A DNA stretch of 64,000 nucleotides from a virus: IMG/VR virus record IMGVR_UViG_3300032053_000016, positions 1-64,000 of that record. One strand, written 5' to 3'. Positions 1-64,000 of the stretch are shown piece after piece (the stretch's first letter is position 1; every line of letters begins with the position of its first letter). Position numbers and translations under genes: made by a program. The notes under the pieces were generated by a model. The model was not told where the DNA came from. It did not search any database and worked only from the letters and a program-made list of their open reading frames with translations.

Positions 1-160
1 GCGATCATGTCGTTGTGCGTGTCGTCGCTGCCCCACTCGCCCTTGGCGTCCGACCGCATCCAATCCGCGTCGTCGCGGATCTCGCTGTACTCGCCGTCGC
101 GCGGGTCGGCGCTGACGTTCGGGCCCGGATCCTTGCGTCTCGCCTGCATCGACTCGGCCC

Positions 161-367
161 TCATGCTATTTGAATCGCCGCCATGTCGAACCAGATGTCC
201 GAGATCCCACGCACGTGGCCGATCGGCTCTATCTGCTCGCCGACCGTGAGGTCGGTCTCGAGGATCAGCACGTTCCACTCGGACTGCCCGTGTCGGCTGA
301 GCAGCAGGTACACGCCTGTCTTTGGCTCTGTGCGCGCCCACACCTCACCCGCGGCTCGGGTTGTCAC
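161..367 (-). CDS. GQVW-family small protein
   Basis: GTG start overlapping upstream stop; RAAGEVW...VYLLL. Confidence 0.6.
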   Translation of the reverse strand: MTTRAAGEVWARTEPKTGVYLLLSRHGQSEWNVLILETDLTVGEQIEPIGHVRGISDIWFDMAAIQIA

Positions 368-1098
368 CTCTTGTCCTGCGTCTTTGGCTCGCACCACACC
401 GTCGCCTCCGGGGCGGGCGTGCCGTCTGTGGACATCACGGCCTTCCACGCCTCGAGCTGCGTGCGGAACGTGCCCATGCGCGCGATGTGTCGGCACCTAG
501 CGTACCAGTAGACTTCCTCGTCCATGCGCTCACCCTACCGCTTCCTGGGAGGATACGCGCTCTTGGGATCCACGTGCGGCCAACGTTCGGCCCACTCCCC
601 CTTCACGCGCGACGGGACCTGGATCGGCGCGTGGAACCCGCACGTGCACGCGCACGCGTACAGGAACCCGGCGTCGCTGCGTATCTGCTGGTGGCAGGCG
701 AGCACGTTGGCGCGTTGAGCCTTGAGCTCGGCTCGCGCTTGGGACCGACGTCGACGCTCGGCCCACGTGGCGATCCGCGTGACCCACGTCGCGCCCCACC
801 GCTTGGGGGCGGGCCGATCGGGGGTGGAGGAGGGTTCGCGGTAGGGGTGGTGGGTCACGTGGAGCTCTCGGGTGGCTGGATCACGATCACCGTCGCGCTG
901 CCGTCCTCGACGCACCGCGCGAGCGTCGCGAGCAGCGACCACTGCTCGTGGTGGCCGGCGATCTTGACGCTCGCGCGTCGGCGCTCGCGTTGCTGACGCC
1001 TGGCTTGCTTCCTACGTGTCCTGTTCTTCATGGCTTTTCGGGTGGCTTTCGGGTGGGGAGCGAACTGCGGTTCGCAGTGCGCGCATTTTTGAGAGAAT

Positions 1099-1365
1099 TT
1101 ACGGGAGAGGGGCGGCCGAAACCCGTGGAGAAGAGAACATGTAGAACTCGGCGTCGCCTGCCTCCGGACCCATCAAACGAGACTTGGAGCTGGCGACGTC
1201 CCACCGCTCCTCGCTCACCCACACACACCTCCACGTCTCCATGTCACGAGCTAGCCAAGAGGCGTTGATCAAGTTGACGTGGCGGGACTCAAGCATGACG
1301 ACGCGCCACCTCTGTCCTTCGCCGTCGTGCGTCCACCACACCTGCCCGGCCTGCGGACGCTTCAC
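1099..1365 (-). CDS. GQVW-family small protein
   Basis: VKRPQAGQVWW, GTGA overlap with upstream gene. Confidence 0.6.
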   Translation of the reverse strand: MKRPQAGQVWWTHDGEGQRWRVVMLESRHVNLINASWLARDMETWRCVWVSEERWDVASSKSRLMGPEAGDAEFYMFSSPRVSAAPLP

Positions 1366-1559
1366 TTGACACCTGTCGTGAACATCGACAGCCACACACT
1401 CGAGTACTCGCACACCTCGCCGGGCCGCTCCCAACCGTTGGCCATGTGGTGACCTTCGATCACCAGCGCGTGCCACTCTGTGTGGTCGTCTCTGGACTGC
1501 CGCACCAGCAGGTACATGCCAGGAGGGTTGACGTGCGCGCGTAGTTCGCCAGACTTCAC
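1362..1559 (-). CDS. GQVW-family small protein
   Basis: VKSGELR...MYLLVRQS...EWHALVIE; similar to 161..367. Confidence 0.55.
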   Translation of the reverse strand: MKSGELRAHVNPPGMYLLVRQSRDDHTEWHALVIEGHHMANGWERPGEVCEYSSVWLSMFTTGVK

Positions 1560-1765
1560 GCCTCCAACCGCGTCCAGTGCTTGGCGAGGTCGACGCAGAT
1601 CCCAAGTTTGCCGACGTGTGGGTCGCCGTGCCGGTCGTCGTCTTGCTGAAGGATGAGCACTTCGGAGTAGCGTCGCGTGTCTTGCCCCCCGCCGAAACCG
1701 CAGTCTCGAACGACCACCACCACGCTGCGCTCGCAGATCCATGTCGTGCCAACTGTGGCCATCAC
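1556..1765 (-). CDS. GQVW-family small protein
   Basis: MATVGTTW...WTRLEA. Confidence 0.55.
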   Translation of the reverse strand: MMATVGTTWICERSVVVVVRDCGFGGGQDTRRYSEVLILQQDDDRHGDPHVGKLGICVDLAKHWTRLEA

Positions 1766-1953
1766 TCCACAAGCTCCATCGGGTGCTCGCAGAACTCGTG
1801 CGACGGCCACGAGAACGTGTACCCGGCCAGCGCGACGCCTGTGCGACCCTCGTGCAGATACATGGCCGTGACACGCTTGGGGGTGAGTCTCACGATCACA
1901 CGCCATGTGTCCGTCATCGGGTTGCGCCACACCTGACCCAGCTTGAGCGTCAT
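1762..1953 (-). CDS. GQVW-family small protein
   Basis: MTLKLGQVWRN; ATGA overlap. Confidence 0.6.
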   Translation of the reverse strand: MTLKLGQVWRNPMTDTWRVIVRLTPKRVTAMYLHEGRTGVALAGYTFSWPSHEFCEHPMELVE

Positions 1954-2162
1954 TCTAACCTCATCCATGTCCCGTGACCTTTGTCAGGCCCACCCCAGTC
2001 ATCCATCTCGTTCGCGTTCACGAATTCACCTGTCTCAACCCTGAGAACTGTGTGACGTGTGTGTTCGCGCGATTGTGCGGATCGCACGACTATGTGAATC
2101 CCGTTCCAACCTACAAGGTCGATCCCTTCCCACACTTGGCCGACGCGGTCGACGAACTTCAT
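1950..2162 (-). CDS. GQVW-family small protein
   Basis: DRVGQVWE...WMRLE. Confidence 0.65.
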   Translation of the reverse strand: MKFVDRVGQVWEGIDLVGWNGIHIVVRSAQSREHTRHTVLRVETGEFVNANEMDDWGGPDKGHGTWMRLE

Positions 2163-2644
2163 GTTTTCTCCTCAAAAGGCCACCACGCAGGTGCCGAGGC
2201 TCGTGGTGCCCAACGGGCGAACCGAGCCTTATCGCCGATGTAATAACGACGATATGCCTCAACAATGTCCAGATCTGCTGTCTGCGTCTTCCAAGGCTCT
2301 TTGATAGCTCGAGCGAATAACGTCAAACCTACGTCAGACAGATCAGGCGTTGTGTTAACACACTGCTCGATGATTTCCTGCGTGACGTGAACACGGTTGT
2401 AGCGACGTGTATACTCCTCACACAAGGCAAAAGCGTGGACAGCAAGCCACTTGTAGTTTGACAACGAGGAACGTACCCACTTGCTACAAGGGTGGTTGAA
2501 GTGTGTGTGCTTGTAACGGGTCGTATCAGGAGGCAACGCCGTGATCAACAGCTGTGCTGACTCGAGCACCATCTTGACCACATGTTTGTTGCATTGCTGT
2601 TGAGCGGCAGTAACAGGGTCAACGTCAAGAACAAAGACGTTCAT
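2159..2644 (-). CDS. Pyrimidine-dimer DNA glycosylase (T4 endonuclease V-like) family protein
   Basis: MNVFVLD..P..AA....KHVVKM.LE.AQLL, YK.TH.NHPC..W and AYR.YY..DK motifs. Confidence 0.8.
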   Translation of the reverse strand: MNVFVLDVDPVTAAQQQCNKHVVKMVLESAQLLITALPPDTTRYKHTHFNHPCSKWVRSSLSNYKWLAVHAFALCEEYTRRYNRVHVTQEIIEQCVNTTPDLSDVGLTLFARAIKEPWKTQTADLDIVEAYRRYYIGDKARFARWAPRASAPAWWPFEEKT

Positions 2645-2862
2645 CAGCCCAGCCTCTCACCGCGAATGTCGTCCATGTTCTCGCTCCAACGGTTCGGCGT
2701 GGCGTGAAAGATCTTGCCGGTCGCCAAGCACAGGCAGCGCCACAGTGATTCTTTTGAACACGTTGGCGTCCACAGCTCAAGCAGCACGCTCGGCTGCATC
2801 TCCTCGAAGTCAGGAGTGGCAAGCATCCACACCTGCCCGACCGCTGGCTCGTCGATCCTCAT
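2644..2862 (-). CDS. GQVW-family small protein
   Basis: PAVGQVW...PSVLLE...WRCLCL..G.IF....NRW; clear paralog of 4396..4626. Confidence 0.65.
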   Translation of the reverse strand: MRIDEPAVGQVWMLATPDFEEMQPSVLLELWTPTCSKESLWRCLCLATGKIFHATPNRWSENMDDIRGERLG

Positions 2863-3065
2863 GCCACCCTCACCATCCATTGTTTGAGAAACTCTCGCAT
2901 GTGGATCGTGTACGTCTTGCCCGCGAGCTCACGTGGACGTAAACCGTCTTTAAGAAACCCATCGTCAAGGAACATCGCTGTCACGAACCCAAGCTCGTCA
3001 GGATCTGTGATGATCAAGCGCAAGACGCCTGACTCGGTGTGAGTGTACACTTGGTTGGCTCTCAC
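2859..3065 (-). CDS. Small protein, divergent GQVW-like
   Basis: VRANQVY...WMVRVA; coupled to neighbours. Confidence 0.5.
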   Translation of the reverse strand: MRANQVYTHTESGVLRLIITDPDELGFVTAMFLDDGFLKDGLRPRELAGKTYTIHMREFLKQWMVRVA

Positions 3066-3289
3066 CACTGCTTTCGATTGCTCATCGATGTCCACGGCAC
3101 GTCTTTCTTCTCATAGACGTGTGTTAAGTCCCAACCTGCATCATCCCCTGGTTCTAAGCAGACGACAGGATGTCGCCAAAGCGCATCATCATCAGTTGGT
3201 GAATTGATTGGTTTCCCGATGATGAGAAACAGCCTGTTGTAAATGGTCCACACTTCGCCGGTTCTGTCAGGAGGAGGAGGAGACGTCAC
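3062..3289 (-). CDS. GQVW-family small protein
   Basis: PDRTGEVW...LIIGKP...HPVVCLEPG. Confidence 0.6.
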   Translation of the reverse strand: MTSPPPPDRTGEVWTIYNRLFLIIGKPINSPTDDDALWRHPVVCLEPGDDAGWDLTHVYEKKDVPWTSMSNRKQW

Positions 3290-3555
3290 GTTGACGCTCG
3301 AAACAGCGCGAACGGCGAGTTGTTATCGATGTTTGTCCACCCTCGAAACGTTATCTCTGTAAGAGGAGGATCACCTACTTCCGCGCTGATCAGCATGCAT
3401 CGCACTTCATCGTCGTGGCTCAAGACATCGTCGAGAAGGACAAACAAGTAATCAGGCTTCTCCACAGCGAACGCGTCGCCCGCCCTGAGCCTGAGTGACC
3501 AGAACGTCGCGACGTGATCGCGCGTCCAACCTTCTCTAAGGGCGACCGTCGGCAT
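3286..3555 (-). CDS. Small hypothetical protein (GQVW-like)
   Basis: LRAGDAF...YLFVLL; in coupled array. Confidence 0.5.
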   Translation of the reverse strand: MPTVALREGWTRDHVATFWSLRLRAGDAFAVEKPDYLFVLLDDVLSHDDEVRCMLISAEVGDPPLTEITFRGWTNIDNNSPFALFRAST

Positions 3556-3718
3556 CGCACAGTTCCAACTGAAGCTTCTTCACCTCGGTTCGCGCATCTT
3601 GTAGGTCGAGCGCGAGCCGCACGATGGCGAGCGCGGAGACCGGGCCGGCCGACCCGGCGCGACACCCGTCGTTCTCGATCAGCTCTTCTAGGATCTCGTC
3701 GGCGACTCGTTTCCTCAT
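3536..3718 (-). CDS. Hypothetical protein
   Basis: ATG 6 nt downstream of a TAAGGT -10-like box. Confidence 0.5.
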   Translation of the reverse strand: MRKRVADEILEELIENDGCRAGSAGPVSALAIVRLALDLQDARTEVKKLQLELCDADGRP

Positions 3719-3759
3719 GACGCAACCTTACACCTGCGACGGCGGGAACGGTTCTCTTA

Positions 3760-3981
3760 TCACGCGATCAGCTTAGACTGGCTGTGCCACAGCGCGTCCT
3801 CGCTGAACACCACAACGTCTCCTGACTTGTAGTACAAGTTGTCTTCTACGTTGAGGATCAACGACTCCATCTTGCGTCTCCCCTTGCGAGCCTTGCCCAC
3901 CCACCGCAGTGTCACGAAGATCGTGGGAACAACCGACCACCCTTGCCACTCGCGTGTTTGCCCAGGTGCAAGAGGAGTCAC
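3760..3981 (-). CDS. GQVW-family small protein
   Basis: LAPGQTREW; GTGA overlap. Confidence 0.55.
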   Translation of the reverse strand: MTPLAPGQTREWQGWSVVPTIFVTLRWVGKARKGRRKMESLILNVEDNLYYKSGDVVVFSEDALWHSQSKLIA

Positions 3982-4178
3982 AGCTTGCTGAACCCTCGGT
4001 TGTTGCAGTCGACGATGCAAACGTGACCTTCTAAGTCGGGCCTGAACGTTGACACGTGGATCAGGGCTTTAGCCTCGTTGTGCGCGCCTGGCTCCTCAAG
4101 GTACGTGAGCAGAACGTGACCCGAAGACTTGTTGCTCGTCTCCCACGTCGTCCCTGTCAACGGCTCACGCTTGCTCAC
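3978..4178 (-). CDS. GQVW-family small protein
   Basis: PLTGTTWE. Confidence 0.55.
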   Translation of the reverse strand: MSKREPLTGTTWETSNKSSGHVLLTYLEEPGAHNEAKALIHVSTFRPDLEGHVCIVDCNNRGFSKL

Positions 4179-4399
4179 GTGATCCTCACCCAGTTGGTGG
4201 GGTTGGGACGGTTATTTTCACTTGACGTCAACACGTCCTCTTTAGCGGTGTCGATCTGCATTCCTAGACGACCAGCCGCGTCATCGACGCGATAGATGAT
4301 GAACGTGTTGTGTATTCTGTCAAGCATGTTGTGCCAGCCTGTGATCACCTCGATCGAGCCGCCGATCTCCCACACTTGGCCGATCCTAGGGTTGATCAC
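4175..4399 (-). CDS. GQVW-family small protein
   Basis: PRIGQVWE...WVRIT. Confidence 0.65.
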   Translation of the reverse strand: MINPRIGQVWEIGGSIEVITGWHNMLDRIHNTFIIYRVDDAAGRLGMQIDTAKEDVLTSSENNRPNPTNWVRIT

Positions 4400-4626
4400 G
4401 CTAGCCTCACTCCAACAAGATGATCAGCTAAGTCATCAGGAAATCGTTCCACGTCCCGCCAACGGTTCAGTGAAGCGTTGAAGATCGACCCGTCTATCAA
4501 ACACAAACACACCCAGTAACGCTCTCCATTTGATGACACGCGACTCTCAAGCAACAGCGCTGGCTCAAGACGATGCTCGTGACTCGTTAGTTGCCACACT
4601 TGGCCGGTTTCCAGCTCACACAACAC
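4396..4626 (-). CDS. GQVW-family small protein
   Basis: LETGQVW...PALLLE...WVCLCL..G.IF....NRW...VRLA. Confidence 0.65.
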   Translation of the reverse strand: MLCELETGQVWQLTSHEHRLEPALLLESRVSSNGERYWVCLCLIDGSIFNASLNRWRDVERFPDDLADHLVGVRLA

Positions 4627-4828
4627 GGTTGCACCGCTGAAACATCCAAGCTTCGTCGATCGACGTCGTGATGCTGAAATCTTGTGATTGAGAGTCAAGG
4701 ATCAGTGCGTCCCACCACGGGTATGTTTCGTTGTGACGTTCAAGTAACACAAATATGAAATTATATCTTCGGTGTGTGCCCGAGAAAAGGAACACGTCGC
4801 CAGGCATCAAGTACCATTCGCCGCTCAT
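4616..4828 (-). CDS. GQVW-family small protein
   Basis: LMPGDVF...FIFVLLE...WDALIL. Confidence 0.55.
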   Translation of the reverse strand: MSGEWYLMPGDVFLFSGTHRRYNFIFVLLERHNETYPWWDALILDSQSQDFSITTSIDEAWMFQRCNRVV

Positions 4829-5049
4829 GCCGTCCCCAGCACGATGAGCTCAGAGTGGGTGAACAACGGCTCGTTTAAACGGTAATTTTTGTGTACGCCG
4901 ACGTGAGCACCTGCTGTCAACTTCTCGACGTAGAGGAACAGCACGGTCGCGTGGAACTGTGTGCACTTTAAGACAACGTAGATGATGTGCCCGCATTCGT
5001 CGTGAACCCCGTCGCCGTACTCACGTACTTCACCGACGTCGAACCTCAC
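4825..5049 (-). CDS. GQVW-family small protein
   Basis: FDVGEVR...IIYVVL. Confidence 0.55.
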   Translation of the reverse strand: MRFDVGEVREYGDGVHDECGHIIYVVLKCTQFHATVLFLYVEKLTAGAHVGVHKNYRLNEPLFTHSELIVLGTA

Positions 5050-5273
5050 ACGAGCACCGTTGTTTCTTCCACAAGCCACGAGTTGAAAGCGTCGACGATC
5101 TTCCCGGCCGGAGGGATGTACGCCTCCTGCATGCCTGTCACCTCCAATGTGAGCACAGACCACCCGACGCCGACAGATGCCAATACGAGATAGACGCTGT
5201 CGCCGGTGGCACCCACATGGATGCGAGTCTGCCCTGGTTCCACGGGCACTTGATCACGCGGCTGGATCATCAC
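5046..5273 (-). CDS. GQVW-family small protein
   Basis: VEPGQTR...VYLVL. Confidence 0.55.
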   Translation of the reverse strand: MMIQPRDQVPVEPGQTRIHVGATGDSVYLVLASVGVGWSVLTLEVTGMQEAYIPPAGKIVDAFNSWLVEETTVLV

Positions 5274-5617
5274 GCTGGCTCGATCCATTTCTTGCTGGTG
5301 CAGAGGTGAGGTGCATGTGTGAAGCGATCGTCTCTCCCATCAAGCGGGACGATGAGCACCGCGTCAAGGTGGCCGCCAGCTTCGTGCTTCTTGAGCTCAC
5401 GCACCACGAGCAGTAGCTCACCAGCTGGGATGCGTTCGCCCCACCTGAAATGCTCAAGCGTCCACGTGACTGTCGCGCTCCCTCCACCCATCCTCGGTGC
5501 TGCCGCGATCGCCTTGTAGATGCTCGGTCCGGCGTACCGCTCCGCACGCAGGCGATCGCAGAGGCAGCAACCACACGGTTGATCGTGCTCTCGACGCGTG
5601 CTGTTGATCGGGCTCAC
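5270..5617 (-). CDS. Hypothetical protein with N-terminal CxCCxC motif
   Basis: ORF in co-directional array; HDQPCGCCLC. Confidence 0.5.
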   Translation of the reverse strand: MSPINSTRREHDQPCGCCLCDRLRAERYAGPSIYKAIAAAPRMGGGSATVTWTLEHFRWGERIPAGELLLVVRELKKHEAGGHLDAVLIVPLDGRDDRFTHAPHLCTSKKWIEPA

Positions 5618-5626
5618 GAATCCACT

Positions 5627-5896
5627 TTACCACACCCTTCTCTGACAGTCGCTCTCGGTAAGCGCGGTCGACTCCATGAACCAGATGGCGTGCTCGTCGT
5701 GCTCAAGGATCTCGCCAGCCTTGTACGGAGCGTACGTTGAGTGAAGAACGAACGAACGTCCTATCCGTCCAGTGGCGCTGGGACCTGAGCTTCCGCTGTG
5801 TTCTACGACGAGGTATATCGACTCTTCGTTACCTGATGAGTACACGCGTATCGCACCTGTGAAGCAGGTGCCCTGGGGTGGGATGTTGAAGCTCAC
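5627..5896 (-). CDS. GQVW-like small protein
   Basis: PQGTCF...IYLVV...FVLHST (shared with 6102..6311). Confidence 0.55.
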   Translation of the reverse strand: MSFNIPPQGTCFTGAIRVYSSGNEESIYLVVEHSGSSGPSATGRIGRSFVLHSTYAPYKAGEILEHDEHAIWFMESTALTESDCQRRVW

Positions 5897-6105
5897 TCGA
5901 CCTTCTCCCACCCGAGCTTCGGAAGGTTGAAGACTGTCTCCACATCGCCTGTCAACAGGTCAAGCGAGACCCAGTCGTTGTACTCTGGGTTGTGTGTGTT
6001 TGGCCCGATCATCTCGATCAGGAGGACAGGGTACCACTCGACTGCGTCTGTCTCGCTTGACCACGTGCACCACTCCCACACGTCGCCACGCTCGACGACC
6101 CTCAC
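5893..6105 (-). CDS. GQVW-family small protein
   Basis: VERGDVWEW...LDLLTG. Confidence 0.6.
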   Translation of the reverse strand: MRVVERGDVWEWCTWSSETDAVEWYPVLLIEMIGPNTHNPEYNDWVSLDLLTGDVETVFNLPKLGWEKVE

Positions 6106-6311
6106 GTGATCCTCTTGTAATGCATCAGCAAGCTGACCGACCTTGGGTGGTAGAGCTCACCCGGAAGGATGAACACGTTTGTCGAGTGGAGGACGAAGCA
6201 CGTCGCCTCGTCGTGATGCGCGATAACGTCATCACGGTCCACGACAAGGAGCAACACACTGGCATCCCCTTCCCACACTGAACCGATCGACACGATGGGC
6301 ATGTTGTTCAA
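6102..6311 (-). CDS. GQVW-family small protein
   Basis: SIGSVWE...LLLVV...KRIT. Confidence 0.6.
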   Translation of the reverse strand: MNNMPIVSIGSVWEGDASVLLLVVDRDDVIAHHDEATCFVLHSTNVFILPGELYHPRSVSLLMHYKRIT

Positions 6312-6320
6312 GGTGACACG

Positions 6321-7544
6321 TCATCCCTTGACGCACAAAACTTGCTTAAGAACGTGTACGATCTCCACCAGCTCGGCTTGGGCTGCCATCACCGCGTCAA
6401 TGCTCTTGTAAGCGCCTGGAGTCTCGTCGACCACGCTCGCGTCCTTGCGACACTCGACACCTTTGGTGGCTTCAACGTGATCCTCAACCGTGAACGTTTT
6501 CTTCGCCTCCGTGCGTGACATGCGACGGCCGGCGCCGTGCGAGCAGGAACACAGGCTGTCGCGGTTGCCCTTGCCTCGCACGATGAACGACTTGGCGCCC
6601 ATCGATCCTGGGATGATGCCGAGCTCGCCAAGCTGAGCGGAGACCGCTCCCTTACGTGTGACCCACAGCTTGCGACCGAAGTGCCTCTCGCTTGAGATGT
6701 AGTTGTGGTGGCAGTTGACAGCCTCCACCTCGGCGTTCGCGTTCCAAGTCACGCCGAGCTCCTTGACGACGGCGTCGAGCGTGGCGTCCATCATGACCTC
6801 GCGGTTCAAGCGAGCGAAGTCCTGGCCAAACCTGACAGCCTGGATGTACGCCGTGTAGTGTTGACTGCCCTCCGGAAGGTACGAGAGATCCTTGTCGGGC
6901 AAGTTGATGTGCCAACGTTCCATCTCCTTCTTCGCAAGCGCGATGAAGTGCGAACCGACACGGTTGCCGACCCCGCGTGAGCCGGAGTGAAGCATCAGCC
7001 ACACGTTCTGATCCTCGTCGCCGCACACCTCGATGAAGTGGTTCCCTGACCCGAGCGTGCCGAGGTGGCCGATGGTCGTTCCTCGGTCGAGGCCGGGGTA
7101 AAGTGCAACAAGCTTCTTGTACTCCGCGTCGAGCGTAGACCAACGGTCGCGAACGTTCTGCGGCACGTCTCCCCATGCGCCACGGTCGTTGCGACCGCCT
7201 TGATCTGTGCGTCCGTGCGGGACAGCCTTCTCGATGACGGAGCGTAGGCTCGCGAGGCTGTCTGGAAGCTGTGACAGCTTGAGGTCAAGCTTGCGCGCCA
7301 TCATTCCACAGCCGATGTCCACACCCACGGCCGCGGGGATGATCACCCGATCTGTGGGGATGACGCTGCCGACCGTCGCGCCGAAGCCTTTGTGCACGTC
7401 CGGCATGACTGCGAGGTGCGGCCACACGAACGGCAACGTGGCGACGTTGACGAGCTGCTCCTCAGCCGGCTCCTCAAGCTCAACGCCGTCGACCCACGCC
7501 TTGATGGGCACGCGTTGCCCCTCTCTCCCTGTGATGACCTTCAT
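6321..7544 (-). CDS. rtcB: RtcB RNA 3'-phosphate/5'-OH ligase
   Basis: MPDVH.G.G..VG, VGVDIGCGM, GTLGSGNHFIE, HSGSRG, HHNY, PGSMG, SHGAGR and DE.P.AYK motifs. Confidence 0.97.
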   Translation of the reverse strand: MKVITGREGQRVPIKAWVDGVELEEPAEEQLVNVATLPFVWPHLAVMPDVHKGFGATVGSVIPTDRVIIPAAVGVDIGCGMMARKLDLKLSQLPDSLASLRSVIEKAVPHGRTDQGGRNDRGAWGDVPQNVRDRWSTLDAEYKKLVALYPGLDRGTTIGHLGTLGSGNHFIEVCGDEDQNVWLMLHSGSRGVGNRVGSHFIALAKKEMERWHINLPDKDLSYLPEGSQHYTAYIQAVRFGQDFARLNREVMMDATLDAVVKELGVTWNANAEVEAVNCHHNYISSERHFGRKLWVTRKGAVSAQLGELGIIPGSMGAKSFIVRGKGNRDSLCSCSHGAGRRMSRTEAKKTFTVEDHVEATKGVECRKDASVVDETPGAYKSIDAVMAAQAELVEIVHVLKQVLCVKG

Positions 7545-7556
7545 CCAACCATCTTA
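7545..7556 (-). promoter_or_regulatory. -10-like box (TAAGAT) 6 nt before the rtcB ATG; putative leaderless promoter
   Basis: The same TANNNT-N6-start spacing recurs at about 10 operon heads. Confidence 0.55.
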
Positions 7557-7562
7557 CGGCGA

Positions 7563-7775
7563 TCATCGCAAAATGCATGCTCTCGGCAGGTACACGGCGT
7601 CGTCATATAACTCTCCAGACTCCTGCTCGACGGCAAGCATGCCGTCGTCAAGGTACATGACGTCGACGTACAGGTAGCCTGATATCGAGCTGAACGGTTC
7701 GGAGAGCACGACGAAGCTGTCTGCGTTGCCCATCGGGTAGAGCACGACGTCACCAAGTTTGAGACCCACGTTCAC
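7563..7775 (-). CDS. GQVW-like small protein
   Basis: LKLGDVVLY. Confidence 0.5.
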   Translation of the reverse strand: MNVGLKLGDVVLYPMGNADSFVVLSEPFSSISGYLYVDVMYLDDGMLAVEQESGELYDDAVYLPRACILR

Positions 7776-7779
7776 CTCT

Positions 7780-7986
7780 CTAGATGGCGACCGTTTGGGT
7801 CGTAAGCCAATCCTCACTCCACCACGTCGTGGATCCGACTACAAACATGTTGCTATACCACTTTGTGGAGTGAATGACGATGGCCTCCCAGCCAGTGTTC
7901 TCACGATCGTGACCGACCACAAGGATGAACATCTCACCGTTGCCAGAGCTCGCTGCGGCTCGCACCTGCCCGATCTCAGGCTTCAC
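7780..7986 (-). CDS. GQVW-family small protein
   Basis: PEIGQVR...FILVV...WEAIVIHST. Confidence 0.55.
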   Translation of the reverse strand: MKPEIGQVRAAASSGNGEMFILVVGHDRENTGWEAIVIHSTKWYSNMFVVGSTTWWSEDWLTTQTVAI

Positions 7987-8186
7987 AGCCTCTCCCAGCG
8001 TTCAACATCGTGCAGCTCCATCCACGGCATGTTGCCAGTGTGAAACACGAACATGTGTGCTATTGGAAACGGGTTCTGCCCTATGATGACACCGATGAAG
8101 AGCCAGTAGACTGGTGGATCGTCTGGGTTGTCAGATTTGTGCGATGGGAACACGACGACGTCTCCAGGCTTCAACGGCGGGTTCAC
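7983..8186 (-). CDS. GQVW-like small protein
   Basis: LKPGDVV...WERL. Confidence 0.5.
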   Translation of the reverse strand: MNPPLKPGDVVVFPSHKSDNPDDPPVYWLFIGVIIGQNPFPIAHMFVFHTGNMPWMELHDVERWERL

Positions 8187-8401
8187 ACCAACCTCTTGAT
8201 GTTCTTGGTCTCGCACGATCCGTCGTTTACAAATAACTCTTCAAGACACGGGAAGAGCAGCGTTGAGAACGGGCGATCGTCGGCGACGAGGTACACGATT
8301 TGATGCACCCACCCCCATTCACCGATTCTAGACTCCATCACAAGTGCGATGTAGCCCGGGGTGAATTCCCACACCTGTCCAACACGGTTCACAGTCAGCA
8401 T
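8183..8401 (-). CDS. GQVW-family small protein
   Basis: NRVGQVWE...KRLV. Confidence 0.65.
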   Translation of the reverse strand: MLTVNRVGQVWEFTPGYIALVMESRIGEWGWVHQIVYLVADDRPFSTLLFPCLEELFVNDGSCETKNIKRLV

Positions 8402-8480
8402 GATGACGTGGTTCACACACGACGATGACTCTCGATACACGAGAGTTCTGTGTTGGCGTTTACCCATGTACATTCATGAC

Positions 8481-8750
8481 ATGCACGCTTCCGTTCCTGA
8501 TCGACGTGGTGAAACCTGGGAGGAGAAACCACGCCCAGAACACCAGTGGGTGCCGGGACACGACGAACGGGTCGAACGTTTCGTTGTCGTCGGTGAGCCG
8601 ACGCTCGTTGAAGGCCATGATCCGTCTAGAGTGGCGTCATGGTGTCACCAGGTGCTCTGGATGGATGACATCCCATCGCTTCCAGGCGACGGCGAAGACA
8701 AGATCAACGAGAACTACTTCACCAACGGCATGTACGTGAGGCTCGCGTGA
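8481..8750 (+). CDS. GQVW-family small protein
   Basis: PDRRGETWE...VVVGEP...YVRLA; TACATT 6 nt upstream of ATG. Confidence 0.65.
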   Translation: MHASVPDRRGETWEEKPRPEHQWVPGHDERVERFVVVGEPTLVEGHDPSRVASWCHQVLWMDDIPSLPGDGEDKINENYFTNGMYVRLA

Positions 8751-8965
8751 CCGGTAAGGCTGGCGAGGTGTGGATCCTAGGCGACGGAAGTGACCCTAGT
8801 CTCGACGGCAGCGAGTGGTGGTACGTGCTGATCGAGCTGTGTGAAGGTTACCAAAACAAACATGTGTGGTGGGCGATGCGGCTGAACGACATCTCGGCTG
8901 ATCGACCGGCAGGCACGCTCGGGAGACTCACGGTTGGATACAAGCATTGTCGGAGGTTCGTTTGA
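8747..8965 (+). CDS. GQVW-family small protein
   Basis: KAGEVW...YVLIE. Confidence 0.6.
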   Translation: MTGKAGEVWILGDGSDPSLDGSEWWYVLIELCEGYQNKHVWWAMRLNDISADRPAGTLGRLTVGYKHCRRFV

Positions 8966-9192
8966 ACACGCGTGTCGGTGAGGTGTGGGAGATCAAAAGC
9001 TTCTTGAACGGGGAGCGTGTGGTCGTCGTCATGGAGTCGAAGCTGACTAGCCTTCGTCACGATGCCGGGTTCGCCATGCTGCACAAGATCTTGCAGATCA
9101 CGGGTAAGAAGGAGGGGCGTCTGCTCGTGTGGACGGAGTACCCAACCACTTTGTGGGAAGAGGCAGACAACATGAAACGTCTGGACGCTTGA
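8962..9192 (+). CDS. GQVW-family small protein
   Basis: TRVGEVWE...MKRLDA. Confidence 0.65.
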   Translation: MNTRVGEVWEIKSFLNGERVVVVMESKLTSLRHDAGFAMLHKILQITGKKEGRLLVWTEYPTTLWEEADNMKRLDA

Positions 9193-9193
9193 G

Positions 9194-9481
9194 ATGAGGA
9201 ATTACATGTTCGTGCAACCTGTCACGCCGCATCCAAACGACCAGCAGATCCGCCAGTCAAAGGATCGCACGTTTCAGGTTTGGGAGGTTTACGCAGAAGG
9301 CCTGATCCAGTTCGTGACCGGCGCGCCAGAGGTCACGATGTACGCGCCAAACGGCGAACCGTTTCAGTTCTCTCACCCTTGCTACTGCATCGACGACTGC
9401 GGCGAACGACACGAGTGGCCTCTTATTGAGACCGTTGATCGCCCTCTAGAGGTGAAGGAAATTTACAAGAGGTTAGCTTGA
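9194..9481 (+). CDS. GQVW-family small protein
   Basis: DRTFQVWE...HPCYC...YKRLA. Confidence 0.6.
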   Translation: MRNYMFVQPVTPHPNDQQIRQSKDRTFQVWEVYAEGLIQFVTGAPEVTMYAPNGEPFQFSHPCYCIDDCGERHEWPLIETVDRPLEVKEIYKRLA

Positions 9482-9738
9482 AACACACACGCGCCGGTGA
9501 GATGTGGTTCGAGTGGGACGGCTTTGACAACACCCAGTGGCACGAGGTGTTGATCTTGGAGACAAAGCGTGTCGCCTTCGATCAGCAGTGGCACATGTGC
9601 ATCAACCTCGTGACTGGCGAGGTTTACCAGACGGTCGAGATGATGAACGCGCTGTGGGAGGACACGCCGACGGAACGCGTAATCGACACGAACCCTTGCC
9701 GTTTCAACGCCACGCTTCATCGCAAGAGGATCTTGTGA
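9478..9738 (+). CDS. GQVW-family small protein
   Basis: TRAGEMW...CINLVTG...KRIL. Confidence 0.6.
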   Translation: MKHTRAGEMWFEWDGFDNTQWHEVLILETKRVAFDQQWHMCINLVTGEVYQTVEMMNALWEDTPTERVIDTNPCRFNATLHRKRIL

Positions 9739-10055
9739 GAAGGAATTTCATACTCACACCAGGGATCGCTTGGTTGCGTCGTTTGGCAAAAGTGACCTGT
9801 CGCAAGGGTCAAGTTTGGACTCGCCCCGACCTCACGGTGTTGATCGTTGTTGGAGAGCCTGAGCCATCTGACGAGTGGGATCGTCACGGTCGATTCATTG
9901 AGCACGTCTCGAATGTGCTCAAAACTCTCAGCCAACACGGTTGGTGTCATCCGACTCTTTGCCTTGAGACAGGAGAACGTTGTCACGTCAACGAGCGGTT
10001 CTTCGTTGAGGGCGAGCAAAAATTGATCACCAACACTTGGACGAGGATCGCATGA
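9735..10055 (+). CDS. GQVW-family small protein
   Basis: RKGQVW...IVVGEP...HPTLCLETG...WTRIA. Confidence 0.6.
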   Translation: MRRNFILTPGIAWLRRLAKVTCRKGQVWTRPDLTVLIVVGEPEPSDEWDRHGRFIEHVSNVLKTLSQHGWCHPTLCLETGERCHVNERFFVEGEQKLITNTWTRIA

Positions 10056-10261
10056 AACAAAAATCCAAGTATGATCGCGTTGGGCAGGTGTGGTGGAGTG
10101 GCAAGCTGATCGTTCTCGTGACCGAGACTGTCATGTCGAAAGATCGACGCAGCATGCTTCACATTTGTTACTTGCTTGAGGGAGGCGGATTCATACACCT
10201 TCACGAGAAGAAGGTGAAGCGTTGGGAATGGACTCCAGCGTGGCAAGAGCGAATCACGTAG
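10052..10261 (+). CDS. GQVW-family small protein
   Basis: DRVGQVWW...WQERIT. Confidence 0.65.
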   Translation: MKQKSKYDRVGQVWWSGKLIVLVTETVMSKDRRSMLHICYLLEGGGFIHLHEKKVKRWEWTPAWQERIT

Positions 10262-10286
10262 AGCTCAAATACGATGTGAAGCGACT

Positions 10287-10298
10287 TAGACTAGTGAC
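10287..10298 (+). promoter_or_regulatory. -10-like box (TAGACT) 6 nt before the RNA ligase ATG
   Basis: TANNNT-N6-ATG. Confidence 0.5.
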
Positions 10299-11381
10299 AT
10301 GTCAGAATTTCACGTGAACGTGGTCCGTCTCACGAACGTCCAGAAGCACCCCAACGCTGACTCGCTGTACATCGCGAAGATCCATGGTGGTTACCCGATC
10401 ATCTTCAAGGGAAAGGAGTTCGGAGGAGCCTTCGAGGAGGGCGATCTCGCCGTCTACATCCCTGTTGACAGCATGGTGCCCGCGACGAAGGAGTACGCTT
10501 GGCTGTCCCCGCAGGTGGAGATCCTTCTGCCTGGCGGAGAGAAGCAGATGGTCGACGCGGACGTCCCACGCGACAAGGATCGACGCGTGCGTGCCAAGCG
10601 ACTGCGTGGAGTCTTCTCGATGGGCATGCTCGGCGTCGCGCCGGAAGGCGCTGTTGAAGGCCAGGACGTGGCCGAGCTCATGGGCATCACCAAGTACGAG
10701 GAGGCCGAGGATGTCATCAACGCTTCGCGCACCGACGGGTTTCAGGTGCCGGCGCCGCGTCTCAAGGCGATGCCGAGCGTCTACGACATCGAAGGCCTGC
10801 GTCGCTACACCAGCGCCTTCAAGGTTGGCGAGGAGTACGTTGTCACCGAGAAGCTTCACGGCCAGAACGCGCGCTTCGTCCACGACGGCGAGAGACTTCA
10901 CGTCGGCTCACGCACGCGCTGGCTGACCACCGCGGAGCGTCACACGTGGGCAGACGCGGCAACGCGTTACGTGCTCGCCGAGAAACTCAAGCAAGCGCCG
11001 GGCATCGTCTTCTTCGGCGAGACCTACGGCAACAACACCGACATGTCGTACGGCGTGACGCGTGCCAAGACCGGCGACGAGGTCCGCTTCTTCGACGCGT
11101 GGAACTCGGAAGACGGGTCGTTCTTTGATCATGACGTCTTCCTCAACATGTGCAAGTCGTTAGACCTACAGGTCGTCCCCGAGCTGGCGCGTGGCACGTG
11201 GGCAGAAGGTGAGTTCGAGAAGCTTGCGCCGCTTGCAGAAGGCAAGACGACTCTCGGAGGCGGACACGTGCGCGAGGGTTTCGTCATCAAGCCGTTGAAG
11301 GAACGTTTCTGTGAGGAGATCGGCGGGCGGCTAATATTGAAACTACATGGAGCGGATTTCCTCCTTCGAAAAGAAAAGTAA
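10299..11381 (+). CDS. ATP-dependent RNA ligase, DRB0094/Rnl5 family
   Basis: N-terminal OB-type HPNADSL and LRGVFSMG; nucleotidyltransferase motifs I (TEKLHG), III (FFGE), IV (EGFVIKP) and V (ILK). Confidence 0.9.
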   Translation: MSEFHVNVVRLTNVQKHPNADSLYIAKIHGGYPIIFKGKEFGGAFEEGDLAVYIPVDSMVPATKEYAWLSPQVEILLPGGEKQMVDADVPRDKDRRVRAKRLRGVFSMGMLGVAPEGAVEGQDVAELMGITKYEEAEDVINASRTDGFQVPAPRLKAMPSVYDIEGLRRYTSAFKVGEEYVVTEKLHGQNARFVHDGERLHVGSRTRWLTTAERHTWADAATRYVLAEKLKQAPGIVFFGETYGNNTDMSYGVTRAKTGDEVRFFDAWNSEDGSFFDHDVFLNMCKSLDLQVVPELARGTWAEGEFEKLAPLAEGKTTLGGGHVREGFVIKPLKERFCEEIGGRLILKLHGADFLLRKEK

Positions 11382-11404
11382 GAAGTTTTTCGGGAATCTG
11401 ACAC

Positions 11405-11647
11405 GTGAAGCAAGGGTGGAAGCCACGTGTCTTCGAAACTGGCTGCGTGTACCGCACGGTGCTGAACGCGTACTCAACGACCGACAGTCGTGAATGCATC
11501 TACCTCGTGTTAGGGGCTGACGAACGTGACGCTAACTGGTGGGAAGGGTACGCTGTGAACTTCACGTACCTTGACCTCCTCACAGGGCACGTCGACGAGT
11601 TCCATCGCGATTCTTACTTCGCGTGCTCGGCTGAGCCGTTGTGGTGA
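11405..11647 (+). CDS. GQVW-like small protein
   Basis: FETGCVY...IYLVL...LDLLTG. Confidence 0.55.
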   Translation: MKQGWKPRVFETGCVYRTVLNAYSTTDSRECIYLVLGADERDANWWEGYAVNFTYLDLLTGHVDEFHRDSYFACSAEPLW

Positions 11648-11886
11648 AGTACCTCTACCACCTCCCGTGTGGGACGGTGATCCACCAACTTGAGGATGAC
11701 GACGCAGACATCTCGTGCGATTTCACCGCGCGTCGAGGTGACCTTGCCGTTGTGATCGCTCACACAGTCAACGGGTGGTGCGAGACAGTGTTCCTATCCT
11801 TGACGCAAGGAGAGATCTACCATGTGTGTTACGGTTACGAGAGCAACTACGCTGCGATGTGTTCGGTCGAGGTGTACAAACCGTGA
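11641..11886 (+). CDS. Hypothetical protein
   Basis: ORF coupled to previous gene. Confidence 0.5.
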   Translation: MVKYLYHLPCGTVIHQLEDDDADISCDFTARRGDLAVVIAHTVNGWCETVFLSLTQGEIYHVCYGYESNYAAMCSVEVYKP

Positions 11887-11903
11887 GCTCCTCGACAACA
11901 GGC

Positions 11904-12521
11904 TCAAAGCGATGTTCTCTCACTTGTTGAATGCTTCCGGAAGGTCACGGAAAGTCTGACGCCGGTGGATTCGGGTTCCTCCGCGATGGAGTGGTGCCAC
12001 TTGGAGTCGCAGTCACCCTCCATGATCATGAGGTCACCATGTTCGAGTCGAACGTCGACGAGTCCTTCTTTCAGTCGCTTCCCCTTCACGTCAAGCGGGT
12101 GGAACGTCATCGTGCGAGCCGCGCCGAACGACACGCTGACGATCCTTGGCTTGTCTCCAAGTTGTGGGATGTACAACCCATCCCGATGTGGGTAGAGGCT
12201 TCCGGTTGGACCGTAGACGTTCACGACCCCGCAGTTTGGCATCCACAACAGGTCAGCCTCCACCATGTTCCTCAGACGTCTCAGAGCGGGCGTCCATGAG
12301 GAGACCGTCTTGACTGTGTCCTTGTAGGAGTAGGTGACGCCTTCGTCTCCCCACCGACCCATTCTGTGCCCACCGTCACGGTACGGCTTTCCATGCCCGT
12401 ACTTGAGCTGAACGGACAGGCCTTTCCGCGTCTCTTCGGTGAGATCCTTGAAGTACTGATCGCTGTCCGCGAGGTTGAGCCACCTCTTCAACACACGAAC
12501 CTGTTCAGGGATGACGTTCAT
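11904..12521 (-). CDS. alkB: AlkB-family 2OG-Fe(II) dioxygenase (ALKBH2/3-like)
   Basis: N.Y...HRD (HxD), SVSFGAAR, L.HGDL..M.G, W.HSI and R.S.TFR motifs. Confidence 0.9.
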   Translation of the reverse strand: MNVIPEQVRVLKRWLNLADSDQYFKDLTEETRKGLSVQLKYGHGKPYRDGGHRMGRWGDEGVTYSYKDTVKTVSSWTPALRRLRNMVEADLLWMPNCGVVNVYGPTGSLYPHRDGLYIPQLGDKPRIVSVSFGAARTMTFHPLDVKGKRLKEGLVDVRLEHGDLMIMEGDCDSKWHHSIAEEPESTGVRLSVTFRKHSTSERTSL

Positions 12522-12541
12522 CCGACCACGTTACCACTCTT

Positions 12542-12802
12542 CTAAGAGTCTAAGAACTCTTGAAATCCAGACAATCGGCGTCCTTTGATCCAGGGTTTGA
12601 ATGTTCCATGGAACGAGTCTGTGTTGTACACGCGTTCCTGCCCCAACAGATCCTCAAACCGAGGATCGTCAACATGCCCTTCCAACATGACGATGATGGT
12701 CTTCACGCCGTACGTGTGTTCATCGGGTGGAACGACGTATTCAACAACGAACCCATCGTAGACCACCCAACGTCGCCAGAGCGTTCCGATGTCAGGGCTC
12801 AC
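12542..12802 (-). CDS. GQVW-like small protein
   Basis: PDIGTLW; GTGA overlap. Confidence 0.5.
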   Translation of the reverse strand: MSPDIGTLWRRWVVYDGFVVEYVVPPDEHTYGVKTIIVMLEGHVDDPRFEDLLGQERVYNTDSFHGTFKPWIKGRRLSGFQEFLDS

Positions 12803-13089
12803 AGGAACTTGAAGGTTGTCGTGATCGTGACCTGCGTTGGCTTTAGCTCGTTGCGTGCGTAGTGGCCGCGAAGAGTGTGACTGTGGAAGTCGTTCGCAGC
12901 GTCGCACGAGTCAAACTCCATCGCGCCTTCCACACTCTCCTCATCGCTGTACGTGTGCATCGAATCGCCGCTCTCTGGATCGTGGTAGTGGATGAACTTG
13001 ACAACGTTCTTACGTCTATCGTCTGGGGATAGCCATGGTGCGTGGTTCGCGAGCACCCAGACCGTGCGTGACTTGCGTTGGTTCTTCAC
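12799..13089 (-). CDS. Hypothetical protein
   Basis: Coupled ORF. Confidence 0.5.
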   Translation of the reverse strand: MKNQRKSRTVWVLANHAPWLSPDDRRKNVVKFIHYHDPESGDSMHTYSDEESVEGAMEFDSCDAANDFHSHTLRGHYARNELKPTQVTITTTFKFL

Positions 13090-13466
13090 GTGGGTTTCTC
13101 CCAGTCACGTTCCTCGATCATCCGCGCGACTCGACAGATGACGCGGTACATGCCTGCCTTCTGCGGGTCAGCCTGGTACTCCTCAGAGATGGGCAACCGC
13201 AAGAACGTCGTGATCTTGGCGATCAGACGATCCTCGATCTCACGCTCGTGATCGGCGCTTCCGACCGGTGGATGCCACGTCATGTCGTCGTCGTAGTACC
13301 CGAGCGTGTTGATCTCTCCGTAGTAACCACTCTCAGTTTCACCGCACACCTGACAAGGATACAGTTGCAAGACATTCTTGAGCGTCACGGGGCAGTCGTC
13401 CATCCCGTACTTGCACCCGTGTTGATCACAACAGTGAGACGGACAGCAGGTGTGGTTGTCGTTCAC
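13086..13466 (-). CDS. Hypothetical Cys/His-rich phage protein
   Basis: HCC..HGCKYG..DCPV motif. Confidence 0.6.
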   Translation of the reverse strand: MNDNHTCCPSHCCDQHGCKYGMDDCPVTLKNVLQLYPCQVCGETESGYYGEINTLGYYDDDMTWHPPVGSADHEREIEDRLIAKITTFLRLPISEEYQADPQKAGMYRVICRVARMIEERDWEKPT

Positions 13467-14236
13467 TCATCCTCCGTCGCGAGCAGACTCTCAACGTACT
13501 CACGCTTCTCGCCGAACATCGGGATGTCGGTGTCGACCTTCCACCCTTGACGTTCGCCAGAGAGCGGGCAGTAGTTCTTCTTGACGCAGCGACCTTTACG
13601 GATCGTTGGCGTCAGATTCTCCCAGGGTTGACCGGCGTCACGGCACATGTCCTTCATCGTCGAGACGTTCTTACCCTCGCACTGCTTGTGTGAGAAGAGC
13701 GAACGCGCGTGCATCTGAACGCTGTTGCGCACGGCGTCTTGCTGGCGCCAAATGAAGTAATTCGTGACTTCACCCTCGGGGATGATGAACGCGCGAGCGT
13801 CGAAGTAGGCCGGCTCGATGTCCTCGACGCCGACGTGCGCCCGCTCGTCACCTGTTTTAAACAGACGCCACGACTTGGCGGTGAACGTTGACGAAGCAAT
13901 GGCGGCTGCGACTGACACGATCTTCTGCAGCTGATTATCGTACCACGGCTGCGTGTCGAACGTTTTGTAACTGTGAACGAGGACGGACACCTCATCAGAC
14001 TGAGAGTAGGCAAGCTCCGCACCCTGGATGTTATGACACAGCGCCATTGCGACGCCCTCCATGATGGAGATGAAGTCTCGATTGAACGGCTTGTCAGGCA
14101 GGTGTTTCGTGTACTTGCTGAAAGCCTTTCCATCCACGCGGATGATGAGTGGCATGCGGCGCGGGAACTCGGCCCGCGCGGCCTCTTCGTATCGCTTCAT
14201 CCGTGATGCCAACGAGCTGCGTTCATGGTCTGACAT
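13463..14236 (-). CDS. thg1: tRNA(His) guanylyltransferase, Thg1-like
   Basis: RMKRYE, IIRVDGKAF, YSQSDEVS, FDAR and WRQQDA.RNS motifs; start reassigned to the Met at 14236. Confidence 0.93.
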   Translation of the reverse strand: MSDHERSSLASRMKRYEEAARAEFPRRMPLIIRVDGKAFSKYTKHLPDKPFNRDFISIMEGVAMALCHNIQGAELAYSQSDEVSVLVHSYKTFDTQPWYDNQLQKIVSVAAAIASSTFTAKSWRLFKTGDERAHVGVEDIEPAYFDARAFIIPEGEVTNYFIWRQQDAVRNSVQMHARSLFSHKQCEGKNVSTMKDMCRDAGQPWENLTPTIRKGRCVKKNYCPLSGERQGWKVDTDIPMFGEKREYVESLLATEDE

Positions 14237-14879
14237 GGCTTCCCCAATTCTCGTGTGCTTGTTTGTGACACGTTCGACAGAGCGTGATCCCATTTCGAAG
14301 TTCGACATCCACAATGTCTGGATGCGCGATGACGAACTCAAGCTTCTCTTCTTCATCACGAAAAGTGAGACCGTTCACGATCCGCTTGATGATCTTGACC
14401 ACTGATTCGATGTGATGTGCGTCGAGCTTTTCGCGCGAAGGACATTTCTGACATGTCGATTTGTCACGCTCGAACACTCGAGCGTACCATCCGACACGCG
14501 TTGACAACAGACGTTTGACACGCTTCGTGAACGAAGCCTTCCCGCCTTTCCAAGCGGTTGCATTACAGCCAGTCTTACCAACTCGAGCCGACGACATCAA
14601 GCGCTTGGTTTCGGTTGTGTGCTTGCGGCCGTACATCCCGTTCTTCTCGTCGTTGATGTCGAGCTTTTTTCGTGACTCCTTGTGAGCTTCTGATGCTCGC
14701 ATCTTTTCGCTCAAAACAGCGCGTCGAATGGGGTCGGCCCACATCGTTTTGTACCTTTCGGAGGTGCACGCGCGACAACGGTAGAACCCGTTTCTCTTCA
14801 CTGTTTTGCTGTAGGAGTCGCTCCATATGACATTCACGGTTTCGCAGAAAGAACACTTGGCTTCAAGTTTTGAGCGCAT
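14223..14879 (-). CDS. HNH homing endonuclease with NUMOD3-like motif
   Basis: GMYGRKHT.ETK..MS; CQKC...LDAHHI...NGITLC..CH. Confidence 0.85.
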   Translation of the reverse strand: MRSKLEAKCSFCETVNVIWSDSYSKTVKRNGFYRCRACTSERYKTMWADPIRRAVLSEKMRASEAHKESRKKLDINDEKNGMYGRKHTTETKRLMSSARVGKTGCNATAWKGGKASFTKRVKRLLSTRVGWYARVFERDKSTCQKCPSREKLDAHHIESVVKIIKRIVNGLTFRDEEEKLEFVIAHPDIVDVELRNGITLCRTCHKQAHENWGSHVRP

Positions 14880-14906
14880 GTCTTACATAGGACATGTCAG
14901 TCCGAA

Positions 14907-15158
14907 TCAATTGTCTTGTGTCCTCACGTCACATTCGCCATCTGCAGCGTCGTACAAATCCCAAGTACAAAGGTCGTCCAGTGCAACGACGGGCCCACCA
15001 TCCTGAACAGCAGGCTCAGAGTAAGGCGGTGTACCTTCCGAAATGACGATGACGACGCGTGCGGAATCGTCGTGATACGCTGACGAGTTCGTCCCGATTT
15101 CATCGGACAACGAACCGCACGCGACAAGCATGAGCGAAACCAACACGAAAAGTTTCAT
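14907..15158 (-). CDS. Putative lipoprotein
   Basis: MKLFVLVSLMLVAC lipobox. Confidence 0.55.
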   Translation of the reverse strand: MKLFVLVSLMLVACGSLSDEIGTNSSAYHDDSARVVIVISEGTPPYSEPAVQDGGPVVALDDLCTWDLYDAADGECDVRTQDN

Positions 15159-15197
15159 TCGCTCACCGTAGCCGACGCGAGCCCGGAACAGAGCTCT

Positions 15198-15440
15198 TCA
15201 GGCGATCCTTCTGCCAACCCACGCGTCATCCCAGCCGGCCTCGACCCTGGCGAACTGCGTCTCGAATTGCTCAAACTCCCAAGCCGGGTCAGCGAGGCGT
15301 TCGAGCGGACGTAGCACCCATCACACGGGGCCTTGACGCTGCGCCGACCCCCAATCTTTTCGCCCGAGAACGACGCATGGCTCGAAGTCGGCGATGATGC
15401 TTCTGCGTCTCGCCCACCACACTTGACCGACGCGACTCAC
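15198..15440 (-). pseudogene. GQVW-family gene with one internal TGA
   Basis: MSRVGQVWW...QGPV*WVLRPLE...WVGRRIA*; in-frame TGA at 15321-15323; not in the ORF track. Confidence 0.65.
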
Positions 15441-15625
15441 GTCAATCTCACATGAAGCGGATTTGCGAACCAACTTCTCGGAACGTGAGTGACAACACCT
15501 TGCTTGTTTGAACCGAACAAGATCAACAATTTGTTGATTTTGCCTACCTCAAGCACGAGGTAGATCCACGCGTGTGGATCATCGTGGTCTATTTTCTCTT
15601 CCCACACCGAGCCGACAGACGTCAT
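15437..15625 (-). CDS. GQVW-family small protein
   Basis: SVGSVWE...IYLVL...VRLT. Confidence 0.6.
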   Translation of the reverse strand: MTSVGSVWEEKIDHDDPHAWIYLVLEVGKINKLLILFGSNKQGVVTHVPRSWFANPLHVRLT

Positions 15626-16161
15626 TTAGCTGGCGGGAGGTTCGTCAGGAAGGTGAGCTTGTCGAAGTAGGCCGCCGGCCGGTAAGGGCAGCTCCCCTTC
15701 TGGCTCAAGGCTTCGCATGTGAGGAAGAAGTCACCGTTGTGCTCCTTCGGCACGATCGGTTTGCCGCAGAGGCAACCCCTGTCGACTCGCTTCTGCAGCG
15801 ACTCCTCCGATGGATGCTTGATGGAGACACGTACCCAGCCATGTGGAGACTTGTTGGGCTTCGGCCAGAAGTGGCTCGTCTCGTACAGCGTGGCGAGCTC
15901 AAGCACAGGGACAACGTCGAGCCCGTAGATCGCGAGCTCCAACATGGCGCTGTCCGGCTTCGGGGCCGGATCGTTGGATGTCTTCGCGTTCGGAGGTGGA
16001 GGGATCAGGCCGTCGTTACTCCCGATCGTTGCGCGAGTCCCGAGGTTGTCAAGCGAGTTGAGCACGTCGCCGAGGAGTTGGTTGTTCTCGCGAGTGAGCT
16101 CGTTCTGTTCCTCGAGGAGCTCTACGATCCGTGTGAAACCGATTGATTCCTTACCAGTCAT
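15622..16161 (-). CDS. Hypothetical protein with C-terminal putative Zn ribbon
   Basis: CLCG...FLTC...CPY. Confidence 0.55.
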   Translation of the reverse strand: MTGKESIGFTRIVELLEEQNELTRENNQLLGDVLNSLDNLGTRATIGSNDGLIPPPPNAKTSNDPAPKPDSAMLELAIYGLDVVPVLELATLYETSHFWPKPNKSPHGWVRVSIKHPSEESLQKRVDRGCLCGKPIVPKEHNGDFFLTCEALSQKGSCPYRPAAYFDKLTFLTNLPPAK

Positions 16162-17026
16162 GACACACATCATAAAGCTCTCAGAACAACTACTGATCTC
16201 CGAAGGTCAGTCGTACGTTGCGCACGTCCCGTACGACGAGTTGCTCGCAGCGTTGCCTGACGAGAGCGTTGACGCGATCTACGCTGATCCACCGTTCAAC
16301 ACCGGCGTGTTGAGAGCAGATCCACGCGACTCATCATCCTTCTACCAGGATGACATGCCGAGAAACGACTGGCTGTCGTTCATCCATGACTTAGCCGTTG
16401 GGTGCCAACGCGTCTTGAAACCGCATGGGTCAATGTACCTTCACCTCGACTGGCGAGGCGTTCACGAGGCGAAGGTGTTCGCGATGGACGCAGCCTTCGG
16501 GCGTGACAACCACATCGGTGAGATCGTGTGGAGCTACAACTGGGGCGCTCGTCAAAGTGACCGTTTCTCTAGGAAACACGACACCATCCTCCACTACGCG
16601 AAGGAAGCAGGCGCACACCGTTTCGACCTCAGCAGAGTCGATCGTGTGCCCTACAAGGCTCCTGAGCTCCAGATATACCGCGCGAAACGCCTCGGCAAAG
16701 ACGACGGCGCGGAACGCATTGCAGTGGGTCAACCGGTGACTGACGTCTTCCATGACATCAACATCGTCGGGACATCGTCAAACGAACGGAGGCTCAACTC
16801 CTACCCAACCATGAAGCCAGCGAGGCTCGTCAAACGGCTGCTCGCGCCGGTTGTGATCCCTGGAAGTGTTGTTTTAGACCCTTTTTGTGGTTCTGGAGTG
16901 ATCATACAGGCAGCGAGCGAGCTACTGTGTTCGTTTGTTGCAGGCGACGCCAGCGAGAAGGCCACGAGCATCGCGAGACTTCGAGCGGATCGGTTTGAAG
17001 TGAAGTATTTCGCGGTCGAGCGTTAG
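16160..17026 (+). CDS. DNA N6-adenine/N4-cytosine methyltransferase (beta class)
   Basis: DPPF catalytic motif precedes VLDPFCGSG SAM motif; YPTMKP. Confidence 0.9.
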   Translation: MTHIIKLSEQLLISEGQSYVAHVPYDELLAALPDESVDAIYADPPFNTGVLRADPRDSSSFYQDDMPRNDWLSFIHDLAVGCQRVLKPHGSMYLHLDWRGVHEAKVFAMDAAFGRDNHIGEIVWSYNWGARQSDRFSRKHDTILHYAKEAGAHRFDLSRVDRVPYKAPELQIYRAKRLGKDDGAERIAVGQPVTDVFHDINIVGTSSNERRLNSYPTMKPARLVKRLLAPVVIPGSVVLDPFCGSGVIIQAASELLCSFVAGDASEKATSIARLRADRFEVKYFAVER

Positions 17027-17088
17027 TGAAGTCATCAACGAAGGTTACGGTAGCGAAGTGAAACACGGGGAACGCGGGGCGGACCCCC

Positions 17089-17430
17089 TTGACGCGGAGA
17101 ATCGCATTGAGCAACTGGAAGATCGACATGGTCACGGCCGACGAACTCTCGCTCCTGGCGGAGGAGGACATCGCGGATCGCATCGGCAAGTGCCGAAGCG
17201 AGATGGGGAAACGGATGGGCGACCCGGTGTGGCGCCAGAAGTGGGAGACCGAGCTGGCGTACTCGCAGCGCGAACTGCAGATCCGACACGCGCGTCGGCA
17301 GTCCCACAGGGAGTACGTCGATCGCGAGCGCGCGGCCGACCTCAAGTTCATGCGGGAGGAGGATTTCCTTCCGGAGTACGAGGGGAACAGGATCCCACGT
17401 TTTGTGAGGGAGATGCTCGAATGGAGTTGA
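17089..17430 (+). CDS. Hypothetical helical protein
   Basis: Coding-like frame (WETELAY..RE); overlaps sigma start. Confidence 0.6.
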   Translation: MTRRIALSNWKIDMVTADELSLLAEEDIADRIGKCRSEMGKRMGDPVWRQKWETELAYSQRELQIRHARRQSHREYVDRERAADLKFMREEDFLPEYEGNRIPRFVREMLEWS

Positions 17431-18164
17431 GACGCTCCAAGGACGCCGCGTCGCGACCCTCTCGCAGGGAGAACGACACGGTCGGATGGTACCTCAACAG
17501 CATCAAGGACCACGAAGTCCTGAAGCACGAGAAGCTTGTGGAGCTCTTTCAACTCCTCGAAGGCGGCAACAAGAGCGCGTTCAACGAGATCGTCAAGCGC
17601 AACCTCAAGCTGGTCGTCGCGGTCGCTCGCGCCTACCGCGACAAGGGCGTCGACTGGGAGGATCTCCTTCAAGAGGGTAACATGGGCCTCATCCACGCGG
17701 TCGAGAAGTTCGACTGGCGGCGAGGCAACAGGTTCTCCACGTACGCCACCTGGTGGATCAGACAGCGCATCAGTCATTACCTCTCCACGCAGAGGCACAG
17801 CATTCGTGTTCCGACGCATGCGCTTCGTCTCAAGAAGCACATCGAGATCACGATGGACAAGCTTCGCAAGGAAGGCGAGCAGGAGCCGTCGTGGGAGAAG
17901 ATCGCCGAGATCGTCGGCGGCTCCGCCGACGTTGTCGAAGCGACAGTCGCGGGGTCTCGAGCAACCGTCTCGCTGTCCCAGCCGGCGACATCCTCTGAGC
18001 GTGAGTCGCTTGAAGCGCGCTTTCGAACGGATGACAGCGGATCCAACGATCCAGAGCAGCCGTTCGCTCTCAACCAGTTGAGGATGGCCATGACGGCCGC
18101 CTTGAACTCCCTTGATCCGTTGGAGCGGCGCATCGTCGAGCTACGGATCGGGAGAGCAACGTGA
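17421..18164 (+). CDS. Sigma-70 family RNA polymerase sigma factor (RpoD/RpoS-like), lacking region 4.2
   Basis: NLKLVV.VAR.Y, DLLQEGN.GL..AVEKFD..RG.RFSTYATWWIRQ and IRVP; ends soon after LDP.ER.IVELR. Confidence 0.93.
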   Translation: MELRRSKDAASRPSRRENDTVGWYLNSIKDHEVLKHEKLVELFQLLEGGNKSAFNEIVKRNLKLVVAVARAYRDKGVDWEDLLQEGNMGLIHAVEKFDWRRGNRFSTYATWWIRQRISHYLSTQRHSIRVPTHALRLKKHIEITMDKLRKEGEQEPSWEKIAEIVGGSADVVEATVAGSRATVSLSQPATSSERESLEARFRTDDSGSNDPEQPFALNQLRMAMTAALNSLDPLERRIVELRIGRAT

Positions 18165-18385
18165 TGTGGGCCTTTTGGCGTGGTCAAGGTTGGCGCTGCG
18201 AAGGCGGTGCCCCTTGGGTCTCTCACGCTTATGAAGGCGAAATCGCAAAGGGATCGCATTGGCAGTACGTGGACGTCCACGCTCGAAGCCTGTGCGGAGA
18301 GGTTGTCGCGCGCCAAGCGTACGAAGCTCATCGCGCGCCACATCCCGATGCTCCAGCATGCTTCAAATGCATGAGGCTTACGTGA
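18161..18385 (+). CDS. Hypothetical protein
   Basis: Coupled ORF; H...SLCG...C..C. Confidence 0.5.
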   Translation: MMWAFWRGQGWRCEGGAPWVSHAYEGEIAKGSHWQYVDVHARSLCGEVVARQAYEAHRAPHPDAPACFKCMRLT

Positions 18386-18567
18386 CACGCAATCACGTCT
18401 TCTACGTCTACGACATGCGAACGCAGATGACGGACTTCGTCGCCTCGTTCGCTGTTCGTGGACACGCCGAGAAGTACGCGAGCGACAACTTCGACGAGCA
18501 CGGGTACGTGACCGACCGTCGTCACCACCACAAGAACCAGGTTTGGGACGGTCGAACGGAGACGAAA

Positions 18568-18806
18568 TGATGGAAAAGAAGCTTGCTTTGGTCGCGGACA
18601 TTGTGTCCAACCTGGAGAAAGAGGGTGTCACGATCACGCCAAACGCGGTGCGTGCGAAGTTGCGCACTGCCATGCTGCGTCTCGCTCACGAGTCGTGTCG
18701 TGCGATGGGCGCTGACGTTGACGAGGATGAGCTCGAACGCATCGCAGGATCGCGTGCTTTCCAGGAAGCGGTGGCCTCGCTCCTGATAGAGGAAGACGCT
18801 GCATAG
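18568..18806 (+). CDS. Hypothetical protein
   Basis: Coupled ORF (MEKKLALV); start approximate. Confidence 0.45.
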
Positions 18807-18814
18807 CTACTTTC

Positions 18815-19186
18815 GTGGCCAAATACCAAAAGAGAACAACACTCGAATCCGTCGCCGCTCGTCGAAATCAGACGCTTGCTCAACTCGTCGCTGATTGGGG
18901 CGTGAAATCGTTGGATGATCTTGCCAAACGATGCAAACGTGAAGATGTGGCCATGCCCGCAAACTTCACGTTTGCTGTTTCTGTCACAGAGGTCAAGAAG
19001 GATGAACTGCAGGCCAAACTCCACATCACGATAGACGGTGTCGCTGAAGGGCTTTCGAAAGAAAGTGAAGAACTTCCGTTGAAGAAGGCTCGCAAGGGTA
19101 AACTTACTGCTCATGAGCCTGCTGCAAGTGACGAGCACGTCGGAGTGGATGCGGACACAGCTACTGGCTCTGAAGACCCGGCCTGA
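18815..19186 (+). CDS. Hypothetical protein
   Basis: ORF preceded by TAGCTA-N5. Confidence 0.55.
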   Translation: MAKYQKRTTLESVAARRNQTLAQLVADWGVKSLDDLAKRCKREDVAMPANFTFAVSVTEVKKDELQAKLHITIDGVAEGLSKESEELPLKKARKGKLTAHEPAASDEHVGVDADTATGSEDPA

Positions 19187-19523
19187 GACTGCAGCGTACG
19201 TTGTCGGCGTCATGGCTGACAAACAGCTAGGCGAGCTCGTTGGAGCCGGTTCAGTGGTCCTTGCCTACTCACGCGCTGGCTTGGACTTCGACGCGCACCG
19301 TCGGCTAGGGGACGGCGTGCTCGCCTCCGAGATCGCGTTCCGTGGTTGGCTCACCGAGCCTGAACTGTGCGTCGAGTTCGCACGTCGCAGCTACGTGACG
19401 TGCTACCGTCTGCTGGGTTGCACGTGGGAGCTCTACGGTGAGCTTGCAGACAGGCTGCCAGACATCATCCAGGCGTCCCGAGACGCGCTCAGTTGTCGAA
19501 CCAGAACACCAGGCGAGCCTTGA
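19113..19523 (+). CDS. Hypothetical protein
   Basis: ORF track; start uncertain. Confidence 0.5.
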   Translation: MSLLQVTSTSEWMRTQLLALKTRPETAAYVVGVMADKQLGELVGAGSVVLAYSRAGLDFDAHRRLGDGVLASEIAFRGWLTEPELCVEFARRSYVTCYRLLGCTWELYGELADRLPDIIQASRDALSCRTRTPGEP

Positions 19524-20187
19524 ACCCGCGCGCTTCTAGCGCGTGCATCATGGCGTCTAGAGCCTCAACACATGCAAGCGTCTTTGTGAAAAGCTCGTAA
19601 ACCGTGTTATCGTCAGGATCGTCGTCGTAGAGTTTCGCACAACGTTGCGCTAACTCCCTCACTTCGTTGTTGTCTAACCACGATTCACCATGCCAGTCAG
19701 GGCTAGTGATACGCAGTGGATTGCCTTCTTTGTCGCAATCCCAGATGACACACGATCCGTTCTCAACCCACTTATTCGCGATCTCACGTTTGCAAGTGTT
19801 CTCACCCCACTCGTTTTCATTTGCGTCATCTGAGAGAACATAAATGGTGAAATCGTCAACCGTCTTGTGACTGATATTCTTAGGCATTCCTTTTGGTTCA
19901 AAGGATGGTTGACCACGAGTGAGACCAGTGTCTGCGCCTTCAAGCATGATCACGTTTGCTTCATTTAGCGATAATTTTGGATCGTCAAGTCTGTTGACGC
20001 CTCGCTTCTGCAAGGCCTTTTCCAACGCGCCCGGCGACGGCCATGATGAGTAGCGTCTCACACCAGCCATCAAGGCGAATAAAGCGTAGTTTCGAACAAA
20101 GTGGTAATCACAGAGATACGACCACTCGGCGTCCTCTAACGCAGTCGCGTTCTTTGTCTCAACGTAAGCGTGGATGTCACAACCCAT
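19489..20187 (-). CDS. Conserved phage hypothetical protein
   Basis: MGCDIH..VE, RNY.LF..MAGVR, DWH..SWL and RLVFWFDN motifs. Confidence 0.7.
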   Translation of the reverse strand: MGCDIHAYVETKNATALEDAEWSYLCDYHFVRNYALFALMAGVRRYSSWPSPGALEKALQKRGVNRLDDPKLSLNEANVIMLEGADTGLTRGQPSFEPKGMPKNISHKTVDDFTIYVLSDDANENEWGENTCKREIANKWVENGSCVIWDCDKEGNPLRITSPDWHGESWLDNNEVRELAQRCAKLYDDDPDDNTVYELFTKTLACVEALDAMMHALEARGFKARLVFWFDN

Positions 20188-20225
20188 GTCGACAATTGTA
20201 ACGCTCTGAGTCGCGAAAACGACGT

Positions 20226-20414
20226 CTAGGCCACACGTTGGTAGATGCTGCTAGTCACAGTGATCGTGAACATGCTTGATGTCTCGATGCACAAAGAGAT
20301 CCAGACATTGGTGTTCTTGATCTGTTTGATCAGAATGTACGTCTGCTCCTCTGATTTCCACAGCGCGCTGTAGTGAGGGATTAACTCCCACAGTTCACCT
20401 GGTTTGTTCTTCAC
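20226..20414 (-). CDS. GQVW-family small protein
   Basis: NKPGELWE...SLCIETS...QRVA. Confidence 0.55.
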   Translation of the reverse strand: MKNKPGELWELIPHYSALWKSEEQTYILIKQIKNTNVWISLCIETSSMFTITVTSSIYQRVA

Positions 20415-20420
20415 ATTACT

Positions 20421-21074
20421 TCAACTAGCCTGCATGCGTAGGCCAAAGAACTCGTCGCCCATCCTCATGAGCGTGTTCTCGATCGCGACAGGGTTGCTCT
20501 GCGTCTGGTCGGCGAGCGTGGCGACAGTGTCCTTGTGGTTGGTGAGCAAGGCTGCTTTCGATCCGCTGTCCCCTGCGCCGACGAAGGCGTTGTTCAGGTA
20601 CGCTTCCTCTTCATCGTACCCAACGAGCTTGGCGTCGTCAGCCTTGGTTGGAGTTTTCGGGTTGCTGATGTCGTCAAACGGCTTCTTCACGACGTCAGGA
20701 CGTTGTTCGTACTTCTTCCACACGTTGCGAGCCGCAGCGCTCGTGCTGAGGCGATCTGGCATGAGCCCGCCAGGGAAGTCGGACATGGCGAGCTCGTACA
20801 TGAGCGGCCCGTACCCTTTCTCCGCGGCAGCGAACTTGACCTCGCCAGCGTCCCAAGCGTCTCCGTGATGCGGCTTGATGTCGATGTACCCGTAGATCAC
20901 GCCGCGCGGATCGTCACCCTCAGCGCTCGCGAACTTCGCGGGATCGTAAAGGACGTACACAACGCTTCCCGCGCTGTTCTTCTGGAACAACGCGAGGTTC
21001 TGACTGGCTGCTTGCCCGCTAGCGATCGCGGCTTCCAACATGTATCGTACAACGCGTCTGAGGGCTCGTTCCAC
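20421..21074 (-). CDS. Putative internal virion protein with GNAT-like segment
   Basis: N-terminal LRRVVR..LE; KGYGPLMYELAM...LMPDR.STS.AA..VW. Confidence 0.55.
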   Translation of the reverse strand: MERALRRVVRYMLEAAIASGQAASQNLALFQKNSAGSVVYVLYDPAKFASAEGDDPRGVIYGYIDIKPHHGDAWDAGEVKFAAAEKGYGPLMYELAMSDFPGGLMPDRLSTSAAARNVWKKYEQRPDVVKKPFDDISNPKTPTKADDAKLVGYDEEEAYLNNAFVGAGDSGSKAALLTNHKDTVATLADQTQSNPVAIENTLMRMGDEFFGLRMQAS

Positions 21075-21089
21075 GGCCTTACGTACTGT

Positions 21090-21731
21090 TCACACGAGGC
21101 CAGCGTCGACCAACGAGGAGTAAACTGCCTTAAGCGCTTTCGCACGCTCACGCAGTTTCATGTTGGCCATGCTCTTGAAGAACTTGCCGTCACGCACGTG
21201 AGCGAGCACCATCTCGCGGGTGGGGCTGCGTTGCTCGTGGGTCAACGATTTGGCACGTGCGACAGCTTCGTCAGCGATGTTCTGCATGAACGGAGACTTC
21301 TTCTCCTCACGCATCTCGGCCGCGATCGGGAGTTCACGCATCAGGATCTTGAACAACCCTTGGATGAAACGGTTGCGTAGGTCACGCAACTTGCTCCATT
21401 GGTACGCGCCGTTGACGACGATCTCGACGGTTGACCTGTCACCGTCTTCATGCACCATGGACGTCACGATAAGGTCACCGCTGTTCGGCGTCAGCGAGGA
21501 GAACTCGGTGCGCACAACGATCGGCACCTCGATCCAACGTTTGGTCACAGGATCGCTGACTCCGTAGCTGCTGGTCAGGAGCTCAGCGTGCTCGTCGATC
21601 TGGTCAAGCTCTTGCTCAGACGATACCTCTTCAGCACGCGCGATGACGTCATCCGCGAGGAGCTTGGCGTAATCCACGATCGCCTCTCTGTCGAGGACGA
21701 TAGGCGTTGGTTTCGCGATCGGCCGTGTCAC
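21090..21731 (-). CDS. Hypothetical protein
   Basis: 213 aa ORF with TATCTA motif upstream. Confidence 0.6.
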   Translation of the reverse strand: MTRPIAKPTPIVLDREAIVDYAKLLADDVIARAEEVSSEQELDQIDEHAELLTSSYGVSDPVTKRWIEVPIVVRTEFSSLTPNSGDLIVTSMVHEDGDRSTVEIVVNGAYQWSKLRDLRNRFIQGLFKILMRELPIAAEMREEKKSPFMQNIADEAVARAKSLTHEQRSPTREMVLAHVRDGKFFKSMANMKLRERAKALKAVYSSLVDAGLV

Positions 21732-21955
21732 AACGCTTAGATACCATCACATGACGGCAGAACGGTCAATCGACAGTGACGGCTGCCATGAAAACGGTTG
21801 GCCGTTCATGAACTTGATCACGAGCTTCGATCACGGCATCGATCGAAAGCATGTTCTCTAACTCTTCATGAGAGATCTTGACCGTGATCGCGGCTGGACG
21901 TGGTTTCACTCTGGGTGACATGTGTCTCTCCGTGTGTGTGTGTTCGTCAGGTTGT

Positions 21956-22270
21956 TTAGCGGCACTCGCACTCGATCGTCCCAGTGCCCACGATGGTCAT
22001 CTTCTGGTTGTGGTGGTCACACGAGAGCGTCATCCCGGGCGTCACCGGCTGTGACTTCACCATGCTGTGACACGCGTCCTTCTCGTTTCGAACCCGGCAC
22101 GCCGAGTCCACCAGAATGCAGCCGAAGCCAACGACGAGGATGCCGAGCACCGCGTAGACGCAGTGCAACGACCTCTTGCTCCAGACGTTGGCGACCTCCA
22201 GCGTCTCCAACCGCGTGTTGACGACGTCATCCTTCGGTTCCATGTACCTGTACGGGGTGTCCATGAGCAC
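21956..22270 (-). CDS. Hypothetical membrane protein
   Basis: One hydrophobic helix and a Cys-rich tail. Confidence 0.5.
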   Translation of the reverse strand: MLMDTPYRYMEPKDDVVNTRLETLEVANVWSKRSLHCVYAVLGILVVGFGCILVDSACRVRNEKDACHSMVKSQPVTPGMTLSCDHHNQKMTIVGTGTIECECR

Positions 22271-22302
22271 ACCCTACCACGAACGTCTGTCAGAGTTTCT
22301 CT

Positions 22303-22602
22303 TCAGAAATCGTCTGTCACGAGCTCCAACTTCACCCTGTAACTGCCGCCGCGAGCGTGTCCGCTGCTGTAACGGTCGTCAACGCTCCAGTCGTAAGCTG
22401 TGATGAACGCTCTCGATGTTTTGCCGTGGTGAATCAACACGATCGACTTGTCACCAGACAGCGATGAGTCAACGTGGAGGAGACTGAGACCTTTGTTGTA
22501 CGCGTTGTAGAAGACGTCCGAGAACACCTTGTGTTTCTCTGCGTCGGTTGAACACTCGAGCGCGAGAGCCTCAGCAAGCGTCCTGAAGGTCTCGTTGTTC
22601 AT
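22303..22602 (-). CDS. Hypothetical protein
   Basis: TAGGAT-N6-ATG. Confidence 0.55.
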   Translation of the reverse strand: MNNETFRTLAEALALECSTDAEKHKVFSDVFYNAYNKGLSLLHVDSSLSGDKSIVLIHHGKTSRAFITAYDWSVDDRYSSGHARGGSYRVKLELVTDDF

Positions 22603-22619
22603 GCTTCGATCCTAAGGCG

Positions 22620-23624
22620 TCACGGTGTCCCGAAACGTTGCCGAGCCCAGTTGTTCAGATATGTGATCGTGTTCGCATCAACTACTCCACTATAAATGAT
22701 CACAGTGCCGATGTCGCCGTCGAACCCGTCAAGACCAGCAACACCAGCGCCAATGGTGTCGAAACCTGCGCTGCCTAACATAGCTGTGCCGACGTCTGTG
22801 GATCCTTGCTGCACGTCGCCAACGTAGAATTTCGTCTCAGTGACGGTGTCGTACGTCACGCCGATAAGCCGTGTAACATCGTCGTTCAAACCAGATCCTC
22901 GATCAACAACATGGATGACCGATCCGAAGCCGTCCCAGTAATTGACCTCTAGCTGTCCTGCGTTCGGACCAAACGCGCCGTCCATCTGCGAGCTGCCAAC
23001 GATCGTCAACGGCACGTTGGTAGCGTCTCCGTCAATCGTGCTATCAGATGATGTCCATTTCGCGACAGCAAATATGGACATTCCAGCAGCGCTCGTGTCT
23101 TCAAAAGTACCAGTCAAGAAATTTTGTGGAACAAAACGAACAGCTGGCATCGTTCCAAAGACGTTTTGCACAAGTGTTGGTTTGTTTGCTGGTGTTTCTT
23201 GCTCGAAATACGAAGGGATTTCTCCAACTTGATTCTTCCAAGTTTCAATGTTAAATGTGGCCGGTGTCAAATCAACATCTTTATTTGAGTCAAAATAATT
23301 AAGTGGGCCTATGCTCGGCGACCAATATTCGAATACGCTGTCAAGATCAATTGATCCATCTCGTGTTGTTATCGATAGTGTAGCAGCACCAGGCGTACCA
23401 CTTGGTAATATGAATGTGCACATGTCTGAAGTTGTGCTAATCACTTGACATGGTGTGTCAGCAAGATTAACGCTTGCATTTAAGAGGTACTTTCCGCTAA
23501 CTGTGATCGGTTGCCCACCACCATCAGGATCTCCGACCGAGTAGTTGATCGCCGTGAAGATCGGCCTTCCACGACGGTTTTGCCTAGCATAACCTCGGCC
23601 TGCGAACGCGATAGAATCGACCAT
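22620..23624 (-). CDS. IPT/TIG (Ig-like) plus LamG/concanavalin-like domain protein, putative virion adhesin
   Basis: GD..GG..ITVSG...FEYW.P then FDGDIG.VIIYS; paralog of 33475..34707. Confidence 0.7.
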   Translation of the reverse strand: MVDSIAFAGRGYARQNRRGRPIFTAINYSVGDPDGGGQPITVSGKYLLNASVNLADTPCQVISTTSDMCTFILPSGTPGAATLSITTRDGSIDLDSVFEYWSPSIGPLNYFDSNKDVDLTPATFNIETWKNQVGEIPSYFEQETPANKPTLVQNVFGTMPAVRFVPQNFLTGTFEDTSAAGMSIFAVAKWTSSDSTIDGDATNVPLTIVGSSQMDGAFGPNAGQLEVNYWDGFGSVIHVVDRGSGLNDDVTRLIGVTYDTVTETKFYVGDVQQGSTDVGTAMLGSAGFDTIGAGVAGLDGFDGDIGTVIIYSGVVDANTITYLNNWARQRFGTP

Positions 23625-23703
23625 CTGTCTTCAAACTAGCTACTGCGCGAGGATGATTTGAGCTCTCGTTAGAGGAACGCCGCAAGTGATCAGAGAAACC
23701 TTG

Positions 23704-23715
23704 TAGGATCGCTTC
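23704..23715 (+). promoter_or_regulatory. -10-like box (TAGGAT) 6 nt before the C5-MTase ATG
   Basis: TANNNT-N6-ATG. Confidence 0.5.
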
Positions 23716-24903
23716 ATGAGATCTATCGACGCTTACTGTTTCGCTGGCGGATTCACCGTGGGTGCTGTTCAAGCTGGATTTGAACTTGTGGCGAAGAGAG
23801 AAGGTGAGGGAGGATATGGAGCGCCGGCCGCGCTGTCTAACCGTCACATCCTTGGTGACAAGTGGCAGCTCGAAGCATGCGATCCGATACAGTGGACGCC
23901 TGCCTCCGCCGAAGCGCTCTTCTGCAATCCACCTTGTTCGGGGTTCTCGGTTCGATCCGTCCACGTCCCTCCCAAGGGCATCGACAAGAAGAACACGCCG
24001 GTCGCTGAGTGGACCAACAGCTTCCGTGGCATCGACTCCGCCATCAACTCCTGCATGCACGACATCATCGCTTACGCGGCGAAGTGCCCAGAGCTGCAGG
24101 TGATCGCGTTCGAGTCGGTCGCTCAAGCTGGGAAGCAAGGGCTCCCATTGATGAAGAACCTCCGAACGAAGCTTGAAAGTCTAACCGGACACGAATGGGA
24201 CCTTCACCACGTCTTCCACAACAACCTCTCGGTTGGCGGGAACAGCAACCGGCCACGTTACTTCTTTGTCGCGACACGGATCCCGTTCGGCGTGCTCCCT
24301 GTCCCTACCGTCGGCGTCGTTCCACGCTCAGAGGACGTGTTGCGAGGCGATGGCCCAGGACGCGACGGCAACGCGACGCCGAACACCGCCGAGGCTCGTC
24401 GCATCAAGGCGTTGCTAGAGACGGGCGTTGAGTGGAACGCGCGTGAATGCGTCAGTCAAGCCGCTGGTCGTTACGTCGAGTCACACGGGTACGAGGCTCT
24501 GAAAGCGCTTGACTCGTGGGACACGTCTCGTCTCAGGTACTTCGCCGCACGTGGGTTTCGCGCTGATCAGTACCAGCCACGTCGCTGGGACGGTGACTCT
24601 CCGTGCCCGGTCATCACAGGCAAGCTTCAGGAGTCAGTCCACCCAACGGCCTCACGTGTGCTCACTCTGCGCGAAGGAGCACGTGCTCTTGGCTACCCCG
24701 AGGATTGGTCGCTCGCCGCGTACAAGACGGATGCTTGGCTTGGCAAAGGAATCCCAGTGCAGAGTGGGAAGTGGCTCGCGCAGAGTGCCAAGCTTAGCAT
24801 TGAGGGTGAAGGCGCGAAGCTTGAGCAAGGCACATTGACGGGTGAACGTGAGTACACATACGACAACACACATGCTTGGAAGGCGTGGTCCAAGGAGAAG
24901 TGA
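23716..24903 (+). CDS. DNA cytosine-5 methyltransferase (divergent)
   Basis: FAGGF (motif I), PPCSGFS (IV), FESV (VI variant), RPRYF (VIII), LTLRE.AR.LGYP (IX), LGKGIPV (X). Confidence 0.85.
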   Translation: MRSIDAYCFAGGFTVGAVQAGFELVAKREGEGGYGAPAALSNRHILGDKWQLEACDPIQWTPASAEALFCNPPCSGFSVRSVHVPPKGIDKKNTPVAEWTNSFRGIDSAINSCMHDIIAYAAKCPELQVIAFESVAQAGKQGLPLMKNLRTKLESLTGHEWDLHHVFHNNLSVGGNSNRPRYFFVATRIPFGVLPVPTVGVVPRSEDVLRGDGPGRDGNATPNTAEARRIKALLETGVEWNARECVSQAAGRYVESHGYEALKALDSWDTSRLRYFAARGFRADQYQPRRWDGDSPCPVITGKLQESVHPTASRVLTLREGARALGYPEDWSLAAYKTDAWLGKGIPVQSGKWLAQSAKLSIEGEGAKLEQGTLTGEREYTYDNTHAWKAWSKEK

Positions 24904-25124
24904 TTCATCTACCAACGTACGCGAAAGGCATGATGTCCTGTGCCACGTTGTAGTTCCATTCAAGGGTTGATTTCGTGACGAGGTTGTAAAGTGTGACACG
25001 TCGCACCCAACCTTCGGCGCCGCCAAATCCACGCTTGGTGTAGGCCAACCTTACCTCGTGAAGCTGACCGGTTCGCATGTCGAGCAGCAACGCTTCTGTG
25101 TTGACGTTGCGCCAAAGCATGTTG

Positions 25125-25415
25125 TCACTCCCTGATCGCGGGGTGGACGACGACGTGGTGCTTGCGACCACGGATCGCCACCTCCCACGTCCCCTGAGGG
25201 AGCCGATGCGCGAGGTCAAGCTCCTGCTTGCCGTCGACGAGGACGTCACCGCGAGCGACGAGCCAACATGCCTGTGTTCGGTTGAGCGGCTGCCGCTCCC
25301 CGATCTGCACACAGTACTCAACGACGTGAGCGATTCCGGTGTTGCGTTCGTCGTTGGGGTAGAAGTGGATGGGTCCGCTCTTTCCGTTCGTGTTGTTCAT
25401 GAGGCGAATGTACAT
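25125..25415 (-). CDS. Small protein with S4-like RNA-binding motif
   Basis: NRTQA..LV.RGDV.VDGK resembles the S4 consensus. Confidence 0.45.
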   Translation of the reverse strand: MYIRLMNNTNGKSGPIHFYPNDERNTGIAHVVEYCVQIGERQPLNRTQACWLVARGDVLVDGKQELDLAHRLPQGTWEVAIRGRKHHVVVHPAIRE

Positions 25416-25502
25416 CTAAGACACGCAAGACGTTACTCTCAACGTTCGTGTCATGCGAGAGATCATATTGAGCGTTGAGAGCGTGACGATTGCGATTGAC
25501 CG

Positions 25503-25715
25503 ATGCTGAACGCCGTAAAAGCTGATTTCTCTGAGCTTGCTGACACGTGGTGGAAGACCGCGACTGCGCTTGAAGCGTTGCCAGGCGCCGAGCAGGTGCG
25601 CGTCGATTGGCACGCGCACGTGTTTGAAAAGATCCTTGTGCAGTGCGGTTGGACTGTACAAGAGTGGAACGAAGTAGTAGCTTCTAAGAAGAACAAGGGC
25701 AAAAACGAGGGATGA
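25503..25715 (+). CDS. Hypothetical protein
   Basis: Coupled to next gene. Confidence 0.5.
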   Translation: MLNAVKADFSELADTWWKTATALEALPGAEQVRVDWHAHVFEKILVQCGWTVQEWNEVVASKKNKGKNEG

Positions 25716-26008
25716 TGAGCTCTAAGAACCTGCTGGATAACCTGTCTGCCACGCGACGACCCGCGATCTTCAGCGATCTCACTGGGAAGGAAGACTTCGA
25801 ACCGCGTCTTGACATCACGGAGACGCTGCTCTTCCTACACGAGACGTACCTCGCGATGACGGCCGCCAACCCAACGATCGACACGTTCGCCGTCCGTTTC
25901 GCCGTCCCAGCCATCTGCTACCACATGGGTTGGCTGCCGTACGAGATCGCCGCCGCCGAGCAGTACATCGCTCAAACATCGATCGAGGCAGTTCCGTCTG
26001 CAGGCTAA
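25712..26008 (+). CDS. Hypothetical protein
   Basis: ORF track. Confidence 0.5.
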   Translation: MMSSKNLLDNLSATRRPAIFSDLTGKEDFEPRLDITETLLFLHETYLAMTAANPTIDTFAVRFAVPAICYHMGWLPYEIAAAEQYIAQTSIEAVPSAG

Positions 26009-26018
26009 CTTGTCGCTC

Positions 26019-26597
26019 ATGACAAGCAAGCTCACACGTTTCACAGTCCTCGCAGCGATCCTCACTCTCGCCACGCTCGGGTGCGCCAAGCAAGCCCCGC
26101 TAGCTGTGGCTCCACCGAGCGCTCCCACTGTGAAGGTCGAGCCCAAGGTGGAAACGCCTGCACGTGGGTACAGCGTTGACCTCGTCGATGGGTGGAAGCT
26201 CGTTGAGGAGTCTGAGATGGAGGGCGATGAGCCTCAGAGGATCGCCGAGTACGAGAATGAAGTGTCTGAGACGCTTCACGTCGCGACGTACGTCACCGCC
26301 TTCAAGATCGACGGCACAGCGGCTGAATTCTACGAGGGCATGAAGGCGGCCGCGAACGGTCGAGACGAGAAGAACGTGAAGGTCATCGGGCAACGCATGT
26401 CCCGTCACGGCGAGCACGAAGGTTACGAAGTGCTTGAGGCACGCAGGGTCCCAGGCGGCGTGGCTCTGATCCTCTCCGTCTGCGTGACTGATGGCAAGAT
26501 GGGTTACTACGTCACCTGCGGTGGAAACATCAAGTATGGTGACGAGGTGCTTGCCACTTGCAAGCCGTTCATCAAGTCCTTCCGCATTGGGAAGTGA
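26019..26597 (+). CDS. Putative lipoprotein (PsbP/DcrB-like fold possible)
   Basis: Signal peptide ending LATLGC; C-terminal F..SF. Confidence 0.6.
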   Translation: MTSKLTRFTVLAAILTLATLGCAKQAPLAVAPPSAPTVKVEPKVETPARGYSVDLVDGWKLVEESEMEGDEPQRIAEYENEVSETLHVATYVTAFKIDGTAAEFYEGMKAAANGRDEKNVKVIGQRMSRHGEHEGYEVLEARRVPGGVALILSVCVTDGKMGYYVTCGGNIKYGDEVLATCKPFIKSFRIGK

Positions 26598-26813
26598 TCA
26601 CAGCACCTCAAACAAGCACTCTGTGACTGCGAACGCGATGATTCCGTCGTAGACGATCAAGCACGTTCCGTTTGGGTACTCGATCATCACAATGCATGGG
26701 ACGTACGGATCCATCCACCCGATCCTTGTGTTACGTTGAACGTTCTCTTGCGTAGGCTCAAGCATCCACAGCGGGATCCCATCCTCGTCTACGATGGCAA
26801 GGTACGCGGACAT
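26598..26813 (-). CDS. Hypothetical protein
   Basis: ORF track. Confidence 0.45.
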   Translation of the reverse strand: MSAYLAIVDEDGIPLWMLEPTQENVQRNTRIGWMDPYVPCIVMIEYPNGTCLIVYDGIIAFAVTECLFEVL

Positions 26814-26848
26814 GACGTGTTCGTACGTAGGAGACCTAAATTAAGACG

Positions 26849-27382
26849 ATGAGTCGACCTCCAGATTGGGTTCCGTCCGAAAACATCGCAACGTGGATTC
26901 GCACACGGTTTTCGTATGATCCGTCAACAGGTAACATCATCGACAAGAAATCTGGTGTGATTCGTGGAATACCCACCGATTCTGGTTATCTCAACATCAG
27001 TTTACAAGATGTTGAGATAGGTCTCAAACGGAATGTGAAAGCTCATCGCATCGCTTGGTTCCTTCATTACAACGAATGGCCAACTGCGAAGCTCGATCAC
27101 AAGAATCGCGTGCGCACTGACAATCGAATTGACAACTTGAGATACGCAACGGCTCATCAAAACGCTTCTAACGCGTCAAAGCATCGTACTCACGCCGGTC
27201 GTTCAACGACGTCAGAGTACAAAGGTGTTTGCGCGACCAGAGGGAAATGGCGCGTCTCGATCCGTGTGAACTACAAAGCCATTCATATCGGGTACGTCGA
27301 TGACGAACTAGAAGCTGCCAAAGCGTACGCTGAGGCCTCTCTCAAGTACCATGGCGAACGTGGTCACATCGCTGATATTTAA
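26849..27382 (+). CDS. HNH-AP2 homing endonuclease
   Basis: AHRIAW...DHKNR.R.DNRI.NLR and C-terminal AP2 (SEYKGV...W...I...IG......AA.AY). Confidence 0.9.
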   Translation: MSRPPDWVPSENIATWIRTRFSYDPSTGNIIDKKSGVIRGIPTDSGYLNISLQDVEIGLKRNVKAHRIAWFLHYNEWPTAKLDHKNRVRTDNRIDNLRYATAHQNASNASKHRTHAGRSTTSEYKGVCATRGKWRVSIRVNYKAIHIGYVDDELEAAKAYAEASLKYHGERGHIADI

Positions 27383-27387
27383 AGGTC

Positions 27388-27873
27388 GTGCTGGCTACTC
27401 TTCTTTTCTTACTTCAGATCACGAGCTCGAACACCCTGCATGTTGTTGGCGATAGCCAATGCGCTGGCGTTTCATTCGTTGTCAAAAACGTCACTGAGAT
27501 GCGACGTTGGTCAACCATCAAGTCAACCTGTCAGGTCGGTTCAACCACATCGCAGTGGGTGGTGAAGATCGATTCAGTCGGCATCAGACCAGGCGATGAT
27601 GTGCTTGTCTTCTTGGGTAGCAACGACTGGTGGGGCAAGCCTAACGCACGACTGTTGCTGGCGAAGCTCAAGGGAACCCGCTGCGTCTTCGTGGGTCCGC
27701 CACTCATAAGAGGGAAGGCTGGCGCGGCAGACACACTGAAGACGCAGGTCGAAGACGACAGAACGTGTCGTTACCTTGACTCCAGACAACTGCACTTGGT
27801 TCAACCCGATGGTGTGCACACCTCAGAGTCAATCCGTTGGCTACGCGCGGGAGTAGCTAAACTGTTGGAGTAG
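27388..27873 (+). CDS. SGNH/GDSL hydrolase, secreted
   Basis: VVGDS, LGSND and DGVH catalytic blocks; N-terminal hydrophobic segment. Confidence 0.8.
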   Translation: MLATLLFLLQITSSNTLHVVGDSQCAGVSFVVKNVTEMRRWSTIKSTCQVGSTTSQWVVKIDSVGIRPGDDVLVFLGSNDWWGKPNARLLLAKLKGTRCVFVGPPLIRGKAGAADTLKTQVEDDRTCRYLDSRQLHLVQPDGVHTSESIRWLRAGVAKLLE

Positions 27874-27907
27874 GCTTACCATTGCAGTAGAGGCCGTAGT
27901 TACTCTA

Positions 27908-28546
27908 ATGCAGCGTGTCATCTCTAAGATCATCGTGTTGTTTGCGTTGGTCGTGTTGACCGCATCTTGCGCAGCGAAACCTATAGTTGCGAAGGTCGTT
28001 CCGCTTGACAAGGCAACGACGTTCATCCTGCACGTCGATGACCTGTTCAGCCCGGCAGACAGGCCGATCGTGATCGACTCCTTTGTCGAGTGGGAGCGAG
28101 ACACGCACGGGCTCATCAGGTTCGTCGTGAGCAAGAGGAAGTGGAATTCGAACACACAGGAAGTCCCAGAGGCGGCCTCTAACTGCACACACGAGGTCTA
28201 CGTCATGCACGTGACGTCAAAGGACAAGTCAGTGAAAGCGCTTGAGAAGGTGAAGGGTAAAGAGACTGGAAGGCCGTTCACTGTGCTTGGTTACACACAT
28301 TCGAGTTGTGACGGTCGTCTGGTTGCGTTCGTGATGGATCGTTTAACAAACCCCGTGTTGCTGCGCAACGTTGGCGTGCATGAAGCAGGACACCTGGTAG
28401 GGTTGGATCACATCCCGGTGCCGAATGAGAGCGTCATGTTCCCTGCGATGAACATGGCGTCGAAGTGTCCGACGCGTCTCGATATGGCACAATTGTGCAT
28501 GATGTACGGATGCGACTGGCGTGACATGATCAGCTGCGGTAACTGA
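27908..28546 (+). CDS. Matrixin-like zinc metalloprotease lipoprotein
   Basis: LTASC lipobox; HEAGHLVGLDH and SVMFP Met-turn. Confidence 0.85.
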   Translation: MQRVISKIIVLFALVVLTASCAAKPIVAKVVPLDKATTFILHVDDLFSPADRPIVIDSFVEWERDTHGLIRFVVSKRKWNSNTQEVPEAASNCTHEVYVMHVTSKDKSVKALEKVKGKETGRPFTVLGYTHSSCDGRLVAFVMDRLTNPVLLRNVGVHEAGHLVGLDHIPVPNESVMFPAMNMASKCPTRLDMAQLCMMYGCDWRDMISCGN

Positions 28547-29605
28547 TCAAATGATGATGTAGCCAAGCATGCCCATTTGGTACAAGGTGGGTTGCGTAGC
28601 ATCCCCGTACCACACCATATTTGCAACACCGCCACCACATTCAAGCCATGTGATCCGATGGTACCCAGCGCTAGGTCGACCCCTGTATTCTGACGAGATC
28701 ACACCGTTCAACGTGTCCACATTTTGACCGAAAATGTCGGCGCTGTTGACGGTGGTGCTATCGATCCCGATGCCTGTTCCGGCGTACGCTGCTCCACCGC
28801 TACATCCACCGATCGATTGCGCTCGAACTGACAAGAGTGTCGAATCGCCCGCGACGTACTCAAATGAGTTGTAGATGTTGTTGTTAGAGGGTCGAAACGC
28901 GACTGTGTTGTACGTCCAGTTGTTAGCCGACTCGGTCACCTTCAAGCTTTTTTCGACGCGATTGTACTGGTTCCAGACGAACCGTTGTGACTGTCGGTCT
29001 GCCACGGCTGTCGTGCTCACCGTGCGAACTGTCCCAGCGTAACGCCTTTTTAGATCGTCGGATTTAACAAGGATCCCGTCTTGCGTCCCCAAAGTCGTCG
29101 CACGCGCTGTGTTAGACGTCCAGGCGACAAGCTCAAGGTTGAGCGCAAGCGAAGCGGTGTTCTCGAACACAAACACGTCGTAGTTTTTGTTTGCCGTCAA
29201 CCCTGTCAAGGTGAACGCCACCGATCCCGTGGACTTCACCTGCCATGTTGCTCCATCGTATAGGCTAAAAAAATTCGATGTATGACTGGTCAACCACAAA
29301 GTGGATCCTGACGGAATGTCGGCGGTTGGCACGGCTACACTTTGCGACAGACTCAAGCGATGTCCAAAGATGCACGAGTTGACAGACACTGCAAGGTTAG
29401 GGAATTTCGCTACGCCTGTCACATCCAGCGTGCCTATGACGTTGCTGACGCCATTGATCGTGCTTACACCGAAGACGCGAAGGTCAGCGTTGATCTGCGA
29501 TGAGCCTATGTCGGTGTCAGACGGGTGAACGATGCGCTTAATCTCGCCTGTGCGTCCGTCGGTCACAAGGTGTTGCGGCTTCTTCTTGTAATCTCTTCGA
29601 TCCAT
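28547..29605 (-). CDS. Putative tail fibre/virion protein
   Basis: Start reassigned to the TGATG overlap at 29605; beta-rich Ser/Thr/Gly composition; in the tail operon. Confidence 0.6.
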   Translation of the reverse strand: MDRRDYKKKPQHLVTDGRTGEIKRIVHPSDTDIGSSQINADLRVFGVSTINGVSNVIGTLDVTGVAKFPNLAVSVNSCIFGHRLSLSQSVAVPTADIPSGSTLWLTSHTSNFFSLYDGATWQVKSTGSVAFTLTGLTANKNYDVFVFENTASLALNLELVAWTSNTARATTLGTQDGILVKSDDLKRRYAGTVRTVSTTAVADRQSQRFVWNQYNRVEKSLKVTESANNWTYNTVAFRPSNNNIYNSFEYVAGDSTLLSVRAQSIGGCSGGAAYAGTGIGIDSTTVNSADIFGQNVDTLNGVISSEYRGRPSAGYHRITWLECGGGVANMVWYGDATQPTLYQMGMLGYIII

Positions 29606-32600
29606 CAGAGCGTGACCGTCGTGATGTTGACGTTGTTGTAGTCGATCGCAGCGCGGTTCCTTGCGATGCCGTCGGTGTACGGCATGGAGCTCGTCGCTTC
29701 GTAAGAAAGGTTGCTTGACAACGTGCGAGCTGGATCGGTTTTGTTGCCAACGCGATCGTAGAAGCTCACTTGCAGCGGTCCATCCTTTACGCCAACGAGC
29801 GTGGTTTGATCCTCGTTGTAGAATTTCGTGAACAGTCGCTGCTCCAACATGTCCCTGAAGTGACCAAAGTGGTTCCGCTGGAACACACATGTTGTCTTCG
29901 TGGGGAACCCGTTCAACAGACCGTAGCGCCAACCTCGAATGTCGGCCCCAGCCTGCGTGAAGATCGCAGCCGACGTATCAGACTGTCGATACGTGACGCT
30001 TTGGTTGCGAGTACGAGAATGACCATCTCCGATCCCAAAAAATGCCTTGATGAACTCTGGCATCCCCAAACCGTTGAAGAGGTCTTCACATGCAACATTA
30101 TCGGATGAACCACCGTCGCCGTAATTGATGTTGATGGTTATTCTCCCATAATTGACGAATTCAGCGCTAACAGCTTGACTCGCCATGTGCTGATAACGGA
30201 AAATGCTCCCGACCAATTTGTTGGAGAACAGGTAAGATAGGTTTGAAAATTTTCCTTCGTATGGGTAAGACATCTGCCAATCGATCCCATACCCGCCGTT
30301 GGTTACAGGACCACCCAAGTCAACCATATACAAGTAACTCAAATCGAAGTTGTCAAGCACGATGTTCGGGTTCAGAAACTTGATAAGTTCACCCGGATCA
30401 GGAACACGCGTGTCCCAGTAAACCTCGCTTGTGGTTGTGTGCACAGCACCACGTGAATTCTTGGCAAATTCACTTATTCGCTTGTTGTTAGACCACCTGT
30501 ACTGGGATGATACAACCTGCGGAGCGATGTGTGTGAAGTTGCTGTAGTACTGCGTTGTTTCAAGCGACGTCGTGAGCTTCAGATCTTTCCCGTAATCGCG
30601 GTAGTTTAGAACATTTTGGATGTTGAAACGATCCATGTAGCTGCCAGACAGCTCGCTCGCGTACATGACGTCGAACTGATCCAACACGGGTTCTTCGCCG
30701 ATCGTCTCCCACAGCTCCTCGGTCTCAAGCCGCTGGTTGAGCGTGTCGTGGAACTCGTGATCCTCCCTCACGAGGTCACCGTACAACGTGATCGTCATGG
30801 ATCCACCAAGGATCTTGGCGTCGTGTTCCGCACGAACCAGGATGTCGTCTGGTTGTGTGCTTGCGTTCAAGCTCATGCTGCTAGCAACCGCGCGATGCTT
30901 GTTCACACACAGGACGAGCTTATCCTTTGGGAACAAAAGGTAGGGCGACTGTTTCGTGTTGGAGATCAGGTCCCAGTAGACCTTTCCTGTCTCCGTCTTG
31001 TTTGTGTCCTTCTTCCTTCCTGTCAAGCTCTCAAAATCTGATTCGTAGGACTTGACAGGGACGACGTTTCCATCGATCTTCGTGAAAGGGAGAAGCGCCA
31101 AGTTGTTACCCAACACGCTTCTGCCTGAATCGAACACGCCGGGACGTCTTGATGGACTTCCGAACGTCATCAAGCTAGCCATGTTGGTTCGTGAAGACTG
31201 TGGCCCGGTGTCTGTTGTTGGACCTCCACCGCCGCCGCCGCCGAATATCTCCTGCCCTGTTCCAAATGAGCTTGTGAGAATAGAGGTGCCGTAGAATCCG
31301 ACCTCACATGTTCCTGAGACACGCACACGTGTGATGTGTTGCGTCACCGCCGGCGTCATGGCTAACTTGACAGTGCCAGTGAAGTAGTTCGTGGATCCAG
31401 ACATGACTGGACCCATGCACACGAACGTGGGATCAACGGTGCCGCTAAGGCCTGTTCGCGTGTAGAGTAGCAGGTGATTCACCTGCCCTCCATTTGCGAT
31501 GTTGTTGAGAGAGTGTGACGACAGGTGGTAGGAGGCCGTGAGGGCTTCGAAAGCGTTGGTGAACGTTGCCGACGCGATGAGGTCACGGTGACGGCGATGC
31601 GCACCGTCTTGCCTCATCAGGCCTACTGTGATCATTGGTCCGCCGCCGTCGATCCTCTTATCAGCTATGGCAGTTCCGGCACCATTTTGCTTAACGTAAC
31701 TCCTCATCACGTAGCTGTCGTTCATCCACCCTGGACCAGCCGCGAACGGGAACTCAACGACGACCTTCTCAAGCAAGAAAGGCGCCGACAGGTACGCGCT
31801 TAGATCGATCGATTGATTCGCACTAGCCGTGTGGCCTGTGTAGATCAAGGATCCAGTCTTGAGTGACGTTCTAATTGGAGAAGCCACACCAAACGCTGAC
31901 ACATCGAACACATTTGAACCATCGGGAACGAAATTGTTGATCGCAGGCAAAGCAACTGACGGTGTTGCCAAACTGCGATTGGTTGAATTGGTGGGTGTGT
32001 ACGAATTTGGGCAGTTGAGGTAACCAAACGGGCCAAACAGGATCGGATCGAACATCTCCAGCATGGTTGGCGCGTTGCCACCCTTGCCGTACCCGTTGAA
32101 CGTGTTGTAACGCTGCGAGGCTATGAACTCGAACTGCCCGCTCGTCGGGTTGAGGTAGTACATCGACGACGAGTTGGGCGACAGCACCGACTCCTGCGTC
32201 AACGGGACGGTGATGCGGATGATGGTCTTGCCAGCCAACCCCGACGAGAAGCGATCAGACGCGATCGCGTACGCGGCCCCCGTCATGAACTTCGAGTTGA
32301 GAACAGGACGTTCATCCTGCTCGTACAGCTTGTCCTCAACGAACGGGCCTAACGTCTCAACCTGCTCACGATGCGTCAGCCACTGATCGACGTTCTCTGG
32401 CCGCGTGTTGCCGATCACGACGAAGCTACTGGTGAGGTCGTAGGCGGTGTGGATCGACCCCGTGGGCAAGGTCGTCGGCAGGCTCATGTTCACGTTGTCT
32501 TGAAAGATCACGGTTCGCGTGTCGTCGAAGTAGTACTTGTTGCGTCCTGTACGCGTCCTGTCGCCTGTTCGCGCCTTCGTCGGGTAGGCGCCCGACCTCT

Positions 32601-32667
32601 GATCGCGCGCGCGCAGCTCCACCCTCGGCGGCGTGAATCGCATCGACGACGTGAAGGGAGCGAACAT
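29605..32667 (-). CDS. Large virion structural protein (baseplate/tail associated)
   Basis: 1020 aa in tail operon; PFLLEK...and FGHFRDMLEQR segments. Confidence 0.6.
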   Translation of the reverse strand: MFAPFTSSMRFTPPRVELRARDQRSGAYPTKARTGDRTRTGRNKYYFDDTRTVIFQDNVNMSLPTTLPTGSIHTAYDLTSSFVVIGNTRPENVDQWLTHREQVETLGPFVEDKLYEQDERPVLNSKFMTGAAYAIASDRFSSGLAGKTIIRITVPLTQESVLSPNSSSMYYLNPTSGQFEFIASQRYNTFNGYGKGGNAPTMLEMFDPILFGPFGYLNCPNSYTPTNSTNRSLATPSVALPAINNFVPDGSNVFDVSAFGVASPIRTSLKTGSLIYTGHTASANQSIDLSAYLSAPFLLEKVVVEFPFAAGPGWMNDSYVMRSYVKQNGAGTAIADKRIDGGGPMITVGLMRQDGAHRRHRDLIASATFTNAFEALTASYHLSSHSLNNIANGGQVNHLLLYTRTGLSGTVDPTFVCMGPVMSGSTNYFTGTVKLAMTPAVTQHITRVRVSGTCEVGFYGTSILTSSFGTGQEIFGGGGGGGPTTDTGPQSSRTNMASLMTFGSPSRRPGVFDSGRSVLGNNLALLPFTKIDGNVVPVKSYESDFESLTGRKKDTNKTETGKVYWDLISNTKQSPYLLFPKDKLVLCVNKHRAVASSMSLNASTQPDDILVRAEHDAKILGGSMTITLYGDLVREDHEFHDTLNQRLETEELWETIGEEPVLDQFDVMYASELSGSYMDRFNIQNVLNYRDYGKDLKLTTSLETTQYYSNFTHIAPQVVSSQYRWSNNKRISEFAKNSRGAVHTTTSEVYWDTRVPDPGELIKFLNPNIVLDNFDLSYLYMVDLGGPVTNGGYGIDWQMSYPYEGKFSNLSYLFSNKLVGSIFRYQHMASQAVSAEFVNYGRITININYGDGGSSDNVACEDLFNGLGMPEFIKAFFGIGDGHSRTRNQSVTYRQSDTSAAIFTQAGADIRGWRYGLLNGFPTKTTCVFQRNHFGHFRDMLEQRLFTKFYNEDQTTLVGVKDGPLQVSFYDRVGNKTDPARTLSSNLSYEATSSMPYTDGIARNRAAIDYNNVNITTVTL

Positions 32668-33131
32668 CAGTAGTCGAACCCCGAGGAGCCAAGCTGCGAG
32701 TAGCCGATCGGCACCATGTTCTCCGTCCCCGGGGTCATGCCTGTCAACGCGGTGATCATGTCACTCTCCATGCTAGAAGACGTCATGACGCCTTTGGGGG
32801 CGTAACCCTCAACGAACGGGCCTTGACGTCGATCGTCGTCGCTGATGCTGTCGACCACAACCTTGACGTCCCCGAAGTGATCGGAGTTGTCGCGCATGGG
32901 GAAGCCACCAACACGCTTGTCGGAGTCCTTCACGATCTGCACGAACACGTCTGACCCGCGGCGTTCGGCAACGTTCCCCTCGCCTAACGCCGCCCACAGC
33001 TTGTGAATGATGTCTTTTGGGTGAACGCGCTTTGTCGCCAGATCGCGAACAGCGAGTGGTTCGACGGATCCATCTCTAGACGCCCCATCCTCAAGCAGCT
33101 CAGCGTTGATTTCTTCGATAGGTTGTCGCAT
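32667..33131 (-). CDS. Virion-associated hypothetical protein
   Basis: Coupled to the 1020 aa gene. Confidence 0.55.
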   Translation of the reverse strand: MRQPIEEINAELLEDGASRDGSVEPLAVRDLATKRVHPKDIIHKLWAALGEGNVAERRGSDVFVQIVKDSDKRVGGFPMRDNSDHFGDVKVVVDSISDDDRRQGPFVEGYAPKGVMTSSSMESDMITALTGMTPGTENMVPIGYSQLGSSGFDY

Positions 33132-33199
33132 CGTGTCTTGACTCTACACTAAGAACAAATCAAGTGCGATTTCGACCAGATCATGGATTCGACTAAATG

Positions 33200-33478
33200 T
33201 TACGGCACTGGGCCGTAGTACGAATCTCGGTAGCGGCGCAGCGTGCGAACGTCGCGTAGAGAGATCGGACGGTCGAACGCGAAGACCTCCGCGAGCCGGC
33301 GCACGGCGTACGCGGCAGTGCCACCGTAGGTGCCGATGGCGACGGCCGCGCCGCCAAGCGTGTTCGCACCGCCGACCGCCGTGAGGTCTCTTCCGCCGCT
33401 CGTGTCGTCGATGTCGGGCGTGATCGACGAGACGATGGGGCCGGTCGGAGCCTTCCTGAATCCGAGGAGGAAACTCAT
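33200..33478 (-). pseudogene. Internally deleted TIG-LamG gene remnant
   Basis: TIG start (PIVSSITPD.DDTSGG) joined directly to a LamG end (LAEVFAFDRPIS...LRRY). Confidence 0.5.
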
Positions 33479-34707
33479 GGGTGTCTCGCTGCCGCCCACT
33501 TGTAGAACTTGGCAACGTCCACGTCGGACCAGTTCGACGCGACGGTCACCACAGACAGCATCTTGCCGTCAAACTTGTACAACCCCCCGGCGTATGGGTT
33601 CTGCCCGAGGTAGACGCCTCCGCCGGCGACCGTGAGGTCTCCACGCGCAACGGAAGAACCCTGCACGCCATTTACTTGCATGTACGCAAGGGAGTTGGCT
33701 CCGTTTGGAATTTTGCGACCCACCAACACGTTGCGTCCAATGGCCACCTTTTGAGGCGATACGGCGCTGGCGAAGGAGCCGTCGTAGAACGACATATACG
33801 CTGTTCCGATGTCGTCGATGAGCACTCCCGTGTAAGCACCCGTGCCGTTCCAGTCAGACCAGAGGTAGGAGTAGTTGCCTGCCGTCGGTAGTGACGTGAG
33901 GTCAATCACTAGCGCGAAAGTACACCCGGCCGTGTGGGACGTTGAGCCGATGAACGTGACTGTCTGCGTGGAGGTGGACAAGAAGTCGTTGTTGACCTTC
34001 TTGAAATCGGGCGTTCCTGTCGGGTTGTTGTCCGGGTAGTTCGTGGCCTCCGTGAAGGTGGGGCCGACCCTGGCCGTCCAGGTGCCGGGAGCGTAGTCAG
34101 GAGACTCAAGGAAACTCGTCGCGGACGCAGGAACGGTCGGATCCCAATACTCAAAGAGCGTGTTCGCCGCGTTGGTTCCGCCGGGCGTCGTCACAAGGAT
34201 GGACTGCGATGCACCCGCGGCGTGTGCCGGCATGACGATGAGCAGCTCGGTCGCGCTGATGACTGAGAATGAGACGACAGCCGTACCGTCGACCGTCACG
34301 CTCGTGGTGCCTGTGAAGTTCGTGCCGGTGAGCGTGCGCAGCTCGCCGCCTTGTGTGTCCCCGAGATCAAGGTCGATCGCCGACACTGTGGGTGCGCTGA
34401 CCTCAAAAAGTCCATCCTCGAAACGTGTGAGTGGATCAAGTCTGATCCCCTCAAGAAAGGAGTTCTCATCGCGGTGTGACGGGCGATCTTGCCCAAGCAC
34501 GAACTGCGGCACCTCATGGTTGCCTGATTGCCCGTTGTAACCGCTGTGGATCTTGACGATCCCGTTGGCGTAATGGACTGTTCTGGTGAGCTCCACACCC
34601 TGACGGAACGCGTCGACCGGCGACGTGTCTGTGCTTGAGTTTGTGGAAGATCTGCGCCGATCTTTCTCCTGCGAATCGTCAAACGGTTTGATAGATCGCG
34701 CCATCAA
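33475..34707 (-). CDS. Virion protein with IPT/TIG and LamG-like domains
   Basis: PTVSAI...GDTQGG..RTLTGTNFTG...VTTPGGT...FEYWDP; FDGK...V. Confidence 0.7.
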   Translation of the reverse strand: MMARSIKPFDDSQEKDRRRSSTNSSTDTSPVDAFRQGVELTRTVHYANGIVKIHSGYNGQSGNHEVPQFVLGQDRPSHRDENSFLEGIRLDPLTRFEDGLFEVSAPTVSAIDLDLGDTQGGELRTLTGTNFTGTTSVTVDGTAVVSFSVISATELLIVMPAHAAGASQSILVTTPGGTNAANTLFEYWDPTVPASATSFLESPDYAPGTWTARVGPTFTEATNYPDNNPTGTPDFKKVNNDFLSTSTQTVTFIGSTSHTAGCTFALVIDLTSLPTAGNYSYLWSDWNGTGAYTGVLIDDIGTAYMSFYDGSFASAVSPQKVAIGRNVLVGRKIPNGANSLAYMQVNGVQGSSVARGDLTVAGGGVYLGQNPYAGGLYKFDGKMLSVVTVASNWSDVDVAKFYKWAAARHP

Positions 34708-35390
34708 TCATACTTTCTTTGTTTGGCTGCTTCGCTGAGTCGACGCCGATGTTCGTCAGAGAATTTGTGAGTTTTCATCTTCTGAATTGCTGCGTCAGTA
34801 TGTTTACGACCCAAACCCGCTTTGCTGACATTCAGTTTATGTTCTTCAGAAAGCGTTCGACCAGTGAGAGTCTCTCTTATCTGTTGTTTGATTTCTTTGC
34901 CACGTTCTGTTGAGTAGAGTTCGTGTTTAACTTTCGACATGTTGAGACGAACTTGTTCAGAATGGTGTTTTCCAAACATCGAATGTTTTTCACCGGTTCG
35001 CTGTGATGCAATATTTGACAACTTTTGTCGTGTAACGCATGAGAGCACCTTTCCTGTGTGTGCTTCACTCATCTTATGGCGCGCTTCCAAAGTATGAACG
35101 TATCCACTGATCCCTTCACCGCCGGCAGTTTTGTTAGCACCCCAACGATATTGCGTGCTTCTACAAAACGTGCCATGCTCGAGGATCCCAAGGATCTCTT
35201 GCATAAACGCATATGATTCGTCCTTTGTGGCAAAGATAACCTCACGACGGAACCCATATTTGGCAACAATGCGACGCCAATGATCGTTGTCGCGTTCCTG
35301 ATCTTGAACGCGAACCAGTTGGCCTTTGCCGACGTAGAAGGCTCGAGGCATATCTTCAAGTGTCCAATCAATGTAAACGAAGAAAATCAT
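34704..35390 (-). CDS. GIY-YIG-like homing endonuclease with NUMOD3 repeats
   Basis: FVY...FYVGKG...R, NKTAGGEG and repeated H(S/T).E...KMS. Confidence 0.8.
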   Translation of the reverse strand: MIFFVYIDWTLEDMPRAFYVGKGQLVRVQDQERDNDHWRRIVAKYGFRREVIFATKDESYAFMQEILGILEHGTFCRSTQYRWGANKTAGGEGISGYVHTLEARHKMSEAHTGKVLSCVTRQKLSNIASQRTGEKHSMFGKHHSEQVRLNMSKVKHELYSTERGKEIKQQIRETLTGRTLSEEHKLNVSKAGLGRKHTDAAIQKMKTHKFSDEHRRRLSEAAKQRKYD

Positions 35391-38300
35391 CAGAATTTTC
35401 GTAGCACGCCAGCAACTTGCTGCAAAAGGATGCGATCTTGGATGCGCGGCTTGTCAGATTCCCTCAAGTACATGTCGTAGTGGAAGTACTGCTTCTTGTG
35501 ACGTTCCAGCATGTGAGACTCGATGACGAAGTTCGTGCCGTAGTAGACGGTCTTGCGAGGAACAAGGTGCTCGACGAAGTACGCCACGCTCGAGTCGAAC
35601 CAACGGTAGAAGTCGAAGAACGCGCGGAAGTTCATCTTGCCGGTGAGTCGGTTGAAGTACACCTCTTTGAGATGCTCAAGGTTGGGGTAGTTTGACGAGA
35701 AGTCGTTCTCCGGAGCACCGAGCGCTGTATCGAGCTCGTCGAGCGTCGCGAACATCGTGATCATGTCGCGGTTGAGCGCGTCCACCAGCGAGAACTCGAT
35801 GGAGAGCCTAGGGTCGTCCTGCGGCTCCTCGTTCTTGGGGACCTCGTAGACAGGGGTCGACGACGCCCACGGGGTGCGTTTCACCTTCTCAACGTCGTCG
35901 TAGCTGCGAACACGCACCTTCTCGGACGTGACCGCCTCGTCGATGTTTGGCGAGATGTAGCTGTACCCATGCACGACAGGCGTCACCACGCGTGTGGATG
36001 TCGGGAACCCTGTGCCGACGCAGTGAAGCGAGTTCTGCGAGTAGTCGAACAACGAGATGTTGCCAGATCCGTCTGCGTTGACCGTCTGCTGCTGCATCGT
36101 GACGTCGTACCTCAGGCGTTCCCACGCGCCCGTCAGGTGCGAGCTGAAGTTGTAGTTGACGTGTGGGTTCTTCACGCCAGCGGACGTTGGGTTGCGTGCG
36201 TGTTCGCGCCACTCAGCAGGTTCAAGCGCCTTTGACCAGAAGCGGAGGTACGCCACTTGGCCGTCGAAGCGCGTCTCACGCACGTCGTCTGTCGCCAACG
36301 GTTGAAGGTAAGAGGATCCAGCCGTGTCCACCGACGACGATCCGATGCGCACGTAAGCGCCGCTGTAGTTCGTCAGCGTGATGTTCTCCCAAATGCTGAA
36401 CTCGCCGACGACGTACTCCATGAACGTCGTCGATGCCGTGACCTCCTGTATCACGTCGCCGAAGTTCTGCTTGACAGCGTTGATGAAGTACGACGATGAC
36501 ACCGAGTTTGATCCTGTGAGATCGGAGCGAACCCTGCCGAACGAGATGTACCACGGGTCGCCGTCGAAGACGTCAACGCTCGCTGTGAGCGCGAGCAGCG
36601 GAGAGTTGGCGAGCGTCGCGCCGTTGCCGGGCCTAGCGTACAACACGAGCTTCGGGTTGCTGCCAGACACCGCGAGCAGGTTGAGCACCAGGTTCTCGGT
36701 TGCCGTGCCGGTCACGTACATGCGAGCGATGCTCTGCGTGTTTGGCTTGGGTCCTGTTCGCGTGGCAGGCCAACGGTACAAGCCTTCGTGCGTCCACGAT
36801 CCTGAGGTCCAGAGGCCATCGCTAACGCCATTGGACACGCCGTGAGGTGGGTGTGATGCTTGTTGAACGAATGTGCCGCTCACGGTCGGCTGGCCAACCT
36901 CCACACGAGACCCACTGAGGTGTGGAGACACGATCGCGGATCCGCTCGCGAACCCAAGGAACAGCATCGGGCTCATGTGTTTCTCACGGGCAGACGACAG
37001 GTCTCGACGTGTTGGGCCGCCACGCTCCTTGATCTTGAAGGAGTTGTTGGGATCGATGCCGATGGAGCGAAAGAACGTCTCGATGCTGTGTAGTGTGCCT
37101 TTAGATCGGACGATCTCGCCCATGTTGGTGAGCACGCGTCTCATGATCTGGTTCTGCACGCTGTACAGCGATGTTTCGTTGAACGAGTACGAAGCCTCGA
37201 CATCGTCGCCGTCCTTGTACTGCGCGAACGCGCTGTCTGAGAACAGGTTTGGCATCTTGATGCCGAACTCACGCAGAGCGAGCGGCAAGAAAACGTCGGG
37301 TGACGTGTCGAACTCGTCGTAGTCCACGTAGTGCAGCTTCGCGAACGAGTCAACGAACAGCTTCAGCTCGTCGAAATATTTCGCCCACGTGTAGAGCAAC
37401 GCCAGCAGCAACTGCGTTGAACCAAGCACGCCAGATCCTGGGATGGAGTTGCCTTCGTACGATTCGCCAACGGATCCTTCTTCGCTCGTTAACCCTTGGT
37501 AGTCTTGACCGTCTGTGAGGTAATGCTTTGGGACGAGGCGTGTGATGAGGTTGGGGTTGTCCTGATCGTACAAGCTCGCGCTCATAAGCAGGTCAACGTT
37601 GAGCGTCTGGACGTCGGCAAATCCTGGGAAGATCACTGGGTTGAGATCGGCACGTTCGTTCGCGACAGGCGCGGCGATGCTCCCCGTTGAGCGAAGCGCG
37701 AAATCAAACCCCACGATGTACGAATGGAGGCCGTTCCCCGAGCTGTCTAGCACGATCGTGTTTGTGCTTGACGTCACGTCATCGCTCAACGAGCCGGTTG
37801 GTTCGTTGAACTTGTAGTACAAAGCCAGGCCATCTTGCGCAAAGATGTTACGTGAACGATGCTTTGCGATCTGCTCTGCGTGTCGTGCAAGCGTGAACAC
37901 GCGTAGTTCATCAAGAGAACCACTAAGCGTCTTGTCTGGGGTGATCGTCGTCGCTCCAAGTGTGAAATCTGATCCAGATCCGATGAGCAGCGACGCGTTG
38001 TTTGTCAAAACGCTGTCGAAGACGTAACTGTTTGAAGACACGTTCGACAGGTCACCGTTCACAAACAGTTTGAGTGTCGCGGAATCCTCACGATCGTACA
38101 CACCGGCGATGTGAACGAAAGTGCCACGATCCACGCTGGCTGAAGCCACAAGGCAGTGTGAACCCGAGAACATGCTCCAGGCAACCTCGGCGACCGACGC
38201 AGACGAACCGCTCTTGATGTAAGCGCAGAACCCGACGTTTCCAACAACATGCTTCTTTTGAAGGATGACCTGCGAACCAGCCTCTTCCGGCGGCATGTAG

Positions 38301-38803
38301 AGGTAGAACTCAACTGTGTAAGGGCTGTTTTTTGGATCGAGAACGGTGTCACCGCTCTTGTTTTTGGAGAGATCGGGGATCGTGCTGCCTTGGTGATCGG
38401 TCACAGAGAGGTACGATTGCGAGAAGTTCAAGTACCCAACGTTGCGTGGGAACTGATCGATCACCCACTTCTCAAACCCTGTGAGAACGTCGAAGAACTT
38501 CTCTAGCTCCTTCTTTGAGCCGTCGAACGGGTAACCGTTGATGATGCGATCGAACGAGACGTTGACCTTGGCTTGCGCCGAGTTGAAGAAGGTGTGGTTC
38601 TCAAACTTCGACCAATCAACCTTCAGCTGTTGCGTTGATTTGAGCCCAGACTCGTAAGGATCGTAGGCGAACGACGCCGAAGACAGGTAGTTGCTGTCGA
38701 TGTTGTCAGAACCCTTGAACGTGACTGTGCGCGAGGATCCACGCCCAACGTCGGCGAGGTCAGCTACACTGAAACGTGTGGGGGTGTTGGGTCGTCGAAA
38801 CAT
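35390..38803 (-). CDS. Baseplate wedge/tail protein with LamG domain
   Basis: FENHTFF.SA..KVN, LSGSLDELR, LYYKFNE, RSKGT..SI and VIESH.LER; next to baseplate genes. Confidence 0.7.
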   Translation of the reverse strand: MFRRPNTPTRFSVADLADVGRGSSRTVTFKGSDNIDSNYLSSASFAYDPYESGLKSTQQLKVDWSKFENHTFFNSAQAKVNVSFDRIINGYPFDGSKKELEKFFDVLTGFEKWVIDQFPRNVGYLNFSQSYLSVTDHQGSTIPDLSKNKSGDTVLDPKNSPYTVEFYLYMPPEEAGSQVILQKKHVVGNVGFCAYIKSGSSASVAEVAWSMFSGSHCLVASASVDRGTFVHIAGVYDREDSATLKLFVNGDLSNVSSNSYVFDSVLTNNASLLIGSGSDFTLGATTITPDKTLSGSLDELRVFTLARHAEQIAKHRSRNIFAQDGLALYYKFNEPTGSLSDDVTSSTNTIVLDSSGNGLHSYIVGFDFALRSTGSIAAPVANERADLNPVIFPGFADVQTLNVDLLMSASLYDQDNPNLITRLVPKHYLTDGQDYQGLTSEEGSVGESYEGNSIPGSGVLGSTQLLLALLYTWAKYFDELKLFVDSFAKLHYVDYDEFDTSPDVFLPLALREFGIKMPNLFSDSAFAQYKDGDDVEASYSFNETSLYSVQNQIMRRVLTNMGEIVRSKGTLHSIETFFRSIGIDPNNSFKIKERGGPTRRDLSSAREKHMSPMLFLGFASGSAIVSPHLSGSRVEVGQPTVSGTFVQQASHPPHGVSNGVSDGLWTSGSWTHEGLYRWPATRTGPKPNTQSIARMYVTGTATENLVLNLLAVSGSNPKLVLYARPGNGATLANSPLLALTASVDVFDGDPWYISFGRVRSDLTGSNSVSSSYFINAVKQNFGDVIQEVTASTTFMEYVVGEFSIWENITLTNYSGAYVRIGSSSVDTAGSSYLQPLATDDVRETRFDGQVAYLRFWSKALEPAEWREHARNPTSAGVKNPHVNYNFSSHLTGAWERLRYDVTMQQQTVNADGSGNISLFDYSQNSLHCVGTGFPTSTRVVTPVVHGYSYISPNIDEAVTSEKVRVRSYDDVEKVKRTPWASSTPVYEVPKNEEPQDDPRLSIEFSLVDALNRDMITMFATLDELDTALGAPENDFSSNYPNLEHLKEVYFNRLTGKMNFRAFFDFYRWFDSSVAYFVEHLVPRKTVYYGTNFVIESHMLERHKKQYFHYDMYLRESDKPRIQDRILLQQVAGVLRKF

Positions 38804-38834
38804 CTATGTCTCTGGTTAACGTAGGCTCTTTACA

Positions 38835-40403
38835 TCAAACGAGTGCCAAGCGGAACGCTGGCGACGCGTCGTAGAAGATCTCTTCTTGACCTCCGTCAAC
38901 GATCTTGACATCAAGCACGTAAGAACGTCCAGGAACAAGCGACTCCATCCAAACATCGAAGTGGAGGTAGTTGCTGTCTGAGCTCATCCTTGTGCAAGTT
39001 GTGTCGAACGGTATGATCACCTCGTCGCTGATCGAGTCACGAACGGAGTAGTACGCCTCCAGTATGAGGCTGGGTTCCTCTTGTGGAACGCGCACGTACG
39101 TGTACGCCGGGTTCAACCTGTCAAAAACGAAGCAACGGAACCGAATCTTGTCTGTTGGGGAGTACTCAACCGCTGTGTTCGGCACGTTCACTTGGTAGTG
39201 ACGCGAGCGGAATGGGCCAAGCGTTGTGTCTGGCAAGCGAACACACAGCGATCCGCTGTAGTACGCAACCGTGCCATCTAGAGAACCCCACTCCTGTTTG
39301 AATTTCACAAATTGGTTCGCGTGGTTGGTCCCGTTTGACGCGCTCAACGCTGCGTTGAGAATGAGGTCACGCAGGTTAGGTTCACTGGATTTCACCGTGA
39401 ACGTTGCGGAGTACAACCCGGGTGTGTAGACAGATCCAACAAGGAACTGCGAAGCGGTCACCGACTGCGAGTACTGCTGGTAACCCGTGGATGACGAGTA
39501 GTACGTCCACAACTTGAGCATCATGCAGTTCGTTCCCGTGATGGGCGTCAACGACGATCCAGAGACAACGTTGGTCGGTGTTCCTCGCGCGTACTTGCGC
39601 ATGAAGATTGTGCCTGGTTCATCGAAGTAGAACGCAGACTGGTGACTGACTTTTGAATCGTCGTAACGCACGATGAGCTGAGGGCGTTTGTTGTTGTCTA
39701 TCGCTTGACGCGAGGCAAAACGTTTGACGAAGCGGGTGCGTGTGTCACCCTCTTGCGATTCCGTGAAGGATACTCGGTACCCATAGTCGGGCATCTGCCC
39801 TGCGAGGGTCGCAGACACGATGCGTGTGACGTCTACTGAGAGATCTTCGGTTCCGTCCACAAAGCTTGCTGTTGAGAAGAGGTCAACAAGGCCGGATCCA
39901 AGGCTCCCACTTGAAATGATGTCGATGTTCGCAGACCCGAGCAAACCAGACGCGTTAGCACCCGAGGCGAACCAAACGCTAGGTCCACCTGCGGTCGTGT
40001 ACGAAGCGGTGAGGAAGTTGACGACGTCTTCGTCTTGATAGAACACGACGTCTCGACCGCGACCTTCGTCCCACGAACGAGAGAGCGGGTACACTTTGAT
40101 CGTGTAGTTGCGTGGCGTCGTCTGCCCACCGTACACGTCGTGAAGCCTTAGTGCGCAACTGAACGTGGGCGATGTGATGTCAAGCAAGCCAGCGACGTAA
40201 TCAGCTCGCAGACTGGTGAGATCGAAATGAACAAGCAATCGTGTGAGCTCGCACACGGCGTTGGAACCCGATTTGTTCAACCCGTACAACTTGTAAAGGT
40301 CAAGTGTTCCAGCCTCACCGGTGTTCGCGTTCGTCTTCGCTACACCTTTAATGATGCGATCAGTGATGTACGCATCCTTGTCTGCCTTGATCGCACGATA
40401 CAT
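38835..40403 (-). CDS. Virion structural protein (baseplate region)
   Basis: DAYIT...N.G....L.LYK, R.LVHFDL, PLSRSWDEG.G motifs; operon position. Confidence 0.65.
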   Translation of the reverse strand: MYRAIKADKDAYITDRIIKGVAKTNANTGEAGTLDLYKLYGLNKSGSNAVCELTRLLVHFDLTSLRADYVAGLLDITSPTFSCALRLHDVYGGQTTPRNYTIKVYPLSRSWDEGRGRDVVFYQDEDVVNFLTASYTTAGGPSVWFASGANASGLLGSANIDIISSGSLGSGLVDLFSTASFVDGTEDLSVDVTRIVSATLAGQMPDYGYRVSFTESQEGDTRTRFVKRFASRQAIDNNKRPQLIVRYDDSKVSHQSAFYFDEPGTIFMRKYARGTPTNVVSGSSLTPITGTNCMMLKLWTYYSSSTGYQQYSQSVTASQFLVGSVYTPGLYSATFTVKSSEPNLRDLILNAALSASNGTNHANQFVKFKQEWGSLDGTVAYYSGSLCVRLPDTTLGPFRSRHYQVNVPNTAVEYSPTDKIRFRCFVFDRLNPAYTYVRVPQEEPSLILEAYYSVRDSISDEVIIPFDTTCTRMSSDSNYLHFDVWMESLVPGRSYVLDVKIVDGGQEEIFYDASPAFRLALV

Positions 40404-42247
40404 CAGACTGCCTTTCCAAGGATATCGTCGTCAGGAAATTTCAGTTCGTAGATGCCTCCAGGAGGCGGAATGATCACACCACGATGCGTGAAGTTTTGGA
40501 GATCGTGGTAGATCTCGCTGTACTCACGACCGTCGACCAGGTTCGTGAGGTTCTCAAGTTTGACCGTGTTCACCGAGACAACTCCGTTCGTGTTGTAGAT
40601 GAGGTTGTCAATGTCAGACAGAACGATTGGCTGATCGATGTGGAAGTTGCTTGTCTTGAAGAACGTGCGAAGTTTGGTGTTCACCAGCTGCAACACCGTC
40701 TTCTTGTTCATGGCTAGATCCACGGTCACTTCGTACGTGACCTTGATGTTCACGATGCGTGCGTCAACGATGTCGATCGCATCCGAGATCAAACGGTAAC
40801 CGTTGAGGTAAGTGCGAAGGTTGTCCTTGAGCGCGTCGGTCGCGAAGTCAAGTCGATCGTCAGCATCCTTGCAGATGACGTAGAGCTGCGTTGAAAGCGG
40901 GTTGTTAGGGGTTGCACGCGCGGCAGACCGAAACACACGTCCGAAGTCAGACGGCATCGTGTACACGCGCGAGATCAAGTCAGGCTTGGTAACGATGCGC
41001 GACTGCGCGCTTCGAACGAGCGGCACAAGCTCCTTGAGCTCATCAGGCGTCGGAGCGTCTAAGCCACCGATGGCCTTCCTCCTGTTCCTAACGGTCACAG
41101 AGCCACGCACGGCCGCCGCGATCGCGGCTGACGGTGTGACTGGGAAACGTAGAACCAGCGAGCTGACCACGCGGATCGTGTTGGGTTCCACGTTGTGAGT
41201 GGAGCCGCCGCCGTAACGGTAGGACACCGTCGCGACAGTGTCTGTCCCACTGACGCCTAGCGTCTTGGTGTCCAGCAGCTTCTGCGGGTTGAGCGTCGTG
41301 CGTGCGAACGTTGTCTTCCCGTAGAGAGGAAGCGCGAACTGCGACGGATCGGGGACGGCGTCATCCTCAAGTGTGTCAGCCGAACCACCGCCGAAGACCA
41401 ACGTTGTTCCACGATCGTCAAGCGACACACGAGTCGTGTACCGGTAAGGAGCCGGCATCAGCTGCATAACCATTGGCACCTTGTTGACGTCGTATCCTGC
41501 GTTCGTGAACGCCTTGTAGATCATGTCCTCTGCAAGATTGTTGACGCCGTGGTAGATGTTTCCAAGCGTGTCAGTCACAGCTGCGATGGATGTCACGTTG
41601 GGGTTGCTGAGCGTGATCCGTCGAAACGGCACGAAACCGTTGAACGTGTAAGATTCGGCCGTTGAGAACCCAGATATCGCGAGGGCTTCGCCACGCAGGA
41701 TGAACGTGATCGGGACGCCGTTAGCGTCCGTCTCGCCAACCTGGTACTCGGTTGTCAGTGCGCCGTCCGAATCCACCTTGGTGTAGTCCACGTCTTGCAC
41801 GAGCTCGAAGTCAACGCCATTCTCAGCGGTGCAGACGGAGCCTGCCTCGAGCACAGGAAGTGCAGACGGCAACGGTCGAAGCACGCCATCGATGCTTGTT
41901 GCAGGTGTTTCAATGAACAGAGAGAGTGTGACGACCGCCGGCGAAGCGCCAACGATGTCGACGCCCGCGCGTCGCAGTTGTCGCTCGATGTTGTCTGTCT
42001 CAACAGACGTCTCGGGGTCAAGCTCGCTGAACTGGTGATCAAGGTAGAAAGAGAGCGAGTCACCGATGTACGCTGGCATGTCCATGAGCAGCCCGCCCAT
42101 GCTGGCTTCAGACAGGTCAACGATCTTGTCACCGTAGTACGAACGTGCGTACTCGACGAGATCCTGTCGGAACGCGTCGAACTCCTTGTTCAGGTAACGG
42201 CGTTGCCTAACAGACTTAATTGCTTCTCGTTTTGTATCGGTTGACAT
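40403..42247 (-). CDS. Baseplate wedge subunit (T4 gp6/baseplate J-like)
   Basis: YLNKEF..FR..L..YA..YY, SFYLD.Q..E, Q.RIVT..D...R...MP..FG and IYELKFP..DI.G. Confidence 0.85.
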   Translation of the reverse strand: MSTDTKREAIKSVRQRRYLNKEFDAFRQDLVEYARSYYGDKIVDLSEASMGGLLMDMPAYIGDSLSFYLDHQFSELDPETSVETDNIERQLRRAGVDIVGASPAVVTLSLFIETPATSIDGVLRPLPSALPVLEAGSVCTAENGVDFELVQDVDYTKVDSDGALTTEYQVGETDANGVPITFILRGEALAISGFSTAESYTFNGFVPFRRITLSNPNVTSIAAVTDTLGNIYHGVNNLAEDMIYKAFTNAGYDVNKVPMVMQLMPAPYRYTTRVSLDDRGTTLVFGGGSADTLEDDAVPDPSQFALPLYGKTTFARTTLNPQKLLDTKTLGVSGTDTVATVSYRYGGGSTHNVEPNTIRVVSSLVLRFPVTPSAAIAAAVRGSVTVRNRRKAIGGLDAPTPDELKELVPLVRSAQSRIVTKPDLISRVYTMPSDFGRVFRSAARATPNNPLSTQLYVICKDADDRLDFATDALKDNLRTYLNGYRLISDAIDIVDARIVNIKVTYEVTVDLAMNKKTVLQLVNTKLRTFFKTSNFHIDQPIVLSDIDNLIYNTNGVVSVNTVKLENLTNLVDGREYSEIYHDLQNFTHRGVIIPPPGGIYELKFPDDDILGKAV

Positions 42248-42261
42248 CTAGTTCTTTCCCC

Positions 42262-42753
42262 TCACGTGAGGCCAACGATGACTTCTAGGGATTGTTTGAC
42301 GGAGTTGATGGAGGGAACATCGTAGGTGAGGAGATAACGTCGTAAAGACATCGTCGGTGCATGTGATCTCACTTGAAGATCCTCGGCGTTATCGAGTGGT
42401 AGCATCTCTTGCAAAGAAACGAACGGCATCCACTTCTCTACTGCTGCCCTGATGCGAAACGCAACTTCTTGATCGTAATCGTCGCGCGCGAGCCGTTCAG
42501 ACGCAAGCTCAAATAGGTTTGCCCCAAAGTCGTACTGCCCTAACCGCTCGCCCCAGTTGGTGAGCACGAGGTTGCGCAAGTTGTCCCTAATCTGATCAAA
42601 CAGATCAGTGTGCATTTCGTAAAGTGCTGTATTTCCGTACCGTAACGGTGTTTTGATGCCAATAGGGATGACAACGCGTGCCGCATCGGCCTCAGAGCGG
42701 ATCGTGATCGCGCTCTTACCAACTGACTTGAACGAGATAGCTGATGCTGCCAC
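42262..42753 (-). CDS. Baseplate wedge subunit gp25-like
   Basis: QI.DNL.NL.LTN.GER....DFGANL, AV.KWMPFV. Confidence 0.85.
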   Translation of the reverse strand: MAASAISFKSVGKSAITIRSEADAARVVIPIGIKTPLRYGNTALYEMHTDLFDQIRDNLRNLVLTNWGERLGQYDFGANLFELASERLARDDYDQEVAFRIRAAVEKWMPFVSLQEMLPLDNAEDLQVRSHAPTMSLRRYLLTYDVPSINSVKQSLEVIVGLT

Positions 42754-42784
42754 GGGGCTAACTACGCCTTCACTCGCACCCGGC

Positions 42785-43693
42785 TCAGATCAGACCGGTC
42801 AACGTGGCGACGCTTTTTGCGATGGTGCCAGCGCCGACCAACATCCCTACGATGTCAGTGCACACCATGGCAACAACGTCTTTGATGTAGATGAGGATCG
42901 ACGCGACGAAGATCTTCGGCACAACGAGCAGAATACCCAGATCGATCAACAAGTTGATGACGATGTCGAAAGCAAGCCCTAGAACCAACTTTGGAAGGTT
43001 TGGCAGATCGAGAACCAACTTGATGTCTGGTGGCACCGTGAACTTCAAAAGTAGGTCAAATGGTAGCTTTATCAAACCTAACAAGAGATCAGGCAACACT
43101 AACGGAGGGAGCGCTACATCAAAAGAAGGGAACGGGATCGGCGGTGGGATTGGAGGCAAAGGAATCGAAGGTAAACTCAACTTGATTCCTAGATCAGCAA
43201 GTTTTATCGCAAGATCTGGAGGTGTGATCTTCAACTGCGCAGCTAGATCAGGCAGCGTGAACGGGATTGGGAGATCCACGTCCAGATCGAGCCCAACGTC
43301 GAAGATGGGGAAGAGTGGTGTCGTCCCGTTGGCGTCCATGGCAATCGCCGTCTTCTCGTAGAGAAGATCGGGGAAGATGGCGTGCCACATTGGACATTTG
43401 CTGGGATCCACGAGTTGAGAAGCGATGATCGCTGCGATCGGGTCTGTTTCGAACCAGAAGACAGGCTCGGTCGTCAAAGTCGTGATGTTGAATATCGTTG
43501 GACCTGGGATCGGCGGGAGTGGAAAGAGTGAGTTGAAGATCTTCGTTGACGGAGATCCTCCTTGCCCATTTGCGTTGCCACTCAACAGAAGCGCAACAAC
43601 CTCTTCGATGTACTTGTCCTTCGCCGTCTTCGTCAGTTTGCCGTCTTTCAGCAATCCAACTCCAGTGAGGATAGGACCGTAGACTTTTGCCAT
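42785..43693 (-). CDS. Pro/Leu-rich hydrophobic virion-associated protein
   Basis: LP.IP-rich repeats and hydrophobic C-terminus; between hub and gp25. Confidence 0.55.
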   Translation of the reverse strand: MAKVYGPILTGVGLLKDGKLTKTAKDKYIEEVVALLLSGNANGQGGSPSTKIFNSLFPLPPIPGPTIFNITTLTTEPVFWFETDPIAAIIASQLVDPSKCPMWHAIFPDLLYEKTAIAMDANGTTPLFPIFDVGLDLDVDLPIPFTLPDLAAQLKITPPDLAIKLADLGIKLSLPSIPLPPIPPPIPFPSFDVALPPLVLPDLLLGLIKLPFDLLLKFTVPPDIKLVLDLPNLPKLVLGLAFDIVINLLIDLGILLVVPKIFVASILIYIKDVVAMVCTDIVGMLVGAGTIAKSVATLTGLI

Positions 43694-43695
43694 TT

Positions 43696-45084
43696 CTACT
43701 TGACCAACACCTTGCTGGCAAACGTCCCGTTCAACGCGTCAGCTCCACCTTGCGAGCCAAGCATCGTGTCGATGATCGGCGTGGCGGTGACCGATCCACC
43801 CGCCCCCTTGTTGTTGACCCTCGTGCACAGGATCGCCTTGTCAGCGTCCTCACCACCCAGTAGAACAAGCCCGGTCTTCGCTGGCAACGCCACGATGTTT
43901 CCATCCTTGATGAGGAACCCGGCGCATTCTGACTCTGGTGAGTCTGCCTTGGGTTGGACAAGGATCTTTGCTGTCTTTCGTGCGATCAGTCGGATGTGAT
44001 CGGTTTTGATGACCGTCGCGGGGCCCGGCTTCTCCTTGCTGGAGAAGTTGATCTCGAAGTTCCCGTCGGCGTCCGTGTTCATCGAAACGTACATCCTTGA
44101 CAGATCAAGCGCGAAATCGGGATCGCCTTCTTCTTTGTTCTCGTCTGCTTTTCGTTTCGATCCTTCCTTCTTTCCAAGCGTGTTGGTCACTTCTTTGGGT
44201 GCTGTCTTCTTGGAGCTGCCACGTCCCGCGACGATGTCGATGGTACCAGCAAGACCCTTCGCATCTTTGTCAGGCTTCCCTTTGACACGTTTGCCTTTGG
44301 GTGTGGATTCGAACTCAGCTGTGCGTCCAACACGGTCAGTGCCGAGCACGATGAGCGTGTTGTTTGAACCCTGAAAGGCTGTGTCTCCTGGGCGTTTTCG
44401 GTAACGTGGGACCAGCTCATGATCTGCCACCTTGCCCGAGTCAGAGTCTTTCAGCAACTTCTCGTACGCCTTGGCGTCTGTGTCAGACGAGCTTGCGCCC
44501 ACATTGGTAGTCTCAACCTTCCCATCGCGCACGAACGTTGGCCCGTTGTCAAACCCTGGTTTTGGATCTGCTGATCCTTCGTACTTCTCGGCTGTGTCTT
44601 TTGCGCGTTCGGACACGTGGAACTTCCGGTCCGCGTGTGTGTGGTTGAGGTCGTCAACATGTCTTGGTTCCGAGATCCTGCACATCCAGAAACCGTGGTC
44701 GATGGATTTTTCCTGCTCAAAGAACGCCCAAACATGTTCTCCAGCTTGCGCTGGCAACATGATGTGTGGCGGAAAGAACGGAAAGAGGTAGTGGTGACGT
44801 TCGTGACCGCCGGCTGACTCGTTCACCACACGCGCGATGACCGTGTTTGGAGGCATCTGCTTGAGGAACGCCGCCTCAGTGAGGCCGTACTTCCCCTGGA
44901 TGTCTTTGATTCGATCGTCGTCGAGCTCCTGTGGATCGAATATGACTTCATCGACGAGGAAACGTTTCAAAAAACGATCACCGCCAAGCGTTCCAGCTCC
45001 AAGAGCCATGGCGCCAAGTACAGAGCCAACTCGACCCTCAGCGGCTGCGGATGTCGCACTGTTTCCGGCGCTTCTATTCGTCAT
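43696..45084 (-). CDS. Putative baseplate hub/spike (gp5-like)
   Basis: PFFPPH..LP..GEHVW, GSNNTLIVLG.DR and IKTDHIR.IAR; location upstream of gp25. Confidence 0.55.
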   Translation of the reverse strand: MTNRSAGNSATSAAAEGRVGSVLGAMALGAGTLGGDRFLKRFLVDEVIFDPQELDDDRIKDIQGKYGLTEAAFLKQMPPNTVIARVVNESAGGHERHHYLFPFFPPHIMLPAQAGEHVWAFFEQEKSIDHGFWMCRISEPRHVDDLNHTHADRKFHVSERAKDTAEKYEGSADPKPGFDNGPTFVRDGKVETTNVGASSSDTDAKAYEKLLKDSDSGKVADHELVPRYRKRPGDTAFQGSNNTLIVLGTDRVGRTAEFESTPKGKRVKGKPDKDAKGLAGTIDIVAGRGSSKKTAPKEVTNTLGKKEGSKRKADENKEEGDPDFALDLSRMYVSMNTDADGNFEINFSSKEKPGPATVIKTDHIRLIARKTAKILVQPKADSPESECAGFLIKDGNIVALPAKTGLVLLGGEDADKAILCTRVNNKGAGGSVTATPIIDTMLGSQGGADALNGTFASKVLVK

Positions 45085-45464
45085 CGTTTCTTGCCGATCT
45101 TTGTCGGTTCTTCCGCGAACTTGTCGTAGAGTGCATCCGCCGAGATCTCGCCGGTGTCAGCTTGATTCTCAAGGGCTGCGTTGACTAGCTCAGCCAGTTT
45201 GAGCAGCTGATCGTTCGCTCGACTCATTCTCTCGATGTACTTCGCGATGTTTGGCCCATGCAAGGCGTGTTGCTGTGCATCATCGGACACAAACCCTGAC
45301 AGGTGCGTGTACATCTGGAAAGCGTAGTCACGATCCTGCAAGGCGTTGGTGTAGATGTCCTGCCACAGGATCTTGCGTTTGTCCTGTAGCGAGGTGATAG
45401 AGTCGAGAAGGTCCTTGAACCCTGCGATCTTCACGTTGATTGCTTCGTTGATTGTCGTTCCCAC
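45081..45464 (-). CDS. Hypothetical helical protein
   Basis: KY.ERMSRANDQL.KLAEL. Confidence 0.6.
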   Translation of the reverse strand: MGTTINEAINVKIAGFKDLLDSITSLQDKRKILWQDIYTNALQDRDYAFQMYTHLSGFVSDDAQQHALHGPNIAKYIERMSRANDQLLKLAELVNAALENQADTGEISADALYDKFAEEPTKIGKKR

Positions 45465-45485
45465 GAGACTAAGGTAACACCTTGC

Positions 45486-46247
45486 TCAGAGATCGAGGAT
45501 CCCGATTCGTTCAAGACGGTAACGTCTTTTGATAGACTGGAGCGCAGTTGTGAGTTGCTTGGATGTGAGCCCTGACAGTTCTCGCAAGTAAAGCAGGATT
45601 CCGCTCTTGTTTAGGATGTCAGGAGCGTTGTGACCGTTCACGAGCTCGAACAGACGTGAGATCGAATCGATGCACAAGATCTCGTTTGGGTTGGTTGTCT
45701 CATGACGTAGTTCCCCCAACATGGCAACGATCTTCCTTGATATGATCCCGTCTGGTCGATTCTCATCCTCAAACACACGCTGAGAATCCTCCATGATTTG
45801 AGACTCGAACGGCGCGATCTGATCCTCGTCGTCGATGGAGATGAGTCTTCTAGCCTTGGTGTTCTTCTGCTTCGTACGGATGATGAGCCAGTTCTTGGCA
45901 ACGACGTTGAAATACGAGAAGGCATTTGTTCCTCTCGTTGAGTCAAACTTGTGAATGGTCTCAAAGAGAAAATGCACACAATCGAACTTCAACTCTTCAG
46001 AAGTCTCATTTGCTGCCGTGAAACGATGGATGTTGACAAGGTTGTCAACCAACGCTGTGAACGCTGGTGAGATCCTTGCCACGTAGACGATGTCACGTGC
46101 CTTCTTATCCTCGCCTAGCCCTTGGTACTCGACGATCGCGGCTTGCGTGTCAGCATTGAAGTACATGCGAGACGGATCGGTCTTGCCCGGTTTCCGCTTG
46201 ATCTTCGGTCGTGGCAACGTGGATTTTTCATTCTTGATCGGTGTCAC
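45486..46247 (-). CDS. Phage late sigma-like factor (T4 gp55-like)
   Basis: YF....Q.AIVEY and KFD..RG.NAFSYFNVVAKN resemble sigma region 2. Confidence 0.6.
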   Translation of the reverse strand: MTPIKNEKSTLPRPKIKRKPGKTDPSRMYFNADTQAAIVEYQGLGEDKKARDIVYVARISPAFTALVDNLVNIHRFTAANETSEELKFDCVHFLFETIHKFDSTRGTNAFSYFNVVAKNWLIIRTKQKNTKARRLISIDDEDQIAPFESQIMEDSQRVFEDENRPDGIISRKIVAMLGELRHETTNPNEILCIDSISRLFELVNGHNAPDILNKSGILLYLRELSGLTSKQLTTALQSIKRRYRLERIGILDL

Positions 46248-46554
46248 TTGTTGGAACCTTCTCTTCTTCTTCGGTATTCCAACTTTGAGCGAGGCGAATT
46301 GCCACAGTCATAAGGCTGGCGTGAACTCGCTTGAGCTCGTTGTGAATCTGTAACACTCTGGCATCGTTTGCCGCCAATGGCATGTCAAGGATCTTTCCAA
46401 CCACGATGTGAGCCGTGTTGATCGTGTCAAGACATGCTTCAACGGCTAAACCACCGGCATAGGCCGTGTTGTTGATCTTCAACGCTCGAAGTGTGATCAA
46501 CACGTTACCGGTGATGCTCGCTATCAACAGAAGAGACAAGATAACGACGATCAT
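46228..46554 (-). CDS. Membrane-anchored hypothetical protein
   Basis: N-terminal transmembrane segment. Confidence 0.55.
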   Translation of the reverse strand: MIVVILSLLLIASITGNVLITLRALKINNTAYAGGLAVEACLDTINTAHIVVGKILDMPLAANDARVLQIHNELKRVHASLMTVAIRLAQSWNTEEEEKVPTSDTDQE

Positions 46555-47750
46555 CCGCCCACCTTCATGAGCACATCATCAAAAACAGCGCTCCAAGCGT
46601 TAGCGATAGCATCTTGACTGTATTTTGCTCGAATCTTCACGCCGAGATCCTTAGCCCACTCACGTGGGATGCTGCACGACGTGTGAAACTTGCGTACGCG
46701 TCGTCTGAAATCTGATTCAGAGACCTCAGCCCACTTCGCTCCGCGTGGGAAGATCTTGTCGTCTGCACGTTCCTTGGGGATCGTCGCCAACGTGCATGGA
46801 AGGTCCACGTAACGCCCAAGACCGAGAAACTCGGTGTGCGCTGACCAACCTGTCGCGATGACGGGCAGATCACACGCAGCTGCCTCCAGTAGTGGCAACC
46901 CAAAGCCTTCACCGCGTGTCGCGCTGACCAGCGCTTTGACGTTCGGGTGACGATACAGTGCAGCGACGGCATGATCGTCAAGGTCGCCGTGCACAAGGTG
47001 AAGCTCTGGAAGCTTCTTCTTCGTGCGTGAAGTAACATCGTTGACAATGTTTCGAACCGTGTTCTCCGTGTGATACGCGTCGAACGTGGTGCTACGACCC
47101 TGATTCGTCTTCAAAAGGATGCCAACGTCTTTGTCGTCGGCGAACTCCTCAAGCAGCCAACGTATCGTGTTGTGCAAGTTCTTGCGATCGGCACGAGCGT
47201 TATCTTGCCCTGTCATCTGCCCAAACACAAGAAACGTGAACAAGGGTAGCGGATCCAACGTTGAAGTGTCGATGTTTGCGTCAAGAAGCGCGCTCGGAAA
47301 ACTCTCAGCGATGACGTGTGCTTTTTCAACAGGAGCGGACCAACCAGCGTTCTTGAGACTGTTGAGCGCGTGCTTAGATGGCACAACAACATGATCCATA
47401 CTGTTACACGCTGTCACCCACTCAGGAACTGATTTGTCAGTTTCAACCGCAGCAGTGACACCAACGTTCACGGTCGCGAGCGTAGGGTTCCATTCATTTG
47501 GCAGCTGGAGTTGGAAGCTCACGTCAGCTTTTCTTGGCAGTGGCTTGCAGCGCATCGCGAGCGCGTTCACAAGCGGATCGCGATCGACGTTCGTGATCCA
47601 GGTCGTGTTCCCCCAATACAACGGCTCACAGTAAAGTTCGATAGAGTCAGCGGCGACGAGACGCATCAACCACTCGCCAATCTGACGTGCGTGCGTGCCG
47701 TATCCCGACATTGTCAGGATGGGCGCGCGCAGGATGACGACGGGTTTCAC
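46551..47750 (-). CDS. Glycosyltransferase family 4 (GT-B)
   Basis: SGYG.HAR, DRKN and RGEGFGLPLLEAAA..LPVIAT. Confidence 0.9.
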   Translation of the reverse strand: MKPVVILRAPILTMSGYGTHARQIGEWLMRLVAADSIELYCEPLYWGNTTWITNVDRDPLVNALAMRCKPLPRKADVSFQLQLPNEWNPTLATVNVGVTAAVETDKSVPEWVTACNSMDHVVVPSKHALNSLKNAGWSAPVEKAHVIAESFPSALLDANIDTSTLDPLPLFTFLVFGQMTGQDNARADRKNLHNTIRWLLEEFADDKDVGILLKTNQGRSTTFDAYHTENTVRNIVNDVTSRTKKKLPELHLVHGDLDDHAVAALYRHPNVKALVSATRGEGFGLPLLEAAACDLPVIATGWSAHTEFLGLGRYVDLPCTLATIPKERADDKIFPRGAKWAEVSESDFRRRVRKFHTSCSIPREWAKDLGVKIRAKYSQDAIANAWSAVFDDVLMKVGG

Positions 47751-49000
47751 TTGATCACCTTCTTGGTCCAACGTGGTCGCCTAGAACGCCAGTTGGTGAT
47801 CACGTCATCCAACCCCTTGTCCCATGTCTTGATAAGGTTGTCCATGTCAAACTCCGTGTGAGCGTAACGCATCGCTTTGAGTCCCAACTCCTTACGAACA
47901 TCAGGCTCCATCTTGTACATCTGCCAGTAAGCATCGGCAACAGACTCTGGTTTGACGATGTCTTCCACGATGTACGGCGTGGATTGGCTGCCAACAAGTT
48001 TCTTGCAGTCGACTTCAAGCGGGATGCCGTTGAACGATCCGTCACGGTAATCAATGACTTGCCGCGTCATGCCTCCTGTCTTGTTGGCAATGATGGGCTT
48101 GCCGCACATCATCGCTTCAAGCGTTCCGAGCCCAAATCCTTCAGCGTACGAGATGTTGACGACCGCGTCCGAGATGTTGTAGAGCACACGCATGTCGTCG
48201 AGGTTGAGCTGCTCACGTGAGAACACAACGTTGTTGTTGAGCTTGAGGATGTCAAGGACATGCAACAGGTTAGGCCCTTCGAAATCGTTTGGATCGGTGT
48301 GCATCAACAGCGTTGCCTTCTGATGACCCTCTTCTTGCTGGAGTTTATCAAGGAACATTCGGAAAGACCACATCACATCTGCTGGACGCTTGCGGTGCGC
48401 GTTGCGGTTGACCCATGAAACGACAAAGTGATCTGAGCGGTCTGGCAGTAGACGGTTGCGATGCATCTGCTGCTCACCGACGGGAAGCGGGTAAAAGACG
48501 TCCTTCGGCAAGGCATGTGGAGCCCACTTGACCTTCTCATCGCCGAAGATCGGCTGCAGGAAGTCGTACGTTGGACGGTTGATGCAGAAGAACATGTCGA
48601 CGATGTCGTACACGTTCCTGTTGTAGAGCGGCGGGTACTCACACTGATCCCAGAGATGGTTGTACACGATGGGGCACACCTGGTGGATCTCGTCGTGCAC
48701 TTCAAACATGTTCATGAAGAACCGAGGGTCGTTGAAGATCACGATGGCGTCTGGCTTTTCGGTCGCGAGGAGCTGCCGATAGAGATTCTTGTCGCCGAAC
48801 CCATCGATCGGTTTCACGCAGACGTCGATTCCTGGGACCTGGACGACGTCGTAGTTCTCGTGTTTGATGGCCGCGCCAAGTTGGCAGATCTTGTACTTGT
48901 TGGTTGCGGCGAGCCCGCACGCGAGGTAGCGACTTTGCGTGCCGACTCCTGAACTTGCGAGGAGGTTATCACTGACTAGGACAATCTTCTTCTTTGTCAT
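47747..49000 (-). CDS. Glycosyltransferase family 4 (GT-B)
   Basis: NRN..RK and SYAEGFGL..LEAM.CGKPII. Confidence 0.9.
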   Translation of the reverse strand: MTKKKIVLVSDNLLASSGVGTQSRYLACGLAATNKYKICQLGAAIKHENYDVVQVPGIDVCVKPIDGFGDKNLYRQLLATEKPDAIVIFNDPRFFMNMFEVHDEIHQVCPIVYNHLWDQCEYPPLYNRNVYDIVDMFFCINRPTYDFLQPIFGDEKVKWAPHALPKDVFYPLPVGEQQMHRNRLLPDRSDHFVVSWVNRNAHRKRPADVMWSFRMFLDKLQQEEGHQKATLLMHTDPNDFEGPNLLHVLDILKLNNNVVFSREQLNLDDMRVLYNISDAVVNISYAEGFGLGTLEAMMCGKPIIANKTGGMTRQVIDYRDGSFNGIPLEVDCKKLVGSQSTPYIVEDIVKPESVADAYWQMYKMEPDVRKELGLKAMRYAHTEFDMDNLIKTWDKGLDDVITNWRSRRPRWTKKVIK

Positions 49001-49033
49001 ATCGCGCTGGTCCGGAATATAAGACGTTTTCGA

Positions 49034-49321
49034 TCAAGCCAAACGACGACGATCATTACAACACTCAAACGGCGTCGTCTGACGCTCCCACCAAGTGCTT
49101 ACTCGATTATCAAGTGTGCTAAGAAACGTGTGCACGTCACACTCAACACCATCAACATCCCCAGCCACCGTTTTGATCACGATGTACACGATACTGAACT
49201 TCTCAAATGGAGTGAGAGTTGGGTAATCGAACTCCCACGACTCACCTGTGCGGTCATGAATGGGTTTTCCGTCTGATAGTTTAGAGACACTCATGCCGCT
49301 TAATTCATGTTGAGCGATCAC
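49034..49321 (-). CDS. GQVW-family small protein (isolated copy)
   Basis: DRTGESWE...VYIVI...RRLA. Confidence 0.55.
   Translation of the reverse strand: MIAQHELSGMSVSKLSDGKPIHDRTGESWEFDYPTLTPFEKFSIVYIVIKTVAGDVDGVECDVHTFLSTLDNRVSTWWERQTTPFECCNDRRRLA

Positions 49322-64000: not shown

Follow-up and report, generated by a model that had tools for sequence, protein, structure and literature searches.

Within 16 kb of its genome an uncultured giant T4-like phage encodes a single tiny protein, predicted to be an SH3/Tudor-like barrel, in some 35 copies that have diverged deeply and that together constitute a lineage-specific multigene family in the accessory region of this jumbo phage. The family is real, uncatalogued and fast-changing between related phages. 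Our best guess as to its function, to which we give a probability of about 0.45, is that the small proteins of the array would be expressed together as a repertoire of protein-binding modules serving host takeover or counter-defence. The window, as we term the whole stretch of 64,000 nucleotides analysed here, lies on a contig that amounts to ~29% of the genome according to CheckV, so that the genome would measure roughly 370 kb.

Family membership

An earlier note on this DNA had described a tandem expansion of about 35 divergent 'GQVW' genes, and both the motif and the layout of these genes match that description. Profile comparison establishes that 22 loci, each significant by itself, belong to one family (20 within 161-15625, together with 20226 and 49034, the two proposed outliers, which under the combined HMM are genuine); these loci, the core members and the interrupted copy of Table 1, outscore all reversed-sequence decoys with the window-only, external-only and combined HMMs alike. 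A further 12-14 small genes of the chain are twilight members, bringing the total near 35. The 12 so labelled in Table 1 score above at least 99.4% of ~810 decoys on leave-one-out (empirical p <= 0.006), those at 7563 and 5270 being weaker; as a group the twilight genes outscore control small genes (Mann-Whitney p 9e-6), and an hhalign comparison with the core, covering strands 1-2, gave a probability of 71% and E 3.6e-5. Statistical support for the twilight copies is at group level, not copy by copy.

The family is visible only with profiles, because pairwise phmmer searches joined a sole pair, 2644/4396. An iterated HMM from 12 seeds recovered 16 ORFs at E<1e-3, the top reversed decoy standing at E 1.6, while leave-one-out E-values ranged from 2.5e-6 to 0.34, the top-scoring non-members always being other candidates of the earlier note, and an HMM built from external metagenome homologues alone ranked 20 ORFs of the genome above the first decoy. 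The pairwise searches join one pair only, and spurious long ORFs are numerous in the GC-rich region between 1 and 2 kb, which might suggest that a short motif recurs by chance in small ORFs without relationship, or that the pattern consists of off-frame artefacts. However, the leave-one-out and external-only HMMs part members from all reversed decoys, coding potential tracks the gene chain, and the external homologues have the entire architecture in common with the window members; we regard chance as extremely improbable, and for the 22 core loci it is rejected by the HMM scores against reversed decoys.

Three of the subfamilies perceived earlier, namely 2644/4396, 161/1362 and the three 'HST' genes 5627/6102/7780, can be recognised in the translations. 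The gene previously noted at 1362 is a twilight member, and a separate secure member adjoins it at 1099-1365.

Table 1. Family members and context genes, with the evidence for each (decoy counts are from leave-one-out scoring)
Feature	Position	Strand	Evidence and remarks
Core member, 68 aa, AAGEVW	161..367	-	Combined HMM E 8.5e-7; refined start; overlaps the upstream ORF 364-525 by GTGA
Core member, 88 aa, QAGQVWW	1099..1365	-	HMM domain E 0.0037 to 2.7e-4; GTGA start
Twilight member, 161-like	1362..1559	-	Score 9.4; 0/817 decoys as high
Core member, 63 aa, KLGQVW	1762..1953	-	HMM E 4.6e-8; same start as database protein P0004
Core member, 70 aa, DRVGQVWE	1950..2162	-	Leave-one-out E 6e-6; external-only HMM E 3.7e-10
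Core member, CLCL subfamily with 4396	2644..2862	-	phmmer against 4396 E 2e-11; HMM E 1.2e-11
Twilight member, RANQVY ... VRVA	2859..3065	-	3/815 decoys as high
Core member, DRTGEVW	3062..3289	-	HMM E 9e-17; external orthologue P0019
Twilight member, RAGDAF	3286..3555	-	1/803 decoys as high
Twilight member, LTGTTW	3978..4178	-	3/804 decoys as high
Core member, PRIGQVWE	4175..4399	-	HMM E 1e-5 to 1e-3
Core member, CLCL subfamily	4396..4626	-	Leave-one-out E 2.5e-6 with 2644 left out too
Twilight member, MPGDVF	4616..4828	-	1/800 decoys as high
Twilight member, DVGEVR	4825..5049	-	0/809 decoys as high
Twilight member	5046..5288	-	0/813 decoys as high
Doubtful member	5270..5491	-	38/819 decoys as high
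Twilight member, 'HST' trio	5627..5896	-	0/804 decoys as high
Core member, ERGDVWEW	5893..6105	-	HMM E 1.6e-8; strain variant P0005
Core member, SIGSVWE, 'HST' trio	6102..6311	-	HMM E 6.5e-4
RtcB RNA ligase, non-family context gene	6321..7544	-	Pfam PF01139 E 2.7e-123
Doubtful member, KLGDVV	7563..7769	-	15/804 decoys as high
Twilight member, EIGQVR, 'HST' trio	7780..7986	-	Score 12.9; 0/814 decoys as high
Twilight member, KPGDVVVF ... WERL	7983..8186	-	5/805 decoys as high
Core member, NRVGQVWE, first gene of minus-strand chain	8183..8401	-	HMM E 2.9e-7; L145 orthologue 46% identity, E 7e-17
Intergenic region of 79 nt separating the two divergent chains	8402..8480	.	Sequence read
Core member, DRRGETWE	8481..8750	+	HMM E 3.4e-11; L145 orthologue 46/90
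Core member, KAGEVW	8747..8965	+	HMM E 6e-4; without L145 orthologue
Core member, TRVGEVWE	8962..9192	+	HMM E 1.4e-16; L145 orthologue 41/76
Core member, DRTFQVWE	9194..9481	+	HMM E 8e-9; L145 orthologue 45/94
Core member, RAGEMW, modelled protein	9478..9738	+	AF2 pLDDT 81, 5 strands; five external orthologues
Core member, 106 aa, N-terminal extension and long loop	9735..10055	+	HMM E 1.6e-14; orthologues P0011, P0015, P0018
Core member, DRVGQVWW, final gene of plus-strand chain	10052..10261	+	HMM E 3e-16; orthologue P0009
RNA ligase, context gene	10299..11381	+	Pfam PF09414 and PF21189
Twilight member	11405..11647	+	Score 11.5; 0/814 decoys as high
Twilight member, RRGDLAVV	11641..11886	+	Score 11.1; 0/818 decoys as high
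Family member, interrupted, probable pseudogene	15198..15440	-	HMM E 1e-3 on N-terminal part
Core member, SVGSVWEE	15437..15625	-	HMM E 1.2e-5
Solitary core member	20226..20414	-	HMM E 1.2e-7
Solitary core member, HDRTGESWE ... RRRLA	49034..49294	-	HMM E 5.6e-9; orthologue at 9406-9648 of the related phage G001

Chain layout and translational coupling

The genes are arranged in two divergent chains starting at 8401|8481, with at least 20 junctions in the form of NTGA start/stop overlaps of 4 nt, in agreement with the overlaps previously reported on both sides of a divergence point. The conserved C-terminal Arg is coded AGG or AGA at 21/22 coupled junctions against 3/9 at uncoupled junctions (Fisher p 7e-4); over the whole genome AGR accounts for 16.6% of Arg codons, and the excess at coupled junctions has a binomial p of 7e-16. 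This preference, set against the genomic ~17%, indicates that the codon doubles as the ribosome-binding site of the next gene, giving a GAGG Shine-Dalgarno 7-9 nt ahead of its start, such that every gene bears the expression signal of its neighbour and the chain, judged from its sequence, is built for translation as one coupled unit. Solitary or chain-final copies retain the Arg, but coded CGN, which implies that the residue is constrained at the protein level and the codon at the RNA level.

No sigma-70-like site above shuffles was found in the intergenic region between the two chains, nor was a T4-late-like promoter signal or a recognisable promoter class detected, and since no promoter signal was found, to call the array 'early genes' would be only an analogy with the hyperplastic regions of T4.

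Predicted fold and comparison with known systems

The AF2 model of the protein encoded at 9478-9738 (pTM 0.72) has its five strands at residues 9-14, 21-33, 36-43, 49-55 and 80-84 and no helix, the C-terminal Arg-hydrophobic-Ala/Thr motif forming the last strand at the very C-terminus. SH3-like barrels fill nearly all the top rows of VIA-align (EF-P domain I, Tudor, chromo, CarD, UvrD-Tudor; Z 5-6.4), the best with an rmsd of 1.6-2.9 over 53-64 residues (1.6 over 55), although all lie at Z<8, a range in which, according to the tool, a match may mean no more than a common arrangement. On such matches the model would fall within the SH3-like small beta-barrel class (five antiparallel strands, ~60 residues). 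An Atlas structure search retrieved CarD_TRCF_RID clusters at TM 0.67-0.69, and its rows naming KOW, Tudor-type, CarD_TRCF_RID, DUF1653 and DUF6354, which score <0.9, are leads only. For 4616-4828, modelled from a twilight-only alignment, strands 1-3 reach pLDDT 72-81 and the rest is low. The family is predicted to consist of single-domain SH3/Tudor-like barrels of 60-106 aa, and the SH3/KOW-like small barrel suggested earlier is thus upheld at the level of prediction. Likewise, the supposed combination of a conserved scaffold with variable loops is seen in the alignment, where 38-49 of 50 sequences retain the seven anchors G, W, H, L, G, W and R, and the linkers between anchors vary (16-48, 6-27 and 8-38 residues); any old small family would be expected to vary in loop length in this way, which is by itself no sign of diversifying selection.

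The best structural matches, EF-P/eIF5A domain I (KOW-like), Tudor, chromo, CarD/TRCF-RID and UvrD/PcrA Tudor, are all small binding modules for proteins or nucleic acids, but the residues conserved in the family do not correspond to the KOW motif or the aromatic cage of Tudor domains. Comparison of 39 members with KOW (PF00467), Tudor-type, PF02559, DUF1653 (PF07866) and DUF6354 (PF19881) gave none at E<=1, and PF19881 had 0 matches over the whole contig. In one narrower form of the binder idea most copies would share one target, as Tudor-like modulators binding RNA polymerase in the manner of CarD, TRCF-RID and the UvrD/PcrA C-terminal type. CarD, UvrD-Tudor and PcrA-Tudor are indeed among the structural matches (Z 4.5-5.3), as are the CarD_TRCF_RID clusters from the Atlas; yet these Z values are within generic small-barrel similarity, PF02559 is without a sequence match and thirty-five copies for one target are hard to explain, so that we hold this version to be very unlikely.

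MazF/PemK/CcdB toxins have an SH3-like barrel with an N-terminal RGD-I/V-W/Y strand. The likeness of the family to them is confined to this first strand, and the assignment was rejected, there being no Pfam match (PF02452, PF01845) and the proteins being too short for a domain of ~110 aa. Hfq/Sm proteins, which are marked by an N-terminal helix, Sm1/Sm2 motifs and an RNA-binding surface of basic character, were similarly dismissed on a model that has no helix, no Pfam LSM/Hfq match and a median pI of 5.4. Three T4 proteins (GoF and MotB.1, plus Frd.2) resemble the family in being small phage proteins of a T4-type accessory region, with a predicted bent five-strand antiparallel SH3/LSm-type sheet and barely any sequence similarity to each other. 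However, the T4 proteins, at 119-141 aa, have an extra C-terminal domain after a linker and are encoded by three dispersed genes, whereas the window family comprises ~35 tandem, translationally coupled copies of a single domain with a signature of its own, G-x-V-W ... H ... G ... W ... R-h-A. With hhalign probabilities for profile A4 of 0.2% against MotB.1 and 0.1% against GoF, and no two-domain build, membership of the T4 LSm-like family was also rejected.

Turnover, neighbouring genes and possible function

The family is without a match in Pfam, PHROGs, NCBIfam, PDB sequences and INPHARED phages (for PHROGs, ten members gave nothing below E 0.05 and nothing to a named family), its sole outside relatives being ~20 metagenomic clusters. 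A syntenic metagenome relative, L145, carries 12 members within 4.9 kb and shares with the window six orthologues, intact and in the same order at 33-54% identity; seven of its copies have no counterpart in the window (six in the plus-strand chain, one upstream of the 8183 orthologue), and it is without five window copies (8747 and 10052 of the plus-strand chain; 7983, 7780 and 7563 on the RtcB side). In the copy at 15198-15440 an in-frame TGA occupies 15321-15323, where members often have Trp, and the read-through translation retains GQVW, the strand WVLRPLE and, at its end, RRIA. Paralogues that are old and diverged, a single copy interrupted by a nonsense codon, and whole-gene gain and loss between relatives amount to birth-and-death evolution under purifying selection.

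The same turnover and the nonsense codon could be taken to mean that the array is largely dispensable filler, that is, selfish or nearly neutral small ORFs without per-copy function, which would have spread through recombination where they share the motif and the junction; the only DNA repeats, microhomologies of 16-22 nt at the GQVW motif and the AGG..NTGA junction, could promote such illegitimate recombination. We consider this distinctly unlikely, as the six orthologue pairs diverge far more at third codon positions than at the first and second (identity at positions 1/2/3 of 0.61/0.67/0.41) and remain intact and in order at their low identity, every ORF except one is open, and the seven anchors are conserved across ~50 sequences.

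As the earlier note observed, family genes are interleaved with RNA-repair genes; the neighbouring enzymes are RtcB, RNA ligase, Thg1-like and AlkB-like. A functional link is weakened by two results: L145 retains RtcB residues 1-27 and 380-407 only, ~28-379 having been deleted, and has kept its array, while no family member is present in the flanking regions of RtcB at 80 other phage loci. The barrel proteins therefore appear to be independent of the neighbouring enzymes. The same results count against the suggestion that the proteins are LSm/Hfq-like RNA-binding factors acting with these four enzymes on tRNA or mRNA, for which the interleaving, the predicted LSm-like five-strand small barrel and a BFVD match to T4 MotB.1 (P39415; prob 0.92, TMq 0.46) would speak, along with the finding that the T4 early LSm-like GoF(D25Y) stabilises an mRNA (PMC12152347). 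We judge this unlikely, in that the model has no N-terminal helix, hhalign gives <1% against GoF and MotB.1, and the listed proteins are mostly acidic (24/36, with 3/36 basic, one of these a mis-framed control). A protein partner is likelier than RNA because of this acidity.

In the preferred reading, that of a repertoire of protein-binding modules, the fixed barrel core with its anchors would present the length-variable loops, and each paralogue would bind a different host or phage macromolecule.

The listed proteins are also Trp-rich (4.1%), and the related phage G001 carries further clusters at 116.5 and 120.7-122.1 kb.

Size and limits of the GQVW family

Pairwise comparison by phmmer joins only two of the small genes between 161 and 15625, 2644 and 4396 (E 2e-11; ORFs are named by their start coordinate in the window), so that the proposal of the earlier note, that about 35 divergent copies of one 'GQVW' miniprotein are arrayed here, rests on profiles. 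Starting from 12 obvious seeds, an iterated HMM settled on 16 ORFs (E < 1e-3), the top reversed-sequence decoy standing at E 1.6, and on leave-one-out the omitted members scored between E 2.5e-6 and 0.34, the top non-members always being other candidates of the earlier note and never decoys. Likewise, a model built solely from outside sequences ranked 20 ORFs of the genome above the first decoy. The combined HMM retrieved 22 loci, 20 of them within 161-15625 and the others the solitary genes 20226 and 49034, which had been put forward as outliers and are indeed members. Under each of these models the core members separate from reversed decoys.

The remaining twilight genes of the same chains, taken one by one, lie at noise level under the core model. 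As a group, they have a median of 3.5 bits versus -0.8 for 31 small control genes from other parts of the genome (Mann-Whitney p 9e-6), and they also score above reversed sequences (p 2.5e-6). When each was left out in turn from a model that included the remaining twilight genes, seven (1362, 4825, 5046, 5627, 7780, 11405 and 11641) ranked above all of about 810 decoys and five (2859, 3286, 3978, 4616 and 7983) above at least 99.4% of them; 7563 and 5270 were weaker, and ORF 3773-3949 scored at noise level. By hhalign the twilight alignment matches the core alignment over strands 1-2 (probability 71%, E 3.6e-5). With 22 secure and 12-14 probable members on these HMM and decoy tests, 'about 35' is a fair count; the start positions of 1362, 4396, 5270 and 49034 are uncertain. 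The array is not made up of this family alone, since the 60-aa ORF at 3536-3718 (minus strand), which lies within the chain and has a helical-looking sequence and good coding potential, does not fit the GQVW pattern.

A search of 1.84 billion representative proteins with the window profile (HMMER) gave 28 matches at E ≤ 1e-3. Of the 21 that were retrieved, about 19 are genuine small outside homologues from metagenomes, 59-115 aa long apart from a 140-aa two-domain form, and they share the build M-x-D-R-x-G-Q-V-W, a hydrophobic strand, H-x-x-L-x-L-x-x-G, W-E and a terminal R-h-A. Two long matches, P0010 and P0016, proved on reading to be repeat or Ig artefacts; P0012 is a third long match. Other searches returned little: a word-indexed protein search found near-identical strain variants only; scans with sets of 10 and 39 members against Pfam, PHROGs and NCBIfam matched no model beyond scattered single chance matches; a PDB sequence profile search gave no match; and DUF6354, suggested by the Atlas, was absent. 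Similarly, no match was obtained with the family alignment A3 against IMG/VR, with two outside homologues against 50,697 phage records (tblastn), or in three more distant jumbo relatives (G002-G004, E ≤ 0.01), and in IMG/VR a degenerate DNA pattern encoding D-R-x-G-Q-V-W-E recovered only chance sites and the known related phage G001. Judged by these searches, the family is rare outside this phage lineage.

Gene junctions and turnover between relatives

The chaining of genes by 4-nt overlaps holds at no fewer than 20 junctions, all NTGA, where the typical last codons are [A/G]AG-AGG-hTn-nCN-TGA, that is K/V/E-R-(I/L)-(A/T)-stop. The conserved Arg is encoded by AGG or AGA in 21 of 22 junctions where an NTGA overlap contains the start of the following gene (window and L145, a syntenic metagenome relative), as against 3 of 9 copies lacking a coupled downstream gene (Fisher p 7e-4), and AGR accounts for only 16.6% of Arg codons genome-wide (binomial p 7e-16). 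CGN codons occur in the solitary 20226 and 49034, in the chain-final 10052 and in 8962. At the protein level, then, the Arg is retained in coupled and uncoupled copies alike, and it lies in strand 5 of the AF2 model; the codon itself, from this distribution, is chosen to supply a GAGG ribosome-binding site 7-9 nt upstream of the following start. This second use of the codon accounts for part of the 'R(L/I)(A/T)' ending that the earlier note described. As read from its junctions, each chain shows a build for coupled translation. No enrichment of sigma-70 promoters or terminators was found, and the T4-late-like promoter signal TATAAATA is absent.

Repeats at the DNA level are confined to stretches of 16-22 nt, located at the GQVW motif and the junction; with long repeats lacking, the paralogues are old and recent duplications absent. 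In copy 15198-15440 an in-frame TGA stands at a position often occupied by Trp in other members. Read through, this copy keeps every family feature including an RRIA end; it is probably a recent pseudogene.

One question then is how the array changes between related phages. L145 (JGI metagenome contig Ga0163153_10023713, 4.9 kb) shows synteny with window 7.5-10.1 kb and contains 12 members of the family. Six are orthologues in conserved order, with 33-54% identity by global alignment; seven L145 members, one of them upstream of the 8183 orthologue, are without counterpart in the window, and window genes 8747, 10052, 7983, 7780 and 7563 are missing from L145. Over the six pairs, identity at codon positions 1, 2 and 3 is 0.61, 0.67 and 0.41, the pattern left by purifying selection on proteins. 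Together with the conserved anchor residues described below, it weakens the reading of the array as neutral filler. In L145 the neighbouring RtcB gene (185-381, minus strand) is cut by an internal deletion of about 350 codons to residues 1-27 and 380-407 (the first 27 and last 28), 85-86% identical to those of the window, and the array is intact all the same.

The collinear IMG/VR relative G001 (132.5 kb) begins at window position ~41 kb, which places the array outside its coverage. It carries the 49034 orthologue and, past the end of the window's contig, six tandem members of the form M-x-P-[YF]-x-[AS]-[PS]-x-G-T-V-W (G001:C1:120732-122058, plus strand) as well as further copies near 116 kb, among them 116479-116667 (plus strand). 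The family is thus spread over several clusters in this lineage.

Predicted fold and possible function

The earlier note suggested small SH3/KOW-like barrels. At the level of prediction this agrees with the AF2 model of 9478-9738, which, from an 18-row window alignment, has five strands and no helix (pLDDT 81, pTM 0.72). In a VIA-align comparison over 48,161 chains, the top matches were EF-P domain I and Tudor, chromo, Spindlin, CarD and UvrD/PcrA Tudor domains (Z 5-6.4; best match rmsd 1.6 over 55 residues), and an Atlas structure search gave CarD_TRCF_RID clusters (TM 0.67-0.69), values that fall in the tool's 'generic' range. Foldseek found no match at E ≤ 1e-3 in PDB or BFVD, the BFVD matches being uncharacterised phage proteins only, T4 MotB.1 among them. 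An SH3-like barrel is well indicated as a fold class by these models, with no specific relative indicated. From the twilight alignment alone, AF2 reproduced strands 1-3 (pLDDT 72-81) but not the C-terminal part.

The notion of a conserved scaffold with variable loops is borne out by a 50-sequence alignment, in which seven anchors are kept (G 46, W 49, H 40, L 38, G 39, W 42 and C-terminal R 43) and the spacers vary in length (W-H 16-48, H-G 6-27 and G-R 8-38 residues). Members are Trp-rich (4.1%) and acidic, with a median pI of 5.4 and 24 of the 36 listed below pI 6.

The reading we favour, at a probability of about 0.45, is that these would be small modules, expressed together, that bind proteins in the service of host takeover or counter-defence, action on RNA polymerase being included as a special case. 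It is favoured because of the binding-module fold, the fixed core with variable loops, the fast gain and loss between relatives coupled with purifying selection on retained copies, the acidic chemistry and the location in an accessory region. Alternatively, the members could be LSm-like RNA chaperones, a role proposed for T4 GoF (PMC12152347), but three observations weaken this reading: the members are acidic, L145 has lost RtcB, and the flanks of 80 IMG/VR phage RtcB loci contain no member. The T4 LSm-like family (GoF/MotB.1/Frd.2) has in common with the GQVW family its fold class, genome type and lack of phenotype; hhalign against GoF and MotB.1 shows no sequence relation, and the T4 proteins have two domains and are encoded by dispersed genes, unlike GQVW members. 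By sequence the family is new, and the array is unusually large and well defined; the specific additions are the dual-use junction, the pseudogene and the direct comparison between relatives.

A bolder extension of the protein-binding reading, which we consider rather unlikely as a whole, is that large uncultured phages maintain fast-turnover repertoires of tiny SH3-like binders built from self-contained expression cassettes, the array being a viral counterpart to bacterial defence diversity. The Arg codon of the last strand would double as the next gene's Shine-Dalgarno sequence which, with the NTGA overlap, would allow whole genes to be gained, lost or swapped with co-translation unbroken, and every copy would have its own host factor to neutralise or hijack.

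Small orphan genes account for a large share of large-phage genomes and, to our knowledge, hardly any of them has been explained. In the present case a single orphan family takes up about half of a 16-kb stretch; its fold prediction is clear, its conserved core and cassette junction are defined, and a natural comparison with a relative reveals kept and replaced copies. The ~35 short, synthesisable genes offer a concrete test set for pooled defence-system screens or pull-downs, and the junction a simple testable case of one sequence serving as both protein strand and ribosome-binding site.

Genomic setting of the array

The contig, of which the window is the first 64 kb, measures 107,401 bp with 55% G+C, and its CheckV completeness of 29% points to a jumbo phage with a genome of about 370 kb. 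A gp6-like baseplate wedge is present, its cultured-phage relatives being only ~29% identical, and the contig has no close relative in INPHARED. Within 1-16 kb Pfam identifies five enzymes, and the rest is almost wholly short, tightly chained ORFs with coding potential on the minus strand to 8401 and on the plus strand from 8481. In IMG/VR, queries with the RNA ligase and Thg1 turned up no close relative.

Enzymes identified within 1-16 kb of the window
Feature	Position	Strand	Source
DenV-like pyrimidine-dimer glycosylase	2159-2644	minus	Pfam
RtcB	6321-7544	minus	Pfam
RNA ligase	10299-11381	plus	Pfam
AlkB-like 2OG-Fe(II) oxygenase	11904-12521	minus	Pfam
Thg1-like enzyme	13463-14359	minus	Pfam

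Positions 1-2000 have 65% G+C, versus ~55% in the rest of the contig, and many long spurious ORFs in all frames, and nonetheless contain family members 161, 1099, 1362 and 1762. As the contig begins within the array, further copies may exist upstream of its start.

A tRNA with a 4-base anticodon 'aata' and without assignable isotype is called by ARAGORN at 53175-53253 (minus strand). A second, weak paralogue pair, not GQVW-related, is formed by 12542-12907 (minus) and 22067-22342 (plus; phmmer E 1.8e-4). A 126-aa Cys-rich protein without Pfam match is encoded at 13086-13466 (minus; CCPSHCCDQHGC...C..C); a 4-nt overlap couples its gene to the Thg1-like one, and it may act as a zinc-binding partner. 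Directly downstream of the interrupted family member, an 83-aa ORF (14907-15158, minus) opens with MKLFVLVSLMLVACGS, a lipoprotein signal peptide with lipobox Cys, and could be a lipoprotein of the superinfection-exclusion type.
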